Shown here piece after piece: positions 1 to 64,000 of a DNA stretch of 64,000 nucleotides. Within the stretch, counting starts at the first letter, position 1; every line of letters starts with the position of its first letter. Position numbers and translations under genes: made by a program. The stretch is from IMG/VR virus record IMGVR_UViG_3300025648_000013, one strand, 5' to 3'. The notes beneath the pieces were generated by a model. The model was not told where the DNA came from, made no database searches, and saw nothing but the letters and a program-made list of their open reading frames with translations. This DNA is from a virus.

Positions 1-1278
1 TCCGAATATTTTACTTTCGAGGTACCCGGCGCAAAGTTTAGTCCAGCTTACCGAAACAGAACCTGGGACGGCCGCATTAGACTCTACCATCTAATGTCGG
101 GCACGTTGTATGCAGGATTGTTTCAAAACGTCCTAGCATTCGCTCGTAATCGTGGATATGATGTCCAGTTTAGTGATGAGTTTAACGAAACACCATTTTC
201 ACTAAGGGAAGCTGAAGATTTTGCTCAATCCTTAAGCCTCCCGTTCGCACCACGCGATTACCAGTTAGCGGCGCTGGCACATGCGGTAAGAAAGACAAGA
301 TCGCTCCTGCTGTCTCCTACCGCTTCTGGTAAGTCATTGATCATTTATATGATCGCACAGTATTACGCTAAAAGAACTCTAATCATTGTACCAACTATTT
401 CTTTGGTTCATCAGTTAGCAGATGATTTTAAGTCTTATGGCTATGATGAACTAGTACACAAGATCACTGCTGGTGCTGACAAGAAAACAAATGCAATGAT
501 AACAGTAAGCACTTGGCAGAGTATTGTCAAGCAATCCAAAGATTGGTTTTCACAATATGATGTTGTAATGGGGGATGAAGCACACTTATTCAAAGCAAAG
601 TCTCTTACAACAATCATGGACAAAATGGTGAATTGCAAACACCGATTTGGATTCACAGGCACATTAGATGGTATTGAAACAAACAAACTTGTATTAGAAG
701 GGTTATTTGGTACAGCAAAGCGAGTTGCATCAACGGCCGATCTTATCGACCAAAAGCATTTAGCGGAACTGAAAATCAAGATTCTTGTTTTGAAGTATGC
801 AGAAGAAGTCCGCAAGGTCAACAAGGACAATGACTATAAACAAGAGATGGATTTTATCGTTGGTCATCAAGGGCGCAACAAGTTTGTTAAAAACCTTGCT
901 CTATCTCTAAAAGGTAATACTCTACTTCTTTTTCAATACGTGGAGAAGCACGGAAAAGAGTTGTATAAATCTATACAGGATGCTGCTGGCGATAGACCTA
1001 TACATTTCATTTATGGCGGTGTTGATGGTGACGTTCGCGAAGAAATACGTAAGCTGGTAGAAACGCAGACAAACACCGTGATATCATTACACTTTGATGA
1101 CTTCATTCTCAAAATAAAAGATGGCCAAAACGTACCTCTAATGGATGGTACAACGAAAAAAGTTGACAACATTACAGAAAATGATGATGTTGACACCAGT
1201 AAATGTATAAGTAATATACAGGCGTCAACATTGATAGGCAAAGTTATATGGACTACACGAGAATCTACGGAGAGTTAG
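1..1278 (+). CDS. uvsW: UvsW helicase, N-terminal fragment (5'-partial) ending in a foreign 67-aa tail (1075-1278)
   Basis: Frame is open from base 1 (SEYFTFEVPGAKF..WDGRIRLY). SF2 motifs SPTASGKS, DEAH and TGT are present. Homology stops at REEIRKLVETQTN. Confidence 0.93.
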   Translation, partial: SEYFTFEVPGAKFSPAYRNRTWDGRIRLYHLMSGTLYAGLFQNVLAFARNRGYDVQFSDEFNETPFSLREAEDFAQSLSLPFAPRDYQLAALAHAVRKTRSLLLSPTASGKSLIIYMIAQYYAKRTLIIVPTISLVHQLADDFKSYGYDELVHKITAGADKKTNAMITVSTWQSIVKQSKDWFSQYDVVMGDEAHLFKAKSLTTIMDKMVNCKHRFGFTGTLDGIETNKLVLEGLFGTAKRVASTADLIDQKHLAELKIKILVLKYAEEVRKVNKDNDYKQEMDFIVGHQGRNKFVKNLALSLKGNTLLLFQYVEKHGKELYKSIQDAAGDRPIHFIYGGVDGDVREEIRKLVETQTNTVISLHFDDFILKIKDGQNVPLMDGTTKKVDNITENDDVDTSKCISNIQASTLIGKVIWTTRESTES

Positions 1279-1919
1279 TACAACGTGGAAAGACTAGATG
1301 CATCAATGTAGATGATTATTATGAAAAACACCACATTGTTCCTAAATGTTTAGGTGGCACTGATGATTCCAGCAATCTTGTGAAGCTAACACCAGAAGAA
1401 CACTATGTTGCCCATCAGCTTTTGATAAAAATGCACCCAAATAATCCTAAGCTGATATATGCGACAACAATGCTAATGTATCATAATAGTGATAGACGTT
1501 TGTGTAATAAAGAGTATGGATGGATCAAAAGATTGCACAGCAAAAATCTTAGTGTATTTTTTAGAGAACAATGGATGAATCTAACACCAGAAGAATATGA
1601 CGTTAGAGTGCATAATATGAGTTGGTCGGAAGAGAGACATAAGCAACACACAGAATATATGAAAAACCGATACTCAGACGAAGTTTTTTATAGTAGATTT
1701 GTCACAACCATGTCGGAAGTGAATGGTGATATAGATAAGAGACAAGACGCTAGCTATAAGTTGAAAGAAAAATGGAAAGATCCTGAATATCTAGAAAAAA
1801 TGAAAAATAGACCAAAAAGAGGTTCTGACGGTAGCAAACTAAAAGAGCGTTGGAAAGATCCTGCATTCAAAGCAATGATGCTAGAGAGAAGAAAGAATAA
1901 GAAAAATGAAACCAAATAA
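1248..1919 (+). mobile_element. HNH homing endonuclease (MobE-like) splitting uvsW
   Basis: EKHHIVPKCLGG..NLVKLTPEEHYVAHQLL. Late promoter TATAAGTA at 1206-1213. Confidence 0.9.
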
Positions 1920-2230
1920 AGTGGGACAGGAGGTTGAACATGGCGCGATTATCGTAGCCAGTTCTGGTACGTTTCTCCACGGGTGTTAATATCAAGAACA
2001 TTCACAATATCATCTTTGCTTCACCAGGCAAGTCCAAGATCAAAACACTTCAGTCTATTGGTCGAGGGTTAAGAAAGTCAAACATAAAAGATTCTGTTAC
2101 TCTTTTTGATATAGCAGATGACCTTTCATGGAAGTCCAAACAGAACTATACTATGCAACATCTCAAAGAGAGAAAGAAGATTTATGAAGAAGAAGAGTTT
2201 GCTTTCAAGATTTATGACATCGACATCTAA
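1906..2230 (+). CDS. uvsW: UvsW C-terminal fragment with an apparent +1 frameshift at about 1972-1975
   Basis: MKPNKVGQEVEHG-AIIVASSGTF, then in the +1 frame STGVNIKNIHNIIFASPGKSKIKTLQSIGRGLRK..FDIADD..YDIDI* (motifs V and VI). Not in the ORF track. Confidence 0.88.
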
Positions 2231-2567
2231 AGAACCTGTTCCAACACACATTCTATTAAAGTTGGTAACAGGAGAGTTGGTAATGTCTAGGTTCGATACC
2301 GAGACTGAAACTGGATATGTTGTTGAGTATCCAATGGTCGCGAATCGCTATTACGACGAAGACACTGGTAAGTTTCAAGCTTATCTTACCTCATTGAATC
2401 CTTTCGATGATGTCAATATTCTCTTTACTTTAGATAAGAAACATGTTATATTCGTATCTAATCTAGAGCAAGAAGTAGTTACATTCTATGAGAAGAATGT
2501 AACAATGAGATATCAATCTGAAGATGATGATCAATCTCTAATACCACTAAGTTCTAGTATTCATTAA
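2214..2567 (+). CDS. hypothetical protein (Sm-like, between uvsW and gene 55)
   Basis: ILLKLVTGELVM beta-strand start; position in the T4-like core. Confidence 0.5.
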   Translation: MTSTSKEPVPTHILLKLVTGELVMSRFDTETETGYVVEYPMVANRYYDEDTGKFQAYLTSLNPFDDVNILFTLDKKHVIFVSNLEQEVVTFYEKNVTMRYQSEDDDQSLIPLSSSIH

Positions 2568-2625
2568 AGCACATTGCTTATTATATACAAGCTGTGGAAA
2601 AAGTCAAGAGAAAAGGGAATATATT

Positions 2626-3195
2626 ATGGCACGACCTAAAGATACCAGCAGACATTATGTTGACAACAAATCATTCTACAATGCACTGATTGATTATCGT
2701 AAGAAAAAGCAAGATGCGCTAGAAGCAGGGTTACCAGTACCAAGAATCCCTGAGTATATTGGTGTGTGTATCTTCAAGATCGCAACTAAGCTAGCCACCA
2801 AGGGTAACTTTGTCAACTATTCTTATAAAGAAGAAATGATTTCAGATGGCATTGAAAACTGCATCAGCTACATGCACAACTTCAATCCAGACAAGTCGAA
2901 CAATCCCTTCGCATACTTTACTCGTATCATATATAATGCCTACGTCCTTCGTATTCAGAAAGAGAAGAAGCAAACGTACATTAAGTATAAGGCCTTTGAG
3001 AATGCGGTGTTAGTCGGTGCTGCTACAGAGTATGGAGATTCGGATAATCCTAACTCTACAGAAATGAATAACACTGATAACATGACCAGCTTTGTGTCTG
3101 ATTATGAAAAGAAAATAGCAGAACGCAAAGCTGAGACCGCAGAGAAAAAGCCAAAGGTGAAAAAAGGTATTGACAAGTTCATAGAAAGTGACTAA
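2626..3195 (+). CDS. 55: gp55 late-transcription sigma factor
   Basis: HYVDNK, IPEYIG, NFVNYSYKEEMISDGIENC, NPFAYFT. Confidence 0.95.
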   Translation: MARPKDTSRHYVDNKSFYNALIDYRKKKQDALEAGLPVPRIPEYIGVCIFKIATKLATKGNFVNYSYKEEMISDGIENCISYMHNFNPDKSNNPFAYFTRIIYNAYVLRIQKEKKQTYIKYKAFENAVLVGAATEYGDSDNPNSTEMNNTDNMTSFVSDYEKKIAERKAETAEKKPKVKKGIDKFIESD

Positions 3196-3403
3196 GATGA
3201 AGACAGACAAAAATAACATTCCCGCAGGCGTAGAAGCCGTTGTGAAGAACCTGTTTGATCCAACGAACAATGTTTATATTCGTGACAACTTCAAGCGCAC
3301 CTTGATGAATATCAGAGACTACTGCGATGATGCGGTAAAGTTCTATGACAAGAAACAAGCACAAGAAGAGTTGGCAAAGCCAAAGAAACGAAAGATTGCA
3401 TAA
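3188..3403 (+). CDS. hypothetical protein
   Basis: ORF packed in the operon. Confidence 0.55.
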   Translation: MTKMKTDKNNIPAGVEAVVKNLFDPTNNVYIRDNFKRTLMNIRDYCDDAVKFYDKKQAQEELAKPKKRKIA

Positions 3404-3404
3404 T

Positions 3405-3476
3405 ATGGCAAACTGGTTTTATCTTGCTGGTAGCGTAATGTTTGCTATAGGTACAATCATTAATATGTGGAGGTGA
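3405..3476 (+). CDS. 23-aa hydrophobic peptide MANWFYLAGSVMFAIGTIINMWR
   Basis: Fills the gap between neighbours; single TM-like segment. Confidence 0.45.
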   Translation: MANWFYLAGSVMFAIGTIINMWR

Positions 3477-3480
3477 GTAT

Positions 3481-3849
3481 ATGAGCTTTTTTGATAGTGA
3501 TAAATGGCGAGAATCGATTCAAATTCAGCAAGAAGCCGAAGATAAGTACGAAGAAGAATGTGACTTGTATTGGGACAATATCTCATATGATGAAAAAATC
3601 AAGTCTTTCTATTCTGTATGTAAACGCATCCGCAAAGGTGATATTAAAGATCAAGGGACATATCGGTATGTTCTTTATGATGTGTTTGGTTTTGGACCTG
3701 ATGCCTATGCAATAGGTATGCAGTGTGGATATATGGCGCTTCATAATTGTATTCTTCCCCCTGAAGATGTGGAAGAATTGTTCAGACTGCGGAGAGAAAA
3801 CGCAGAGATGAAGAAGCTATTGTCTAAACTTGATGATGATGGAAAGTAA
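3481..3849 (+). CDS. hypothetical protein
   Basis: ORF with GGAGG SD. Confidence 0.6.
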   Translation: MSFFDSDKWRESIQIQQEAEDKYEEECDLYWDNISYDEKIKSFYSVCKRIRKGDIKDQGTYRYVLYDVFGFGPDAYAIGMQCGYMALHNCILPPEDVEELFRLRRENAEMKKLLSKLDDDGK

Positions 3850-3852
3850 TAC

Positions 3853-4914
3853 ATGAAGTTTGCTATTATTACAGACCAACATTTCGGTGTACGTGGTGAC
3901 AGTGTTGTGTTTCATGATATGATGGAGAAGTTCTATTCTGAGTTCTTCTTTCCATATCTCATGAAACACAACATCAACCTCATTCTAGATACGGGTGATA
4001 CGTTTGATCGCCGCAAGTACGTCAGTTTCTATACGCTCTCGCGCGCGCGATCATATTGGTTTGACAAGATTCGTGACAACAATATGTCTCTGGTCACACT
4101 GGTTGGCAACCATGTAATTCCTTACAAGAACACTCTGGAAATGAATGCTCTAGACCTTCTGCTATCAGACTATGACAACATCAAAGTGATTTCTAAGCCT
4201 AGCGAAGTAGACTTTGGTTCAATGAAGACGCTGCTGCTTCCTTGGATCTGCGAAGACAATCAGAAGCAAACAATGGATCTGATTAAATCGACTGATGCAC
4301 AAGTTGCATTTGGTCACCTAGAACTTGGTGGTTTCTCCATGTACAAAGGTGATACTGGTCATGAAGGTATGGATGCCAGTATCTTCCAGAAGTTTGACTT
4401 CGTTGGTTCTGGTCACTTTCATCATCGCTCAACAAAAGGCAATGTAACATACTTTGGTTGCCCATATGAAATGACTTGGAGCGACTTCAACGATCCTAAA
4501 GGTTTTCATATCTTTGATACTGAGACTCGCAAGGCGACTTTTGTAGAGAATCCTTTTCGTATGTTCTACAAGTTTGTCTATGATGACTCAAACGCAAAGT
4601 TGACAGACTTTACCGACATTGACTATAGCCCATACAGAAACACATACGTAAAAGTGATCGTCAAGAACAAGAACACTCCCTATTGGTTTGATATGTTCAT
4701 TGATACGATGGAGAAATCTAGCCCAGCAAACATCCAAGTTGTTGATGATAACTTGAATCTCAATCTCGAAACAGATGAAGACATTGTGGATGAAGCAGAA
4801 GATACTTTGACGATTCTGCGGAAATACACAGACAATCTTGAACTGGATGTGGACAAGAAATCTCTTGACAATCTAATACGTTCCTTGTATGATGAAGCCA
4901 TGAGCATCGATTGA
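3853..4914 (+). CDS. 47: gp47 recombination endonuclease subunit (Mre11/SbcD-like)
   Basis: TDQHFG, GDTFD, GNH, GHFH phosphoesterase motifs. Confidence 0.95.
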   Translation: MKFAIITDQHFGVRGDSVVFHDMMEKFYSEFFFPYLMKHNINLILDTGDTFDRRKYVSFYTLSRARSYWFDKIRDNNMSLVTLVGNHVIPYKNTLEMNALDLLLSDYDNIKVISKPSEVDFGSMKTLLLPWICEDNQKQTMDLIKSTDAQVAFGHLELGGFSMYKGDTGHEGMDASIFQKFDFVGSGHFHHRSTKGNVTYFGCPYEMTWSDFNDPKGFHIFDTETRKATFVENPFRMFYKFVYDDSNAKLTDFTDIDYSPYRNTYVKVIVKNKNTPYWFDMFIDTMEKSSPANIQVVDDNLNLNLETDEDIVDEAEDTLTILRKYTDNLELDVDKKSLDNLIRSLYDEAMSID

Positions 4915-4920
4915 GGTAAT

Positions 4921-6639
4921 ATGATTCTATTCAAAGTAGTACGTTGGAGGAACCTGCTTTCAACGGGCAATACCTTTACAGAAGTCAAACTAAATGAAGC
5001 CGCGTCAACTCTGATTGTCGGTGAAAATGGCGCTGGTAAGTCTACCTTTATCGAAGCGATTTCGTTTGCTCTTTATGGTAAACCCTTTCGCAAGATCAAT
5101 AAGCCACAACTCTTGAATGCGATCAACGGCAAGAACTTGCTTGTTGAAATCGAGTTCGCTATTGGTAAGAAAGAGTATCTGGTTAGACGTGGCATCAAGC
5201 CAAACGTCTTTGAAATCTTTGTTGATGGTTCTCTACTGAATCAAGAAGCGAAGTCTGGTGACTATCAGGACGTTCTGGAGAAGAATATCCTAAAGCTGTC
5301 GCATAAGTCATTCTCACAGATCATCACGCTCGGTGCTTCTACCTTTGTTCCTTTCATGCAGTTGCCAGCACAGGCTCGGCGTGACTTCATTGAAGACCTT
5401 CTGGATATCCAGATTTTCTCAACGATGAACAACCTACTGAAGACACGTATTCAAGACAACAAAGATGCACTAAAGGATGCCAACACACAACTGGCTCTTT
5501 GTGAACAAAAGATTGATTTGAATAAGAAGCATATCGAATCACTTCGGCAAAACAATGAAGACTTGATCGACATCAAGCACGGCAAGATTTACGAACATGA
5601 AACTCTGATCGAGACTGCAAATGCCGAGATTGACAAAATCTCCGAACAGATTGACGATTTGAAACTCAATATTGGAGATGAGCAATCTATTACGGATAGA
5701 TTGAACAAGGTCACTACGCTTCACTCTGAGTTGAAGTTCAAACTGACCGATCATAACAAGCATATCAAGTTTCTTCATACTCACGATCACTGCCCGACTT
5801 GTACACAAGACATTGATCCTGTTTTCAAGGAAGAAAATCTAAACACAAAGATTGCCAGTGCAGAAGAGTTAGACACAGCCTTAACTAAACTATCAGAAGA
5901 ACAGGCGAAGATCAATGCACGAATGAAAGAGATTGTTGATATTAGCAATCAAATCTCAGAATATAATGCAGAGATAATAGACCGCAACAACAAGATTCGT
6001 ATGTACCAGAAGTATAACAGCGAGTTGCAGAAAGAGATTGAAGCACTTCGTAATAAGCAGACTAAGGTAGAGACGGATGCTGTTGATCTAAACAAAGCCA
6101 AGAAAGAACTGAAAGACGTTCACACACTTATTGAAGAACTAACCGAAAATCGTTCTTTGTTGGGTACTGCTGCTGTTCTGCTGAAAGATGGTGGTATCAA
6201 GACCAAGATCATCAAGCAATATGTTCCTGTCATGAACAAGCTAATCAACAAGTATCTTGCGGCTATGGACTTCTTTGTCCAGTTTGAACTTGATGAAAGT
6301 TTTGATGAAAAGATTAAGTCGCGGTTTCGTGATGAGTTCTCTTATGCGTCATTCTCTGAAGGTGAAAAGATGAGAATAAATCTGGCTTTACTTTTCTCAT
6401 GGAGAGCAGTGGCAAAACTTCGTAACAGCGCAAGCACAAATCTCTTGATTATGGACGAGGTTTTTGATAGTTCTTTGGATACAAGTGGTACGGACGAGTT
6501 CTTCAAGATTCTAAGCAGCGTAACGGCTGACACCAATGTGTTCATCATTTCACATAAGGGAGCATCACTGATGGACAAATTCACTAACATCATTCGTTTT
6601 GAGAAGCAGAGAAATTTCAGTGTTATGGTTGTCGAGTAG
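4921..6639 (+). CDS. 46: gp46 recombination ATPase (Rad50/SbcC-like)
   Basis: [12 protein letters not shown] hook, FSEGEK, MDEVFD. Confidence 0.96.
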
Positions 6640-7201
6640 CTTGTTTACATTTATCCAAGTGCCATCTAAGAATATTACCCTTAGACGCAATTATTAAACA
6701 ATGTGGACATAACTCTTTAGGTCTATTTTTGTTTGATATCGAGTTTTTTAGTTTGCTTTCGTCGGACACCTTTGTGCCTATCCTGGGCCCTGTTCGTTTT
6801 CTTACTAATTCTAAACTTTGCGGAATGCCTCTTAGTTTCGCTGCTCTTTTTTCTATAGTTTCGGCAGAATGTTTTTTGCCTTTATTTTTCTTGCCAGTTA
6901 TAGAGACTTTGATTTTGTGTTCTTCGCTCATAATTCTTCCGGAACATCCTTCTCCTCCGTCCGTTCTATTGCGAAGAATGCCTGTTCCTAAATCTTTTCT
7001 GCCATACCATCTAATAAATCGACGTTCTAATGCGAATGCCCCAATCTCTGAAAGATTTGTTTCTAGAAAAACTATTTTAGATTTGTCTTTGGGAATAGAA
7101 ACAGAATGTTTTTCGTACATTCTTCTTGATTTCCCTTTACCTATGTAGTAAGGTGTGTTGTCAGATTTTCTGATATATGCATAGACGTAATAAGTATTCA
7201 T
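6623..7201 (-). mobile_element. free-standing GIY-YIG endonuclease with NUMOD3-like repeats (HE1)
   Basis: [32 protein letters not shown]; conserved leader at 7202-7271. Confidence 0.88.
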
Positions 7202-7271
7202 GGCTGGACTCCTTGTACGAGGACTAGAGTGGTTGGATACTGGTAATATCGTGAACCACAATATACTTATA
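7202..7271 (-). promoter_or_regulatory. late promoter plus two-hairpin endonuclease leader, copy 1
   Basis: TATAAGTA..GTGGTT-CAC-GATA-loop-TATC-C-AACCAC-TCTA..AGGAG..CAGCC-ATG. Confidence 0.8.
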
Positions 7272-7295
7272 TAAATTTTAATGTGAGGATTAACA

Positions 7296-7673
7296 ATGAC
7301 TAACTACGAAAAAGTAAAAGAGTTTCATACGGTGTTTGGTCAAGATGCTCCAGATACTCCAGGGTTTCCTGCAAAAGACGTTATTAAACTTCGCATAGAA
7401 CTGATTCGTGAAGAGTTTCAAGAGCTAAAGGATGCTATCAAGGATAAGGATCTTGTAGAAGTTGCCGATGCTCTGACTGACATTCTATATGTCACATATG
7501 GTGCTGGTATTGCTTTTGGCATCGATCTGGATGCTTGTCTAGCAGAAGTGCATCGTAGCAACATGACAAAGCTTGGTAAAGATGGTAAGCCTGTTCATCG
7601 CGAAGATGGCAAGATCATCAAAGGACCTCATTACGAAAAGCCAAATCTTAAGCCAATCCTAGGAGTAAACTGA
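7296..7673 (+). CDS. MazG/PRA-PH-like nucleotide pyrophosphohydrolase
   Basis: [30 protein letters not shown]. Confidence 0.88.
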
Positions 7674-8188
7674 TGGCTATTCTACCTCTTGTAGATAAGA
7701 ACGATCTTATTCTCAAAACAGAACTTGAATATTTTGATTTCAGCAATCCACCTACTGATCCTATTCAGTTGGCTCGTGATCTAGCTGAGACTATGATTGA
7801 GAACAAAGGCTTGGGGCTTGCTGCGAATCAGGTCGGTCTGCCCTATCGTGCATTTGTCATCAATGGCGAACAGATTCTTGCATGTTTCAACCCAAAAATC
7901 GTTGACTCTTCCGCCGATCAAGTGTATATGTTAGAAGGCTGCTTAAGTCATCCTGGGCTATCTGTAAAGATCAAACGTCCAGCTGTGATCAAAGTTCGCT
8001 TTACTGTGCCTAATGGTGAGACTAGAACAGAAAAGTTTGAAGGGCTAACGGCTCGTGTATTTCAACATGAACTAGATCATCTAAACGGCATTGTCCATAT
8101 CAATCGTGCTAGTGTGATTCATAAAGAACAAGCTTTCAAGCAAATGAAAGCGTTCAACAGAATCAATAAGAAGCTAGCCATCGCATAA
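7673..8188 (+). CDS. def: peptide deformylase
   Basis: GLGLAANQVG, EGCLS, QHELDHLNG. Confidence 0.95.
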   Translation: MAILPLVDKNDLILKTELEYFDFSNPPTDPIQLARDLAETMIENKGLGLAANQVGLPYRAFVINGEQILACFNPKIVDSSADQVYMLEGCLSHPGLSVKIKRPAVIKVRFTVPNGETRTEKFEGLTARVFQHELDHLNGIVHINRASVIHKEQAFKQMKAFNRINKKLAIA

Positions 8189-8201
8189 TACGGAGTACAT
8201 T

Positions 8202-8552
8202 ATGGAAGACAATAAGTCTGTAGTTGATGAGTCTACTGAGTACGAAAGTCTGATTGACTCAAAAGATATCTCTTACGGTGTGTCTACTCTAGATGCATTC
8301 TTATCTGAAGATGAAACTTTGGAACAAGATGATGTGAAGTGGAAGAAGCATTGGGTAGGAATGCCTGAGTTTAAGCAAGAGACTAATCCACCATACAAGC
8401 AGATTTATGTAAGCTTCCGTAACAAGGAAGACTATGAAGAGTTTGCCAAGTTGATCGATCAGCATCTTACTATCAAAACAAAAAGTATCTGGCATCCAAA
8501 GCTAGATCGCGATGCAAACGCGCTTCGTCGATGGATTGAAACTGATGACTAA
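8202..8552 (+). CDS. hypothetical protein, partner of the downstream glycosyltransferase
   Basis: WVGMPEF..VSFRNKEDYEEFAKLIDQ..TKSIWHP; overlaps the next gene. Confidence 0.55.
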   Translation: MEDNKSVVDESTEYESLIDSKDISYGVSTLDAFLSEDETLEQDDVKWKKHWVGMPEFKQETNPPYKQIYVSFRNKEDYEEFAKLIDQHLTIKTKSIWHPKLDRDANALRRWIETDD

Positions 8553-9459
8553 TCCAAAATATCCTGTTTATATCATTAGTAAAGGTCGGCATGAATCAAT
8601 GCTGACCTCTCGCTCATTGGCACGAATGAAAGTGCCACATTACATTGCGATTGAACCACAAGACGAAGCGCTATACGAACAAGCACTAGACAACTTTGGT
8701 ATTCGCGAATATGTAACTCTGCTTGTTGCACCTTTCAGTAATCATGGTGACGGACCAGGGCGTGCTAGAAACTGGTGCTGGGATCATTCTATCTCTATTG
8801 GTGCAACTAGCCACTGGGTAATGGATGACAACATTACAGACTTCTATCGCCTTCATGAAAACAGCCGCATTCGTGTTGAATCTGGTGTAATCTTCAAAGC
8901 TGCTGAAGACTTTGTTGATCGGTATGAAAATGTTCCTATCTCTGGTTTTCAATATCGTTTCTTTATTGCTCCTAATCAGAAGTATCCACCGTTTGTTACA
9001 AACACTCGTATCTACTCCACGTTGCTTATCCGAAATGATTGTAAGCATCGCTGGCGTGGTCGTTACAACGAAGATACTGATATCTGCCTTCGTGTATTGA
9101 AAGATGGTGATTGCACCATTCAGTTCAATGCCTTTCTTCAAGGCAAAGCTGCAACACAGACTGTCAAAGGTGGTAACACTGCTGAGTTTTATCATGCTGA
9201 AGGCACACAAGACAAGGCTCAATGGAGAGATGGCCAGCTTAATCCAGAGGGAACAATCAACAAGTCACAAATGCTCGTAGACATGCATCCAGACGTGGCC
9301 CGCATGGTATTTCGCTACGGTAGATGGCATCATTACGTTGACTATGGTCCATTCAAGAAGAATCAACTAAAACTTAAGTCAGATGTTGATCTAAAGTCTA
9401 TGCCTAAAGTCAACAACTATGGTATGAAACTAGTTCGTTTGAAGAAAGAAGATATATAA
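8545..9459 (+). CDS. GT-A fold glycosyltransferase (TAGT/GREB1-like), candidate DNA hypermodification enzyme
   Basis: PVYIISKGR, ARNWCWD, HWVMDDNI, RGRYNEDTD. Confidence 0.75.
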   Translation: MTNPKYPVYIISKGRHESMLTSRSLARMKVPHYIAIEPQDEALYEQALDNFGIREYVTLLVAPFSNHGDGPGRARNWCWDHSISIGATSHWVMDDNITDFYRLHENSRIRVESGVIFKAAEDFVDRYENVPISGFQYRFFIAPNQKYPPFVTNTRIYSTLLIRNDCKHRWRGRYNEDTDICLRVLKDGDCTIQFNAFLQGKAATQTVKGGNTAEFYHAEGTQDKAQWRDGQLNPEGTINKSQMLVDMHPDVARMVFRYGRWHHYVDYGPFKKNQLKLKSDVDLKSMPKVNNYGMKLVRLKKEDI

Positions 9460-9911
9460 TGCATAAGTGGACTCGGCGTCATTTGGATACGGCTAAGAAT
9501 ATCTCAACTTGGTCAAAAGATCAATCTAAACAGATTGGTGTTGTTGCTATTGGAAAAAACAACAATGTTCTAGCCACAGGCTATAATGGATTTCCAAGAG
9601 GCATCAAAGATGATCATCGTTTGAACGATCGTGAGACGAAGTATAAGTATGTCGTTCACGGAGAAATGAACTGCATCTATAATGCTTGCTTGAATGGCAT
9701 TTCTCTTGACGGAGCCAAACTATACGTGTATGGTTTACCTGTATGCTCTGAATGTTGCAAAGGTATCATTCAAGTTGGCATCAGAACTGTTATTGCAGAA
9801 GTTCCTAAGAATCTGCCTGAATACTGGAAAGAATCCACAAAACTCGCTAAAGACATTCTTGAAGAAGCGGGTGTGATTTATCTGCAATATGAAATGGAAG
9901 GTGAAGAATGA
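9459..9911 (+). CDS. cd: dCMP deaminase
   Basis: TGYNGFPRG, HGEMN, PVCSEC. Confidence 0.9.
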   Translation: MHKWTRRHLDTAKNISTWSKDQSKQIGVVAIGKNNNVLATGYNGFPRGIKDDHRLNDRETKYKYVVHGEMNCIYNACLNGISLDGAKLYVYGLPVCSECCKGIIQVGIRTVIAEVPKNLPEYWKESTKLAKDILEEAGVIYLQYEMEGEE

Positions 9912-10399
9912 GTGAAAGTGATGGATTAAATCCAGTTGGTCTTGGAATAGAAACTTGGGAGGACTTTGTAAGACGGCAGGTAGCAGACAGCCCGTATAAA
10001 CGCCCAATCGACACATATTTGGCAGATGAACTTAATCGTAAAGAAATGGAAAAACACCATAATCAATATACTGAAGAAACTAATGAAGAGTTTTTTCGTA
10101 GAATACAACCATCAAAAATCGATTATAAATACAATGAAGACAAAGCGCTTCAAGAAATCGCCGATTATATCGATAAGACATACGGTGAGCATTACTCCCA
10201 GAACAAGTATCAAGCTACAGAGTTCATCATTGATGGCGGTCACGGAACAGGTTTCTGTATCGGCAATGTGTTGAAGTATGCACAACGATACGGCAACAAA
10301 GGAGGATCACAAGATTGGCGTAAAGATTTGATGAAAGTGATCCATTACGCTATTATACAACTACATGTACATGATCTAGAATATGGAGAAAATCACTAG
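9908..10399 (+). CDS. DUF3310-like (T7 gp1.7-like) putative nucleotide kinase
   Basis: TYGEHY..GFCIGNVLKYAQRYGNKGG..DLMKVIHY. Confidence 0.65.
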   Translation: MSESDGLNPVGLGIETWEDFVRRQVADSPYKRPIDTYLADELNRKEMEKHHNQYTEETNEEFFRRIQPSKIDYKYNEDKALQEIADYIDKTYGEHYSQNKYQATEFIIDGGHGTGFCIGNVLKYAQRYGNKGGSQDWRKDLMKVIHYAIIQLHVHDLEYGENH

Positions 10400-10410
10400 T
10401 CTAGTCTTTA

Positions 10411-10482
10411 TATAAGTAATAGTGTAGGTCGCGGAGACTCCCCAGAATCCCACCTACTCTATTGCTAATATGGAGCAACAGC
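10411..10482 (+). promoter_or_regulatory. late promoter plus two-hairpin endonuclease leader, copy 2
   Basis: TATAAGTA..GTAGGT-CGC-GGA-loop-TCC-C-ACCTAC-TCTA-TTGCT..GGAGCAA-CAGC-ATG. Confidence 0.8.
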
Positions 10483-11175
10483 ATGATTACATATACGCCC
10501 TATACATATCTAATAGGATGGTCTAAACAAGACAGATGGTACTATGGTGTTCGCTACGCCAGAGGATGTCATCCAAATGAACTTTGGATTAAATATTTTA
10601 CTTCTTCTAAGCATGTGAAGAAGTTTAGAATAGAACACGGCGAACCCGATGTTATTCAGATCAGAAAAATCTTCGATTCAAAAGAATCTGCTGGCATATG
10701 GGAACACCGTGTCATAAGAAGAATGAATATGGTGAAATCCAATAGATGGCTAAACAAATCTGACACTAAAATACATGACAGAACTGGATGTAATCATAGT
10801 GTTGAAACAAAAGAAAAACTGTCTATCAAAAGAAGACAGAGAGAATCTAGTGGAATGCTTGGACACAAGCACTCAGATGAAACTAAAAGACAATATAGTT
10901 TAGTTAGAAGTTCTGCTATGCGGAATAAAACTAAACAAGAACGTAATGATATGCTTAATGCGGCAAGATCAAAGGTTCAAGAGATGATTATTCCAGGCAA
11001 AGGATTACCTTGGCAGGATAAAGTGAATAAGAACCCAGATAAGATTCGAAAGTCTACTCTTTCAAATACTGGAAAGAAAAGGACTCCAGAACAAAAACAA
11101 AGAATGAGTGAAGCAAGAAAGCTTTATTTAATGAAAAGGAAAGAAATAATGACAACTGAAATGGAGAATAAATAA
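10483..11175 (+). mobile_element. free-standing GIY-YIG (Seg-like) endonuclease (HE2)
   Basis: YTPYTYLIGW..YYGVR..YFTSS..WE..WLN; NUMOD3-like HSxETK repeats. Confidence 0.85.
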
Positions 11176-12137
11176 TGGACGTCCGTGTACCTATTGAAGA
11201 ACTACGTAAGAGGAAGCTTTTTGTAAGTACTCCAATGTATGGTGGTGCATGTGCAGGCATGTTCTGTCGTTCGACTAATGATCTATCAGCACTAGCCGTA
11301 CATTATGGTGTTGAAGTCAAGTACTACTATCTGTTCAACGAATCACTTATCACTCGCGCTCGTAACTACTGCGTTGATGAGTTCCTTCGGTCAGACTGCA
11401 CACACTTGATGTTCATCGACTCAGATATCGGCTTCAACTCGAATGATGTTATGACTATGCTTGCTCTAATGAGTGACGAGTCAGAGTATGACATCCTTTG
11501 TGGTCCATATCCTAAGAAGTGTATCTCATGGGAAAAGATCAAGATGGCTGTTGATAAAGGCTTTGCAGATCAAGATCCAGGCATTCTAGAAAAGTTTGTT
11601 GGTGATTATGTTTTCAATCCTGCGAACGGCAAGAACGAAATCAAGATTGCTGAACCAGCCGAAGTTCTAGAATCTGGCACTGGCTTCATGATGATCAAGC
11701 GATCAGCGCTACAGAAGATGACAGAAGCATATCCACATCTAATGTATCGCCCAGACCACGTTCGTACCGCAGCGTTCGATGGCTCACGCGAAATCCCTTG
11801 CTTGTTTGATGCTCTCATTGATAACAAGCACGCCCGTATTGGCGAAGAAATCCGTGAGTACTATAAGAAGAATCCTAAGGCTACACAGGAACAAGTCATT
11901 GCGTTCGTTGATGATACTAAGCATTCTGCTTTCGGTCATGAATACTCAAATCGTTACTTGTCAGAAGATTATATGTTCTGTCAGTGGGCTCGTCATGCTG
12001 GTCTAAAGGTATGGCTTGCTCCTTGGATCCAACTACAGCATGTTGGTTCATACGTGTTTGGTGGTTCACTCGCTGATCTAGCAGCCGTTGGTGCTGCTGC
12101 TACTGCTGACCCATCAAAGTTGGGCAAAAAGTCTTGA
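11175..12137 (+). CDS. GT-A/GT2-like glycosyltransferase
   Basis: TPMYGG, ESLITRARN, FIDSDIGF, GTGFMMIKR, LSEDYMFC. Confidence 0.75.
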   Translation: MDVRVPIEELRKRKLFVSTPMYGGACAGMFCRSTNDLSALAVHYGVEVKYYYLFNESLITRARNYCVDEFLRSDCTHLMFIDSDIGFNSNDVMTMLALMSDESEYDILCGPYPKKCISWEKIKMAVDKGFADQDPGILEKFVGDYVFNPANGKNEIKIAEPAEVLESGTGFMMIKRSALQKMTEAYPHLMYRPDHVRTAAFDGSREIPCLFDALIDNKHARIGEEIREYYKKNPKATQEQVIAFVDDTKHSAFGHEYSNRYLSEDYMFCQWARHAGLKVWLAPWIQLQHVGSYVFGGSLADLAAVGAAATADPSKLGKKS

Positions 12138-12212
12138 TTTAATCCCTGCTGTTTGTTATAACGGTGTTTCCAGAGTGATCTTTGGAAACACCACATTGAA
12201 AAGGATGATACT

Positions 12213-12869
12213 ATGAAGCTAAGTGAAAATACCCTTACTATCCTCAAGAACTTTTCGTCAATCAATCATGGTATTCTGTTTCGCTCGGGTAACATGATTC
12301 GCACTATCTCACCACAAAAGACTGTGATGGCGAGTGCAGAAGTTCAAGAGACGTTCGACCGCGACTTTGCAATCTATGATCTATCAAAGTTTCTCGGCGC
12401 CCTAATGCTGTTCGATCAGCCAGAAATCCACTTTGGCGAAACACAGGCTACTATTGCCTCAGATAAGCGTAAGCTAGTATACACCTACGCTGATCCATCA
12501 ACGTTTGTGACTTCGCCTGCAAAGGATCTAAACTTTCCTGCTGCTGAAATCAATCTCAACATCACACAGGAAGACCTTACTAAGGTTCAAAAGGCTGCTG
12601 GTGTTCTTGGTCTTCCAGAAACAATCATTTCTGGTGACGGCGAAAACATCTATCTATCGGCTGATGATAGCAGAAATCCAACCAACGACAAGTATAGCAT
12701 TATCGTAGGTACTACTGATCTTGTATTCAAGGCTATCTTTAAGAACGAAAACATCAAGCTTCTACCTAATGACTATGACGTTTCAATCTCTAAGGCAGGT
12801 ATCTCAAAGTTTACTGCTCCTAGCATCACATACTTCATTGCGACAGAGAAAGATTCGACCTTCAACTGA
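12213..12869 (+). CDS. 45: gp45 sliding clamp
   Basis: MKLSENTLTILKNFSSIN..FAIYDLSKFL. Confidence 0.95.
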   Translation: MKLSENTLTILKNFSSINHGILFRSGNMIRTISPQKTVMASAEVQETFDRDFAIYDLSKFLGALMLFDQPEIHFGETQATIASDKRKLVYTYADPSTFVTSPAKDLNFPAAEINLNITQEDLTKVQKAAGVLGLPETIISGDGENIYLSADDSRNPTNDKYSIIVGTTDLVFKAIFKNENIKLLPNDYDVSISKAGISKFTAPSITYFIATEKDSTFN

Positions 12870-12915
12870 CATTGATACTATGTTTTAACTGATGTTACAT
12901 TGAAAGGTTTATATT

Positions 12916-13854
12916 ATGCTGACTGATTATTTGTGGTGCGAAAAGTATCGCCCAAAGTCGATTGAAGATTGTATTCTTCCTGCTGATCTAAAGACAACAT
13001 TCCAACAGTTTGTTGATCAAAAGAACATTCCAAATCTACTGCTCACAGGTGGTCCTGGTGTAGGCAAGACCACCGTTGCTCGTGCGATGCTAGAGCAACT
13101 AGACTGTGATTATATCATCATCAATGGTTCATTGAATGCTGGTATTGATGTCCTGCGAAATGAAATCACTGGCTTTGCATCGTCTGTTTCGTTCAAGGGT
13201 GGTCGTAAATACGTCATCATTGACGAAGCAGACTATCTGTCCGCTGACAAAGTGCAGCCAGCGTTTCGTAACTTCATGGAAGAGTTTAGCCGTAACTGTG
13301 GTTTCATTCTGACATGTAACTTTAAGAATCGGCTTATCGCGCCTCTACATTCTCGGTGTTCTGTTGTCGAGTTCAACATCGCCAAGAAAGATAAGCCTGT
13401 TCTTGCGGTTCAGTTTATGAAACGTATCTCTGGCATTCTAGATGCAGAGGGTGTTACGTATGAAAAGCCTGTAATCGCTGAGTTGATCAATCGTCACTTC
13501 CCAGATTGGAGGAGAGTTCTAAATGAGCTTCAAAGGCATTCCGCGACAGGCAATATCGACAAGAGTATTCTTGGTGGTGATTCTAGTGGTAACTATGCTC
13601 CACTACTTGTCGCACTAAAAGAAAAGAACTTTAGCGCTGCTCGTAGATGGGTAGGTGAAAATCAGGACATTGATAGTTCGACTTTGTTTCGTGATCTGTA
13701 TGACAACATTTCGGATATCGTCAAAGACAATTCTGTTGGTCAGTTGATTCTACATCTAGCCGAGTTTCAGTATAAGGCAGCATTTGTCGCCGATCAGGAA
13801 ATCAACACCGCCGCGTTCGTACTATCGATCATGGCAGATTGCGATTTCAAATGA
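12916..13854 (+). CDS. 44: gp44 clamp loader ATPase
   Basis: WCEKYRP, GPGVGKTT, IDEAD, HSRC. Confidence 0.96.
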   Translation: MLTDYLWCEKYRPKSIEDCILPADLKTTFQQFVDQKNIPNLLLTGGPGVGKTTVARAMLEQLDCDYIIINGSLNAGIDVLRNEITGFASSVSFKGGRKYVIIDEADYLSADKVQPAFRNFMEEFSRNCGFILTCNFKNRLIAPLHSRCSVVEFNIAKKDKPVLAVQFMKRISGILDAEGVTYEKPVIAELINRHFPDWRRVLNELQRHSATGNIDKSILGGDSSGNYAPLLVALKEKNFSAARRWVGENQDIDSSTLFRDLYDNISDIVKDNSVGQLILHLAEFQYKAAFVADQEINTAAFVLSIMADCDFK

Positions 13855-14381
13855 CCAGTGTATTCGATGTAATGAATCTTGCCAGTGATGTTGTAGAAGT
13901 AGAAGAAGAGGACTTTAGAACTAAAACGATCTACAGCCCATTTGACTTCATTGACAGCATCAATACACATAAGAACCTATTCAACGGACCACACGATCCA
14001 GCGCAAGTGGAGAAAGAGTACAATCCTTGGATTGTCAATCGCGGGCTATCTTTGTTTCAAGATACCGCAACATTAGCAAACATTGTTAATCAATACTATC
14101 ACCTTGACAAGAAACTTCAATACGATTTTTTACTAAATACTGTTAGACCAAAGTTTCGGAAGTCGAAATGGCCTAAGAAAGAAAAGGATGCCGATTTAGA
14201 CATTATCAAAGAAGCATTCGGTTACTCAGATCGAAAGGCTGAAGTTGCTTTGTCTATATTGTCATCCGAACAGGTAAAAACGATAAAGAAAAGATTAAGT
14301 AAGGGTGGCACAAATGAAACTGACAGTAGAGGCTCTAGTAGAGGTAACCCTAAAAGAGCCAGACGATTTCTTAAAGATTAA
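13851..14381 (+). CDS. 62: gp62 clamp loader subunit
   Basis: SPFDFI..YNPWIVNRGLS..QYDFLLN..KGG. Confidence 0.9.
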   Translation: MTSVFDVMNLASDVVEVEEEDFRTKTIYSPFDFIDSINTHKNLFNGPHDPAQVEKEYNPWIVNRGLSLFQDTATLANIVNQYYHLDKKLQYDFLLNTVRPKFRKSKWPKKEKDADLDIIKEAFGYSDRKAEVALSILSSEQVKTIKKRLSKGGTNETDSRGSSRGNPKRARRFLKD

Positions 14382-14709
14382 AGAAACGTTGACTCGTATT
14401 GGGATCGCTTCACGCAAGGACAAGATCCTGTATCAGTCCTGTCATATTCTGCATAAACAGAAGAAATACTATATTGTTCACTTTAAAGAGTTGTTCGCTC
14501 TTGATGGCAAACCAACTGATTTCTCGGATACAGATGAAGGTCGTAGAAACACAATCATCAATCTTTTGTCAGAGTGGGGTTTACTCACTATTGTTGAACC
14601 AAAGAAAACAGAAGAACCAATCACTCCACTAAATCAAATCAAGATTTTGTCATACAAAGAAAAGCATGATTGGAATATGGTTGCGAAATACAACATAGGA
14701 CGGTCCTAA
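14314..14709 (+). CDS. regA: RegA translational repressor
   Basis: DFLKIKETLTRIGIA..LYQSCHILHK..YYIVHFKELF. Confidence 0.97.
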   Translation: MKLTVEALVEVTLKEPDDFLKIKETLTRIGIASRKDKILYQSCHILHKQKKYYIVHFKELFALDGKPTDFSDTDEGRRNTIINLLSEWGLLTIVEPKKTEEPITPLNQIKILSYKEKHDWNMVAKYNIGRS

Positions 14710-14722
14710 GGACGTAAATGAA

Positions 14723-15349
14723 CTATATGAATGTGGCTCCAAAGGACTTCAACTTATAGACTGAGATGCCCGTTGACCTGGACGCACTTTTCATACTGTA
14801 ATATCTAACTCCCGCATACAACACCTCCCTAGAGTTAGATAATCCTAGTTTAGACACTCTTTCTAGTTGACTAGAAGTAAAGGTTCTCTTGAGATTAGAT
14901 CGACCAGTGTGCCATTCTTTAGGAATATGATCATACTGGTCGATTCTTTTGTTCTCATTACCATTAGTGATCCATATCTTCTTACACATCGCCGTTGATC
15001 TTTTGTTGTTTGCGATGGGAGTATGTGATGCTGCTAACATATATCTGTCGTTTATTACGGATCTATTGTCTGTCTTGTTCAGCCATGTGTCTTTAGTAGA
15101 CACATTCATTCTACGCAAAACTTTATGTTCCCAATCTAATGCTTGGATGCGATCAGAAAATGTTCTTCTAATCAAAATCACATCGGGTTCACCATTTTCT
15201 TCACGAAACATCTTGACATACTTGGATGATGTGTAGTATGATGTCCATAGATCGTTCGGATGACAACCTTTCGCAAAGCGAACACCATAGTACCATTTGT
15301 TGAGTTTAGACCAACCAATGAGATATGTATAGGGCGTATAAGTAGTCAT
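14723..15349 (-). mobile_element. free-standing GIY-YIG endonuclease (HE3, same N-domain family as HE2)
   Basis: YTPYTYLIGW..YYGVR..TSS; WITNG and C-terminal HTH-like segments. Confidence 0.85.
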
Positions 15350-15420
15350 GCTGGAATCTCCCAAGTTTCTAGAGTAGATGGGTTTCTTGGTCGTCACCGC
15401 GATCTACATTAGTATTTATA
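15350..15420 (-). promoter_or_regulatory. late promoter plus two-hairpin endonuclease leader, copy 3
   Basis: TATAAATA..GTAGAT-CGC-GGT-loop-ACC-C-ATCTAC-TCTA-GAAACTTGGGAGATTC-CAGC-ATG. Confidence 0.8.
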
Positions 15421-15448
15421 TAAAGACAAACTTTCAGGATGATACATT

Positions 15449-15622
15449 ATGCAACCATGGGAACCAGTATGGACACCTACACCGAAGCTACCACCCTTCA
15501 TATGGGAGTGGGTTGTATTTGGTGATCCTAATGCAATCGTGTTAAAGTTTAGAGAAGAGAAATCCTGGTGGTTCAGAATGAAGACCAGGATTCTTCTCGG
15601 CAGTAAGTGGAAACGTTTATAA
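15449..15622 (+). CDS. 57-aa Trp-rich hypothetical protein
   Basis: MQPWEPVWTP..; AGGA SD; below the ORF-track cutoff. Confidence 0.5.
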   Translation: MQPWEPVWTPTPKLPPFIWEWVVFGDPNAIVLKFREEKSWWFRMKTRILLGSKWKRL

Positions 15623-15685
15623 ATAACTCGTCTATGCCAAATGGGTAGACATTACATCAACTCTCGCTTAAATAGGAGAACTAAT
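15618..15685 (+). promoter_or_regulatory. late promoter and ROSE-like RNA thermometer of hsp20
   Basis: TATAAATA; hairpin GTCTAT..GTAGAC; TCTCGCT-TAAAT-AGGAGA pairs the SD with a bulged G. Confidence 0.65.
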
Positions 15686-16231
15686 ATGGCTAACACTTTT
15701 TACGGCTCAAGCTTTGCTTTTACCCCAGAAATAGATAAGTTTTTTGTTGGATTTGATCCTCTAGTACAGAAACTAGCATCAGCGGCAGAGCAGACAGCAA
15801 AGCTTTCTACGAACTATCCACCATACAACATCAAAAAGATTGATGGAAACAAGTATGTCATTGAAGTGGCAGTTGCGGGGTTCGCGCGCGAAGACATTGA
15901 CGTTGAACTCTCTGATGGTAAACTAACTATTAAGGGTAATGTCAAGTCGGGTGAACCTGCTGAAAAAGACTCAAAAGGCGAATGGACTTGGCCACTATTT
16001 CTACATCAAGGATTGGCAATGCGTCCATTTACGCGCCAGTTCACACTTGCTGATCATGTTGAAATCACTGGCGCAGAACTTCTAAATGGGATTCTTCGCG
16101 TTGGTTTGGAGTATGTCATTCCAGAACATAAGAAACCGAAGAAGATTGACATTCAAGACAAACATGATATCCATACAACAAAAAAATCTTCTTCTACCGC
16201 AGAATATCTGGCTGAAAGAGAAAGAAAATAA
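15686..16231 (+). CDS. hsp20: small heat-shock protein Hsp20 (IbpA-like)
   Basis: NYPPYNI..IEVAVAGF..FTRQFTLA..A.LLNGIL..IPEHKKP. Confidence 0.95.
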   Translation: MANTFYGSSFAFTPEIDKFFVGFDPLVQKLASAAEQTAKLSTNYPPYNIKKIDGNKYVIEVAVAGFAREDIDVELSDGKLTIKGNVKSGEPAEKDSKGEWTWPLFLHQGLAMRPFTRQFTLADHVEITGAELLNGILRVGLEYVIPEHKKPKKIDIQDKHDIHTTKKSSSTAEYLAERERK

Positions 16232-16327
16232 ATGCTAGAAAAATACATCGTCCCTGTATCAAGAGTTGCAGGGTTTACCATTGCAGGTCTATGTTTGATC
16301 ACTATGTATAATCTTCTTGCACTATAA
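16232..16327 (+). CDS. 31-aa membrane peptide
   Basis: MLEKYIVPVSRVAGFTIAGLCLITMYNLLAL; starts directly after the hsp20 stop. Confidence 0.5.
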   Translation: MLEKYIVPVSRVAGFTIAGLCLITMYNLLAL

Positions 16328-16338
16328 GGAGATTGTCT

Positions 16339-16380
16339 ATGTGGCCTTATACTGAGGACGAATGGGATTATCTAGGATAA
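16339..16380 (+). CDS. 13-aa peptide MWPYTEDEWDYLG
   Basis: Strong AAGGAG SD at optimal spacing. Confidence 0.5.
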   Translation: MWPYTEDEWDYLG

Positions 16381-16436
16381 TCTATAAATAGAGAGGGGCA
16401 TATTGTCCCTCTCTTTTTGTTTCAAGGACTATAGCG

Positions 16437-16919
16437 ATGAGTTTCTACACAGATGTAATCCAAAAGAGCCCATTGTTTCATACAACAAACATGGTAAACT
16501 CTTTAGACTTGTTATTCCCAGCGTTCAAAGCCAAAGTCGAAGCACTTATGGCAGAATCTGCTGCTGCTGGTCAACCACTAAAAGTTCTAGAGACATATCG
16601 CTCAAATGAACGTCAGTTGCAGCTATTCAATCAACATGCAACCAAACTGAAGAATGTTGGTGTGCATCATTATGGGCTGGCTTGCGATATCGTAAAGCTG
16701 ATCAACGGTCAACCTTCGTTTGAGGGAGACTATACGTTTCTTTGCAGACTAGCAACAAAGCACGGTCTTATCTCTGGTGCAGATTGGGGCTCTCCTAAAG
16801 CAGTACATACATTCAAGGACATGGATCATGTCCAGTTTGTTTCTGTAAAAGATCAAAACAAACTCTTCAATGGTTCATGGTACCCAGATGCCAACTATGA
16901 TCCTTATCAAAATCTATAA
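16437..16919 (+). CDS. M15-family peptidase (endolysin-like)
   Basis: ETYRS..RQ, HHYGLACD, DMDHVQ; late promoter at 16384. Confidence 0.85.
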   Translation: MSFYTDVIQKSPLFHTTNMVNSLDLLFPAFKAKVEALMAESAAAGQPLKVLETYRSNERQLQLFNQHATKLKNVGVHHYGLACDIVKLINGQPSFEGDYTFLCRLATKHGLISGADWGSPKAVHTFKDMDHVQFVSVKDQNKLFNGSWYPDANYDPYQNL

Positions 16920-16922
16920 GGA

Positions 16923-17672
16923 ATGTCAATGCACAAGTTTGGTCACTTTCTAAGAGAAGATATCTCTCTTACGTTTCAGTATCATGATGAGTTGAATCCT
17001 CTTATCTGGGATGGTGATGAACTAAAGCAGAACATCAAAGAACGTCTTCTATTGATTGGTAGAATGTTTGCTGTGTTTGCCAATATTCCAGAAGATGCTA
17101 TCAAAGACATCGTGTTCACTGGTGGCAATGCAAACTATAACTATACACCACATTCCGATCTAGACGTTCATCTACTGATCAACATTCCAAAGATTCCAGG
17201 TATCAACCGCGTGTATCTTGATGATTATCTTTATGATAAGAAACTGTTATGGGGATACAAACATCCATCGCTGACTGTCATGGGATATCCTGTTGAACTA
17301 TATGCGCAGAGTTATAGAGAGAAGTTGGTGTCACCTAAAGCAAATCGTGGTGTCTACTCTCTAATGCAAGACAAGTGGCTGTTCAAGCCAAGAAAAGAGA
17401 AGCCAGGTGACTTTCACAATGACACAGGCTTTAAGAATAGACTTGAACATCTAATCAAACAGATCGAAGATGTTCTCACAAAGACTGGTGACCATAGCGA
17501 AGACATTAAGCGCCTCAAGATCAAGATCCGCAATATGAGAACTGCCGGCATCCATAAAGCAGGCGAGTTGTCAACAGAGAATCTTCTGTTCAAAGAACTT
17601 AGAAATAAAGGATTTATATCTAAACTAAACGACTATATACAACAAGCCGAAGATTCTAGTCTGTCTTTATAA
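16923..17672 (+). CDS. Pol-beta-superfamily nucleotidyltransferase-like protein; last ~26 codons supplied by the HE4 element
   Basis: TGGNANYNY..SDLDVH, VELY. Confidence 0.7.
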   Translation: MSMHKFGHFLREDISLTFQYHDELNPLIWDGDELKQNIKERLLLIGRMFAVFANIPEDAIKDIVFTGGNANYNYTPHSDLDVHLLINIPKIPGINRVYLDDYLYDKKLLWGYKHPSLTVMGYPVELYAQSYREKLVSPKANRGVYSLMQDKWLFKPRKEKPGDFHNDTGFKNRLEHLIKQIEDVLTKTGDHSEDIKRLKIKIRNMRTAGIHKAGELSTENLLFKELRNKGFISKLNDYIQQAEDSSLSL

Positions 17673-18414
17673 TTTTTGGTATCAGTTTACTGTTTACTCC
17701 ACAGAAACGATCTTTATTTGCATAAAAGACATCTTTCTTGATACGAACCATTTTGTTTTCGTGTAAATCGTATGCAGTTATTCTGTCTTTTTGATTGTCT
17801 GACATTTTTTTCTTTGATTCGTCTGTGTGGATTTTTCCTAATTTTGCCTGTCTACATTTTTCCCGATGTTCGATCGATAATGTTTTACCTATACGAGATT
17901 TCAACTGTTCTTGCGTTAGTTTTCTTCCTTTTAATTTCTCAGAATGTTCTGGTCTCTTTTTTCCATACCAATAATGAAGTTCTCCCTTTTGACATTCGGA
18001 CATTTTGCATCTAGTTTCTTCTGTTATATTTTTTTTACTTTTAGATATTTTTTCTTTACATTCTTTAGACCGTTTGCTTCCATAATTTGGAGATAAATTT
18101 CCCTTTTTGCCAAACATAGGATGATTGTTTCCCGATGTTTGGCCAGTTGATGCATCTTCCATTATAAGATTTGCCCAGTTTGTAGATTCAACAATGTTGT
18201 TTTCTTTTGAGAATTTAAGTGCAAATTCTGTAGCAAGCTTTTGGCAATCAAATCCAAAAATTTCGACCGTTTTAGGATGTCCTTTGTGCTTTGTTATATG
18301 TCTTAGCCACAACTTTCCAGATCCTTTATATCTAAAAGGATCTTTCTTTTCTGTTTTGCCAAAATATTTAAGACCACAATGGTTACATTGTTTAATATAA
18401 AGATAAATAGTCAT
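17656..18414 (-). mobile_element. free-standing GIY-YIG endonuclease with NUMOD3 repeats (HE4)
   Basis: IYLYIKQCNHCGLKYFGKT..YKGSG..WAN; NHPMFGK repeats. Confidence 0.85.
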
Positions 18415-18479
18415 GCTGGAATCTCCTAAGTTTCTAGAGTCAGTAGGATGGCACTCCGTGACTGACACTTTTATTTATA
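18415..18479 (-). promoter_or_regulatory. late promoter plus two-hairpin endonuclease leader, copy 4
   Basis: TATAAATA..GTCAGT-CAC-GGA-GTGCCA-TCC-T-ACTGAC-TCTA-GAAACTTAGGAGATTC-CAGC-ATG. Confidence 0.8.
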
Positions 18480-18484
18480 AAAAC

Positions 18485-18568
18485 GAAGAACTTCGTAATA
18501 TGGGCTACATTGATAAGCTAAACGAATATCTGATAAAAACGCAAGATCGACATTTATCTGTTTACTAA
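18485..18568 (+). pseudogene. displaced original 3' end of the 16923 nucleotidyltransferase gene
   Basis: EELRNMGYIDKLNEYLIKTQDRHLSVY* is colinear with KELRNKGFISKLNDYIQQAEDSSLSL*. Confidence 0.85.
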
Positions 18569-18623
18569 TCTCTCGCTTTGGTGTAAGATGAGCCATTGAG
18601 AGATTCTAAACAGTTGAGGTGAT

Positions 18624-20108
18624 ATGGATTATTATACAAACACATTCATGCAACGCGGCAAGATGTATGTACGCGGCATTCAAAACGGCAAACAAGTAAA
18701 GCAAGTTGTCAACTATAAGCCATATCTGTTTATTCCTACAACAGAACGTACGAAGTATAAAAACATCCATGGTTCTCCTGTGGGTAAGATCGACTTCGAT
18801 TCGGTTGATGATGCAAAAGAGTTTCAGAAAAAATATGAAAACATCGATGGAATGCCAATCTATGGCATGACTCATTTCATCTATCCATTCATGTATGACA
18901 CATTTCCAGGTGAAATCAAGTACGATCCTTCTGCAATCTCTGTTGTCAGTCTTGATATCGAAACTGTGGTTGGCGATGTAGATATTGCTACTGCCATTCA
19001 AACAACTCCAAATGAAGTGACTGCTATTACCATTTCGCGCAATGGTAAGAAAGCGGTGTTTGGTTGTGGAGATTATACACCACACGAAGACAACATCATC
19101 TACTACAAATGCAAAAATGAATACCAACTGTTTCAGAAGTTTCTAGATATCTGGAACTCCTATGATTATAGCCCAGATGTGCTGACTGGTTGGAACGTAG
19201 AGTTTTTTGACGTTCCCTATCTTGTTGGTCGCATTCGGATGGTTCTAGGAGAAGATGCTGCGAAGCGTCTTAGCCCATGGCAAATGCTTCGCGAGTATGA
19301 TGTTGAAATCAAGGGACGTAAGATGACATCATACTACATGATGGGCATCACTGTACTTGACTGGATGGCACTTTACAAGAAGTTTACATACACATCACAG
19401 GAATCCTATCGTTTGGATCATATTGCCAAGATCGAACTTGGTGATCAGAAGCTAGACTATAAATCACAAGGTTACACAAGTCTACAAGATTTGTATGAAA
19501 GAAACTTTCAGCTTTACGTTGAATACAACATCCATGACGTTCATATCGTTGATCGGCTAGAAGATAAGATGAAACTGATTGAACTGGTGTTTGCTATTGC
19601 TTATGACGCAAAGGTAAACTATCAGGATACACTAGCATCTGTGCGCCAGTGGGACGTAATCATCCACAACTATCTGATGCAACGAAATATCGTTGTAGAC
19701 AATCAGAAGAAATCTGGTCGTAGTGATGATAGTCTTGTTGGTGGTTATGTTAAAGATCCAAAAACAGGTATGCATCGTTGGATGGTTTCATTCGACCTTA
19801 ACTCTCTGTACCCACATTTGATTCAACAATACAACATCTCACCCGAGACGTTTGTTGAAAAGATGTGGGACTTCTTAAGCATCGATCAACTGTTGAGAGT
19901 TAGAGACACTGGGTTGCAAGGCTCTGAATACTCTTATGCAGCCAATGGTTGTGTATATCGCAAAGACAAGCAGGGCTTTCTTGGTGCTATCATGGCCAAG
20001 ATGTATGATGATCGTGTTATCTATAAGAAGCAGATGATCAAAAATAAAAAACTTCTAGAACAAATTGATTCTGAATTAAAATCAAGAAATCTACTACATA
20101 TGAACTAA
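18624..20108 (+). CDS. 43: DNA polymerase B, gp43A (exonuclease and palm motif A)
   Basis: DIET, GWNVEFFDVPY, SFDLNSLYP; ends inside the fingers domain. Confidence 0.95.
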   Translation: MDYYTNTFMQRGKMYVRGIQNGKQVKQVVNYKPYLFIPTTERTKYKNIHGSPVGKIDFDSVDDAKEFQKKYENIDGMPIYGMTHFIYPFMYDTFPGEIKYDPSAISVVSLDIETVVGDVDIATAIQTTPNEVTAITISRNGKKAVFGCGDYTPHEDNIIYYKCKNEYQLFQKFLDIWNSYDYSPDVLTGWNVEFFDVPYLVGRIRMVLGEDAAKRLSPWQMLREYDVEIKGRKMTSYYMMGITVLDWMALYKKFTYTSQESYRLDHIAKIELGDQKLDYKSQGYTSLQDLYERNFQLYVEYNIHDVHIVDRLEDKMKLIELVFAIAYDAKVNYQDTLASVRQWDVIIHNYLMQRNIVVDNQKKSGRSDDSLVGGYVKDPKTGMHRWMVSFDLNSLYPHLIQQYNISPETFVEKMWDFLSIDQLLRVRDTGLQGSEYSYAANGCVYRKDKQGFLGAIMAKMYDDRVIYKKQMIKNKKLLEQIDSELKSRNLLHMN

Positions 20109-20266
20109 CTTCGCCTGAAGGTGAGATATTCATTACAAATATATTGACAAATTTCTGTGAACAATATAAATTGGCATTTACAACACTATGGATAAACTCT
20201 GAAACTGGTCGAATTCCAGTTAAAGGTAGAAACAAAGGTTGGAAGTGTATTAAAATTAAGGATTAA
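20084..20266 (+). pseudogene. C-terminal relic of a homing endonuclease between the gp43 halves
   Basis: Start-less frame KKSTTYELTSPEGEIFITNILTNFCEQYKL..KGRNKGWKCIKIKD*. Confidence 0.65.
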
Positions 20267-20268
20267 AT

Positions 20269-21376
20269 ATGGATTTAACTACATTGACAAATGAGGAGAT
20301 CGCAGCGCTCCGTATGTCAACTGTTAAGGAGATCTCTCGCCTTGATAATCTTCAAATGGCGAAGAAGATTCAACTTAACAGTGCATACGGCGCGCTGGGT
20401 TAGCAACAAATACTTCCGTTGGTATGACATCAACCACGCTGAAGCTATTACTATGTCTGGCCAGCTTTCCATCCGCTGGATTGCTGATCGTATGAATGAA
20501 TACTTGAACAAGCTATGTGGTACGACAGACTATGATTATATCATTGCATCAGATACAGATTCTATCTATGTGACACTAGCACCTCTGGTCGACAAGATCA
20601 TGCCAGATGAAACGGACACAAAGAAGATCGTTGAAGTTCTAGATAAGTTTTGCCTTAGTAAGATTGAACCATTCATCGATAAAGCATATCTGGAACTATC
20701 TGTTCGGATGAATGCATATGCACAAAAGATGTTCATGAAGCGTGAAGCTATTGCCGATAAAGCAATCTGGACAGCAAAGAAGCGATACATCCTAAACGTC
20801 TGGAATCAAGAAGGGGTTGCATACGATTCGGCAAAGCTGAAGATGTCTGGCATTGAAGCGGTCAAATCATCAACACCACAATCTTGTCGTGATAACATTA
20901 AGAAGGCATTAAATCTTGTCATGAACGAAAGTGAAACGACACTGCAAACGTTCATCGCAGATTTCCGTAAAATGTTTACACAGTTGCCTTTTGAGGAAGT
21001 GGCATTCCCTCGTGGTGTCAGTGATCTAGACAAGTATGAAACCAAAGACATTGAAACGTATGCTTCTGGTACTCCTATTCATGTTCGTGGCAGTATTCTG
21101 TACAATCGTATGCTAGAGCGTCATGGACTAGGTAATAAATACGAGCAGATAACAAACGGTGATAAGGTGAAGTTCTGTTACATGAAAACACCTAATCCCG
21201 CTAGAACAAATGTCATCTCCTGTCCATCTGAGTTGCCATCAGAGTTTGATTTGGAGAAGTACATCGACTATCCAATGCAGTTTGATAAAGCGTTCATTGC
21301 ACCACTACAGGGCATTCTGGATGTGATTGGTTGGAAGTCAGAGAAGATCGCAACACTAGAGGACTTTTTCAGCTAA
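20269..21376 (+). CDS. 43: DNA polymerase B, gp43B, with 4 extra nt at about 20397-20404
   Basis: MDLTTLTNEEIAALR..KIQLNSAYGALG, then in the +1 frame (S)NKYFRWY..SDTDS..KKRY; AAGGA SD. Confidence 0.92.
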
Positions 21377-21627
21377 TGGACGAAGATTTTGATTTTGGAT
21401 TTACATACACCACAACCGAAGATATTGCAGCACCAATCATTGTCTCTAAGACAACAAAGAATGAGGAAACGATTGACAAGCTACTCAAAGCTATCACACC
21501 ACTACTAGACAATCTAGCCAAGGATGCAGACAAAGATGTCATCCATTGGCCAAATCGTGCTGCAAAGATTGAAGAGTTTCGCAAGAAACTATACAAAATC
21601 GCTGGAAAAACATTGACTAAGAAGTGA
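21376..21627 (+). CDS. hypothetical protein (FDFGF motif)
   Basis: TAATG coupling; PLLDNL..IHWPNR. Confidence 0.65.
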   Translation: MDEDFDFGFTYTTTEDIAAPIIVSKTTKNEETIDKLLKAITPLLDNLAKDADKDVIHWPNRAAKIEEFRKKLYKIAGKTLTKK

Positions 21628-21681
21628 TTTTGTGATACAGTGAATACTGGTTTAAACCAAGGAGAAAACCAAGGAGATTAT

Positions 21682-22797
21682 ATGAGCATTCTAGACAAAC
21701 TACGTAAAGCAAGCACAATCAAGGAAGCAGATGTGCTATCGGATTCCAAGTTCTTTAATAAGAAGGACATGATTCAGACTTCCATTCCCATGCTCAATGT
21801 TGCACTATCAGGTAGTCTAGACGGTGGTATTACACCAGGTCTAACTCTCTGGTGTGGTCCATCAAAGCACTTCAAGTCATTCTTCTGTCTTCTAGAAGTC
21901 AAAGCGTACCTTGACAAATATCCTGAAGCTATCTGTCTCTTTTACGACTCGGAGTTTGGTGCTGGTAAGAAGTATTTTGAAACCATTGGCATTGATACTA
22001 CTCGTGTTATTCATAGTCCAATCACCGACGTTGAACAGTTCAAGTTTGATGTTATGCAGCAACTTGAAGTGATTTCTCGTGGCGACAAGGTAATCATCTT
22101 TGTTGACTCTGTTGGTAACTTGGCTTCTAAGAAAGAAGTTGATGATGCCAAGGATGGCAAGTCTGTTTCAGATATGTCACGGGCGAAGCAGATCAAGTCT
22201 GTGTTTCGTATGATTACGCCACATCTAAACATCAAAGACATTCCAATGGTCGTTGTGAATCACACATATCAGACACAAGAAATGTACTCAAAGGCCGTCG
22301 TATCTGGTGGTACTGGTATCTACTATTCTGCTGATTCAATCTTCATCATTGGTCGTCAACAAGAGAAAGATGGCACCGAAGTCACTGGTTACAACTTCAT
22401 CATCAATGTTGAAAAGTCACGCCATGTTCGTGAAAAGTCCAAGATTCCTATTGAAGTTCGTTTTGAAGGTGGTATCTCAACATGGTCTGGTCTACTAGAT
22501 GTTGCTCTAGATTCTGGTCATATATTGAAATCTGGATCTTGGTATCAGATGGTGGATTTCGATACTGGAGAGATTTCAGATAAGAAAATCCGTGGAGGTG
22601 ATATTGAGAAGTCTGGATTTTACAAAAGACTCATCAAGGATTCGCGTTTCAAAGAGTTTATCGAAAAGAAATATATGCTTTCAAATGAAACAATGATAAC
22701 AGATGAAGAGATTGACGATTTTATAGACGATTATTGTTTATTAGGTGGGATGGCAGTCCGTGACCTACACTCTATTTATAAGAAAGACTTGATATGA
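21682..22797 (+). CDS. uvsX: UvsX RecA-like recombinase
   Basis: GPSKHFKS, YDSEFG, DSVGNLAS, SGGTG. Confidence 0.95.
   Translation: MSILDKLRKASTIKEADVLSDSKFFNKKDMIQTSIPMLNVALSGSLDGGITPGLTLWCGPSKHFKSFFCLLEVKAYLDKYPEAICLFYDSEFGAGKKYFETIGIDTTRVIHSPITDVEQFKFDVMQQLEVISRGDKVIIFVDSVGNLASKKEVDDAKDGKSVSDMSRAKQIKSVFRMITPHLNIKDIPMVVVNHTYQTQEMYSKAVVSGGTGIYYSADSIFIIGRQQEKDGTEVTGYNFIINVEKSRHVREKSKIPIEVRFEGGISTWSGLLDVALDSGHILKSGSWYQMVDFDTGEISDKKIRGGDIEKSGFYKRLIKDSRFKEFIEKKYMLSNETMITDEEIDDFIDDYCLLGGMAVRDLHSIYKKDLI
22742..22780 (-). promoter_or_regulatory. orphan, truncated copy 6 of the endonuclease leader, antisense to the uvsX 3' end
   Basis: TATAAATA-GAGT-GTAGGT-CAC-GGA-CTGCCA-TCC-C-ACCTA; second hairpin and ORF are missing. 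Confidence 0.75.
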
Positions 22798-24239
22798 TTG
22801 AAGAACATGTAATCTTTTCACATCTACTTTATAATGAAGAATATTGCAGAAAGGTGATCCCATTCCTGAAGACCGAATACTTCCAAACACGACCTAACAA
22901 GATCGTGTTTGGACTTATTGACAAGTATGTCAAGACTTATTACAGGGTGCCTACAAAGGAAGCTTTGCAGTCTGAAATCTTGTCTCTCACAAACATTAGT
23001 GAAGATGAGTATTCAATCTGCAAAGATACTGTACAGACATTCAATGCAGACTTGGCTACGTCCATTGATTGGTTGTTTAACGAAACGGAGAAGTTCTGCC
23101 AAGAACGGGCTGTGTATAATGCAATCATGGATTCCATCAAGATTATTGATGGTAAAGATGACAAGCGTGGTAAAGGAGCATTGCCAGAGATTCTAACTGA
23201 GGCTCTAGCAGTGTCTTTTGACACTAACATCGGGCATGACTTTCTTGGTGATGCTGAACAGCGATATGAGTTCTACCATCTTCGCGAGGAGAAGCTGGAG
23301 TTCGATCTGAAGTATTTCAACAAGATCACCAAGGGTGGTGTATCAAAGAAGACTTTGACCTGTATCCTAGCGTCCACGGGCGTTGGTAAGACAATGTTTA
23401 TGACCCACTGTGCAGCCAATCACTTGAACATGGGCAAGAACGTTCTCTATATCACCATGGAAATGTCTGAAGAGCGGATTGCAGAACGTATTGACGCCAA
23501 CTTGATGAATATCACGATGGACGAACTTCGTGATCTACCGAAAGATTCTTTCAACAAGAAGACCAATCGAATCAAGTCGTCAACACAAGGCAAGTTGATT
23601 ATCAAGGAGTATCCAACATCATCTGCTGGTGCTGCACACTTCCGGCATCTATTGCAAGAACTTCGTATTAAGAAGAACTTCAAGCCAGATGTGATCTATA
23701 TTGACTATATAAACATCTGTGCGTCTACACGTATGAAGATGGGTGGTTCTGTTAATAGCTACATGTATATCAAGTCTATTGCAGAAGAACTGCGTGGGCT
23801 TGCTGTTGAGTTTGATCTACCAATCATCACGGCTACACAGTCAAATCGTGATGGTTATAACTCTTCTGATCTTGGGCTAGACAACACCTCAGAGTCGTTT
23901 GGTTTGCCAGCAACAGTAGACTTTATGTTTGCTCTGATGTCAACCGACGAGCTAGCTGATATGAACCAGATCCTTGTCAAGCAGTTGAAGAATCGCTACA
24001 GTGATATCAACGAAAACAAGAGGTTTGTTATCGGTGTCAACAAGTCTAAGATGCGTTTTCATGATGTGGATGATTCTGAGCAAGAGAATATTCTAGAAGG
24101 TCCTAAGAAAGATAAGTATCAGGACAAGCCGGTAATGGACAACACTCAGGTCGGTATTCGTGCCAACGAAGAAGACAATATGAAGTGGATGACTAAGGCT
24201 GCCGGCCGTAAAGATTTTAGCGGATTGAGAATGACTTGA
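22794..24239 (+). CDS. 41: gp41 replicative helicase
   Basis: ASTGVGKT, YITMEMSE, IDYIN, TATQSNR, SESFGLP, QLKNRY. Confidence 0.96.
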   Translation: MIEEHVIFSHLLYNEEYCRKVIPFLKTEYFQTRPNKIVFGLIDKYVKTYYRVPTKEALQSEILSLTNISEDEYSICKDTVQTFNADLATSIDWLFNETEKFCQERAVYNAIMDSIKIIDGKDDKRGKGALPEILTEALAVSFDTNIGHDFLGDAEQRYEFYHLREEKLEFDLKYFNKITKGGVSKKTLTCILASTGVGKTMFMTHCAANHLNMGKNVLYITMEMSEERIAERIDANLMNITMDELRDLPKDSFNKKTNRIKSSTQGKLIIKEYPTSSAGAAHFRHLLQELRIKKNFKPDVIYIDYINICASTRMKMGGSVNSYMYIKSIAEELRGLAVEFDLPIITATQSNRDGYNSSDLGLDNTSESFGLPATVDFMFALMSTDELADMNQILVKQLKNRYSDINENKRFVIGVNKSKMRFHDVDDSEQENILEGPKKDKYQDKPVMDNTQVGIRANEEDNMKWMTKAAGRKDFSGLRMT

Positions 24240-24421
24240 TATACAGAATCAGAACGTTCGATGGTAAGTACCACATTTTTGAGACAACCACTGGGTTTAC
24301 CATCTATTCCTCAGCCGAGGAAGACAAGGTGAAATCTATCTGTCGTTTCTTAAACTCAGGAGGTGGTTTCAATGGAGCCACCCCTGCATTTTTTTGCCAC
24401 AAAGTTGACATTACCGATTGA
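24236..24421 (+). CDS. hypothetical protein
   Basis: LNSGGGFNGATPAFF. Confidence 0.55.
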   Translation: MIYRIRTFDGKYHIFETTTGFTIYSSAEEDKVKSICRFLNSGGGFNGATPAFFCHKVDITD

Positions 24422-24477
24422 CATTTTTTCAGAATCAGCTACATTGAGAATGTAGTTAGTGAGAAAGGTGATTCGTT
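24418..24477 (+). promoter_or_regulatory. early sigma70-type promoter with GANTC sites
   Basis: TTGACA..AGAATCA..TACATT; AAGGTGATTCGTT-ATG. Confidence 0.7.
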
Positions 24478-24669
24478 ATGATTAAGATTTTTGCTATTGC
24501 ATTCGCTCTGGTTGCCCTAGAACTCTTTGGGTTCAAGGAACTCGTTAGTTTTATGCATCCCATTGCGTTGATTAAGTTTTTCATCGCTATTCCGTTCGTT
24601 GCCATTGCTGCGATTACCGCTTGGTATCCCTTTGCGGTCGGCATCTGTGGCGGTCCTGAACGCTTCTGA
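24478..24669 (+). CDS. small membrane protein
   Basis: Two hydrophobic segments; follows an early promoter. Confidence 0.55.
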   Translation: MIKIFAIAFALVALELFGFKELVSFMHPIALIKFFIAIPFVAIAAITAWYPFAVGICGGPERF

Positions 24670-24675
24670 TATCTC

Positions 24676-24735
24676 TTGACATTTATCCCGAATCGTGCTA
24701 GGTTCAGAACCTAGCACGCGTGCTAGGTTCAGAAC
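24676..24735 (+). promoter_or_regulatory. early promoter containing an inverted triplication
   Basis: TTGACA..CGAATCG..TAGGTT; CGTGCTAGGTTC-A-GAACCTAGCACG-CGTGCTAGGTTC-AGAAC. Confidence 0.7.
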
Positions 24736-24753
24736 ATAGACGATGGAGATGAA

Positions 24754-25224
24754 ATGGAAGTTCACGTATCAGGTATCAATGCGCGCAAAGCTGAGGAACT
24801 CACCGAAGCGGCAGAGTTTTTTGCGCGCCAGTTGATGGACCCTCGCATGGTTCGTAATCTATCCATTGATCTGGAAATTGAAACAAACCTAGACGTTCAT
24901 GGCGAATGTGTAGACGAAGAGGGCACAAGGAATCCACGGTGGTTCACGATTCGCCTCAAGCGCCAGAAGATAGAAGATATGATCAGAACGCTAGCGCATG
25001 AAATGGTTCATGTCAAGCAATACGCTAAGAATGAACTGAAAAGCGGCATTGTGATTGTGTCTAGAGGCAAGCTAAAGATGACCAGCAAATGGCACGGCGA
25101 AATCTGGAAACCTAAGCGCAATGAAGATTTGTATTTTGATTCGCCTTGGGAATGTCAGGCATATGGAATGGAAGTTGGTCTCTATCACAAGTGGTTTGCG
25201 TTCATCAACGAGCGTTATAAGTAG
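24754..25224 (+). CDS. zincin-like (HExxH) protein
   Basis: TLAHEMVHVKQY..PWE.QAY. Confidence 0.75.
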   Translation: MEVHVSGINARKAEELTEAAEFFARQLMDPRMVRNLSIDLEIETNLDVHGECVDEEGTRNPRWFTIRLKRQKIEDMIRTLAHEMVHVKQYAKNELKSGIVIVSRGKLKMTSKWHGEIWKPKRNEDLYFDSPWECQAYGMEVGLYHKWFAFINERYK

Positions 25225-25232
25225 AGTTATAT

Positions 25233-25309
25233 TCCCTTCGAGCGAGCAGGCGAACGCAACTGGCTGTTAACCAGTAAAATGCTAGGATCGATACCTAGGA
25301 AGGGAGCCA
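25233..25309 (+). tRNA. tRNA-Asn(GTT)
   Basis: Acceptor TCCCTTC/GAAGGGA, anticodon arm ACTGG-CTGTTAA-CCAGT, encoded CCA. Confidence 0.85.
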
Positions 25310-25508
25310 CATATCAAAGGAAACTACCATGTTTCATGTATATGCATTGAACGCAGAATATGAAATGGTTGTTGAGTGTCTGGTCGAAGATTATAAAGCT
25401 GCTGTAAAACTTGCTGAAAGTCTAGACGCTATCTATAATAAAGACAATGTTTGTCTTGAAGTGGTGATTGATGACACTGAAAAGGTCTAAGTGAAATAAA
25501 GGATTGTT

Positions 25509-25907
25509 ATGAAGATTGGTATTACATGTTCCTGCTTTGATCTGTTTCATTCGGGTCATGTTCTTATGCTTGAAGAAGCTAAAGAACACTGTGATTTTCT
25601 TATCGCAGCACTTCAGACTGATCCTACGATTGATCGTCCAGAAAAGAATAAGCCAGTTCAGGATGTATATGAACGTTGGTCACAGTTAAATGCCTGTAAA
25701 TATGTAGACAAAATCATTCCATACTCCACTGAAGGAGACCTATATAATCTTCTACTCACCCAGAAGATTGATATTCGGTTTGTAGGAGAAGAGTATGTGT
25801 CTAAAACTTTTACTGGCAAATATATGCCAGGCATTGAGATTTATTATAACAGACGCGAACATAACTATAGTTCTTCTGGGCTACGTGAACGTATTATGAA
25901 AGGATAA
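25509..25907 (+). CDS. TagD-like cytidylyltransferase
   Basis: FDLFHSGH, YSSSGLR. Confidence 0.85.
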   Translation: MKIGITCSCFDLFHSGHVLMLEEAKEHCDFLIAALQTDPTIDRPEKNKPVQDVYERWSQLNACKYVDKIIPYSTEGDLYNLLLTQKIDIRFVGEEYVSKTFTGKYMPGIEIYYNRREHNYSSSGLRERIMKG

Positions 25908-25910
25908 AAT

Positions 25911-26471
25911 ATGTACCAGACACATCTGTATGATCCCACAGAATATCTACCAGAAGTCGTTCCAAACGTAGTCTTCAAAACTCGTGTGCGTGACGATTCG
26001 ATTGAAGGACCAAATCCTTATCGTTGGGAAAAAAGGACTTCGTTTGACTATTTTGCAAACAAGCGCGTAGTTATTTTTTCTCTTCCTGGTGCCTTTACAC
26101 CTACTTGTTCGACATATCAGCTTCCTGGTTTCGAAGAAAACTATAAAGACTTCAAGGCACTAGGCATTGATGATGTATATTGCATCTCAGTCAATGATGC
26201 CTTTGTAATGAACGCTTGGGCCAAGTCACAACAGCTTCAGAAGGTCAAGGTCATTCCAGACGGTTCTGGTACATTTACCAGTGGTATGTCGATGCTAGTG
26301 AATAAGGAAAATCTTGGCTTTGGCACACGTTCCTGGCGTTATGCTGTAGTGGTAAACAACGGCAAGATCGAAAAGTGGTTCATTGAACCTGGCTTTGGTC
26401 ACAATGTCGATGATGATCCATACGGCGAGACTGCACCTGAAAACATTATGAAATGGCTCAAAACTGCTTGA
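25911..26471 (+). CDS. peroxiredoxin (Prx5 type)
   Basis: LPGAFTPTCS, SVNDAFVM, RSWRY. Confidence 0.93.
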   Translation: MYQTHLYDPTEYLPEVVPNVVFKTRVRDDSIEGPNPYRWEKRTSFDYFANKRVVIFSLPGAFTPTCSTYQLPGFEENYKDFKALGIDDVYCISVNDAFVMNAWAKSQQLQKVKVIPDGSGTFTSGMSMLVNKENLGFGTRSWRYAVVVNNGKIEKWFIEPGFGHNVDDDPYGETAPENIMKWLKTA

Positions 26472-26495
26472 CATATTCCACGAATCCGCTATGAT
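26468..26495 (+). promoter_or_regulatory. early promoter with GANTC spacer
   Basis: TTGACA..CGAATCC-GC-TATGAT. Confidence 0.65.
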
Positions 26496-26545
26496 GGGAA
26501 TATAGAGAGACAAAGCTTCTCTCTGATACAAAATGGAGATTGATT

Positions 26546-26935
26546 ATGTTTAATGTTGGTGATCGAGTTAAGCTTACCAGTTCGGCAACGGGCTATATTG
26601 ACGAACCTGATAATGGACTTGATGTCGGTAGTCTGGGTACTGTCACTGAACAAATCGATCCATATGGACGTCCATATGGACCATATGGACAAACTGATGG
26701 GATATATTGGCGGGTACAGTTTGATTCTGGTTATTTTGGTCGTCATGACCATTCGGTTTGTATCTTTAAAGATGAAATCGAGTTGGTAAAAGAGACAGTG
26801 CAAGATGACATTATCAAACTACTGAAGCTTGCACAGGCTGCTATTATTCATTATTCTCAAGATCCAGATGCATCTCGATATCCAGATGAAACAATCGCCT
26901 TGCGTATTGAAAAGTTTCTTGCAAGCAATACTTGA
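26546..26935 (+). CDS. hypothetical protein (SH3/KOW-like N-terminus)
   Basis: MFNVGDRVKL; GGAG SD. Confidence 0.55.
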   Translation: MFNVGDRVKLTSSATGYIDEPDNGLDVGSLGTVTEQIDPYGRPYGPYGQTDGIYWRVQFDSGYFGRHDHSVCIFKDEIELVKETVQDDIIKLLKLAQAAIIHYSQDPDASRYPDETIALRIEKFLASNT

Positions 26936-26962
26936 TACATAAACATGTTTTATAAGTAGAAC

Positions 26963-27589
26963 ATGAACAACGTAACGAACTTTAAAAACTTCATTGTCGA
27001 GTCACAAAACACACTCCATGCCTTTGACATGGATGAAACTTTGTTTACTCACGATCCAGGATCACTCGCTATTCATGTAAACGATGAACATGGCAAGCGA
27101 GTGAAGTCTTTAAGTAATCAACAGTTCAATACGCATAAGTTAGATCCAGGTCATTCATATGATTTCTCTGATTTCAAATCATCGAGCAAATTGCATCAAA
27201 CGGGTAAACCTATTCGTAAGATGCTTGCTAAGATGAAAGCCATTCATAATAACGGCGGCAAGGTAGAGATACTAACTGCTCGGTCTGACTTTGACGATCA
27301 ACCTAAGTTTGCCGAGTTTATGAAGAAGTATGGAGTAGATATAAATAAAGTGCATGTTCGTAGGGCTGGTAACATTCCTGGTGATCCTGCCGTAAGAAAA
27401 CGTGATATTTTACACAATCTCATTAATCAGAATGGATATAAAAACGTCCATCTCTATGATGATTCTAAAGACAATCTAGCACAGTTTCTTTCATTGAAAC
27501 AACAACATCCTGGTGTTAACTTCAATGCTCATCACGTAAGTCATAACGATGACACTGGTGAGACTACGATACGCACAACGAAAGTTTAA
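26963..27589 (+). CDS. HAD-superfamily hydrolase with a capsid-targeting-like N-terminus
   Basis: FDMDETL, LTAR, K, YDDS; late promoter TATAAGTA. Confidence 0.75.
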   Translation: MNNVTNFKNFIVESQNTLHAFDMDETLFTHDPGSLAIHVNDEHGKRVKSLSNQQFNTHKLDPGHSYDFSDFKSSSKLHQTGKPIRKMLAKMKAIHNNGGKVEILTARSDFDDQPKFAEFMKKYGVDINKVHVRRAGNIPGDPAVRKRDILHNLINQNGYKNVHLYDDSKDNLAQFLSLKQQHPGVNFNAHHVSHNDDTGETTIRTTKV

Positions 27590-27590
27590 T

Positions 27591-27664
27591 GCCGATATAG
27601 TATAGTGGTATTACCGTGGATTTGTAACCCTCTGACAGGAGTTCGATTCTTCTTATCGGCACCA
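27591..27664 (+). tRNA. tRNA-Thr(TGT)
   Basis: GCCGATA/TATCGGC, TTCGA, ACCA; imperfect anticodon stem. Confidence 0.8.
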
Positions 27665-27692
27665 GACTATTTTGATGATCAAAATAGTTAAT

Positions 27693-27770
27693 GGAGCATA
27701 CGGCTAACGGGTTGGGTCACCTGATTTTCAGTCAGGAATAAAGTCGGTTCGAGTCCGACATGCTTCACCA
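27693..27770 (+). tRNA. tRNA-Glu(TTC)
   Basis: CCTGA-TTTTCAG-TCAGG, GGTTCGAG, ACCA. Confidence 0.85.
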
Positions 27771-27780
27771 AGTTTATTGT

Positions 27781-27857
27781 CTACCATTAGCACAGCCTGG
27801 TAGCGCATCTGCTTTGGGAGCAGAGGGTCGGGAGTTCGAATCTCTCATGGTAGACCA
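27781..27857 (+). tRNA. tRNA-Pro(TGG)
   Basis: CTACCAT/ATGGTAG, TCTGC-TTTGGGA-GCAGA, GTTCGAA, ACCA. Confidence 0.92.
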
Positions 27858-27875
27858 CTCCATATAAATAAGAGC

Positions 27876-28106
27876 ATGAAAATGAAAATATTCAAAGCTT
27901 TCAAAGAATCGACCACAGAGACACCAGAGAACATTCAGATTGAAGTTCTAGGTGTTGATGATACATGGCGTAGAGTTGAAGGTGGTGTTCCTAATCGTGC
28001 GCAGTCTATTGCTCGTGCATTAGAGTATACCAAAAAGAGATATCCTAAGAACCGAGTTCGTGCTGTTGGACAGAAAACGGGCAGGTTCTACGATCTTTTG
28101 CCTTGA
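27876..28106 (+). CDS. hypothetical late protein
   Basis: TATAAATA upstream; KIFKAFKE N-terminus. Confidence 0.6.
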   Translation: MKMKIFKAFKESTTETPENIQIEVLGVDDTWRRVEGGVPNRAQSIARALEYTKKRYPKNRVRAVGQKTGRFYDLLP

Positions 28107-28206
28107 TGTTTATTTTTTAATGTTTCGCTTATTTTTTTCTTAGTCTCTTCACTTGGAACTTTACCAAGTTGAGCAAGTCTCATTTTTTCTTTATGAAAGG
28201 TAAATA

Positions 28207-28476
28207 ATGGCAGTTAGTACACGTAAGACTAAGGTCTCAAAAGGTATTCACTCAAACGTTTCCAGAGCAACTACAAAGCTTGTGAAGCGTGATCGTTGCA
28301 CACTAACGCATGAACTTGATCTTGTTAAAGCATGGCGCGCTGGTCGTAATCCTTGGATCACTATTGCTAATCCTAATAAGAACCAAACAAACATGCTGAA
28401 TATCCGTGTTCGTGCAAATGAGTATTGGGGCAAATACAAGCGTAGTTCGAACGCAACACTGGCTCAAGAAGACTAA
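28207..28476 (+). CDS. basic hypothetical protein
   Basis: SKGIHSNV..AW.AGRNPWITIANPN. Confidence 0.65.
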   Translation: MAVSTRKTKVSKGIHSNVSRATTKLVKRDRCTLTHELDLVKAWRAGRNPWITIANPNKNQTNMLNIRVRANEYWGKYKRSSNATLAQED

Positions 28477-28513
28477 ATAATAAATAGAGTGTAATCTAAC
28501 ACTCAAGGAAATA

Positions 28514-29188
28514 ATGATGCAGCGGTTGCTATCTATCCCTAGGATGTTAGCTTCCGCTGCATTTTCTTTTCTAGCAAAGCGGAAGCTGCCTCCATCGTTA
28601 CCTGCAAATCAAGTCTGGCCTTACGGTCAGGCTATTGTCGTGCCTGGTACCACAGTGCTTTGCAACTCGTTCTATCTCGTTCTTTATGATGAAAAGAACA
28701 TGAGAGCGATTCTTTCTGCTGAAGTAACACAGCCACCACATGATCATGTAGAAAGAGACGATGCATTCTGCTCCGATCCTCGCCTGAAACGATCACCAAC
28801 ACCCGATGACTATACAGACAGTGGATATGATCGTGGGCATTTAACACCTGCGGCTGACGCTGGAAACGAAGTCCAGATGCGTGATACGTTTCTGATCACA
28901 AACGTTGTACCTCAGACACCTAAACTGAATAGAGTTCTTTGGAAAGAACTGGAAGCGATGGTGAGAGGGATGGAGACGCAATACGTGGTGACTGGTGCAA
29001 TCTATACTGATACATCTACTTGTATTGGAGAACGTAGGATTCCCGTTCCATCGGCGTATTACAAAGTTGTCTATCTCAAAGATCGCTCTATCAAAGTTTA
29101 TATGGCGGACAACGCTGAAGGATCTGTGGTGGTAGAAAAATCTTTATCAGAGTTAGAATCTTTGGTGGGATACACATTTCCCTCTTGA
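28514..29188 (+). CDS. DNA/RNA non-specific endonuclease (NucA/EndA-like)
   Basis: SGYDRGHLTPAAD, TFLITNVVPQ, LNRVLWKELE. Confidence 0.92.
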   Translation: MMQRLLSIPRMLASAAFSFLAKRKLPPSLPANQVWPYGQAIVVPGTTVLCNSFYLVLYDEKNMRAILSAEVTQPPHDHVERDDAFCSDPRLKRSPTPDDYTDSGYDRGHLTPAADAGNEVQMRDTFLITNVVPQTPKLNRVLWKELEAMVRGMETQYVVTGAIYTDTSTCIGERRIPVPSAYYKVVYLKDRSIKVYMADNAEGSVVVEKSLSELESLVGYTFPS

Positions 29189-29248
29189 CATTATTCCCGA
29201 GTCGTGTATTATCAGTAATGTAGTCAGTGAGATATAAGGTGATTCGTT
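29185..29248 (+). promoter_or_regulatory. early promoter and RBS reading into the captured host DNA
   Basis: TTGACA..CGAGTCG..TATTAT; AAGGTGATTCGTT-ATG. Confidence 0.75.
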
Positions 29249-29571
29249 ATGACTGTTTCTGAGTTGATTGAAGAACTGATGCAGTCCGATCCTGATGCTG
29301 AGGTTGTGCGTGAGGCGATATGCGCCACCAACATCAAGCGCGATATTATCCGTCAAACCCAGAGCGCGCGCCCCACCACCGTCAACCTCTATAGAACTGC
29401 CGAGCAGCGTGCGGATGCGGTGCGGGTGGCCGCCAATCGCCAAGTGATGCAAAATGGGCAATGGACCGATGCACCCGTGCAGGCCGCGACCGTTCAGAAA
29501 ATTGAGGATATTATCCTGATCGAGTGCGCGATCTGCGCCGGTCGGGTTTCACTGGCTAGGGTTTTCATTTC

Positions 29572-29575
<4 letters not shown>
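29249..29575 (+). CDS. chimeric ORF: phage N-terminus, antisense host fragment, then DUF3576-like C-terminus; stop overlaps the leuS start
   Basis: [20 protein letters not shown] | .. | [33 protein letters not shown]; ATGA overlap at 29572. Confidence 0.6.
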
Positions 29576-32081
<2,506 letters not shown>

Positions 32082-32085
<4 letters not shown>

Positions 32086-32222
32086 TAAAACGCCTCGCGC
32101 CCCTGCTGCTCACCCTCGCACTGCCTGCCTGCGGGCTGCACCCGCTCTATTCGAATGGGTCACACGGCGCGGCCGGGCAGTTCCTCGGCGATGTCGGCGG
32201 AGGAGCCACTGCGGGCGTGTAA
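32082..32222 (+). pseudogene. lptE: truncated LPS-assembly lipoprotein LptE
   Basis: [23 protein letters not shown] (lipobox) directly after leuS; breaks after about 38 codons. Confidence 0.75.
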
Positions 32223-32242
32223 GGCTGTGGAGCCAGCATGAT

Positions 32243-32295
32243 ATGCCAACCTTGCTGCGCATTGGCGCGTTCCGCTTTTACTTTTTCAGCCACGA
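32243..32295 (+). pseudogene. 5' fragment of a DUF4160-like gene
   Basis: MPTLLRIGAFRFYFFSH, then a junction. Confidence 0.6.
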
Positions 32296-32800
32296 TACCG
32301 ACAATGAGGCTGACAATGTTGATATCTTGAGCCCGCTCGCACATCGCGAGGAGCAATCGAGCGACGTTGGGCGCGTGGATATCGACCCCGAACAAAATCG
32401 GCAATTGCTTGACAATAATCGTGATTGCCAAACCAAACGCGAAGCCCCGCAAAACGGGGCGTGCGATGAAGCCGGACAGACTGCCCAACCGCAAATAGCC
32501 GGCAGCCACAAAGATCACCCCGGTCAGCGCGACAATCAGCGTTGCGAATACTTCCGGAGCTTCAATGGTTGTTCCTAGCCCGCCGATGGCTGCGGCGAGC
32601 ATCGCCGCTGACGAGGAGGTTGGCGCGACAATCGCGAACCGGCTCGTTCCAACGAGTGCATAAACGAGCCCACCGATGATCGCGGCGAAAATCGCATGTT
32701 GCGGTGCAAACCCCGCAATCGCCGCATAGGCGACCGCTTCCGGCAACATCAACCCTGCAACCGAAACACCCGCAATGAGATCGGCGCTACGCCCGCTCAT
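32288..32800 (-). pseudogene. 5' part of a SulP-family anion transporter
   Basis: DLIAGVSVAGLMLPEAVAYA..GTSR..PTSS..FIARPVLRGF..KQLP; truncated. Confidence 0.85.
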
Positions 32801-32812
32801 GCGCCCATCCGC

Positions 32813-33112
32813 TTACATTTTTTCAATCTTCGCCTGCAGTGCTGCCAATTGTGCTTTCAGATCAGCAACCTCATCCTTAATCTCCGGCGATGTCGAAGGC
32901 GCTGGTTGCGCGGCACCGGATGCAAGTCCGAACATTTCCATGTTGCGCTTGGCCAGTTCCGCGATTGGCCCTGCGGTAAAGGCACCTTCTAACGCCGAAC
33001 GGAACTGCTGCTGGTTCCGCTGGAAGGCTTCCATTGATGCTTCGAGATATTGTGGCACCATCGCCTGCATCGAATCACCGTACATCGAAATGAGTTGGCG
33101 CAAGAAATTGGC
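32813..33112 (-). pseudogene. phaR: 3' part of the PHA synthesis repressor PhaR
   Basis: NFLRQLISMYGDSMQAMVPQYLEASM..NMEMF. Confidence 0.85.
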
Positions 33113-33413
33113 TGCAATATATCTAGATTGCACAGATGAAGAGTTTCATGGTATTCACGAATCTGTGGACAAGTATCTGAAGCGCAAGGCTCCTAATGCT
33201 CCTGTTGATAAGGAAGCACTTAACAAGCTTCTAATGGATCATAGTAAGATTATTCGTGAACTGCGATCCAAGGGTATTATTATTTTGTATCACAGCAAGC
33301 AACCAGACAAACCCAAACCACCACGTAAGCCTAGGGCACCAAAGGTAGCACCAGAGCCATCTGCACCTGCTGCTCCAAAAAAGACTAGACAACCACGAAA
33401 GACTCGTGTATAA
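33113..33413 (+). pseudogene. 3' remnant of a phage gene whose start was replaced by the host insert
   Basis: AT-rich frame AIYLDCTDEEF..KKTRQPRKTRV* with no phage start. Confidence 0.55.
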
Positions 33414-33474
33414 GTAAAGTCAATAGCGCAGACGTATTCACGATCAACCTAGGCACTGTCAAGAATACGTCTCA

Positions 33475-33752
33475 TATAAATACTACTGGAAGTTTCTACT
33501 TCCATTGTACTCTTACAACGCTTCAAGTCTGCGATGGCTAGTAAGCATTATATCTACAGTATCACGTTATACTATCGATATGATTCAAACGAAACAACGA
33601 CGATCTTGCATTTCCAGTAAGAGGGAAATGGATGTAGAAGATACCATATACATTTACTTTGTATCTTCTCATAGCATAGCTGTCTGTACGGGTTGAGATA
33701 CCCTATAAGACTTTCAGTTGTCGCCTAGGTCTTCGAACCTAAGAGGGAAGAA
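33475..33752 (+). ncRNA. candidate structured late RNA or long 5' leader
   Basis: TATAAATA followed by about 270 nt with at least five hairpins. Confidence 0.4.
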
Positions 33753-34202
33753 ATGTCTTACCTAAATAAAATCTTCAAGGCGATTGCCACTCTCGCACTG
33801 TTGGTTGTAATACCACAAGCAATGGCACAAACACCAAAACACGATCAAGCGCAACTAGAATGCGTAGCACAGACAATCTATTTTGAAGCCCGTGGTGAGC
33901 CACTAAATGGCCAGGTTGCAGTTGCAAATGTAATAATGAATCGTGTAAAACAAGGCTATGCTAAAACTCCATGTGAAGTTATTGCTATGAAACACCAGTT
34001 TAGCTGGATTCATCACCATCCTAAGATTGTATATCAAGACCTATATGAAAAGAATAAGCAAGTTGCTCGTTCTGTTTACTACGGACATGTAGGAGACAAC
34101 ATTAATGGCGCAATCTTCTATCATGCAAACTATGTAAATCCACATTGGAAGTACAAGAGAGTTGTGACGATAGGTCATCACATATTCTATAAAATCGCAT
34201 AA
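33753..34202 (+). CDS. SleB-like cell-wall hydrolase with signal peptide
   Basis: IYFEARGE..AVANVIMNRV..QFSW..GAIFYHA..IGHHIFY. Confidence 0.92.
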   Translation: MSYLNKIFKAIATLALLVVIPQAMAQTPKHDQAQLECVAQTIYFEARGEPLNGQVAVANVIMNRVKQGYAKTPCEVIAMKHQFSWIHHHPKIVYQDLYEKNKQVARSVYYGHVGDNINGAIFYHANYVNPHWKYKRVVTIGHHIFYKIA

Positions 34203-34210
34203 ATAGATTT

Positions 34211-34236
34211 AGGGGTGGCTTCGGCTGCCCCTTTAT
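34211..34236 (+). terminator. intrinsic terminator
   Basis: AGGGGTGGC-TTCG-GCTGCCCCT-TT. Confidence 0.7.
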
Positions 34237-34263
34237 CTCTTGACAAAACATACAGGATCGACT

Positions 34264-34509
34264 ATGTATACTATATATTCAAAGCCAGGTTGCTCAAACT
34301 GTACAGCAGCCATAAATCTTCTCACATCAAAGTCCATTCCATTCGTTGAAATGGATATTACAGACGAAGAGACAAAGAATCGTCTACTAACTGAAGTGCC
34401 ACATGCGCGCACAGTACCACAGATTTTTTATAACGAAACATACATTGGAGGGTATAATGAACTCAATGAACGAATCAAAAACGAATCTACCAACGTCCTA
34501 TTTGGATAG
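34264..34509 (+). CDS. glutaredoxin
   Basis: CSNC, TVPQIF, IGGY. Confidence 0.92.
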   Translation: MYTIYSKPGCSNCTAAINLLTSKSIPFVEMDITDEETKNRLLTEVPHARTVPQIFYNETYIGGYNELNERIKNESTNVLFG

Positions 34510-34741
34510 TCTAAAACATTTCGAGTGTAAGGTCAAGTTTCAGAAGAAAGATGGTTCAGAAAGGACCATGCTTTGTACCTTGCGCCCAGATGCTCTACCG
34601 ATCCAGACTGACCTAGAAGAGCAGATCCAAAATCGTAAGATCAATGCTGATGTTGTATCAGTATGGGATCTAGAGAACAATGGCTGGCGATCATTCCGCA
34701 AAGATTCTGTTGTTGATTTCAGTGTAGGGGGTTTTGTATAA
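34457..34741 (+). CDS. WYL_2/SH3-like conserved T4-type protein
   Basis: VKFQKKDGSERTMLCTL..VWDLENNGWRSFR. Confidence 0.75.
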   Translation: MNSMNESKTNLPTSYLDSLKHFECKVKFQKKDGSERTMLCTLRPDALPIQTDLEEQIQNRKINADVVSVWDLENNGWRSFRKDSVVDFSVGGFV

Positions 34742-35556
34742 TGAAAACTTTTAAAGGCTTCTTGGAAGAAGCTCCCATAACAATTAATAATACACCAATG
34801 CACGGGTCACATTCTAAACCACCTATCGTAATCAATGTGCCTCCTATGCATGGTGATCATGCGAATGTGAAAGAAATTTCAGAAGCAGGTCATGGAGGAT
34901 TTGGAGATTTTAGACCTACAATTGATCCTCCAGACTTTGACAAAGAATATCCAAATCAAAATTCTCATCTCGGAGAAACTCATAAAGATGTTGATGGTGC
35001 ATTGGAGAAAGAGTATTCAAATATTCACCAGAACAATAGTTCTTTTTCCAATGCGCTTAAATCATACACAAAAGATTCAACTACAATAAACAATCACCTT
35101 ACACACAACGAAAGTCTACTACATAAATATTTACATCCTATAACGCACTCCAGGATAAGTGCTTTGGATTCTCAGTTGACTTCTCCAGACACAAAATTGA
35201 AACATGATTTACACGTATATCATGGAACATCTGCTTTTAATCCAGATCAAGAAGCATCAAAGCATCCAGACCGAAAGATCAAAATGCCGATGTTTTTATC
35301 AACATCTATTAATCCAAAAATTGCACATAATTTTGCGGCATCTGGTGATGGACACAAAGATGGTACTAAAAGACATATATTGCATATTCACTTAAAAAAG
35401 GGTCAGCAGGGTGGAGTGTATATAGGAAGAAAAAGTAAATTCTCCAATAATGAATATGAGCAACTTTTACCAAGAGATACAACTCTAAAGGTTCATACAT
35501 TGCCTACTGTACTAAGTGATGGTACACATATATGGCATGCTCATTTAGCAGATTAG
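34741..35556 (+). CDS. ADP-ribosyltransferase (Alt/VIP2-like)
   Basis: YT..IN..L, VYHG, FLSTS, EYEQLLPR; MKTFKGFLEE N-terminus. Confidence 0.8.
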   Translation: MKTFKGFLEEAPITINNTPMHGSHSKPPIVINVPPMHGDHANVKEISEAGHGGFGDFRPTIDPPDFDKEYPNQNSHLGETHKDVDGALEKEYSNIHQNNSSFSNALKSYTKDSTTINNHLTHNESLLHKYLHPITHSRISALDSQLTSPDTKLKHDLHVYHGTSAFNPDQEASKHPDRKIKMPMFLSTSINPKIAHNFAASGDGHKDGTKRHILHIHLKKGQQGGVYIGRKSKFSNNEYEQLLPRDTTLKVHTLPTVLSDGTHIWHAHLAD

Positions 35557-35733
35557 GAACATAGAATATGAACGAACTAACACGCTGGGAATATATCCGA
35601 GCATTTATTGCTAAGTGGATTGTGATCAACATTGCAGCACGTATTAGCAGTCTCGCAGTGGCGTCACTGATGATAGAAACATATGAACTTTATCATCAAA
35701 AACTAACAGAAGAAATGGAAGCGGTGGAACCAA

Positions 35734-36693
35734 ATGAGCAATCATGACCTAATGGAACGCAATGAGTTAAACAAGAACTCAAAGGGTGGTACAGAACTAC
35801 TACAAGAACGTCTATATGCGGGTGGTGTTCCTCGTGAACTTCTAGAAGACACACAGATTGTTTTCTCACGCGCTCGTGAACTAGACGAAACCAAGACGAA
35901 GATTTACTACTGCCATGATCTACCAGAAGATCCAGAGTCGTCGCGACTTTCTGATCCAATGTATCGTAAGAAGTTTGATAAGTTTGTTTTCGTTTCAAAC
36001 TGGCAGATGGAACAATACAACAACGTTCGTGGTGTACCATATAGCGATTCTGTTGTCATTAAAAACTCTATTGAACCTATCGACACTATAGCAAAGACTA
36101 TTGATGATAAAAAGATCCGATTGATCTACACACCTACTCCACATCGTGGTCTAGATATTCTGGTACCAGTCTTCATCAAGCTAGCCGAGAACGATCCCAA
36201 CATCGTTCTGGATGTTTATTCATCATTCAAACTTTATGGATGGGAACAGCGCGATCAACAGTATGAAGAGTTGTTTGAAATCTGTCGCCAGCATCCACAG
36301 ATTAACTATCACGGCTCTGTAAGCAACGAAGATTTGCGCAACGCATTGTTGAACGCAGACATCTTTGCATATCCTTCAATCTGGAAAGAAACATCCTGTC
36401 TTTGTTTGATCGAAGCCATGTCTGCTGGTCTACTCTGCATTCATCCTAATCTAGCAGCACTACCAGAAACTTCTATGGGCTTGACATGGATGTATCAGTG
36501 GAGCGAAGATAAGAATCATCATGCAAACTCATTCTATCAGGTTCTTTCACAGGGTATCAACGTTATGCGTAATCAAAGAGACTTGATTGCACAGGATCTT
36601 TATCTACAGAAAATCCAAGCAGATCGTACATACAACTGGAACACTAAAGCAATGGAATGGTCAGGCCTTCTAGAATCTCTAAAAAATAAATAA
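35734..36693 (+). CDS. GT-B (GT4-like) glycosyltransferase
   Basis: GGTE, PHRGL, YPSIWKETSCLCLIEAMSAG. Confidence 0.88.
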   Translation: MSNHDLMERNELNKNSKGGTELLQERLYAGGVPRELLEDTQIVFSRARELDETKTKIYYCHDLPEDPESSRLSDPMYRKKFDKFVFVSNWQMEQYNNVRGVPYSDSVVIKNSIEPIDTIAKTIDDKKIRLIYTPTPHRGLDILVPVFIKLAENDPNIVLDVYSSFKLYGWEQRDQQYEELFEICRQHPQINYHGSVSNEDLRNALLNADIFAYPSIWKETSCLCLIEAMSAGLLCIHPNLAALPETSMGLTWMYQWSEDKNHHANSFYQVLSQGINVMRNQRDLIAQDLYLQKIQADRTYNWNTKAMEWSGLLESLKNK

Positions 36694-36712
36694 AGTTAGA
36701 CAGGAGACTTGT

Positions 36713-37081
36713 GTGAATACCAACACAGCCATTTCTACTAATGTGTCTATTGAGATAAAATCAAACATAATCCAGTTCCCGTTGAAGAACAGAACAAACT
36801 TCACGCAAGAACACTTAGAAGAGATGCGAGAGCAGGCGCTTCTAAACAAGATTGATTTTGTTGGATTTGTAACCGATGAGTTGATGGAAGAGTTGTTCTT
36901 CAAAGTTGGTATGCTTGGGTTCAACTTTGATGACGATGACTTCACCAAAGATGTTGCATTAGTGATCGAATCTTTACGATCTTTGATTCTAAAGAGTATG
37001 GGTGTCAATCATGGGCTGCAACAGGCGGCTCAGCAGTTGATTGATTTCCCAGAAATTGATGATGAAGATTTTGAGGAATAA
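36713..37081 (+). CDS. hypothetical protein
   Basis: NIIQFP motif; GGAG SD. Confidence 0.6.
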   Translation: MNTNTAISTNVSIEIKSNIIQFPLKNRTNFTQEHLEEMREQALLNKIDFVGFVTDELMEELFFKVGMLGFNFDDDDFTKDVALVIESLRSLILKSMGVNHGLQQAAQQLIDFPEIDDEDFEE

Positions 37082-37143
37082 CTCTTTATATTATATCAAA
37101 AATGTTGTATATATAGAATGTAACAACATGAAAGCAACCTACT

Positions 37144-37989
37144 ATGATTATCGTGGATTTTTCACAGATTATGATTTCGACTCTTATGGTACAGATTGGA
37201 AACCATAAGAATGTAAAGATTGAAGAAGATATTATTCGGCATATGGTGTTGAATGCTCTTCGCGCACACAAGGTGAAGTTTACTGCCGAGTTTGGTGAGA
37301 TGGTCATTGCCTGCGATGACAAGAACTATTGGCGCAAGCAGGTTTACCCCTATTACAAAGCCAATCGCAAGAAGGAACGCGATGCGTCCGAACTTGACTG
37401 GAATGCAGTGTTTGAAACGCTGAACAAGATTCGTCAAGAAATCAAAGACTTCTTTCCCTATAAAGTCATTCAGGTAGAACATGCCGAAGCGGATGACATC
37501 ATTGCAACTCTTGTCAAGCAATATCATTTGCGCGAAAACATTCTGATTCTTTCAGGCGACAAAGACTTTGGTCAGTTGCAGAAGTATCCTAACGTCAAGC
37601 AATACAGCCCTGTACTCAAAAAGTACATCACTTGTACAAATCCTGACTTGTTTCTCAAGGAACATATCATGAAGGGCGATGCGTCTGACGGCATTCCTAA
37701 CTTTCTGTCTGCTGACAATGTTTTTGTGATGGGAGTTCGTCAATCGCCTATCACCTCTAAGAAGTTGTCGGCTTGGATTCTACAAGAACCCGAACAGTTT
37801 TGTAATGAAAATATGTTGCGCAATTACAAGCGCAATCAACTGTTGATTGATCTTGATTGTATTCCTACTGAAATCTCAGAGCAAGTTCTGGAACAGTACA
37901 ATACTCAGAAGAAAGATCGTAGCAAACTGTTCAACTATTTTGTAGAAAATCGTTTGAAGAATCTCCTAGAGTGTGTTGGTGATTTTTAA
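37144..37989 (+). CDS. rnh: T4-type RNase H / 5' nuclease
   Basis: YWRK..YYKANRK, EADD, SGDKDF, GDASDGIPN. Confidence 0.95.
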   Translation: MIIVDFSQIMISTLMVQIGNHKNVKIEEDIIRHMVLNALRAHKVKFTAEFGEMVIACDDKNYWRKQVYPYYKANRKKERDASELDWNAVFETLNKIRQEIKDFFPYKVIQVEHAEADDIIATLVKQYHLRENILILSGDKDFGQLQKYPNVKQYSPVLKKYITCTNPDLFLKEHIMKGDASDGIPNFLSADNVFVMGVRQSPITSKKLSAWILQEPEQFCNENMLRNYKRNQLLIDLDCIPTEISEQVLEQYNTQKKDRSKLFNYFVENRLKNLLECVGDF

Positions 37990-38203
37990 GATGGATATTT
38001 TAAAACATATTGATGATACGACAAACACTATTCGTGAAGATTGCTAATGAGTCGAAAAAGAGTTGGGCCACCAAAGATCAGTAAAGTTAAAACAACAAAA
38101 AGCGGCTCAACTCGCACATACACAAAAAGTTTGAGCGGTAAATGGTCTATTACAGGTTGGAGTGGAAAGACTCCTCGAAGAAAGAAATGATAGGGAATAA
38201 ACA

Positions 38204-38704
38204 ATGTTAGGTATCTCAGAGATTTTGAATAAGATTGACGCTGAACCAGATTACGAAAAGCGTCGTAGTATGCTAGCCGCAAACGTAAACAATCCTACGT
38301 TTATGGAAATCCTAAAGATGACATATCATCCTGGTGTTCGCTGGCTTCTACCAGAAGGTGCACCTCCATACAAGCCATGTCAGTTTCTAGATCAGCAAGC
38401 AATGCTCTATAACACTTTCCGCAAGATGTATCTTTGGGTTGGGCCAGAAAATCCAAACATCTCGAAGGCAAAGCGTGAAGCATTGTTCGTAAACTTTTTG
38501 GAAGCACTTGATCCTGCTGATGCTAAACTTATCTTGGCAGTCAAGGACCGCAATCTTCCATATGTAAACATCGATGAACAACTCGTTCGTAGTGTATTCA
38601 CACTTTTGCTTCCACCTAAGCAGGAAGCAGATACAACAGTAGCAGAACCAGCCCCAGTCAATCGTCATCGCGGTCGCCCTAAGAAAGTAGCCGTAAATGC
38701 ATAA
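38204..38704 (+). CDS. conserved T4-like hypothetical protein
   Basis: WLLPEGAPPY..KREALF..LEAL. Confidence 0.65.
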   Translation: MLGISEILNKIDAEPDYEKRRSMLAANVNNPTFMEILKMTYHPGVRWLLPEGAPPYKPCQFLDQQAMLYNTFRKMYLWVGPENPNISKAKREALFVNFLEALDPADAKLILAVKDRNLPYVNIDEQLVRSVFTLLLPPKQEADTTVAEPAPVNRHRGRPKKVAVNA

Positions 38705-38867
38705 GTCTAAGAAGGTCATGAAGTTCAAGGATTGGTACGAAGAATACGAAGTGAACAATACTTCTCAGTTGAGAGAGTATCGTGAACACAAGAAAAATAA
38801 ACGTCTAAGTAGAGCAATCAAAACACTTGATATTGACCAACTTTTACAAATGGAAGACGATGAATAG

Positions 38868-39230
38868 ATGAGTTATTGGGGTTATCACCTACTTTTGGAT
38901 TGCGGCGGATGTGATATCGCTTCAATCACAAATCCAGAAAAACTAGAGCATTGGGTAAAGGAACTTGTCAAACGTATTGACATGATTCCTTATGGTGAAC
39001 CCCAGATTCTTCACTTCGGTCACAATGAAGTTCATCTAGAAGGATGGACAGTGATTCAACTCATAGAGACAAGCAACATCATTGCACACTTCAATGATCA
39101 CACAGGAGAAGGATACATCGACATCTTCTCTTGCCGTGAATATGACATCGATGATGCTATCAATGTTGTCAATGAGTTTTTCAGCCCAGCTAGAATCCGC
39201 AAGACTTTTATCACGCGGCAAGCAGACTGA
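38868..39230 (+). CDS. speD: SpeD-like pyruvoyl-dependent decarboxylase
   Basis: GYHLLLD, QLIETSNIIAH, YIDIFSC. Confidence 0.8.
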   Translation: MSYWGYHLLLDCGGCDIASITNPEKLEHWVKELVKRIDMIPYGEPQILHFGHNEVHLEGWTVIQLIETSNIIAHFNDHTGEGYIDIFSCREYDIDDAINVVNEFFSPARIRKTFITRQAD

Positions 39231-39259
39231 TTTTATAAGTAATCGTAAGGAGTAACTAC

Positions 39260-39571
39260 ATGCCAATGTACCAATACCTCATTCCTGAAACACAAGAAAC
39301 GTGGGACGAGTTGTGGTCTTATGCATCACACAAGCAGTTTCTCCAAGACAATCCACACATTCAGCAAGTATTTCATATGCCTATGCTCGTAGGTGGTACT
39401 GGTGATCGTGTAAAAACCGACAGTGGTATGAACGATGTTCTAAGTCGCATCGCCGCTGCTAATCCATTTTCTCCACTCGCAGAGAAACATGGCTCTAAGG
39501 GGATTAAAGAAACAAAGACTCGTCAAGCGGTCAACAAAGTAAAGCAGAAGCTTGGCGGTGCTTTGACATAA
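39260..39571 (+). CDS. FmdB-like hypothetical protein
   Basis: MPMYQY..FLQDNPHI; late promoter TATAAGTA. Confidence 0.6.
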   Translation: MPMYQYLIPETQETWDELWSYASHKQFLQDNPHIQQVFHMPMLVGGTGDRVKTDSGMNDVLSRIAAANPFSPLAEKHGSKGIKETKTRQAVNKVKQKLGGALT

Positions 39572-39610
39572 TGTGCCGGTGACTTAACGTAAAACCGATT
39601 AAGGAGTCTT

Positions 39611-40381
39611 ATGGCTACGACAAGAGCGGAAAAGCGAGACCGTAATAGACAAAGTAGACAAAACAGAGAGAGAACATCAGAAGATAAACTAAAACTGTAT
39701 CTATCTAAAATATCACCTGCGACGGACAACCAACGCAGATCCTTTGAATACTATGATGGTGGTAAGAACCTTTTGCTCCATGGAGTTCCTGGTTCTGGCA
39801 AATCCTTCATCAGTCTATATCTTGCTCTTGAAGAGGTAATGGAAGACTTAAACAAACCTCGTAAAGTAGTCATCATTAGAAGCGCACAATCATCTAAGGC
39901 TATCGGTTTTCTACCAGGTAGCGCGGCTCAAAAGATGGAAGTCTTTGAAGCGCCTTACATCTCCATTTGCGCAAAACTATTCGGCCGCGGAGATGCGTAC
40001 AACATCCTAAAACAAAAAGGCATTGTTGAGTTTGAGTCAACATCATTCCTTCGTGGAACCACAATCGACAATGCGATTATTATTGTTGACGAAGCACAAA
40101 ATCTATCGTATATGGAGTTAAAGACGATTCTTACCCGAGTCGGGGAAGGGTCGCGCGTGATCGTATGCGGAGACATCAATCAAGATGACTTGACAAGTTC
40201 GCGTTACAATGAGACATCTGGGCTTAAAGCTATGCTGTTGATTCTGATGAAGATTCCTTCTATCAGAAAAGTTGAGTTCGAAGTGGATGATATCGTTCGT
40301 TCTGGATTTGTCCGTGAGTTTATTTTAGCAGAACTACAACAGATTGGTTATTTTCGTGATACAGAAGAAGTTCAGGCATAA
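39611..40381 (+). CDS. phoH: PhoH-family ATPase
   Basis: GVPGSGKS, FLRGTT, VDEAQN, GDINQ, DIVRSG. Confidence 0.93.
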   Translation: MATTRAEKRDRNRQSRQNRERTSEDKLKLYLSKISPATDNQRRSFEYYDGGKNLLLHGVPGSGKSFISLYLALEEVMEDLNKPRKVVIIRSAQSSKAIGFLPGSAAQKMEVFEAPYISICAKLFGRGDAYNILKQKGIVEFESTSFLRGTTIDNAIIIVDEAQNLSYMELKTILTRVGEGSRVIVCGDINQDDLTSSRYNETSGLKAMLLILMKIPSIRKVEFEVDDIVRSGFVREFILAELQQIGYFRDTEEVQA

Positions 40382-41057
40382 TCTTGTAACACTGCCTGGT
40401 ATTGATAGGATTGATGGTGATGATACCACGGGAAGGCTTTATCGTCTTCCCGATGGTTCTAAAGTTCCGTCTGTAACCACTGTCCTAGGGTGGTACAAGA
40501 GACCACAGTTGGCGGAATGGCGCAAGAGGCTTGGTGAGGAAGAAGTTCAAAAGGTTTTGAAAAGAACTTCTAGTCGTGGTACCAAAGTTCATGCTATCTG
40601 TGAAGATTATCTACACAATAAAGAGATTGACAAAGACAAAGTAGATCCATTTGCATTGTTTTTGTTTACATCCATTCAAAAGTTTATTGATCGTATTGAC
40701 AATGTTCTTGGTGTTGAGTTGCAGATGTACTCCAATCATCTTGGAGTTGCTGGAACTGCTGACGTTATTGCAGACTTTGATGACCGTAGGTCTATCATCG
40801 ACTTCAAGACATCAGATAAACCTAAGAAAGAGGAGTGGATTGATACATACTTCATGCAGATGGCCATCTATGCGGTCATGTATGAAGAACTAACTGGTGT
40901 ACCTGTGAATAATCTTGTTGTTATCATTGCAGTAGAGAACAGCGAACCTCAGTTGTTCATCCAAAGAAGAAACCAGTGGATTGGAAAAGCAGTCAATGTC
41001 ATCAACACATACTACGATTATCACGGATTAACTCGTGGACAAATCACCAAAGTTTAA
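40344..41057 (+). CDS. PD-(D/E)XK exonuclease
   Basis: PSVTTVL, RGTKVH, AGTAD, IIDFKTS, QMAIYA. Confidence 0.88.
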   Translation: MVIFVIQKKFRHNLVTLPGIDRIDGDDTTGRLYRLPDGSKVPSVTTVLGWYKRPQLAEWRKRLGEEEVQKVLKRTSSRGTKVHAICEDYLHNKEIDKDKVDPFALFLFTSIQKFIDRIDNVLGVELQMYSNHLGVAGTADVIADFDDRRSIIDFKTSDKPKKEEWIDTYFMQMAIYAVMYEELTGVPVNNLVVIIAVENSEPQLFIQRRNQWIGKAVNVINTYYDYHGLTRGQITKV

Positions 41058-41235
41058 GAAACGCTATTTTCTGATTTTTATAACAGAAGAATCGGGTCGT
41101 GAAACCGATATCGACTATATCGGGCTGAACGCAAAGTCATTCAAAGACGCAAAACGAATCGCTAGATGTGTCTATGGTGAGCATGGACCAAATCATATAG
41201 TTTACAAAAACGTAGAGGTGTGAGACGAATCTAGC

Positions 41236-41297
41236 TTGACATTTTATCGCGAATCGTCTATTGTCAGAAAGTAGACAAAGAGAGAAAGTGATTCGCG
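41236..41297 (+). promoter_or_regulatory. early promoter with GANTC sites
   Basis: TTGACA..CGAATCG..TATTGT; GTGATTCGCG-ATG. Confidence 0.7.
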
Positions 41298-41582
41298 ATG
41301 GTCAAGTTTGAAAAAGCCAACTTCGAATATCACGGTGGATACCTTCACTACAACCACAACGGCGAACGTAAGTTTGTCGCCCGCTTCAAGCATCGTGGTC
41401 CAGTCAACAAGGCTAAGTTTCTTGCGGTTCTGAAAAAGCACTACAGCGTTGACGAATATTTTGCCAAGATTGCTGCTGGTCGCGCTCCTCTTCAGATTTT
41501 TAAAGATGATGGTCTTCTGTCGTTTCATTACGGTGAGCATGGCGCTCACAACTACTTTGTTCTTGATGGAAAGGTGATCTAA
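41298..41582 (+). CDS. early hypothetical protein
   Basis: KFVARFK motif; follows an early promoter. Confidence 0.65.
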   Translation: MVKFEKANFEYHGGYLHYNHNGERKFVARFKHRGPVNKAKFLAVLKKHYSVDEYFAKIAAGRAPLQIFKDDGLLSFHYGEHGAHNYFVLDGKVI

Positions 41583-41935
41583 TGACTGTTGAAGTACGAA
41601 ATCGTTCCCCAGAATCATGGGGACCACTAGCTGACACTGATGAAAAGACTTTTTGTTCTATTATCAATGGTCGTGATGCCAAAGATAATCTGAAGGCACA
41701 TATCAAGAAGCAGAAGAAACTGAAGACATTTCGGGTGACATACGTCCGTCAACTGGTGTCGGACTTCTTTGAAGTTCGATCGGTAGACAGTTATGGTGTT
41801 GACGCCGCAGCCCGAAAGTTTTATCAAGAAAACAAAGACCAGATTGTGTTTCGTGAAAAGGTGAAGTCCGACTGGGCGAAAAGGTATAATGATGACGAAT
41901 ACGATTCTATTTCTTTTAAACAGGTGAGTAAATGA
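41582..41935 (+). CDS. hypothetical protein
   Basis: TAATG coupling. Confidence 0.55.
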   Translation: MTVEVRNRSPESWGPLADTDEKTFCSIINGRDAKDNLKAHIKKQKKLKTFRVTYVRQLVSDFFEVRSVDSYGVDAAARKFYQENKDQIVFREKVKSDWAKRYNDDEYDSISFKQVSK

Positions 41936-42186
41936 AAACTTTTCTATATGCAGCCGGCATTCCTCTGGCTTTATTCACAATCTTTTATGGGCTTCCTCGT
42001 CTGGATCGTGACGGCAAACCCATGTGTAATACAGGAAACTGAAATGACTGTTACTGAAATCGTTAATGAACTTCTACTAGAAATGGAACTTCTAGAAATG
42101 CAAGAATACACGCTAGCCGCTGAAACCATTCGGAAGTTTCTTCGCATCGCCACTCCGATTCAGGTCAAGGCTCTCGAAGATTTCGT

Positions 42187-42246
42187 TTGACATTATTCAC
42201 GAATCGTGTATGGTGAGAATGTAGCAAAGAGAAAAGGTGATTCGTT
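42187..42246 (+). promoter_or_regulatory. early promoter with GANTC sites
   Basis: TTGACA..CGAATCG..TATGGT; AAGGTGATTCGTT-ATG. Confidence 0.72.
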
Positions 42247-42612
42247 ATGGAAGTTCAAGTTCTTCATTTTGATCGCGACGGTCTCGGCAATCGTTGGTTT
42301 GAGCATATGGCTACGATTGATCTGTCAAGCTACATGTTTGATAATATGGGAGTAGAAGACGCTCTGGAATATGCCTATCGTCACACTCAGAATCTCGGTG
42401 GTTCCTGGGCGATGGAACGAATGATCGATCATAAGGGCGAACTTTATGAGAATCCCGATTTCAATCCTCATGTGATTGTTGTAAAGCCTCTTGATGGTGA
42501 AAATGGCAAAAAGTGGGGTCATCGCTCGTCTATGGTCGGTGACCGTATGATCATTGATGGTGAAGTTTTTGAGGTTGATACGTTCGGCTTCAAGAATGTG
42601 GAGGGCGAATAA
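42247..42612 (+). CDS. early hypothetical protein (YodL-like RSSMVGD motif)
   Basis: LEYAYRHTQN..GHRSSMVGD. Confidence 0.6.
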   Translation: MEVQVLHFDRDGLGNRWFEHMATIDLSSYMFDNMGVEDALEYAYRHTQNLGGSWAMERMIDHKGELYENPDFNPHVIVVKPLDGENGKKWGHRSSMVGDRMIIDGEVFEVDTFGFKNVEGE

Positions 42613-42821
42613 TGTCTTTTAATCCTCGTCACGGTGGTCCTTATGATCGTGGTAGTGCTGATGCCTATTATGGTCGCCCCTACAAGCCACACTTTTATGA
42701 AAAAGCTACGTATGCATCACCTCTTGTGGAAAAGTCTGATATGACCCCAGAGCAGATTAAAGAATATGAGGTTGGCTTTTATGGGTTGACATCCATCGCG
42801 AATCGTGCTAGGTATACATAA
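42612..42821 (+). CDS. hypothetical protein
   Basis: RHGGPYDRGSADAYYGR. Confidence 0.65.
   Translation: MSFNPRHGGPYDRGSADAYYGRPYKPHFYEKATYASPLVEKSDMTPEQIKEYEVGFYGLTSIANRARYT
42786..42815 (+). promoter_or_regulatory. early promoter with GANTC spacer
   Basis: TTGACA..CGAATCG-TGC-TAGGTA. Confidence 0.65.
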
Positions 42822-42839
42822 TAGAAAACGGAGATTGTC

Positions 42840-43076
42840 ATGAACGCAGATTATTTTTCAATTTCAACAGACACATCTTTCATGAACGATGTCTGCACTG
42901 CTTCCAAGATGATCCTAAACACTCCAGAGAACGTTCGCGATATTCCCTGCGATACATGCCCGAACGCTGACATATGCGCTCTGGCCGTGACTGACTGCGT
43001 TGCATCTCGTGTTTGGTACACTACTGGTGATTTTCTTGACAAAGACGTTGCGCGTCTCATCCGAAAGGCTAAGTGA
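42840..43076 (+). CDS. small Cys-rich protein
   Basis: PCDTC..C..DC. Confidence 0.55.
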   Translation: MNADYFSISTDTSFMNDVCTASKMILNTPENVRDIPCDTCPNADICALAVTDCVASRVWYTTGDFLDKDVARLIRKAK

Positions 43077-43193
43077 TGGAAACGGAAAAATCATTCTCAT
43101 CCTTTGAAGCACTAACACACTTCTCAGAAGTATATGATCTACTTGACAATATTACATATTATGATCCTATTCGCGGTTGGGTGTTGATTCTCG

Positions 43194-43604
43194 ATGAAGA
43201 TTTCGATGAAGATTATGAAGGTCCTCAGCAAGGTTGCTGAAGCCTCGGAACCGTTTGCTAGGGCCAAGATAGCCGCTGCTCTCGTTTACAAAAACGAAAT
43301 CATCGCGATTGGCACTAACAAGAACAAAACGCATCCACTTCAAGGCAGATATGCAAAACATGAAGAAGCTATATATCTTCATGCAGAAATAGATGCAATC
43401 GCTAACGCACTGCGTAGGCATGATGCTGATACCGTGGCTAAATCCAAACTCTACATCTATCGGTGTAAGTGGACACATAGCAAGAAACCTATGATCACTC
43501 AGGGATTGGCTAAGCCGTGTGAAGGCTGTATGCGCGCTATTGCAGCGTTTGATATCAAGCATGTTTGTTATACATTAGAGGACGAAGGTTATGAGTGGCT
43601 ATAA
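43194..43604 (+). CDS. zinc-dependent nucleoside/nucleotide deaminase-like protein
   Basis: LHAEIDA, AKPCEGC. Confidence 0.8.
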   Translation: MKISMKIMKVLSKVAEASEPFARAKIAAALVYKNEIIAIGTNKNKTHPLQGRYAKHEEAIYLHAEIDAIANALRRHDADTVAKSKLYIYRCKWTHSKKPMITQGLAKPCEGCMRAIAAFDIKHVCYTLEDEGYEWL

Positions 43605-44137
43605 TGGGTAAACGAAGTGACTTTGACAGAGTAGAACGTGACTTCTATCCTACTCCGATGAAAGCCGTTCTGCCTCTGTTGCCACATCTGAAGAAGTATT
43701 CTAACTTCTATGAACCATGCGCTGGCGATGGCAGATTGATTGATCATCTTGATTATCACAATCATACTTGTATTGAAGCATGGGATATTGAACCACAAGA
43801 AAAGTGGATTCTACAGTCAAATGCTCTTGACATTCAGTTCAATCCAGTATATTATGGATGGAATATAGATTACATCATCACCAATCCACCTTGGGATCGC
43901 AAGATTCTTCATCCCATGATCGAACACTTCAGCAATCAACTTCCCACTTGGTTGCTGTTTGATGCAGACTGGATGCACACCAAGCAATCATCCGCGCTGA
44001 TGAAACGCTGCGAAATGGTTGTATCTGTGGGTCGTGTAAAGTGGATTGAGGGAAGTAAGACAAGCGGGAAAGACAACTGTGCTTGGTATCTGTTTACAAA
44101 TACAACAAACGCTAAAACTGTTTTTTATGGAAGGTAA
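43604..44137 (+). CDS. DNA amino-methyltransferase (probably N6-adenine)
   Basis: DFYPTP, EPCAGDG, ITNPPW. Confidence 0.85.
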   Translation: MGKRSDFDRVERDFYPTPMKAVLPLLPHLKKYSNFYEPCAGDGRLIDHLDYHNHTCIEAWDIEPQEKWILQSNALDIQFNPVYYGWNIDYIITNPPWDRKILHPMIEHFSNQLPTWLLFDADWMHTKQSSALMKRCEMVVSVGRVKWIEGSKTSGKDNCAWYLFTNTTNAKTVFYGR

Positions 44138-44370
44138 TGATTATGGATAAGTTTATTATTGGTTTGTTTACTGTTTTTGGCACTATCGTTCTCGGTTGTG
44201 CTTATGGTCTGCTGATGGCATGGCCTGTTATGTGGCTATGGAATGCTGATCTTGTTCCTGCTATGACTATTTTGCGCCCTATTGGTTGGATTCAAGCATG
44301 GTGCATCTCGATTCTAGTATCGCTTCTTGGTTCTCATGTGAGTGTGAGTAAAGATTGGAGTAAGGATTAA
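44137..44370 (+). CDS. small membrane protein
   Basis: WPVMWLWN..IGWIQAW. Confidence 0.6.
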   Translation: MIMDKFIIGLFTVFGTIVLGCAYGLLMAWPVMWLWNADLVPAMTILRPIGWIQAWCISILVSLLGSHVSVSKDWSKD

Positions 44371-44372
44371 TC

Positions 44373-44687
44373 ATGGCAATCTTTATTATTGAAACTGTTT
44401 CTTCACACCGTATGCGTTATGCGGTAGAAGCACATACTCTTGAAGATGCTAAGAATGAAGTTGCCCTTAAGACATCATTCTATGATGATGACTGGCGTGA
44501 AATGTCACAATATCATATTGGTGAAGTTATCTCCAGTGGTCATGAAGTCACACCTGAAGAATATTTGACTATGTTCGATGAGGACAACGATTATCTCCGA
44601 GACGCATGGCAAGATGAACGTAAGTTTCAACAGATCAATCATATCGAGTATCCTGGCATCAAGGCTATCGATCTGGACGATATCTGA
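44373..44687 (+). CDS. hypothetical protein
   Basis: ETVSSHRMRYAVE. Confidence 0.6.
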   Translation: MAIFIIETVSSHRMRYAVEAHTLEDAKNEVALKTSFYDDDWREMSQYHIGEVISSGHEVTPEEYLTMFDEDNDYLRDAWQDERKFQQINHIEYPGIKAIDLDDI

Positions 44688-44966
44688 TTTTTTCTGAAAA
44701 AACTGGTTGACATTTATCTCCCTTTTGCTATGATGAGTTATCAGAGAGCGAGAGGGAGATTTTTTATGATCAAGGTTGGTGATTCGGTCCGTTCGTGCAT
44801 TTGGCCCAACAAAGATCGCGTTGGTGTTGTCGCTGAGATTGACGGCGCTCTAATCTCGGTGTTTTTCGGTCGTGAACATGCCCCGCCCTTTCCTGATCCA
44901 TTCTGGTTGTACTGCAAAGAAGAACTGAGGGCCGTTGATCCTCTTGAACTGTATAAGTGAGGCTTT

Positions 44967-45536
44967 ATGATTGATCCTGATGTGTATGAAGATGCGTATG
45001 GTCGTCGCGGCTGCAATCCTGTTGATTGTATGTCCTGTGGTGGCAGTGGTGTAGAATATGGTGAAACTTGCATCACTTGTGGTGGTGAAGGTTTCCTGAT
45101 CGATGACGAGGAAGCTATCCTGCAAGATCGTAACATCGTTGAACTGATTCTGGATGAAAAACTGGATGACATCAAGGCTCATCTGCCCGCCGAAGATCGT
45201 GATCGTCTGACTCAGTTTGAGAGCAATATCCATTTTGATATTGCTCGTCGCGTAAGGCTGATTGGCATGAAGCTGGAATATCTCCGTGAGCGTGGTATTG
45301 ATCGTAAAACGTTTGCAATCGATCCGAAGCACAGTGTTGGTGTTGATGCTTTCCTGCGTAGTGTTGGTGTTGATGCTTTCATGCGTCCTATTATTTTCAA
45401 GAACTTTGATAACGACATTATCAGTGGTCTGAAGATTGGTGAAGACGTTCGCAACACGATCCGCAATAACCTTGGTCGCACGGCAAAGTACGAAGCGATT
45501 CGTGATGCTTGGTTTCCTGGTGTAATCTTTAACTAA
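44967..45536 (+). CDS. hypothetical protein with DnaJ-type CxxCxGxG motifs
   Basis: CMSCGGSG, CITCGGEG; 27-nt tandem duplication at 45333-45386. Confidence 0.6.
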   Translation: MIDPDVYEDAYGRRGCNPVDCMSCGGSGVEYGETCITCGGEGFLIDDEEAILQDRNIVELILDEKLDDIKAHLPAEDRDRLTQFESNIHFDIARRVRLIGMKLEYLRERGIDRKTFAIDPKHSVGVDAFLRSVGVDAFMRPIIFKNFDNDIISGLKIGEDVRNTIRNNLGRTAKYEAIRDAWFPGVIFN

Positions 45537-45761
45537 GGATGTTCGCGGTGGTAAAGATTCGGTGTAAAAATACGGGTGAGGTGTATGAAGCTGTAGAAAA
45601 CTATAGCGGAGGCACATATAAACAGAAGCGGGGTACTTTTCGCCCATTGCTTCTAGAAGAATGGATTGAAATATCCTGATATCGCCCTGCCTTTTCTCTT
45701 GACAGTTTGTTTTATTTTTGTTACACATTGCGTATACAAGATGTACGAAAGGTCTCTGTAA

Positions 45762-46316
45762 GTGAATATCTTTTATATCGATGAGTCTGCACAGCAATGC
45801 GCTGAGTGGATGGTTGATAAACATTGCGTCAAGATGATCGTTGAGACGGCACAACTGTTGTCTACTGCACATCGCATTCTTGACGGTGATGAGTATGTTG
45901 GTGAATCTAAAACTGGTCGTAAAGCAAAGCGTTGGCGATTGAATGATGGTCGTCAAGATGTTTTGTATTCTGCTAGTCATATCAATCACCCTTCTGCTGT
46001 GTGGGTGCGACAGTCGGTAGAAAACTATAACTGGCTTGTAGATCATCTGTTTGCTCTTGGCGATGAGTACACTTATCGTTACGGCAAGAAACATTCGACA
46101 ATCGAAAAGCTTGGTTATCAGTTGCAGTCTCCACCTTACAAGTTGAAAGAATGGGACTGGACTCCAATGCCTTGCTGTATGCCAGACGAATACAAAGTGT
46201 CAGATGATCCTGTATTGAACTATCGAAACTATTATGTCAATGCGAAGGCATATCTGAAAAGTTATAAGAATCGTCAACCACCGCCATGGTGGCCAGACGA
46301 TTCTGGTGTCTTTTAA
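45762..46316 (+). CDS. pyrimidine-dimer glycosylase/DenV-related protein; 3' end supplied by the HE5 element
   Basis: MNIFY..DKHCVKMIVETAQLLSTAH..HINHPSAVW..EYTYRYGKKH. Confidence 0.75.
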   Translation: MNIFYIDESAQQCAEWMVDKHCVKMIVETAQLLSTAHRILDGDEYVGESKTGRKAKRWRLNDGRQDVLYSASHINHPSAVWVRQSVENYNWLVDHLFALGDEYTYRYGKKHSTIEKLGYQLQSPPYKLKEWDWTPMPCCMPDEYKVSDDPVLNYRNYYVNAKAYLKSYKNRQPPPWWPDDSGVF

Positions 46317-47049
46317 AATTACCAGGGTCGTACATTTTACCACAGTGCTTACATTCTATTTTTGCTGGTTTGGTAAATGATGTAACTTTACGTCCCTTTC
46401 TACTCCTTAGAATTTTTAATTCTTTGGCACGCTCTTCTCCGTGAATTTCTTCATACGTTTTCCCTTTGAGATATTCTTTCGAAACGCCAGTGGTACGTTT
46501 TCGTATTTGTTCTTTTAGCACTTGCGCCTTTTCCTCGCCGTAAATCTCCTCATATCTCTTACCCTGTCTTTTGGAACGCAGAGCGTCTTTCGTAATTTCT
46601 GTATGATGCTTTCCAAGCATTCCTCTCGGATGAGTTTTATCTGGACTTTTATTCCACGACATTAACGAGTTGCTGTCCAATTCTTCTTTCATTTTATCAC
46701 TCCGGCGCTGTCGTCTATTTTTGGTCCAGTATTTTTTCGCGCCTTCTTGCATCTTTTGTTTTTGTACGGTGGATCTTGGAGAACTATTACCCTCTCCACC
46801 CTCGCATACATTATGCAATATTCCGTTTGGATCTATATTTTTCCTACCATACCACCTAATATATCGTCTTTCAAGAGCACATGCTCCTACATTACTAAGG
46901 CGTGTTTCGAGAAATACAATTTTAGATGTGTCTTTAGGAGTAGATATTCTACCATGATCTATAAATGCCCTTGTGCCTTTACCTTTACCGATATAGTATG
47001 GTGTGTTAGCCGAAGATCGTAAATAGGCATATACGTAATAAATAAACAT
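46237..47049 (-). mobile_element. free-standing GIY-YIG endonuclease (HE5, same family as HE1)
   Basis: [34 protein letters not shown]; YEEIxG repeats. Confidence 0.88.
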
Positions 47050-47116
47050 TGCTGGTGCTCCTTAATAGCAGTAGTGCGGTTGGACATGCCACTGTCGCGA
47101 ACCGTATCTATTTATA
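47050..47116 (-). promoter_or_regulatory. late promoter plus two-hairpin endonuclease leader, copy 5
   Basis: TATAAATA..CGGTT-CGC-GACA-GTGGCA-TGTC-C-AACCG..CTA-CTGCT..GGAGCAC-CAGCA-ATG. Confidence 0.8.
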
Positions 47117-47118
47117 TG

Positions 47119-47172
47119 AAAACACATCTTCACAAGTGGACTAAGCGTGATGCACCGGAATGGATAGCATAA
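47119..47172 (+). pseudogene. displaced original 3' end of the 45762 gene
   Basis: KTHLHKWTKRDAPEWIA* is colinear with KAYLKSYKNRQPPPWW. Confidence 0.8.
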
Positions 47173-47195
47173 ATACTCCTAAAAAGGAGTATACT

Positions 47196-48113
47196 ATGGC
47201 ACAGTTAAGTGCAGCCGAACTAAGAAAATATAGTTGGCGCCCAGAAGTCTTTATCAAAAAGATTCAAGACAAATCGCCATTTGAAATATCTGGGGGTAAG
47301 AAGGTAACTCTTCTTGCCCCTGCTTCTGTTATTACTACTTTACGTTCAGGATCTAACTCAGAACTAAATGCACTTAGGATTGCGGATATCGAAGGAAATC
47401 TATACAAACTAAGTGATTTTGTAAAAAATAAAGAGTTTGGTGGTAAAGGCGAAGGATCTGGTATGATCAAAGAAGATCGTGCTTTGGCTTCACTTAGAGA
47501 GCAGATAAATAAAGCAAAGACTGATATAGGCAAAGCAACGATACAAATCAAAATAGGAAACACAACCTATGATGTATTTGATGTTGTCTCTACACCAGGA
47601 ACACCAAAGTCAGACTTTCATCTGATAGACAACGACGGTAAAGAAGTTGCATGGATATCACATAAAGACGGCTCAAGGGCAAAAGACTTTCAGCAATGGG
47701 GCGGCGTATCACAAAGCAAAGAGCCGACGATATACTCCGATAGAGAAACACAAGCCCTTATTAAGGACATCAAAAACAAATATCCTAATGGATTGCCCAA
47801 TGTCACAACAGTCGCAAGAAAGATCAAAGAGAAGCGTTTAAAGATGTTGTCTGTATATGGCAACGAATATGGTAAAAGATATAGCCGTCAAAATGTCACT
47901 TTGATGTTACAGGGTGATATCAAGCTATCAAAATCTGGTTCATATTATATCATAACTGCTACTCATACACATTTGAATGGTGAAGATATGACAAATGATT
48001 ATGAACCTGTGTTTATGGCAATATATAAAGGCGATAGAAGTGACTTTGGTATTAGAGGAACTCGCGTCGTTATTGCTCCTCTTGGATGCAGAAAGATTAC
48101 AGAGTTTATATAA
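47196..48113 (+). CDS. putative PD-(D/E)XK-fold nuclease
   Basis: E..TPKSDF..WISHK..FQQWGG. Confidence 0.5.
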   Translation: MAQLSAAELRKYSWRPEVFIKKIQDKSPFEISGGKKVTLLAPASVITTLRSGSNSELNALRIADIEGNLYKLSDFVKNKEFGGKGEGSGMIKEDRALASLREQINKAKTDIGKATIQIKIGNTTYDVFDVVSTPGTPKSDFHLIDNDGKEVAWISHKDGSRAKDFQQWGGVSQSKEPTIYSDRETQALIKDIKNKYPNGLPNVTTVARKIKEKRLKMLSVYGNEYGKRYSRQNVTLMLQGDIKLSKSGSYYIITATHTHLNGEDMTNDYEPVFMAIYKGDRSDFGIRGTRVVIAPLGCRKITEFI

Positions 48114-48142
48114 ATACAACATAATCCAGCAATCAAGGCATA

Positions 48143-49306
48143 ATGATGATCAACTTCCTATCATTCTTATCAGAAGCAGTAGAACACATCGGTGGTATCC
48201 AACATATTGAGCATCCATCCGATAGAACATTTGACGGACCAGAAGCGGCACAACATGCAGTAGACACGCTACGTGGTGCAGCAACAGGAACTGCTCCAAT
48301 CTCACGTAAGATTGACGATAAGATGTCATACAATGTCATCAAGACTCCTGATGGTCGCGTTGGTGTAAAATACAAGGGCAAAGGTTCGCATTACAACTTC
48401 ACCAGCGAAGATGTCGATACACAGCATGGGCACAAGCCATATCTTGCTCATCCTCTGAAGCTATTACTAGAGCATCTACCAAAAGTCCTACCTGATCGCC
48501 CAGGCGAGTGGCAGGGTGGTTATATGAGCGATCCATCAATGAGAACAATCTCAAATGGTCGTATCTCACATCAACCAAACACAATCGAATATTCTGTACC
48601 AACAGACACGAAAGAGGGGCAGAAGCTTCGCAACTCTAAAGTCTCTACAGTTATTCACAGCGAACTTACAGGTCCGAACAGGGAAGCACATCCTGTTACG
48701 GACCTTTCTGAGTTTAAAGAGCATCCAGACGTTCACATGGTGAGTCATCTAGTATCACACGATGAACAACATGGCATTGATCCTGTTGCAAAGCGTCAAG
48801 CATTGACACATCTAGACCGCGCTGAAAAGCTAATGAAGAATCACACCTATGATCATTTAGCTGGCCACGAGATTCCACTTCGCACTTATATCAACTCAAC
48901 AGTATCGTCTGGTGAAGAGCCAACGGTTGAAGGATATAAAGAGCATCTTGGTCGTTCTCATCAAAAGAAAATCGATGCTGTTAAGATGCAAAAGACCAAA
49001 GACGCTAAGACAGCCGAACGCGATGCTGCAATGAAACACGTTGAAGAGAATGCAAAGTCTTTTGGTAAGTCGCTAAAGATTCATGGGCACGTTCAAAATG
49101 CCACCAACATTCTAGCAAGAGCATTGGCCAAGTCTGCACATGGCGGATATGGGCACGCGATTGAAGGCAAAGAAACTGGACCAGAAGGTTTCGTTTCAAA
49201 CGGGCTAAAGATCGTTGATCGTGGTGAAGGTGGCTTCAGTCAAGCGAATCGTGCTCGAAGTGCCATTCTTCGCCATTCTCCCAAACTCTCAAAGATGGTA
49301 AGTTAA
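48143..49306 (+). CDS. conserved T4-like late protein (His-rich), partner of the cytidyltransferase
   Basis: HIEHP.D, KIDD, PNTIEY, PEGFV, FSQAN; MINFLSFLSE N-terminus. Confidence 0.65.
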   Translation: MMINFLSFLSEAVEHIGGIQHIEHPSDRTFDGPEAAQHAVDTLRGAATGTAPISRKIDDKMSYNVIKTPDGRVGVKYKGKGSHYNFTSEDVDTQHGHKPYLAHPLKLLLEHLPKVLPDRPGEWQGGYMSDPSMRTISNGRISHQPNTIEYSVPTDTKEGQKLRNSKVSTVIHSELTGPNREAHPVTDLSEFKEHPDVHMVSHLVSHDEQHGIDPVAKRQALTHLDRAEKLMKNHTYDHLAGHEIPLRTYINSTVSSGEEPTVEGYKEHLGRSHQKKIDAVKMQKTKDAKTAERDAAMKHVEENAKSFGKSLKIHGHVQNATNILARALAKSAHGGYGHAIEGKETGPEGFVSNGLKIVDRGEGGFSQANRARSAILRHSPKLSKMVS

Positions 49307-49307
49307 T

Positions 49308-50126
49308 ATGGGCGATTTTTACGATAAGATTACAAAGAGAATCGAAGCTGCCAAGGGCACACAGTCTGCTATTCAAGCTGGTGCAACTATGACTGGTTCT
49401 CAGCCAAATCAGATTCTAATCAATCCAGACGTACAACTTCGTACCGAAGCTGCTGATCCTGATATGTTTCGCAAGCATCACACACTGTTCTGGGGTCGTG
49501 CAAATCCACCACATGCTGGTCATGAAGCAGCATATGATGTTGTGAAAAAAACAGCAAAGAAGAATGGTGGCACATCGTCAATGGTTCTCACGCGATCACA
49601 AGATCCAAAGAAGAACCCATTAACACCAGAACAAAAAGAAGAACACGCTAAGGCTGCTTTTCCTGATGTCAATACTTCTGTAACAGATAAAGACCATCCT
49701 ACACTAATGCATCACTTGTCAAAGCTACACGAGAATGGTGTTACTGATCTACATCTTGTTGCTGGTTCAGATCGTATTCCAGAATATCAAAGACTACTTG
49801 ACCAATACAATGGTGTTCATGGTCCACATGGGTACTACAACTTCAAAAAAATCAACATCCATTCGTCTGGTGATCGCGATCCAGACGCGGAAGGCGTTGC
49901 TGGTATCTCTGCATCAGTCATGCGCGGGCACGCTGGTGCTGGTCGCCAGAAAGAGTTTGAAGCTGGTGCACCATCTGCAATGAAGCCAGAACAAAGAACA
50001 AAAATGTATAATGACGTTCGCGCTGGCATGGCTGCTGGTAAGGGCAAGAAGGGTCTGAAAGAAAGCATGGAAGACTGTGATATCTGCGGCAGAACGGGAT
50101 GCTTGGTTCACAGAAGAAAGTACTAA
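49308..50126 (+). CDS. HxGH cytidyltransferase-like protein
   Basis: GRANPPHAGH, KNPL, VAGSDR, RDPDAEG..SASVMR. Confidence 0.85.
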   Translation: MGDFYDKITKRIEAAKGTQSAIQAGATMTGSQPNQILINPDVQLRTEAADPDMFRKHHTLFWGRANPPHAGHEAAYDVVKKTAKKNGGTSSMVLTRSQDPKKNPLTPEQKEEHAKAAFPDVNTSVTDKDHPTLMHHLSKLHENGVTDLHLVAGSDRIPEYQRLLDQYNGVHGPHGYYNFKKINIHSSGDRDPDAEGVAGISASVMRGHAGAGRQKEFEAGAPSAMKPEQRTKMYNDVRAGMAAGKGKKGLKESMEDCDICGRTGCLVHRRKY

Positions 50127-50128
50127 TC

Positions 50129-51199
50129 ATGGATCCAAGAGTGTTTAAACCTAAGTTACCACATGTACTCAAAACTGGCTCAGTTGGTAACAACCCTGGA
50201 TTTCAAAGCAAACCTCGCGTTTCTGAACCTGCGATGGCAGTATCTAAGCAACAGCATTCTATTAAAAAGAAAATCACAGGCACAGATATTCGTTCTGATC
50301 GACCATATGGTGCACAACCAACTAAAGCTGATGCTGTGACAAAACACCTTAAAGACCAGCAACATGCTTTAAAGATACACAAACAAAACTTTGCTAATGC
50401 TGCTCGTGCTAAAACGAATCCAGCTAAACCACATAATCCACAGAATGCTGGAGACAAAAATCCACTTTCGGTGTTTGAAGATGTGAAGCCAAAGAAGTAC
50501 AAGAAAGCACCAAACTACAAAGATAAGCAGATCATGGGGCTTAATGCCACTTTTGGTGGTAACAATCAGAGTCAAGGGGATACAACAGGCGTGACTACAA
50601 ATCCATACGAAAGTGCCCGATACAACATTCCTTTTGATCGTGCTGGCTCAGACGATAAGCCTATTGGTCTAGACAAAGACCTCGAATCAAAAGATACCAC
50701 AAAGCAACTGAAGCGCCGCAAAGCAATGAAGCTTGTGAAAGCGTATGTTGATGAAGAAGGCATTGGCGGTGAAGGCACTTCAGGTGGTTGGGGAGCAGAG
50801 AATGCTGGTGACCCAGGTGCTTCTGCTAGTGGTGGTCAGAACTATACACTAGCAAAGAATGCAAACTCTAAAGGCTACAAGAAAGCCAAGACATTCAAGG
50901 CGATGAAAGAATCGCTTTTTTCTGAAATGGGTTTCGATGGCATCTCTGGTGCAACTGATGCAAGCCCAAATCAAGACGAAATAAATACTGGTACTATCGG
51001 TCAGCCATTGACGATTGACTCAGCTATCAGCAATGAGAAGCGCAAAGCCAAGAAAAAGGCAGTCAAAGAGGAAATCGAAGTATCACTTGGAACCACAGGG
51101 AAACGCAAGAAAGTGTTTTCATCAAAAGTTCCTATTCGTATGGCAGACGGTTCTATTAAATCATTACCACCTGGTAAAAGTGGAAGTTCAGGGCATTAA
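50129..51199 (+). CDS. low-complexity charged late protein (probable head-internal)
   Basis: Lys/Gly-rich with internal xxE sites. Confidence 0.55.
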   Translation: MDPRVFKPKLPHVLKTGSVGNNPGFQSKPRVSEPAMAVSKQQHSIKKKITGTDIRSDRPYGAQPTKADAVTKHLKDQQHALKIHKQNFANAARAKTNPAKPHNPQNAGDKNPLSVFEDVKPKKYKKAPNYKDKQIMGLNATFGGNNQSQGDTTGVTTNPYESARYNIPFDRAGSDDKPIGLDKDLESKDTTKQLKRRKAMKLVKAYVDEEGIGGEGTSGGWGAENAGDPGASASGGQNYTLAKNANSKGYKKAKTFKAMKESLFSEMGFDGISGATDASPNQDEINTGTIGQPLTIDSAISNEKRKAKKKAVKEEIEVSLGTTGKRKKVFSSKVPIRMADGSIKSLPPGKSGSSGH

Positions 51200-51201
51200 T
51201 A

Positions 51202-51924
51202 GTGAATGAGAAAGAGCAAAAACTTCTGAATAATCTATCTAGACTTCTGGGCAATCCAGAAGTTTCAGAAAGTGCATTTAAGCAGATTGAAGAAGCGGCT
51301 GCAAAGAAAGAGAAAGAGCGCAAACTATTAGAACAGTTTGAGAATGCTCTACTTGGTGTTGCTGCTCCAAAGAAGATTGAAGAGAAGTCTGAAGTTATTG
51401 TAGAGACATTTGTTGATAAGCGCAATGAGACTACTCGACAAATAACACAACCTAACTCTGCTGCCACTCCAGTTGAACCACAACCAAAAGTTCCTGAGAC
51501 GATTATTAAATCTGCGCCGCCAGAGATTCCGCCAGCAATGCGGAAAGAGATAGATCAACTCAAAAAGACAGTGCTGAATCTACATCAGTTTGCCTCGCGT
51601 ATCTCTCAAATGGGAGGCGGCGGGGCTGGTTCTGTTGATGAACTAACCTTTCGCGCAATCGGTGTTAATACAAACTATACAGCAAAGAACCATGATTATT
51701 ATATCGGTGTTAACTGTCCTACAACATGTACGATCACATTACCACCATTGAAGAAAAGTGGATATCAGATTGTCGTGAAAGATGAGAGTGGTCAGTGTGC
51801 TATAAATAACATCACAGTGGTTGCATCGAACGGCGACACAATCGACAACGACACTTCTGCAATAATGGGTATTAATAATATGAGTTTGACTTTTATCTAT
51901 CGTAATGGCTGGAGAATTATCTAA
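51202..51924 (+). CDS. virion-associated protein
   Basis: GGGGAG linker; DYYIGV..TITLP..VVKDESG..YRNGWRII. Confidence 0.6.
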   Translation: MNEKEQKLLNNLSRLLGNPEVSESAFKQIEEAAAKKEKERKLLEQFENALLGVAAPKKIEEKSEVIVETFVDKRNETTRQITQPNSAATPVEPQPKVPETIIKSAPPEIPPAMRKEIDQLKKTVLNLHQFASRISQMGGGGAGSVDELTFRAIGVNTNYTAKNHDYYIGVNCPTTCTITLPPLKKSGYQIVVKDESGQCAINNITVVASNGDTIDNDTSAIMGINNMSLTFIYRNGWRII

Positions 51925-53399
51925 TGTCTTTTGTTTTCACTAATAACGTTGCCATAGAAAACAGCAATAGTTCTCCTATTACCAATACAACACCGCTTCC
52001 AGTAGTTGGTAATATTGCTATCTCTGGTGTATCTAACACAAACATCTACAATAGCAATGGCACATCAATTGCCAACACAACACCACTTCCTGTTGGTGTA
52101 CAATCAAACACAACAAACTACGTCTATGTTCAACAAGCTCCAACGTGGTCACAAGATGCATTATCAAAGACTAGAACATCAGCTACACTAAACCAAGAAT
52201 GGTATGTTCCTGTAGTTGATGACGATACGTCATTTAGATGGTCACAAGCACTAAACGGAACAAATGCAAACAGCCAATTCTTAGCAAACACTGCCGAAAT
52301 TCAAATGACTAGTGGTAACACTGCTGCTGGTTATACATATCGTCAGACTTTTTCTAAGTTCAAGATTGTTCCTGGTACATCACACCTAATCTATACTACA
52401 CTAAACTTCACAGCTAACACAACTGAATCGGGTGTTACTAGACGATCTGGTATGTTTGATCCATCAAATGGTATCTATTGGGAACAGGGTGGTGCATCAG
52501 CAAATACTCTTGCCATTGTTGTAAGAAGAACTGTTGCTAATGGTTCTGTCATTGAAGATCGTGTATATGCAAACAGCTTTAATACAGATAAGCTAGATGG
52601 CACTGGTCCTTCTGGTTTTAACATCTTTACAAATGGATTCAACAAATACTATACGTTCTGGTTCGACTTTATTGGTGGTAGAACTGGTCGTATTCGTTTT
52701 GGTATGGGCACACCTATTGGTCCACAAATCTGTCACGTTCAAAGCTATACTGCACCTGGGCTAACAACAAACTTTATCACTGACAACAGCTTACCGCTTC
52801 GTAGAGAAATCTTCAACTCATCTACACAAACGACACCACCCACATTCAACATGTCTGGTATTTCGTTTCAAGCAGAATCACCGTCATCGTTTAATCCATC
52901 ACCTACTACTGCATATAATACGAATGGATACATTTCAGGCACAACACTAACACCAATCATGTCTATTGGGTTACGAGCTGGTGTACCGTATCAAAGCGCA
53001 GATATTACTCCTGGTGAGTTTAATCTTGTTGATATTAACAACCAAGGCAAAAACTCTACTGCCGCAACGTTCTTATATACAGTCGTATATAATGCCAATG
53101 TAAACGGAACATATGCATTTAATGGCAATAGTGCGGTATCTAATTCAAATACAGGCAGAGCAAGTCAGTATTGGACCTGGAGCAACACAGCAACAATAAC
53201 TGGTGGATTGACTGTACTTTCTGGCATCACACAATCAGGTGCAATATCGGCAGCATTTGATGGTCTACCTGGAACGTTTAACTTGGGCGCAGATATCAAT
53301 CAAAACCCTGCAACACTGACCTTGTGTGTGAGACAGTTGGCGGCTGGTGGCGGTACGTCAAACGTTGTGTCATCTTGGAACTTTATCGAGCAACTATAA
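51924..53399 (+). CDS. virion structural protein (beta-rich)
   Basis: DKLDGTGPSG, GRIRFG; Thr/Asn-rich. Confidence 0.6.
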   Translation: MSFVFTNNVAIENSNSSPITNTTPLPVVGNIAISGVSNTNIYNSNGTSIANTTPLPVGVQSNTTNYVYVQQAPTWSQDALSKTRTSATLNQEWYVPVVDDDTSFRWSQALNGTNANSQFLANTAEIQMTSGNTAAGYTYRQTFSKFKIVPGTSHLIYTTLNFTANTTESGVTRRSGMFDPSNGIYWEQGGASANTLAIVVRRTVANGSVIEDRVYANSFNTDKLDGTGPSGFNIFTNGFNKYYTFWFDFIGGRTGRIRFGMGTPIGPQICHVQSYTAPGLTTNFITDNSLPLRREIFNSSTQTTPPTFNMSGISFQAESPSSFNPSPTTAYNTNGYISGTTLTPIMSIGLRAGVPYQSADITPGEFNLVDINNQGKNSTAATFLYTVVYNANVNGTYAFNGNSAVSNSNTGRASQYWTWSNTATITGGLTVLSGITQSGAISAAFDGLPGTFNLGADINQNPATLTLCVRQLAAGGGTSNVVSSWNFIEQL

Positions 53400-54277
53400 T
53401 GAAAAACTTTGGCACATTCACAGAACAAAAGATCAAACTGATTCAAGAGAAGTTGAAGTATGGTATTGGCGATCTTGATCCTGTTCTAAGCAAAGACACA
53501 ATGGATTATCACTATCACGGGCTGGCTGCCAAATATGTTGAAAGGTATAATAAGAATGAAGGTGATAAAGACTTTAACTTTGGTGGCGCTATTCTGCATA
53601 ACTTGTATTTCGCTCAGTTCTGCGAATCAGGATCTTCTGAGTTTGGAGGCACAGCAAAAGAAAAGATTGGCGGAATACAGAGCCTATATGAAAAGATAGA
53701 AGAAGTCGCAAAGGGCATTCAAGGATCTGGATGGATCTATCTTGATGATAAGTGTGATATTCATGTTATTCCAAATCACGAATATCATTCAGGAATGAAA
53801 ATAGTTCTTTTGATTGATTGGTGGGAACACGCTTGGGCGCTTGACTATAAAGCAGACAAGATGGAGTATCTGAAGAACATCTTCAAGATCATTGACTGGT
53901 CGGTAATCTCTGGTCGATTTGTTTCAATGCTAAAAGAAGAAAGCGAAGTTGCTTCTATTCCTGCTGGTCCACAAGGGCAGATGCAGGATGTATTGAAGAA
54001 TCCATCTCTAATGCACAACGACAAGAATCAAGCATATGCCGCTGCTGAAAAGATGGCATCAGAACAAACCAACATAGATGATCGCGCATACATTCTTTCA
54101 TACAGAGACTACCAGCGCGCTCATGTCAAGCAATTTGTTGTCATATATAATAAGACATTACTCTCACAGGCTCCAGACTGGAAAGAACGTGGGTACACGA
54201 TTATTGGCTGGGTTTCAAGAAAAGACGGCAAAGTAATCAAAACACCAGATGGCAGATACGTAAAGGAACAACAATGA
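53399..54277 (+). CDS. sod: Fe/Mn superoxide dismutase with a C-terminal extension
   Basis: YHY, LHNLYF, QGSGW, DWWEHA. Confidence 0.85.
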   Translation: MKNFGTFTEQKIKLIQEKLKYGIGDLDPVLSKDTMDYHYHGLAAKYVERYNKNEGDKDFNFGGAILHNLYFAQFCESGSSEFGGTAKEKIGGIQSLYEKIEEVAKGIQGSGWIYLDDKCDIHVIPNHEYHSGMKIVLLIDWWEHAWALDYKADKMEYLKNIFKIIDWSVISGRFVSMLKEESEVASIPAGPQGQMQDVLKNPSLMHNDKNQAYAAAEKMASEQTNIDDRAYILSYRDYQRAHVKQFVVIYNKTLLSQAPDWKERGYTIIGWVSRKDGKVIKTPDGRYVKEQQ

Positions 54278-54735
54278 GCGATCTTGGCGATGCACTTAGG
54301 GTAGCACTAGCAGACACATTTGCTTTTTATTTGAAGATTCATGGGTATCATTGGAATGTAACTGGCGAAGACTTCTATGAGTTTCATAAGTTTTTCAATA
54401 AACTATATGATGAAGTGTGGGAAGCAGTTGATGCTATAGCAGAACACATTAGAGCAATTGATGAATATGCTCCAGGATCACTCAGTCGTTTCTCAGAACT
54501 GACAAATATTGAAGATGCTGTAACTATTCCATTGAAAACAGGAAATGTTTCTACTGCTGTGCAAATGGCATCACAACTTTTACATGACAATGAAATCGTT
54601 ATTCAATCGCTTACTCGTGCATATCATGAAGCAGAAGCAGAAAAAGAACTTGGTGTCAGCAACTTTCTACAAGATCGCATTGACATTCACCACAAACACG
54701 GTTGGCAACTTCGTTCTACGGTAAAAAACAGATGA
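54274..54735 (+). CDS. dps: Dps DNA-protecting ferritin
   Basis: HWNVTG..FHKFF..DAIAEHIR..H.KHGWQLRS. Confidence 0.93.
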   Translation: MSDLGDALRVALADTFAFYLKIHGYHWNVTGEDFYEFHKFFNKLYDEVWEAVDAIAEHIRAIDEYAPGSLSRFSELTNIEDAVTIPLKTGNVSTAVQMASQLLHDNEIVIQSLTRAYHEAEAEKELGVSNFLQDRIDIHHKHGWQLRSTVKNR

Positions 54736-55391
54736 AAGATAGAATACCATACACATATAGAGTAACACATATTACTTCTGGCAAACAATATTATGGTTGC
54801 AGATTTGCAAAAGGTTGTCATCCTGACGATTTGGGTAAAGAATATTTTACTTCTTCTAAAGTGATAAAGGATATCATAGATAAAGAAGGAAAAGATGTTT
54901 TGATATTTGAAGTAAGAAAGACCTTTGATTGTGTAGTAAAGTGTCAAAAGTATGAAAATGAAGTTTTAAAAAGATTGAAAGTTACTCAAAACGAAAAGTG
55001 GTTAAATCGTTACTATGGTCACATATACAAAACTGAAGATCAGTCTTTGGGTGGCTTAAACCTTAAAGAAAGACGAAAATCTGATAAGTTATTTGATGAA
55101 AACGTTCGTAACAATATTTCTAAATCAATAAAGATCGCCAATGAAGAAGGAAAGTGTGGCTTTTCATTAGGACATGCAAATATCGCGGGTAGTATAGGCG
55201 GAAAAAGCAAAAGCGCAGAAAAACTAAAATCATGTGAAGCCAACGTCAAGAAAGCACAACAAAGTATAATGGGTTCTGTGTGGATATTTAATCCCACTAT
55301 ATCAAAAAGAAAACGAATAAGAAAAGAAGATTTAGAACAATATCTTCAGATCGGTTGGATCGACAAGATGGGTTCCACAAAGAATCGATAA
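54732..55391 (+). mobile_element. GIY-YIG endonuclease (HE6), coupled to dps, without the leader
   Basis: IPYTY..YYGCRFAKGCHP..YFTSS..WLN; ATGA overlap. Confidence 0.82.
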
Positions 55392-55434
55392 TCAGTTTTT
55401 ATAAATACAGAAAAGAATCCTGTAGGAGCGCCCG

Positions 55435-57144
55435 ATGCCAATCAATAAAGATACACCAACATCTGAAATCATTCATGACTTTGTGAAATCAAAGAATCCA
55501 AAGTTCGCGGGCAAGAGTAAGGCCGAGCGAGTGAAGCAGGCTGTTGCTGCATCTTATAAGGTTCATGGTGAAGAAGTTGAAGAATCAAACAACACACCAT
55601 ATGTAAGAAAGAGCAAGACAAATCCAAATGCTTGGGATGCAATGAACAAGCACGGTAAGGTAAAGACGTTTGGTGCAGAGTTTAAAGATTCTGCTATGCG
55701 TCATGCCGGTCTCACTAATGAAGAAGTTGAACATATTGATGAGATATTCAGCGATGGACCTGAAAAATTTACAGATGATCATCCAGCACAAAAAGAGTTC
55801 TACAGCAGACTTAAAAGTGAAGCACATCCTTTTTTGAATACAAGTTTTAGAAAGTATGCCGACAAAAGAGATTCTATTAAAAATGAAGTCGCAAAAAAAC
55901 ACAATGTTGATCCAAAAAGCTTTTCAGATTTTTCATCCGATGATATTTCAAATTTGACTGGCAGAAAATCTACGAAAGAAGAAACCGAACTAGAAGAAGC
56001 ACGAGGTCGCCCAAAGAAGGATCTTGGATACACAATCAATCCTAATAATAAAGAAAAACTCTATCATGATAATCCCGAGCATATGGATCGCATTCGCAGG
56101 CTTCGCAAGAATGGTGTATTGCCGCCAGAACAACACGCGCCATCAGAACACATCATCAACATACTAAGGCAAGCTTCTACCAATCAGACTGGTGGTCAAG
56201 ACATCAAGTATGAGAATGGTAAGACACATCACGTATCAGGCTCTATGGCATCAAAGACATTAGATCACTATAATAGTCTACCAAAGCCTGCGGATAAAGA
56301 AGCATTTCAAGCCAAGATTCGTAAATCACATGAAGAACACAAATCATCCTTAGGGGAAGAAGTAATGTCAGAAGAAACAAAAGCGCCACTTTGGGGTGTA
56401 AGTTCATCAAACAAGTTCCGTAATCTGGAAGAAATGGATAAATCTCCAGAAACCAAGTTTGATCGTGCAGGACAAGATCGTGCTAAAGATAAAACAGCAA
56501 CTCCAATCGGTGCAAAGAAGTTTGTCAAAGATGCCGAATCTGCAATGAATAAGTCTTTCAGTAAAGAAGAAGCCGAACTAGAAGAAAAGAAGCTAATCGG
56601 CAAGCAGAAGAAGCTTGATAAAAACGACAATGGTCATCTAGACGCTGAAGACTTCAAGATGCTTCGTAAAGAAGAGTTGATGTCTCTGTTCGCAGATGCA
56701 CTTGAAGAAGGTATCTTTGACGAGTCAGATATTGATCGTCGAGTTGAGAAGGAACTAGAAAATCTGGAAGTCCAGATTTTAAATCTGGAAGAGTTGTCAA
56801 AAGGAACTCTAGGTTCTTATGTTAAGAAAGCAACCGTTGACGTTCATAATAATGCATATAATGCTGGCAAAAAAGAAGGAAGCGGTAAGCGATTTGATCA
56901 AGAGAAACTTATGAATGGATTTGGTCGACAAATCGGTATTCAAAAGGCAGTAACTAAACTTGCCAAAGAAGAAACCATCAGCGAATCAAATGAACAAAAG
57001 GTAACACCTTATACTGCTGCTTCGCGCTATCATGCTGTCGAATCTGCTGTTCGTGATATCATGTCACAAAATCAGAATCTAAAGAAGATCGCTGAAGAAG
57101 AAACATTTCGTAGAAACAATCCAGGTCTATTCAAGGATAAATAA
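55435..57144 (+). CDS. modular head-internal protein with repeated prohead-protease-like sites
   Basis: IHDFVKSKNPKFAGKS; EEVEE and ELEE linkers; LDKNDNGHLDAEDF; ELSKGTLGSYVKKA. Confidence 0.6.
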   Translation: MPINKDTPTSEIIHDFVKSKNPKFAGKSKAERVKQAVAASYKVHGEEVEESNNTPYVRKSKTNPNAWDAMNKHGKVKTFGAEFKDSAMRHAGLTNEEVEHIDEIFSDGPEKFTDDHPAQKEFYSRLKSEAHPFLNTSFRKYADKRDSIKNEVAKKHNVDPKSFSDFSSDDISNLTGRKSTKEETELEEARGRPKKDLGYTINPNNKEKLYHDNPEHMDRIRRLRKNGVLPPEQHAPSEHIINILRQASTNQTGGQDIKYENGKTHHVSGSMASKTLDHYNSLPKPADKEAFQAKIRKSHEEHKSSLGEEVMSEETKAPLWGVSSSNKFRNLEEMDKSPETKFDRAGQDRAKDKTATPIGAKKFVKDAESAMNKSFSKEEAELEEKKLIGKQKKLDKNDNGHLDAEDFKMLRKEELMSLFADALEEGIFDESDIDRRVEKELENLEVQILNLEELSKGTLGSYVKKATVDVHNNAYNAGKKEGSGKRFDQEKLMNGFGRQIGIQKAVTKLAKEETISESNEQKVTPYTAASRYHAVESAVRDIMSQNQNLKKIAEEETFRRNNPGLFKDK

Positions 57145-57345
57145 GTGCCTATTATAGCACATAATATCATTATCACGAATAAGCAGGAAGCCGTACCTCA
57201 GATCAAACACCAAGAAGAGGTGCATCTGAAAGTATCGGCTCCTCCTGTTGTGAAAGTAACGGCTAATGTTGCTGTGGTGCAAATCCCAGACTTTGTTGAG
57301 AAGCCATCTGACTACGTTTCAAGCATGTTTCATTTGCATAAATAG
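57145..57345 (+). CDS. hypothetical protein
   Basis: ORF adjacent to the preceding gene. Confidence 0.45.
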   Translation: MPIIAHNIIITNKQEAVPQIKHQEEVHLKVSAPPVVKVTANVAVVQIPDFVEKPSDYVSSMFHLHK

Positions 57346-57382
57346 ATAAATAATCACAAAAGAACTCGCAAGGAGAATACGA

Positions 57383-59425
57383 ATGGCTTTATGGAAATCA
57401 ACAGATCAAGCAAACTCTGCACCAAAGTTTTATGGCATTACTGCAAAAGATAAAGCTTATGCACAGCAAGCTAACGTCACTACAACTGGAACATTTACTC
57501 AAGGTAGTAATGTCATCTCTTCAATGGCATCAACTGTAGGTGTTACAGTCAATCAGCTAGTCATTTCAAACACTGTGCTGGCTAACCTATCATCTGGTGC
57601 TATCGTTACAGGTATCATCAACTCAACCGCAGTTCAAATGTCACAGACATTTTCAGGTACAACTGCTGCTAGTGCAAATATTACTTTTGATTATAACCAC
57701 GTAACTGGTTATAACCTATACAACAACACTACACCAAATGCATTCCAGAACAACCAAGCTCTTGGCGTATTCAATATGTTGAATATTCCAAACTATGTTA
57801 CTGTAACTGCAAACACCATTGCTGGCAATAACATTCTAACCAATCCAACACCAGCATTTGCAAACACACAGACGGGTGCCCTTTCACAGGGTAACGCGAT
57901 TATGACTGGTCTAACATCGACCGCAAACATTGCTCCTGGTATGGCAATCTATGGTACTGCTGCTAATACAACTGGCGGTTCACCAGTTTGGTCAAACACT
58001 GGCTCATATGCTGCTGTTGCTAACGTGATCAACTCAACCGCTGTTCTATTGAACACCACATCACCACTAACAAACGCATCATCAACTTTCTTCTTCTCAA
58101 AGATTGCACCAGGTATGGTCGCTTCTGGTAATAACCTACCAGTACTACCAACACTTTATGGTACAACTTCAACAAACACCGCAACAATCACTGGCACCAT
58201 TTCAAATGGTACAATCGGTTCAAATGGTAACATTCTAAACGTTACATCATTTACTGGTCCAGTACTTGCTGTTGGTCAAGAACTACTTGCTAACGCAACT
58301 CTCGGTATCGCAAACGGCACTTATGTTGTTTCATCAACTGCCACAAACGGTATCGGTAACTATGTACTAAGCGGCAACTCAATCTCAAACGGCGCTTCTG
58401 GTGCTACTGTTACAATGTCAACTGTTCTTCCTAAGGTTGTTGCAGTCAACGCTACTACAGTTACACTATCATCAAACGCTTATGCGACTGGTTCTTCTAC
58501 TGGCAACACTGTAAACTTCTCAACATATGAACAAACAGTATTTGGCCACAGCCAACATGCTGGTTGGACAGAAGTTCGTTACGGTTCAGGTCCAGTTGCT
58601 ACATTCACTGTTAACTCAACTTCAACTTCAGGTTATGCTAACGGAGAAACAGTCATCGTATCTGGTGGTTCTGCTAATGCTCTCGGCATTATCACAACTA
58701 ACGCTGGTGCTGCTGGTTCAGGCGCTAACATCGCTTCTGTTGCACTTGCTTATCCAGGTGCTGGTTTCACCAACACTTCAGTTGCTTCACTAACCTATCA
58801 GCATCAGCTACACGTTGCTAACGTTACAGCAACTGGTACGCCTTCAGGCTATGTTGTTGGCGACAAAGTTACTGTCACTGCTACTTTTGCTCTCGCATCA
58901 TTCACTGGTGTTATTGCTAATGGTATCCTAACTGCATCATCAGTAACAGGTACGATCACAGTCGGCAATATCATCACTGGTACAGGCGTTGCTACAGGTA
59001 CACAGATCCTTGCACAGCTATCAGGTACTGCTGGTGGTGCTGGAACATATGTCGTAACCAACAGCGTCAACGTTGCTAGTGCTTCTATGGCATCATCTGG
59101 TCAGATTGTTGCTGCTACTGCAAACCTAACATCAACTTCAGTTGCAAACTCAAACATCACGATCACAAACCCAGGATTGTTCACAAACGGTCTAACAACT
59201 GCTAACCTAGTATTCACTTACTCAAATTCGAGCGGTGGTACAGGTACAGGTACAGGCATTACGTTTGCTGGTTCATTTGGTGCAGCATCTTCAGGTGCAC
59301 CAGTCAACGTGACACTTGGTGGTCGTTCTGGTCGTACATACGTTGAAACACTAGTTGCTCTAACTGGCACTTCACCTTATGTAACTGAAAACGCTGCTGA
59401 TAATGGTACATTCCCTAACTCATAA
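57383..59425 (+). CDS. Thr/Ser/Gly/Asn-rich virion fibre or decoration protein
   Basis: MALW start, HAGW, GRSGRTYVETLVAL end. Confidence 0.7.
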   Translation: MALWKSTDQANSAPKFYGITAKDKAYAQQANVTTTGTFTQGSNVISSMASTVGVTVNQLVISNTVLANLSSGAIVTGIINSTAVQMSQTFSGTTAASANITFDYNHVTGYNLYNNTTPNAFQNNQALGVFNMLNIPNYVTVTANTIAGNNILTNPTPAFANTQTGALSQGNAIMTGLTSTANIAPGMAIYGTAANTTGGSPVWSNTGSYAAVANVINSTAVLLNTTSPLTNASSTFFFSKIAPGMVASGNNLPVLPTLYGTTSTNTATITGTISNGTIGSNGNILNVTSFTGPVLAVGQELLANATLGIANGTYVVSSTATNGIGNYVLSGNSISNGASGATVTMSTVLPKVVAVNATTVTLSSNAYATGSSTGNTVNFSTYEQTVFGHSQHAGWTEVRYGSGPVATFTVNSTSTSGYANGETVIVSGGSANALGIITTNAGAAGSGANIASVALAYPGAGFTNTSVASLTYQHQLHVANVTATGTPSGYVVGDKVTVTATFALASFTGVIANGILTASSVTGTITVGNIITGTGVATGTQILAQLSGTAGGAGTYVVTNSVNVASASMASSGQIVAATANLTSTSVANSNITITNPGLFTNGLTTANLVFTYSNSSGGTGTGTGITFAGSFGAASSGAPVNVTLGGRSGRTYVETLVALTGTSPYVTENAADNGTFPNS

Positions 59426-59461
59426 GTAATAGTATAACAACAACACACTAGGGGTTTGAAT

Positions 59462-61027
59462 ATGTCAAATGGTCCGATTAAGATTACACAACTACCTGTT
59501 GCAACGACAACAAATCCTACACAGGACTTGATGATCATTGTGCAGAATACTGCCGGTACCAATACGACATATTCTATTACTCCTAGTGTGTTGTTAGCAC
59601 AAACTGCTTATTATACTGCAAACAACGCAAACTATCTAGGTGGAGTTGCTGCTGCTTCTTATCAGCTAAACTCCACCCTTGCTGCAAACATCGCATCATA
59701 TCTTCCAACATATGCTGGCGTAGTCAATGCATCCACTTATACTGTTGGTTCTTTCTTCTTAGCAAACTCAACCGCAACTTACATTGGCAACACTTCTGCA
59801 AACGTACAGATCAGTGGGCTAAACGTTGCTGGTACACCATCCGCACTTGCTGGTTTTGGTAGTTCTAATAGTTCTGTTGATATCGTCATCACCAATGCCA
59901 ACAATGGCGTCAATGCATCATCCGACTTTGCTGCTTATGATAATAACGGTCTAGTTGGAAACAACTTCATTGATATGGGTATCAGTAGTTCCACATTCAG
60001 CGAATCATTCTGGACTATCAATGGACCATCAGATGGTTATCTCTATACTGGCAACACCAATCTTTCAATTGGTGTTGCTGCTTTGGGTGGCGGCACAACA
60101 AATTACATCAACTTCTTTGCCAATGGCACCCTCATCACAAATGAAGTGATGAAAATCACAGCAACCAAAGTAAACATCGGCAACCAAGCTGCTGGTGCAG
60201 TATCGCTTACTGTTGGTAACGGTTCAGTCAATGCTGTAATCAACTCAACGACTGTTGTTACTTCTATTGTCAATGCAACTACAAACGTTTCTACCGTAAC
60301 CGTCTATGCCTCAAATGCGGCAGTATATGCTAGTGCGAATGTTGTAATCAACTCTTCTGGTGTAGCTGTTGCAAATGCTACTGGATCTCTTCTTGTTTCA
60401 ACTATTGGAACAACTCAAGGTTTCTCTGCAAACGCAGCACTAGTTACATTAGGTAACAATACAGTAAACACACAGATCAATGCCACTCACTTCTTTACTG
60501 GTAACTCAACTAACTACGGCTTTGGCAACTCAACATATGAAGCTTTAGTTACTGCGGCTGGTGGGGTAAACACCAGTGTCTATCTGATCAACTCATCTTC
60601 TGCCAATGTTGGTAATAGCACAGTTTATGGATTCGGGAACTCAACTGTTGAAGGATTGTATAATACAGTAGCAAACACTAGCGGTGTATTGACAGCATCA
60701 AACTTGTCTATCGGCAACTCAACATCAAACGTTACAATCAACTCAACTGTAGTTGCTATTGGATCCGCGACATCGGCCGCGAATGGTGCTAGTTATCTTC
60801 CAAATGGGCTAAAGCTAAATTGGGGTTGGGTATCAGCCAGTTCTTCTGCCGGCGCCGTTACTTTTACATCACCTTACACCACAAACGCATGGGTTGTTAT
60901 TGCAACAAGCAACACCGCAGTCGCTACATATGGTGCCGCTGTTACCGCGTGGACAAAGACAGGTGCAACAATCTTAACAGCAAACGCCGCGGCAACTAAT
61001 GTGTTCTGGCAAGCAATCGGAACATAA
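59462..61027 (+). CDS. tail-fibre-like protein
   Basis: IKITQLP start; GNST repeats; C-terminal YLPNGLKLNWG..WQAIG domain. Confidence 0.7.
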   Translation: MSNGPIKITQLPVATTTNPTQDLMIIVQNTAGTNTTYSITPSVLLAQTAYYTANNANYLGGVAAASYQLNSTLAANIASYLPTYAGVVNASTYTVGSFFLANSTATYIGNTSANVQISGLNVAGTPSALAGFGSSNSSVDIVITNANNGVNASSDFAAYDNNGLVGNNFIDMGISSSTFSESFWTINGPSDGYLYTGNTNLSIGVAALGGGTTNYINFFANGTLITNEVMKITATKVNIGNQAAGAVSLTVGNGSVNAVINSTTVVTSIVNATTNVSTVTVYASNAAVYASANVVINSSGVAVANATGSLLVSTIGTTQGFSANAALVTLGNNTVNTQINATHFFTGNSTNYGFGNSTYEALVTAAGGVNTSVYLINSSSANVGNSTVYGFGNSTVEGLYNTVANTSGVLTASNLSIGNSTSNVTINSTVVAIGSATSAANGASYLPNGLKLNWGWVSASSSAGAVTFTSPYTTNAWVVIATSNTAVATYGAAVTAWTKTGATILTANAAATNVFWQAIGT

Positions 61028-61039
61028 TGATATTCCATA

Positions 61040-61432
61040 ATGCATGAAAAACTTGATGAAACAAACTTTTTATTATATTCAGCTAAACATTATGAAAATG
61101 CACAATGTTATGACACTGTGGAGTTTTATGATGACTTGAAGAGATTCAAGTATCTGAAAAGACTATTCAACATCTATTCTGAAAATGGTGATTTGAGGGA
61201 GAGGCTGATACTAAATCATATTATCGTCATTTATAATGTGTTTGGTTTAGTACCAGCCACTCGTATGTTGTTCTTCAAGTTATATGAATACAAAGAAATG
61301 TTGAAGCCCTTCCTTGAACTTCTAAACTATATGCCAGATCATGTTTTAAATATTGGGCTCCAAGGTATAAACATTAAAAACACAGACATTGAGTCTGATA
61401 TATACATCAAGAAGAGGCTAGAGTCAATATGA
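61040..61432 (+). CDS. conserved T4-like hypothetical protein
   Basis: EFYDDLKRFKYLKRL..LILNHIIVIYNVFG. Confidence 0.7.
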   Translation: MHEKLDETNFLLYSAKHYENAQCYDTVEFYDDLKRFKYLKRLFNIYSENGDLRERLILNHIIVIYNVFGLVPATRMLFFKLYEYKEMLKPFLELLNYMPDHVLNIGLQGINIKNTDIESDIYIKKRLESI

Positions 61433-61713
61433 AAAGCTTAAGAGAACTTCAAGAAGAAGTCAAAAAGACCCCATGCAAGGTATGTCACGAAGTCAAGTGT
61501 GATTGCAGCAAAGAAGTCAAGGAAGACGTCGAGTACCAAATGGCTCGTACAGAACTTGAAACAGCAAAGCGCGCTTGTGAGAATCTAATGAAGATGCTCA
61601 AAGGTGAAGGCGATCTTCCTGCTTGGGTACAAACAAAGATCGCTAAAGGCTCTGGCATGTTAGATGCTGCTGCTGACTATATGATGTCAGGCAAAGAAAC
61701 GGGCGACGAATAA
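61429..61713 (+). CDS. hypothetical late protein
   Basis: EYQMAR..LPAWVQTKI. Confidence 0.6.
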   Translation: MKSLRELQEEVKKTPCKVCHEVKCDCSKEVKEDVEYQMARTELETAKRACENLMKMLKGEGDLPAWVQTKIAKGSGMLDAAADYMMSGKETGDE

Positions 61714-62096
61714 TGGAAAGCTTTGCTTCTTTTTGTGAAATGAAAGATGATCCTTGCTGGAAGGGTTATCAGATGGTGGGCAAAAAGAAAAAGAATGGCA
61801 AAGAAGTTCCTAACTGTGTCCCCGTCAAGGAAGATGTTCTTGTAGAGCGCGGCGCAGACTCTAAGGGATACTATCGTTCTACCGAATCTGGTGCTGGATT
61901 GACAGCAAAGGGCGCTAAACACTTTGGTATTCATACTGCCGTTACAAAGAAGCCAAGCGAACTAAATCCTGAAGGCAAAGCAGCGAAGCGCAGAAAATCA
62001 TTTTGTGCTAGAATGAAAGGCAATCCAGGTCCAATGAAAGACGAAAAGGGTCGCCCAACACGCAAAGCAATGTCTCTAAGAAGGTGGCACTGCTAA
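61713..62096 (+). CDS. hypothetical late protein (CWKGY..VPNCVP; RRKSFCARM)
   Basis: Motifs recurrent in T4-like phages. Confidence 0.65.
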   Translation: MESFASFCEMKDDPCWKGYQMVGKKKKNGKEVPNCVPVKEDVLVERGADSKGYYRSTESGAGLTAKGAKHFGIHTAVTKKPSELNPEGKAAKRRKSFCARMKGNPGPMKDEKGRPTRKAMSLRRWHC

Positions 62097-62347
62097 TGAA
62101 AAAGTTTAGAGATTTCAGAAGCGATCTAAACGAGACTTCTGGTGCGGCACCAGCAGTGGTGGACGCAGGTCTTGCTAGTGTGATAGATCCCAACACAGGA
62201 AAGCCAGCATCGCCTCCAGTGTACAGGAAAAAGCAAAAAACCTACCAAGAAAAAGAAGCTGATCGCCAGAAAGAATACGCTAAAGGTCCATCACAGATGC
62301 AAAGACGTGTAATGGGTGGAGTAAACATGGGAGGGTTCGGTGCTTAA
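62096..62347 (+). CDS. hypothetical late protein
   Basis: TAATG coupling; MKKFRDF N-terminus. Confidence 0.55.
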   Translation: MKKFRDFRSDLNETSGAAPAVVDAGLASVIDPNTGKPASPPVYRKKQKTYQEKEADRQKEYAKGPSQMQRRVMGGVNMGGFGA

Positions 62348-62747
62348 CTTTGTTTCAAATCTTTGGAATACTATCAAGGGATTTTCACCTTCTGGTATTC
62401 TTATGTCTTTGGCACCATATGGCATTGCACTATTGATTGGTGTACTTGGATACAACTATGTTTATGATAAAGGATACAATGCAGCTAAGGCACAATGCAA
62501 TGCTGCTGTGATCCAATCTACGGTAGATGCTCAAACGATACAAATAAATAACTTGAAGAAACAACTTTCTGATGAGCAAACCGCTTTACAGAATGCCCAG
62601 ACAAGTAAACAGATTGTCGTCCAGAAAGTTATACAGGCAAAACAGGTGATCGACCATGAAGTACAAGACATTCCTAGCTGCGATGTTGATGCTACCGTTA
62701 TCGGCGTGCTTAACGGCGCCCGCACGACCACCAGTAATAGTAACTAA
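62340..62747 (+). CDS. putative i-spanin (Rz-like)
   Basis: N-terminal TM, coiled coil, Cys; overlapped by a lipoprotein ORF. Confidence 0.65.
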   Translation: MLNFVSNLWNTIKGFSPSGILMSLAPYGIALLIGVLGYNYVYDKGYNAAKAQCNAAVIQSTVDAQTIQINNLKKQLSDEQTALQNAQTSKQIVVQKVIQAKQVIDHEVQDIPSCDVDATVIGVLNGARTTTSNSN

Positions 62748-62925
62748 TCCTTGCAATCCACCTGTTGCTTTCACAACAAAGCACGGTGACTTGCCAAAGG
62801 TAACACAAACAAAGTTAACAGAAAAACAAGTGATCGATTTGTGGTTAGATGATATTCAATCATATAATGACCTTAATGTTGATCATTCGTCATTGATAGA
62901 CTGGGTTCAGACTCACTGCAAATAA
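62656..62925 (+). CDS. putative o-spanin (Rz1-like lipoprotein)
   Basis: Lipobox LSAC, Pro-rich, CNPP. Confidence 0.7.
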   Translation: MKYKTFLAAMLMLPLSACLTAPARPPVIVTNPCNPPVAFTTKHGDLPKVTQTKLTEKQVIDLWLDDIQSYNDLNVDHSSLIDWVQTHCK

Positions 62926-62935
62926 GAGGAATACA

Positions 62936-63286
62936 ATGTCTGATTTAGAAACCAAAGTTGCCGTATTGGAACGCGATATCACACAACTTACAAGTTATTG
63001 TGACAAAATAGACGTAACAATGGAAAAACTCACGGACATTTCCATTTCTCTTAAGGAAATGCTTGCTGTTCATGAACATAAACTTGGGCAACATGCACGT
63101 GCAGATGAAGACCTTTATGCTCTTCACCAGGAAACCAACAAACGAATCGATTCGCTTCATGTTGATCTTACTGGCATCAAAAACAAGCAGGACCTACATA
63201 AGTGGTATTTCACAGCGACAGGCGTTGTGGCTTGCTTTATTCTTTTCAAAATGGGACTTATCCCATTCATGGCACCTTTTCTCTAA
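62936..63286 (+). CDS. coiled-coil protein with C-terminal TM (holin-like position)
   Basis: KVAVLE..MLAVHE; hydrophobic tail. Confidence 0.5.
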   Translation: MSDLETKVAVLERDITQLTSYCDKIDVTMEKLTDISISLKEMLAVHEHKLGQHARADEDLYALHQETNKRIDSLHVDLTGIKNKQDLHKWYFTATGVVACFILFKMGLIPFMAPFL

Positions 63287-63353
63287 AAAACCCTTGACAT
63301 TGGTCTACAGTTGGCGTATTATACAACTGTAGATTCAGATGTATAGGATGAAT

Positions 63354-64000
63354 ATGAGTGACTTGTACCTAGATGTTATGTATTGTAATATTCTATCCAA
63401 CAGGCTAGAACGATTCAAAGTAAAGAAGTCTAGCCCATATGTAGCCAACTTTAGGTGCCCGTTCTGTGGTGATTCGCAGAAGAGCAAATACAAAGCCCGT
63501 GCATATTTATTTCAGCACAAGGGCAAGACGTATTTCAAGTGCTACAACTGTGGGCTTGCTCATGGGTTCTCCAACTTCCTTAAGAGCATAGATCATACTC
63601 TACACCACGAATATGTTGTAGAGAAGTTCAAGAACAGGGCTGATATCAAGACCAAAGAACCACCAAAACAAGACATTGCTAGGTTTACACCACCAGCTTT
63701 CCTGAAGTCTGGTTCACCTCTACGTAAGCTGAAGAAGATATCTCAACTGACATACGATCATCCTGCTAAGAAGTATATACTCTCTAGGAAGATCGAAAAC
63801 AAACATCATGCAAAGTTGTTCTACTGCACCAAGTTTGCGGAGTGGACTAACAGCATGATTCCAGATAAGCTGGATACGAAACAAGATGAGTCTAGACTGA
63901 TCATTCCGTTTCTTGATGAAGACGGAAACATGTTTGGCTATCAGGGTAGAAGTTTTAATCCAAAGTCAAATCTACGCTATATAACTATCATGCTGGATGA
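63354..64000 (+). CDS. 61: gp61 DNA primase (3'-partial)
   Basis: NFRCPFCGDSQKSK.KARAY..FKCYNCG..RLIIPF..GYQGR. Confidence 0.93.
   Translation, partial: MSDLYLDVMYCNILSNRLERFKVKKSSPYVANFRCPFCGDSQKSKYKARAYLFQHKGKTYFKCYNCGLAHGFSNFLKSIDHTLHHEYVVEKFKNRADIKTKEPPKQDIARFTPPAFLKSGSPLRKLKKISQLTYDHPAKKYILSRKIENKHHAKLFYCTKFAEWTNSMIPDKLDTKQDESRLIIPFLDEDGNMFGYQGRSFNPKSNLRYITIMLD

Follow-up and report, generated by a model that had tools for sequence, protein, structure and literature searches.

The 64,000-nt stretch of viral DNA analyzed here (the window; IMG/VR record IMGVR_UViG_3300025648_000013) contains five full copies (c1-c5) and one relic (c6) of a cassette of ~82 bases, and a preliminary description had assigned six sites to one common plan. 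Sequence inspection located all six as described. In each full copy, a late promoter TATAA(A/G)TA lies 4-5 nt before a first hairpin (P1), outside both hairpins, and is followed by TCTA (ACTA in c5), a second hairpin (P2) holding the Shine-Dalgarno sequence in its loop and 3' arm, CAGC and the start codon of an endonuclease gene (Table 1). The pattern TATAARTA-N(2-12)-TCRCG was matched 7 times in the window versus 0.07 expected; the seventh match, at 9642, was rejected as a copy, as it lies inside a dCMP-deaminase-like coding frame and lacks the stem. A covariance model of P1 (R1), run over the window with filters off, scored on all five full copies, at 53-70 bits, and faintly on the relic, at 10.4 bits; no other site scored. 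Copy c2 is the only one in the window oriented like its neighbouring genes. The relic lacks TCTA, P2, CAGC, the antisense box described below and an ORF, and yields no match to the antisense-strand model (R2); its deletion junction is the 3' end of P1, and its + strand codes for the last ~21 codons of a uvsX-like ORF.

Table 1. Positions of the cassette copies, predicted antisense RNAs and endonuclease ORFs in the window.
Feature	Position	Strand	Parts	Evidence
Cassette c1	7189..7271	-	Late promoter TATAAGTA 7271-7264; P1 7259-7229; TCTA 7228-7225; P2 7224-7207; CAGC 7206-7203; ATG 7201; box TACTTAT 7196-7190 (AATAAGTA on + strand)	Sequence; R1 60.4 bits; R2 57.6 bits at 7189-7271(+)
Predicted antisense RNA, c1	7203..7271	+	Box AATAAGTA at 7189-7196, 6 nt upstream	Two-hairpin fold, -15.1 kcal/mol
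Homing endonuclease ORF c1, 192 aa	6623..7201	-	N-terminus GIY-YIG-like, MNTYYVYAY...YYIGKGK	phrog_314 'homing endonuclease', phrog_15526; Seg-like homologues by tblastn
Cassette c2	10411..10495	+	TATAAGTA 10411-10418; P1 10424-10457; TCTA 10458-10461; P2 10462-10478; CAGC 10479-10482; ATG 10483; degenerate box TACATAT 10488-10494 (TATATGTA on - strand)	Sequence; R1 69.6 bits; R2 69.6 bits at 10411-10495(-)
Predicted antisense RNA, c2	10411..10482	-	Promoter box off consensus	Fold -23.1 kcal/mol, z = -2.26
Homing endonuclease ORF c2, 230 aa	10483..11175	+	MITYTPYTYLIGW...	Pfam NUMOD3; phrog_314
Cassette c3	15337..15420	-	TATAAATA 15420-15413; P1 15407-15374; TCTA 15373-15370; P2 15369-15354; CAGC 15353-15350; ATG 15349; box TACTTATA 15344-15337	Sequence; R1 62.7 bits; R2 60.2 bits
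Predicted antisense RNA, c3	15350..15420	+		Fold; box and spacing
Homing endonuclease ORF c3, 208 aa	14723..15349	-		phrog_314, phrog_37840
Cassette c4	18402..18479	-	TATAAATA 18479-18472; P1 18466-18439; TCTA 18438-18435; P2 18434-18419; CAGC 18418-18415; ATG 18414; box TATTTAT 18409-18403 (GATAAATA on + strand)	Sequence; R1 53.1 bits; R2 62.1 bits
Predicted antisense RNA, c4	18415..18479	+	.((((((.((....)).)))))).((((((.(((......)))...)))))) then tail ACUUUUAUUUAUA	Fold -15.8 kcal/mol, z = -1.56
Homing endonuclease ORF c4, 252 aa	17656..18414	-	MTIYLYIKQC...	Two NUMOD3 motifs, Pfam 6.9e-16; phrog_314
Relic c6	22741..22780	-	Promoter TATAAATA 22780-22773 and P1 only	R1 10.4 bits
Cassette c5	47037..47116	-	TATAAATA 47116-47109; P1 47105-47076; ACTA 47075-47072; P2 47071-47055; CAGC 47054-47051; ATG 47049; box TATTTAT 47044-47038 (AATAAATA on + strand)	Sequence; R1 64.5 bits; R2 58.0 bits
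Predicted antisense RNA, c5	47051..47116	+		Fold -19.1 kcal/mol
Homing endonuclease ORF c5, 270 aa	46237..47049	-		phrog_15526

The ORFs behind the five full copies are labelled GIY-YIG on the basis of N-terminal motifs, phrog_314, NUMOD3 and Seg-like homologues, Pfam GIY-YIG itself not being reached by any of them. Their division into three N-domain subfamilies holds: c1 and c5 are 65% identical over the first 89 aa, c2 and c3 are 63% identical over about 100 aa, and c4, located directly upstream of a DNA polymerase gene (18624-20108, DNA_pol_B), stands apart. The second hairpins of c3 and c4, described earlier as near-identical, are one base apart, though their ORFs are dissimilar. Scans of IMG/VR viral contigs identified about 160 further distinct copies, which head GIY-YIG/SegE, HNH, TnsA-like and other nuclease genes, and no Rfam family matched the cassette, which the preliminary description had not assigned to a named family either. 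The cassette is real and portable: in uncultured T4-like phages, it precedes numerous selfish nuclease genes that are unrelated to one another. The proposal of a portable, covarying, structured control cassette that shuffles independently of its ORF stands; the mRNA-strand fold, the C-loop-like loop and the role at a mobile end that accompanied it are not supported, as detailed below.

Both hairpins covary strongly. The covarying stems recognized in the window recur in 108-126 distinct copies on other viral contigs, and P2 is homologous in every copy once the alignment is anchored on the CTA immediately before it and the CAGC immediately after it. Under a model folded on the antisense strand (126 distinct sequences, 19 pairs), 98.7% of 2363 cells pair, 611 cells are changed on both sides and compensatory changes occur in 18 of the 19 pairs; none of 500 shuffles reached this pairing and covariation, and sliding the partners lowered pairing to 31-53%. 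The feature read initially as a CRC/Y 3x1, C-loop-like internal loop in P1 is really a covarying R-Y pair (G-C 99, A-C 37, A-T 20, G-T 1) flanked by two invariant single-base bulges (bulged C). The strand carrying the fold is indicated by the non-Watson-Crick cells. Read on the endonuclease strand, these are 12 A.C and no G.U in P1, and 58 A.C versus one G.U in the outer four pairs of P2 (62 A.C over all five pairs); the first P1 pair of c5 is likewise A.C on this strand. Since A.C on the endonuclease strand is G.U on the opposite one, the fold has been selected on the opposite strand, and this holds for either orientation of the cassette, with the same bias in inverted copies and in co-oriented ones (15 A.C versus 0 G.U). 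When antisense wobbles are counted, P2 pairs 0-3 pair in 97.5, 93, 87 and 82% of copies, versus 82, 60, 79 and 77% when sense wobbles are counted. The antisense fold is also more stable than the sense fold in 101 of 105 copies (mean z -1.73 versus -1.16), and the antisense fold joins the conserved CTA and CAG as CUG/UAG (C-G, U-A, G.U). The conserved fold thus lies on the strand opposite the nuclease gene.

The preliminary description had placed the hairpins in the endonuclease's own late mRNA. On this view, P1 would be bound by protein or stabilize the 5' end, and P2 would mask the ribosome-binding site and so tame translation. Such a leader would agree with the distance from promoter to P1, which predicts a start at the P1 foot and hence a 5'-terminal hairpin (-10 geometry, PMC2988020), with P1 being almost fully Watson-Crick on the mRNA strand too, with the position of the Shine-Dalgarno sequence within P2, and with the inhibitory leader structures used by T-even endonuclease genes (PMC3014915). 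On the mRNA, however, 252 of the 2363 paired cells (about 11%), which are G.U on the antisense strand, would be A.C mismatches, the reverse type being almost absent; P2 would shrink to 3-4 bp, with CTA and CAG unable to close it; the sense folds of the window copies reach z values of only -0.2 to -1.3; and a TATTTAT whose spacing to CAGC is fixed in any reading frame would be left unexplained. We regard a function in the endonuclease mRNA as improbable.

That TATTTAT corresponds, on the antisense strand of codons 2-4, to a promoter-like box NATAA(A/G)TA located 5-6 nt before GCUG in any reading frame. Of 105 copies, 64 carry the heptamer ATAAATA without a mismatch and 91 with no more than one, and its distance to CAGC is 5 nt in 64 copies and 6 nt in 31. 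The position is kept whatever the frame or the location of the ATG, including HNH-type genes starting with MIFID or MYLQ, and the box is equally frequent in both cassette orientations. In this phage, 36 heptamers occur on the + strand and 6 on the - strand, 5 of the latter being cassette promoters, and forms in which N is not T immediately precede late-type genes at 28479, 36685, 57337 and 59421 (+ strand). By these locations, it behaves in this phage like a promoter signal. The box sits at the -10 position, T4 late promoters tolerate A at -13 (PMC2988020), S-PM2 uses NATAAATA (PMC2984593), and the c3 box, read on the + strand at 15337, is a perfect TATAAGTA. Part of its conservation could nonetheless be protein-level, because the box overlaps conserved I-Y codons of GIY-YIG enzymes. 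The box had been missed in the preliminary description.

The two boxes are reverse complementary by construction, and could in principle form a temporal mask of the T4 kind, in which the promoter octamer UAUAAAUA of early read-through RNA would form a helix, P0, with the AUUUAU(A) in codons 2-4 and close a three-way junction around the ribosome site, leaving free the late RNAs that start inside P0. Such masking is well documented in gene e, I-TevI and mobE (PMC3014915), and c1 and c2 combine TATAAGTA with C at the matching downstream position. Covariation between the boxes is nevertheless not significant (G/C 2, G/T 3, A/C 14, A/T 103; Fisher p = 0.13), amounting to about 3 versus 5 lineages with a G-variant scan added; wobbles run in both directions, the helix would consist of 6-7 A-U pairs closing a multiloop, and most cassettes are inverted, so that there would be no sense-strand read-through to mask. 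This makes a temporal mask very unlikely. Even slighter is the prospect of a DNA-level structure, with hairpins extruded in template-strand ssDNA for recombination, replication priming or cassette mobility. Stems that are nearly always Watson-Crick or G.T suit DNA as well as RNA, and the element is part of a mobile cassette, but a hairpin on the element is not required when homing proceeds by double-strand-break repair, neither a conserved cassette boundary or target duplication nor an associated ssDNA-acting enzyme was seen, and on each strand the fold adjoins a promoter-like box at the distance of a start site, an arrangement that points to RNA ends. Nothing tested supports the earlier suggestion of a structural end used when the element moves.

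Taken with the strand of the fold, the antisense box suggests that the cassette most likely encodes a small antisense RNA restraining the nuclease, and not a structured mRNA leader. In the specific form that we tentatively favour, and which has a reasonable though far from assured chance of being correct, each copy would be a control cassette that works on both strands and is joined to codons 1-4 of a gene for a free-standing homing endonuclease, and its convergent late promoters would produce the endonuclease mRNA and an antisense RNA of ~60-70 nt over its leader and Shine-Dalgarno sequence, in the style of IS10 RNA-IN/RNA-OUT. The late mRNA would start at the foot of P1 and continue through P1, TCTA, a short P2 with the Shine-Dalgarno sequence and CAGC to the AUG. 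The antisense RNA would open with a G, followed by P2', a hairpin of 8 bp that includes CUG/UAG with its invariant G.U and has the anti-Shine-Dalgarno CUCCU in the loop. A single A would separate P2' from P1' (11-12 bp, two invariant bulged G), and a U-rich tail would come last; for c1, the RNA is predicted to start at the G of GCUG and to end within 7263-7271. Being the full complement of the endonuclease 5' UTR, to 0-3 nt before the AUG, such an RNA would pair with the mRNA leader, blocking ribosome binding or triggering decay, and the nuclease would be kept low. The association of the cassette with nuclease genes of unrelated families counts for a role in nuclease control. Several observations weigh against the antisense RNA: the exact heptamer is missing in about a third of copies, the c2 box is degenerate, and simple antisense pairing leaves the invariant bulged bases unexplained. 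The U-rich tail is also largely forced, as it is the reverse complement of the sense promoter, although a U-run still directly follows P1' in 5-7 of 18 copies with a long spacer between promoter and P1. Because the tail starts 2 nt past the stem and P1' carries two bulges, the two would form at best a modest intrinsic terminator, and a simple terminator scan did not flag the tail.

The surroundings of the cassette bring in a further explanation. The upstream neighbour is encoded opposite to the endonuclease in 74 copies and on its strand in 24; for the downstream neighbour, the counts are 67 and 17. With about 75% of cassettes thus inverted, the antisense strand is the phage's main transcribed strand, and phage transcripts running antisense through the endonuclease gene would meet P2'-P1' just before the next gene, which usually begins 10-70 nt past the sense promoter. 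The antisense-strand fold could then work within these longer transcripts, and not as a separate small RNA. It might terminate or attenuate transcription, insulate, mark a processing site, or act as a 5' leader that stabilizes the RNA; in this last role, the downstream gene would owe its late transcription to the antisense box. At 18 of 153 loci (2.4 expected), the cassette is followed by a strong sigma-70-like promoter, resembling a composite terminator-promoter (the PeSL concept, PMC4122927), palindromic TATTTATAAATA double promoters are present at some loci, and c6 retains only P1' and the tail directly ahead of gp41. Yet the co-oriented cassettes (~25%) keep fold, wobble bias and box equally well, and these have no downstream gene on that strand; a separate promoter for the next gene is absent at most loci, where an efficient terminator would be harmful; it is difficult to see why downstream genes of every temporal class and function should share one conserved leader with invariant bulges; and the cassette is associated with nuclease genes, not with any neighbour. 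Action within main-strand transcripts is consequently judged unlikely, though it deserves to be kept in view.

Among known systems, the predicted antisense RNA resembles IS10/Tn10, in which, as described in PMC5006887 (citing Simons and Kleckner 1983), RNA-OUT is 69 nt long and complementary to the translation initiation region. By that account, both place a second, convergent promoter, a predicted one in the cassette, inside the 5' end of the gene for a mobile element's DNA-cutting enzyme, and both would make a small, folded counter-transcript complementary to the initiation region, with control becoming stronger with copy number. In contrast to IS10, both promoter-like boxes of the cassette are of the phage late type, its predicted RNA would fold into two hairpins that carry invariant bulges and an anti-Shine-Dalgarno loop, and it belongs to homing-endonuclease elements of T4-like phages. 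The T-even masks of gene e, I-TevI, I-TevII/III, mobE of Aeh1 and segB (PMC3014915) likewise join endonuclease genes with a TATAAATA late promoter and a structure at the ribosome site that keeps the nuclease off or low. In these masks, however, the 5' arm of the RBS hairpin contains the promoter, so that late RNA escapes, whereas that of the cassette lies outside both hairpins, a misfit with the I-TevI scheme already pointed out in the preliminary description, and its selected fold is on the other strand. PeSLs, the composite terminator/early-promoter motifs of T4-like phages (PMC2839356, PMC4122927), are also short, portable stem-loop and promoter cassettes repeated across a T4-like genome, but they combine sigma-70 early promoters with simple G/C stems and flank hyperplastic-region ORFs, with no tie to nucleases, while the boxes of the cassette are of late type and only the minority of loci noted above carry a sigma-70-like promoter.

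In a T4-like marine phage, cyanophage S-PM2, experiments have detected an antisense RNA, CfrI, that lies across from the 5' portion of a gene for a free-standing homing endonuclease (Millard et al. 2010, as summarized in PMC2984593 and PMC5931967). In those summaries CfrI is ~225 nt long and continues into psbA, unlike the RNA predicted here, and a search of the S-PM2 genome with both R1 and R2 gave no match, so CfrI does not belong to the same RNA family. Similar hairpins before free-standing endonucleases in marine metagenomes were already reported by Dassa et al. (2009), upstream of GIY-YIG and Vsr-like genes at 'fractured gene' loci (PMC2677866), where they were read as translational hairpins of the mRNA with no strand or covariation analysis. 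Those endonucleases are co-oriented and lie between the halves of split-intein genes, whereas no split-intein gene was present among the cassette flanks tested. Compared by description, both sets come from aquatic phage-like DNA and combine TATAAATA with a hairpin stem made of two complementary conserved motifs; in both, the hairpin is common to different endonuclease families, and one of the marine loci, devoid of an endonuclease, retains it, like c6.

Homing endonucleases are selfish DNA-cutting enzymes that crowd the genomes of T4-like phages, and five of them are encoded in the 64-kb window alone. To our knowledge, how phages tolerate these enzymes is known only for a few T-even cases, in which a hairpin over the ribosome-binding site is opened by a late promoter. 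The source of the window is an uncultured aquatic T4-like myophage, which encodes a UvsX-like recombinase and a gp41-type helicase (55% identity to the helicases of OM43 phage Melnitz and of cyanophages), together with a clamp loader, a gp46-like protein, a DNA polymerase and further T4 core functions. The record nearest to it is G001, a 61.9-kb IMG/VR contig that has 24% of sampled 31-mers in common with the window. Each of the five endonuclease genes (c1 to c5) carries a full copy of a module of about 82 bp, here termed the cassette, which comprises a late promoter, a hairpin (P1), TCTA, a second hairpin (P2), CAGC, the start codon and codons 2-4; a sixth copy (c6) is a relic. All six sites read as the preliminary description had it. 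The pattern TATAARTA-N(2-12)-TCRCG was matched 7 times in the window versus 0.07 expected, and the match that is not one of these six sites was rejected as a copy (see table). A covariance model of P1 (R1), a step proposed in that description, gave scores of 53-70 bits for the five full copies and of 10.4 bits for the relic, and with filters off it returned no further match in the 64 kb. The division of the downstream ORFs into three groups by their N-terminal domains was borne out (c1/c5, c2/c3 and c4 alone), as was the second hairpin common to c3 and c4, which differs by one base despite the dissimilar ORFs. In favour of the GIY-YIG label given to the five ORFs are Y..Y/YIGKG-type N-terminal motifs, matches to NUMOD3 and phrog_314 ('homing endonuclease') and Seg-like homologues; the Pfam GIY-YIG profile is not reached. 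Sequence searches of the PDB with the endonuclease ORFs were uninformative.

Beyond the window, five more copies were found in G001, a pattern scan of IMG/VR returned at least 116 stretches, and R1 identified at least 123 matches (108 distinct) in 100 sources of a first set and at least 65 more in a second, with at least about 160 distinct copies in all. Tabulation of the genes downstream showed that the cassette heads unrelated nuclease families, as had been suspected: the 96 ORFs include 35 with NUMOD3, at least 10 with HNH, 5 GIY-YIG or SegE, 2 with a TnsA-like nuclease domain and 2 with DUF7487. A fractured-gene or split-intein context was rejected, since co-oriented cassettes are flanked by ordinary T4 core genes (terminase, uvsY/uvsW, gp23, gp15) and not by intein halves. 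A near-identity search of 20 kb of the window against cultured phages returned nothing, blastn with a consensus-like cassette returned chance matches only, and no copy was found when the genomes of S-PM2 (home of the antisense RNA CfrI), S-SRM01 and Melnitz were scanned with the models. The sole copy among the cultured phages tested is a diverged one (40 bits) in Pseudoalteromonas phage vB_Psh_XG4 (PP712099.1, 56131-56218), where it stands before a gene homologous to that of endonuclease c1 (65% identity over 85 aa); the P1 of this copy is intact, TGTA and CCAC stand for TCTA and CAGC, and consensus boxes are missing. In a sub-family of cassettes (L163, L167, L196 and L235), a further small hairpin, ATATGTTATCTAAACATAT, stands after the late promoter and before P1.

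The cassette is a real and widespread feature, and strong structural selection acts on it. The covariation claimed for P1 holds, with 97.6% of cells pairing and 302 cells differing on both sides, and none of 500 shuffles reaches the observed percentage paired, number of doubly changed cells or covariation score. P2 is homologous across all copies when anchored right after CTA and right before CAGC, and Watson-Crick pairing at its four outer positions is seen in 60-82% of copies versus 26-43% after shuffling, with all four pair types present. What had been described as a CRC/Y internal loop is instead a base pair flanked by two invariant single-base bulges, the central R-Y pair being G-C in 99 cases, A-C in 37, A-T in 20 and G-T in 1. 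An origin of this invariance in the search pattern was rejected, since C-R-C/Y came back in nearly every true copy, and the closing pairs covaried, when the scan was made loop-agnostic. A second covariance model (R2), describing the full fold on the strand opposite the endonuclease gene, was built from a gap-free seed and recovers 130 copies, 126 of them distinct. In the R2 alignment, which is fitted to its model (the anchor-based pairing counts are independent of it), 98.7% of 2363 cells pair, 611 are changed on both sides and 18 of 19 pairs covary. This covariation is unreached by shuffles, and pairing falls to 31-53% when the partners are slid.

The preliminary description had placed the fold on the endonuclease strand, as a leader of the mRNA. 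On that strand, however, the non-Watson-Crick cells are almost all A.C or C.A: P1 presents 12 A.C versus 0 G.U, the four outer pairs of P2 present 58 A.C versus 1 G.U (62 A.C over all five pairs), and the central pair presents 37 A.C versus 1 G.T. Since these A.C cells are G.U on the opposite strand, the fold is selected on the antisense strand, where the hairpins are denoted P1' and P2'. Pairing in P2 amounts to 97.5/93/87/82% with antisense wobble versus 82/60/79/77% with sense wobble. The wobble bias is alike in both orientations (15 versus 0 in co-oriented and 48 versus 1 in inverted cassettes) and is hence not a by-product of transcription-linked mutation of the main strand. Of 105 copies, 101 have an antisense fold more stable than the sense fold. 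The G+U-rich composition of the antisense strand was rejected as the cause of its better folding, because the antisense z-scores are still lower after shuffling (mean -1.73 versus -1.16). In the antisense fold the conserved CTA and CAG also pair (C-G, U-A, G.U), extending P2' to 8 bp. An mRNA leader is consistent with the folding of P1 on both strands and with the 5'-terminal position that P1 would have in the mRNA, but it would leave about 11% of paired cells as A.C mismatches, and P2 shrinks on the sense strand to 3-4 bp; we regard it as improbable. A structure of single-stranded DNA is assigned only a very slight probability. The preliminary description is retained for the copies themselves, and needs revision in strand, loop and mechanism.

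The conserved fold might alternatively act within long main-strand transcripts. This would suit the inversion of about 75% of cassettes, the start of the next phage gene 10-70 nt beyond the cassette, and the sigma-70-like promoters that follow it at 18 of 153 loci against 2.4 expected. The fold features are nevertheless kept equally in co-oriented copies, most loci are without a separate promoter for the next gene, and the cassette tracks nuclease genes and not any neighbour, so that we consider action in main-strand transcripts unlikely, if still worth weighing. PeSLs are stem-loops of sigma-70 early promoters, whereas the boxes of the cassette are of the late type and the PeSL stem consensus differs. 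A PeSL-like reading as terminator and early promoter was rejected, as it holds for only about 12% of loci (18/153).

In 147 of 165 copies, 3-7 nt (mode 5) separate the sense promoter from P1, and P2 is wholly downstream. The late promoters of T4 are boxes of 8 bp located at -10 (PMC2988020), and from this geometry and spacing the late mRNA is expected to start at the foot of P1. The opposite strand of codons 2-4 reads as a NATAA(A/G)TA box, 5-6 nt before GCUG. Of 105 copies, 64 carry its heptamer exactly and 91 with no more than one mismatch, and in 95 the distance of the heptamer to CAGC is 5 or 6 nt. The distance from TATTTA(T/C) to CAGC is kept whatever the frame or the position of the ATG (ATG-ACT-ATT-TAT, ATG-ATA-TTT-ATT and ATG-TAT-TTA-CAA are seen, as are genes with the ATG upstream of CAGC), which identifies it as a nucleotide-level element of the cassette. 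The box is equally frequent in both orientations (32/42 co-oriented, 68/102 inverted cassettes). Directly upstream of window genes sit TATAAATA, TATAAGTA, NATAAATA and other forms with a non-T first base; A at -13 is tolerated by T4 (PMC2988020), and NATAAATA is used by S-PM2 (PMC2984593). Of the window's occurrences of the late-promoter heptamer ATAA(A/G)TA, 36 lie on the + strand and 6 on the - strand, 5 of these 6 being cassette promoters. A general purge of the heptamer from non-coding strands was rejected, since over all loci there is only a modest 2.2:1 bias inside ORFs, and the strand-bias argument thus rests mainly on the window. The promoter and codons 2-4 could also pair with each other as a T4-style mask (helix P0), yet covariation in P0 is not significant (p = 0.13), nor did a dedicated scan for TATAAGTA copies bring out a significant association, and such a mask is judged quite improbable. 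Transcription from the antisense box is predicted to start 6 nt after it, at the G of GCUG and one base before P2'. The strand after P1' reads A(C/U/A)UUUUAUUUAUA, the spacer and sense promoter in reverse complement; where the promoter lies 8-24 nt from P1, a U-run still directly follows P1' in 5-7 of 18 copies. The P1' stem is 11-12 bp long with two bulges, and it is not called by a consensus terminator scan. At some loci, including L063 and L064, the sense promoter lies within a perfect palindrome (TATTTATAAATA or TATTTATATAAATA) with TATAAATA on both strands; as read from the sequence, the late promoters of such loci would face away from each other, one serving the endonuclease and the other the adjacent phage gene.

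With slightly more doubt than confidence, we propose that the cassette holds convergent late promoters that make the endonuclease mRNA and a small antisense RNA restraining it. The two promoters would stand about 75 bp apart, one making the mRNA and the other a compact two-hairpin RNA of about 60-70 nt that opens with a stem at its 5' end, carries an anti-Shine-Dalgarno sequence in a loop and closes with a U-rich tail. Judged by position, this RNA would reach from 0-3 nt ahead of the AUG across the Shine-Dalgarno as far as the 5' end of the mRNA, and would be complementary to the whole 5' UTR; firing of the box, a stop of transcription and repression are inferred. Somewhat more tentatively, the cassette may represent an undescribed phage antisense RNA family that acts as a portable governor of at least four unrelated nuclease families (GIY-YIG, HNH, TnsA-like and DUF7487), with the two invariant bulged G's around the covarying pair docking a conserved phage or host protein. 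If true, this would be the first general antisense control system for homing endonucleases, and it may give copy-number-dependent ('multicopy') inhibition as the phage genome replicates.

A comparison with Rfam 15, as suggested in the preliminary description, gave no family match for the window or the cassettes: at gathering thresholds the window matches only three tRNAs, and in E-value mode c2 and c4 yield only chance miRNA/lncRNA matches far below their thresholds. In the T-even scheme (I-TevI, mobE, gene e) the late promoter lies in the 5' arm of the hairpin that sequesters the ribosome-binding site, and late transcripts are without that arm (PMC3014915), whereas the cassette promoter lies outside both hairpins. 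On the sense strand, where P2 is 3-5 bp long, it takes in only the last two Shine-Dalgarno bases. The logic of the proposed mechanism is that of IS10 RNA-OUT/RNA-IN (PMC5006887), shared at the level of sequence in a second promoter-like box inside the 5' end of the gene that points back across the leader. As in the RNA-OUT type, the antisense strand has a selected stable fold of its own (wobble bias, stability, covariation), and it is predicted to be complementary to the target mRNA across the site of translation initiation. A precedent for antisense RNA opposite a phage endonuclease gene is CfrI of cyanophage S-PM2 (PMC2984593); R1 and R2 give no significant match in the S-PM2 genome (AJ630128), and the cassette is thus not a CfrI homologue. 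Dassa et al. 2009 (PMC2677866) report, from marine metagenomes, hairpins by TATAAATA with two complementary conserved motifs before free-standing GIY-YIG and Vsr-like endonucleases, including one locus that had lost the endonuclease and kept the hairpin, which they read as an mRNA hairpin. By description, to which this comparison is confined, these are probably the same or a related element. In the literature searched, no earlier account was found of the strand assignment, of the bulged pair or second promoter-like box, or of the spread over several nuclease families. The cassette is a candidate new RNA family and a candidate case of cis-antisense restraint of a mobile element's nuclease, which is a known type of control. 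A single module of about 82 bp, common to hundreds of endonuclease genes from unrelated catalytic families in uncultured aquatic phages, with its fold on the opposite strand, points to a different and apparently widespread solution to the tolerance of these enzymes, in which the regulatory head of endonuclease genes evolves as a mobile module of its own, first four codons included. R1 and R2 together offer a sharp marker for the annotation of metagenomic phage contigs, for free-standing endonuclease cassettes as well as for relics of them, and the compact promoter/antisense unit might serve as a tight governor of late-phase expression.

The relic c6 consists of promoter and P1 only, with a deletion junction at the 3' end of P1; the most plausible reading is that an inverted cassette once lay between uvsX and gp41 and was lost, leaving this scar. 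The last 21 or so codons of the uvsX-like ORF (YCLLGGMAVRDLHSIYKKDLI) are the reverse complement of c6. They are preceded by an acidic DEEIDDFIDD stretch that resembles a native C-terminus, and the stop codon of the ORF overlaps the gp41 start (ATGA). It seems that the 3' end of this core gene has taken in the lost endonuclease cassette.

Features of the window recorded beside the full cassette copies
Coordinates	Strand	Feature	Observations
9642	+	Seventh pattern match	No stem; within dCMP-deaminase-like coding frame
18624-20108	+	gp43 ORF, first part	Exonuclease and N-terminal polymerase part; 494 aa
20110-20125		Terminator-like hairpin	In gap of about 180 nt between gp43 ORFs
20144-20172		Promoter-like site	TTGACA-17-TAAATT; in same gap
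20291-21376	+	gp43 ORF, second part	C-terminal part; 361 aa; profile positions 527-851
22697-22797	+	End of uvsX-like ORF	Last 21 or so codons are reverse complement of c6
27591-27854	+	tRNA cluster	Three genes; Rfam tRNA, 41-57 bits
32147-32800	-	217-aa ORF	Minority strand; resembles N-terminal half of sulfate permease family; Pfam Sulfate_transp 3.9e-30, profile positions 3-170 of 380; no PHROG match
44850-46094	-	414-aa open frame	Minority strand; directly downstream of endonuclease c5; no Pfam/PHROG match; overlaps matched + strand ORFs
45762-46316	+	ORF overlapped by the 414-aa frame	phrog_624, 1.8e-53

The sulfate permease-like ORF may be a truncated host-derived transporter gene, while for the 414-aa frame the choice is between a spurious frame and an unknown passenger of the cassette. 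Two ORFs together encode the family-B DNA polymerase (gp43), and cassette c4 lies just before the first of them.
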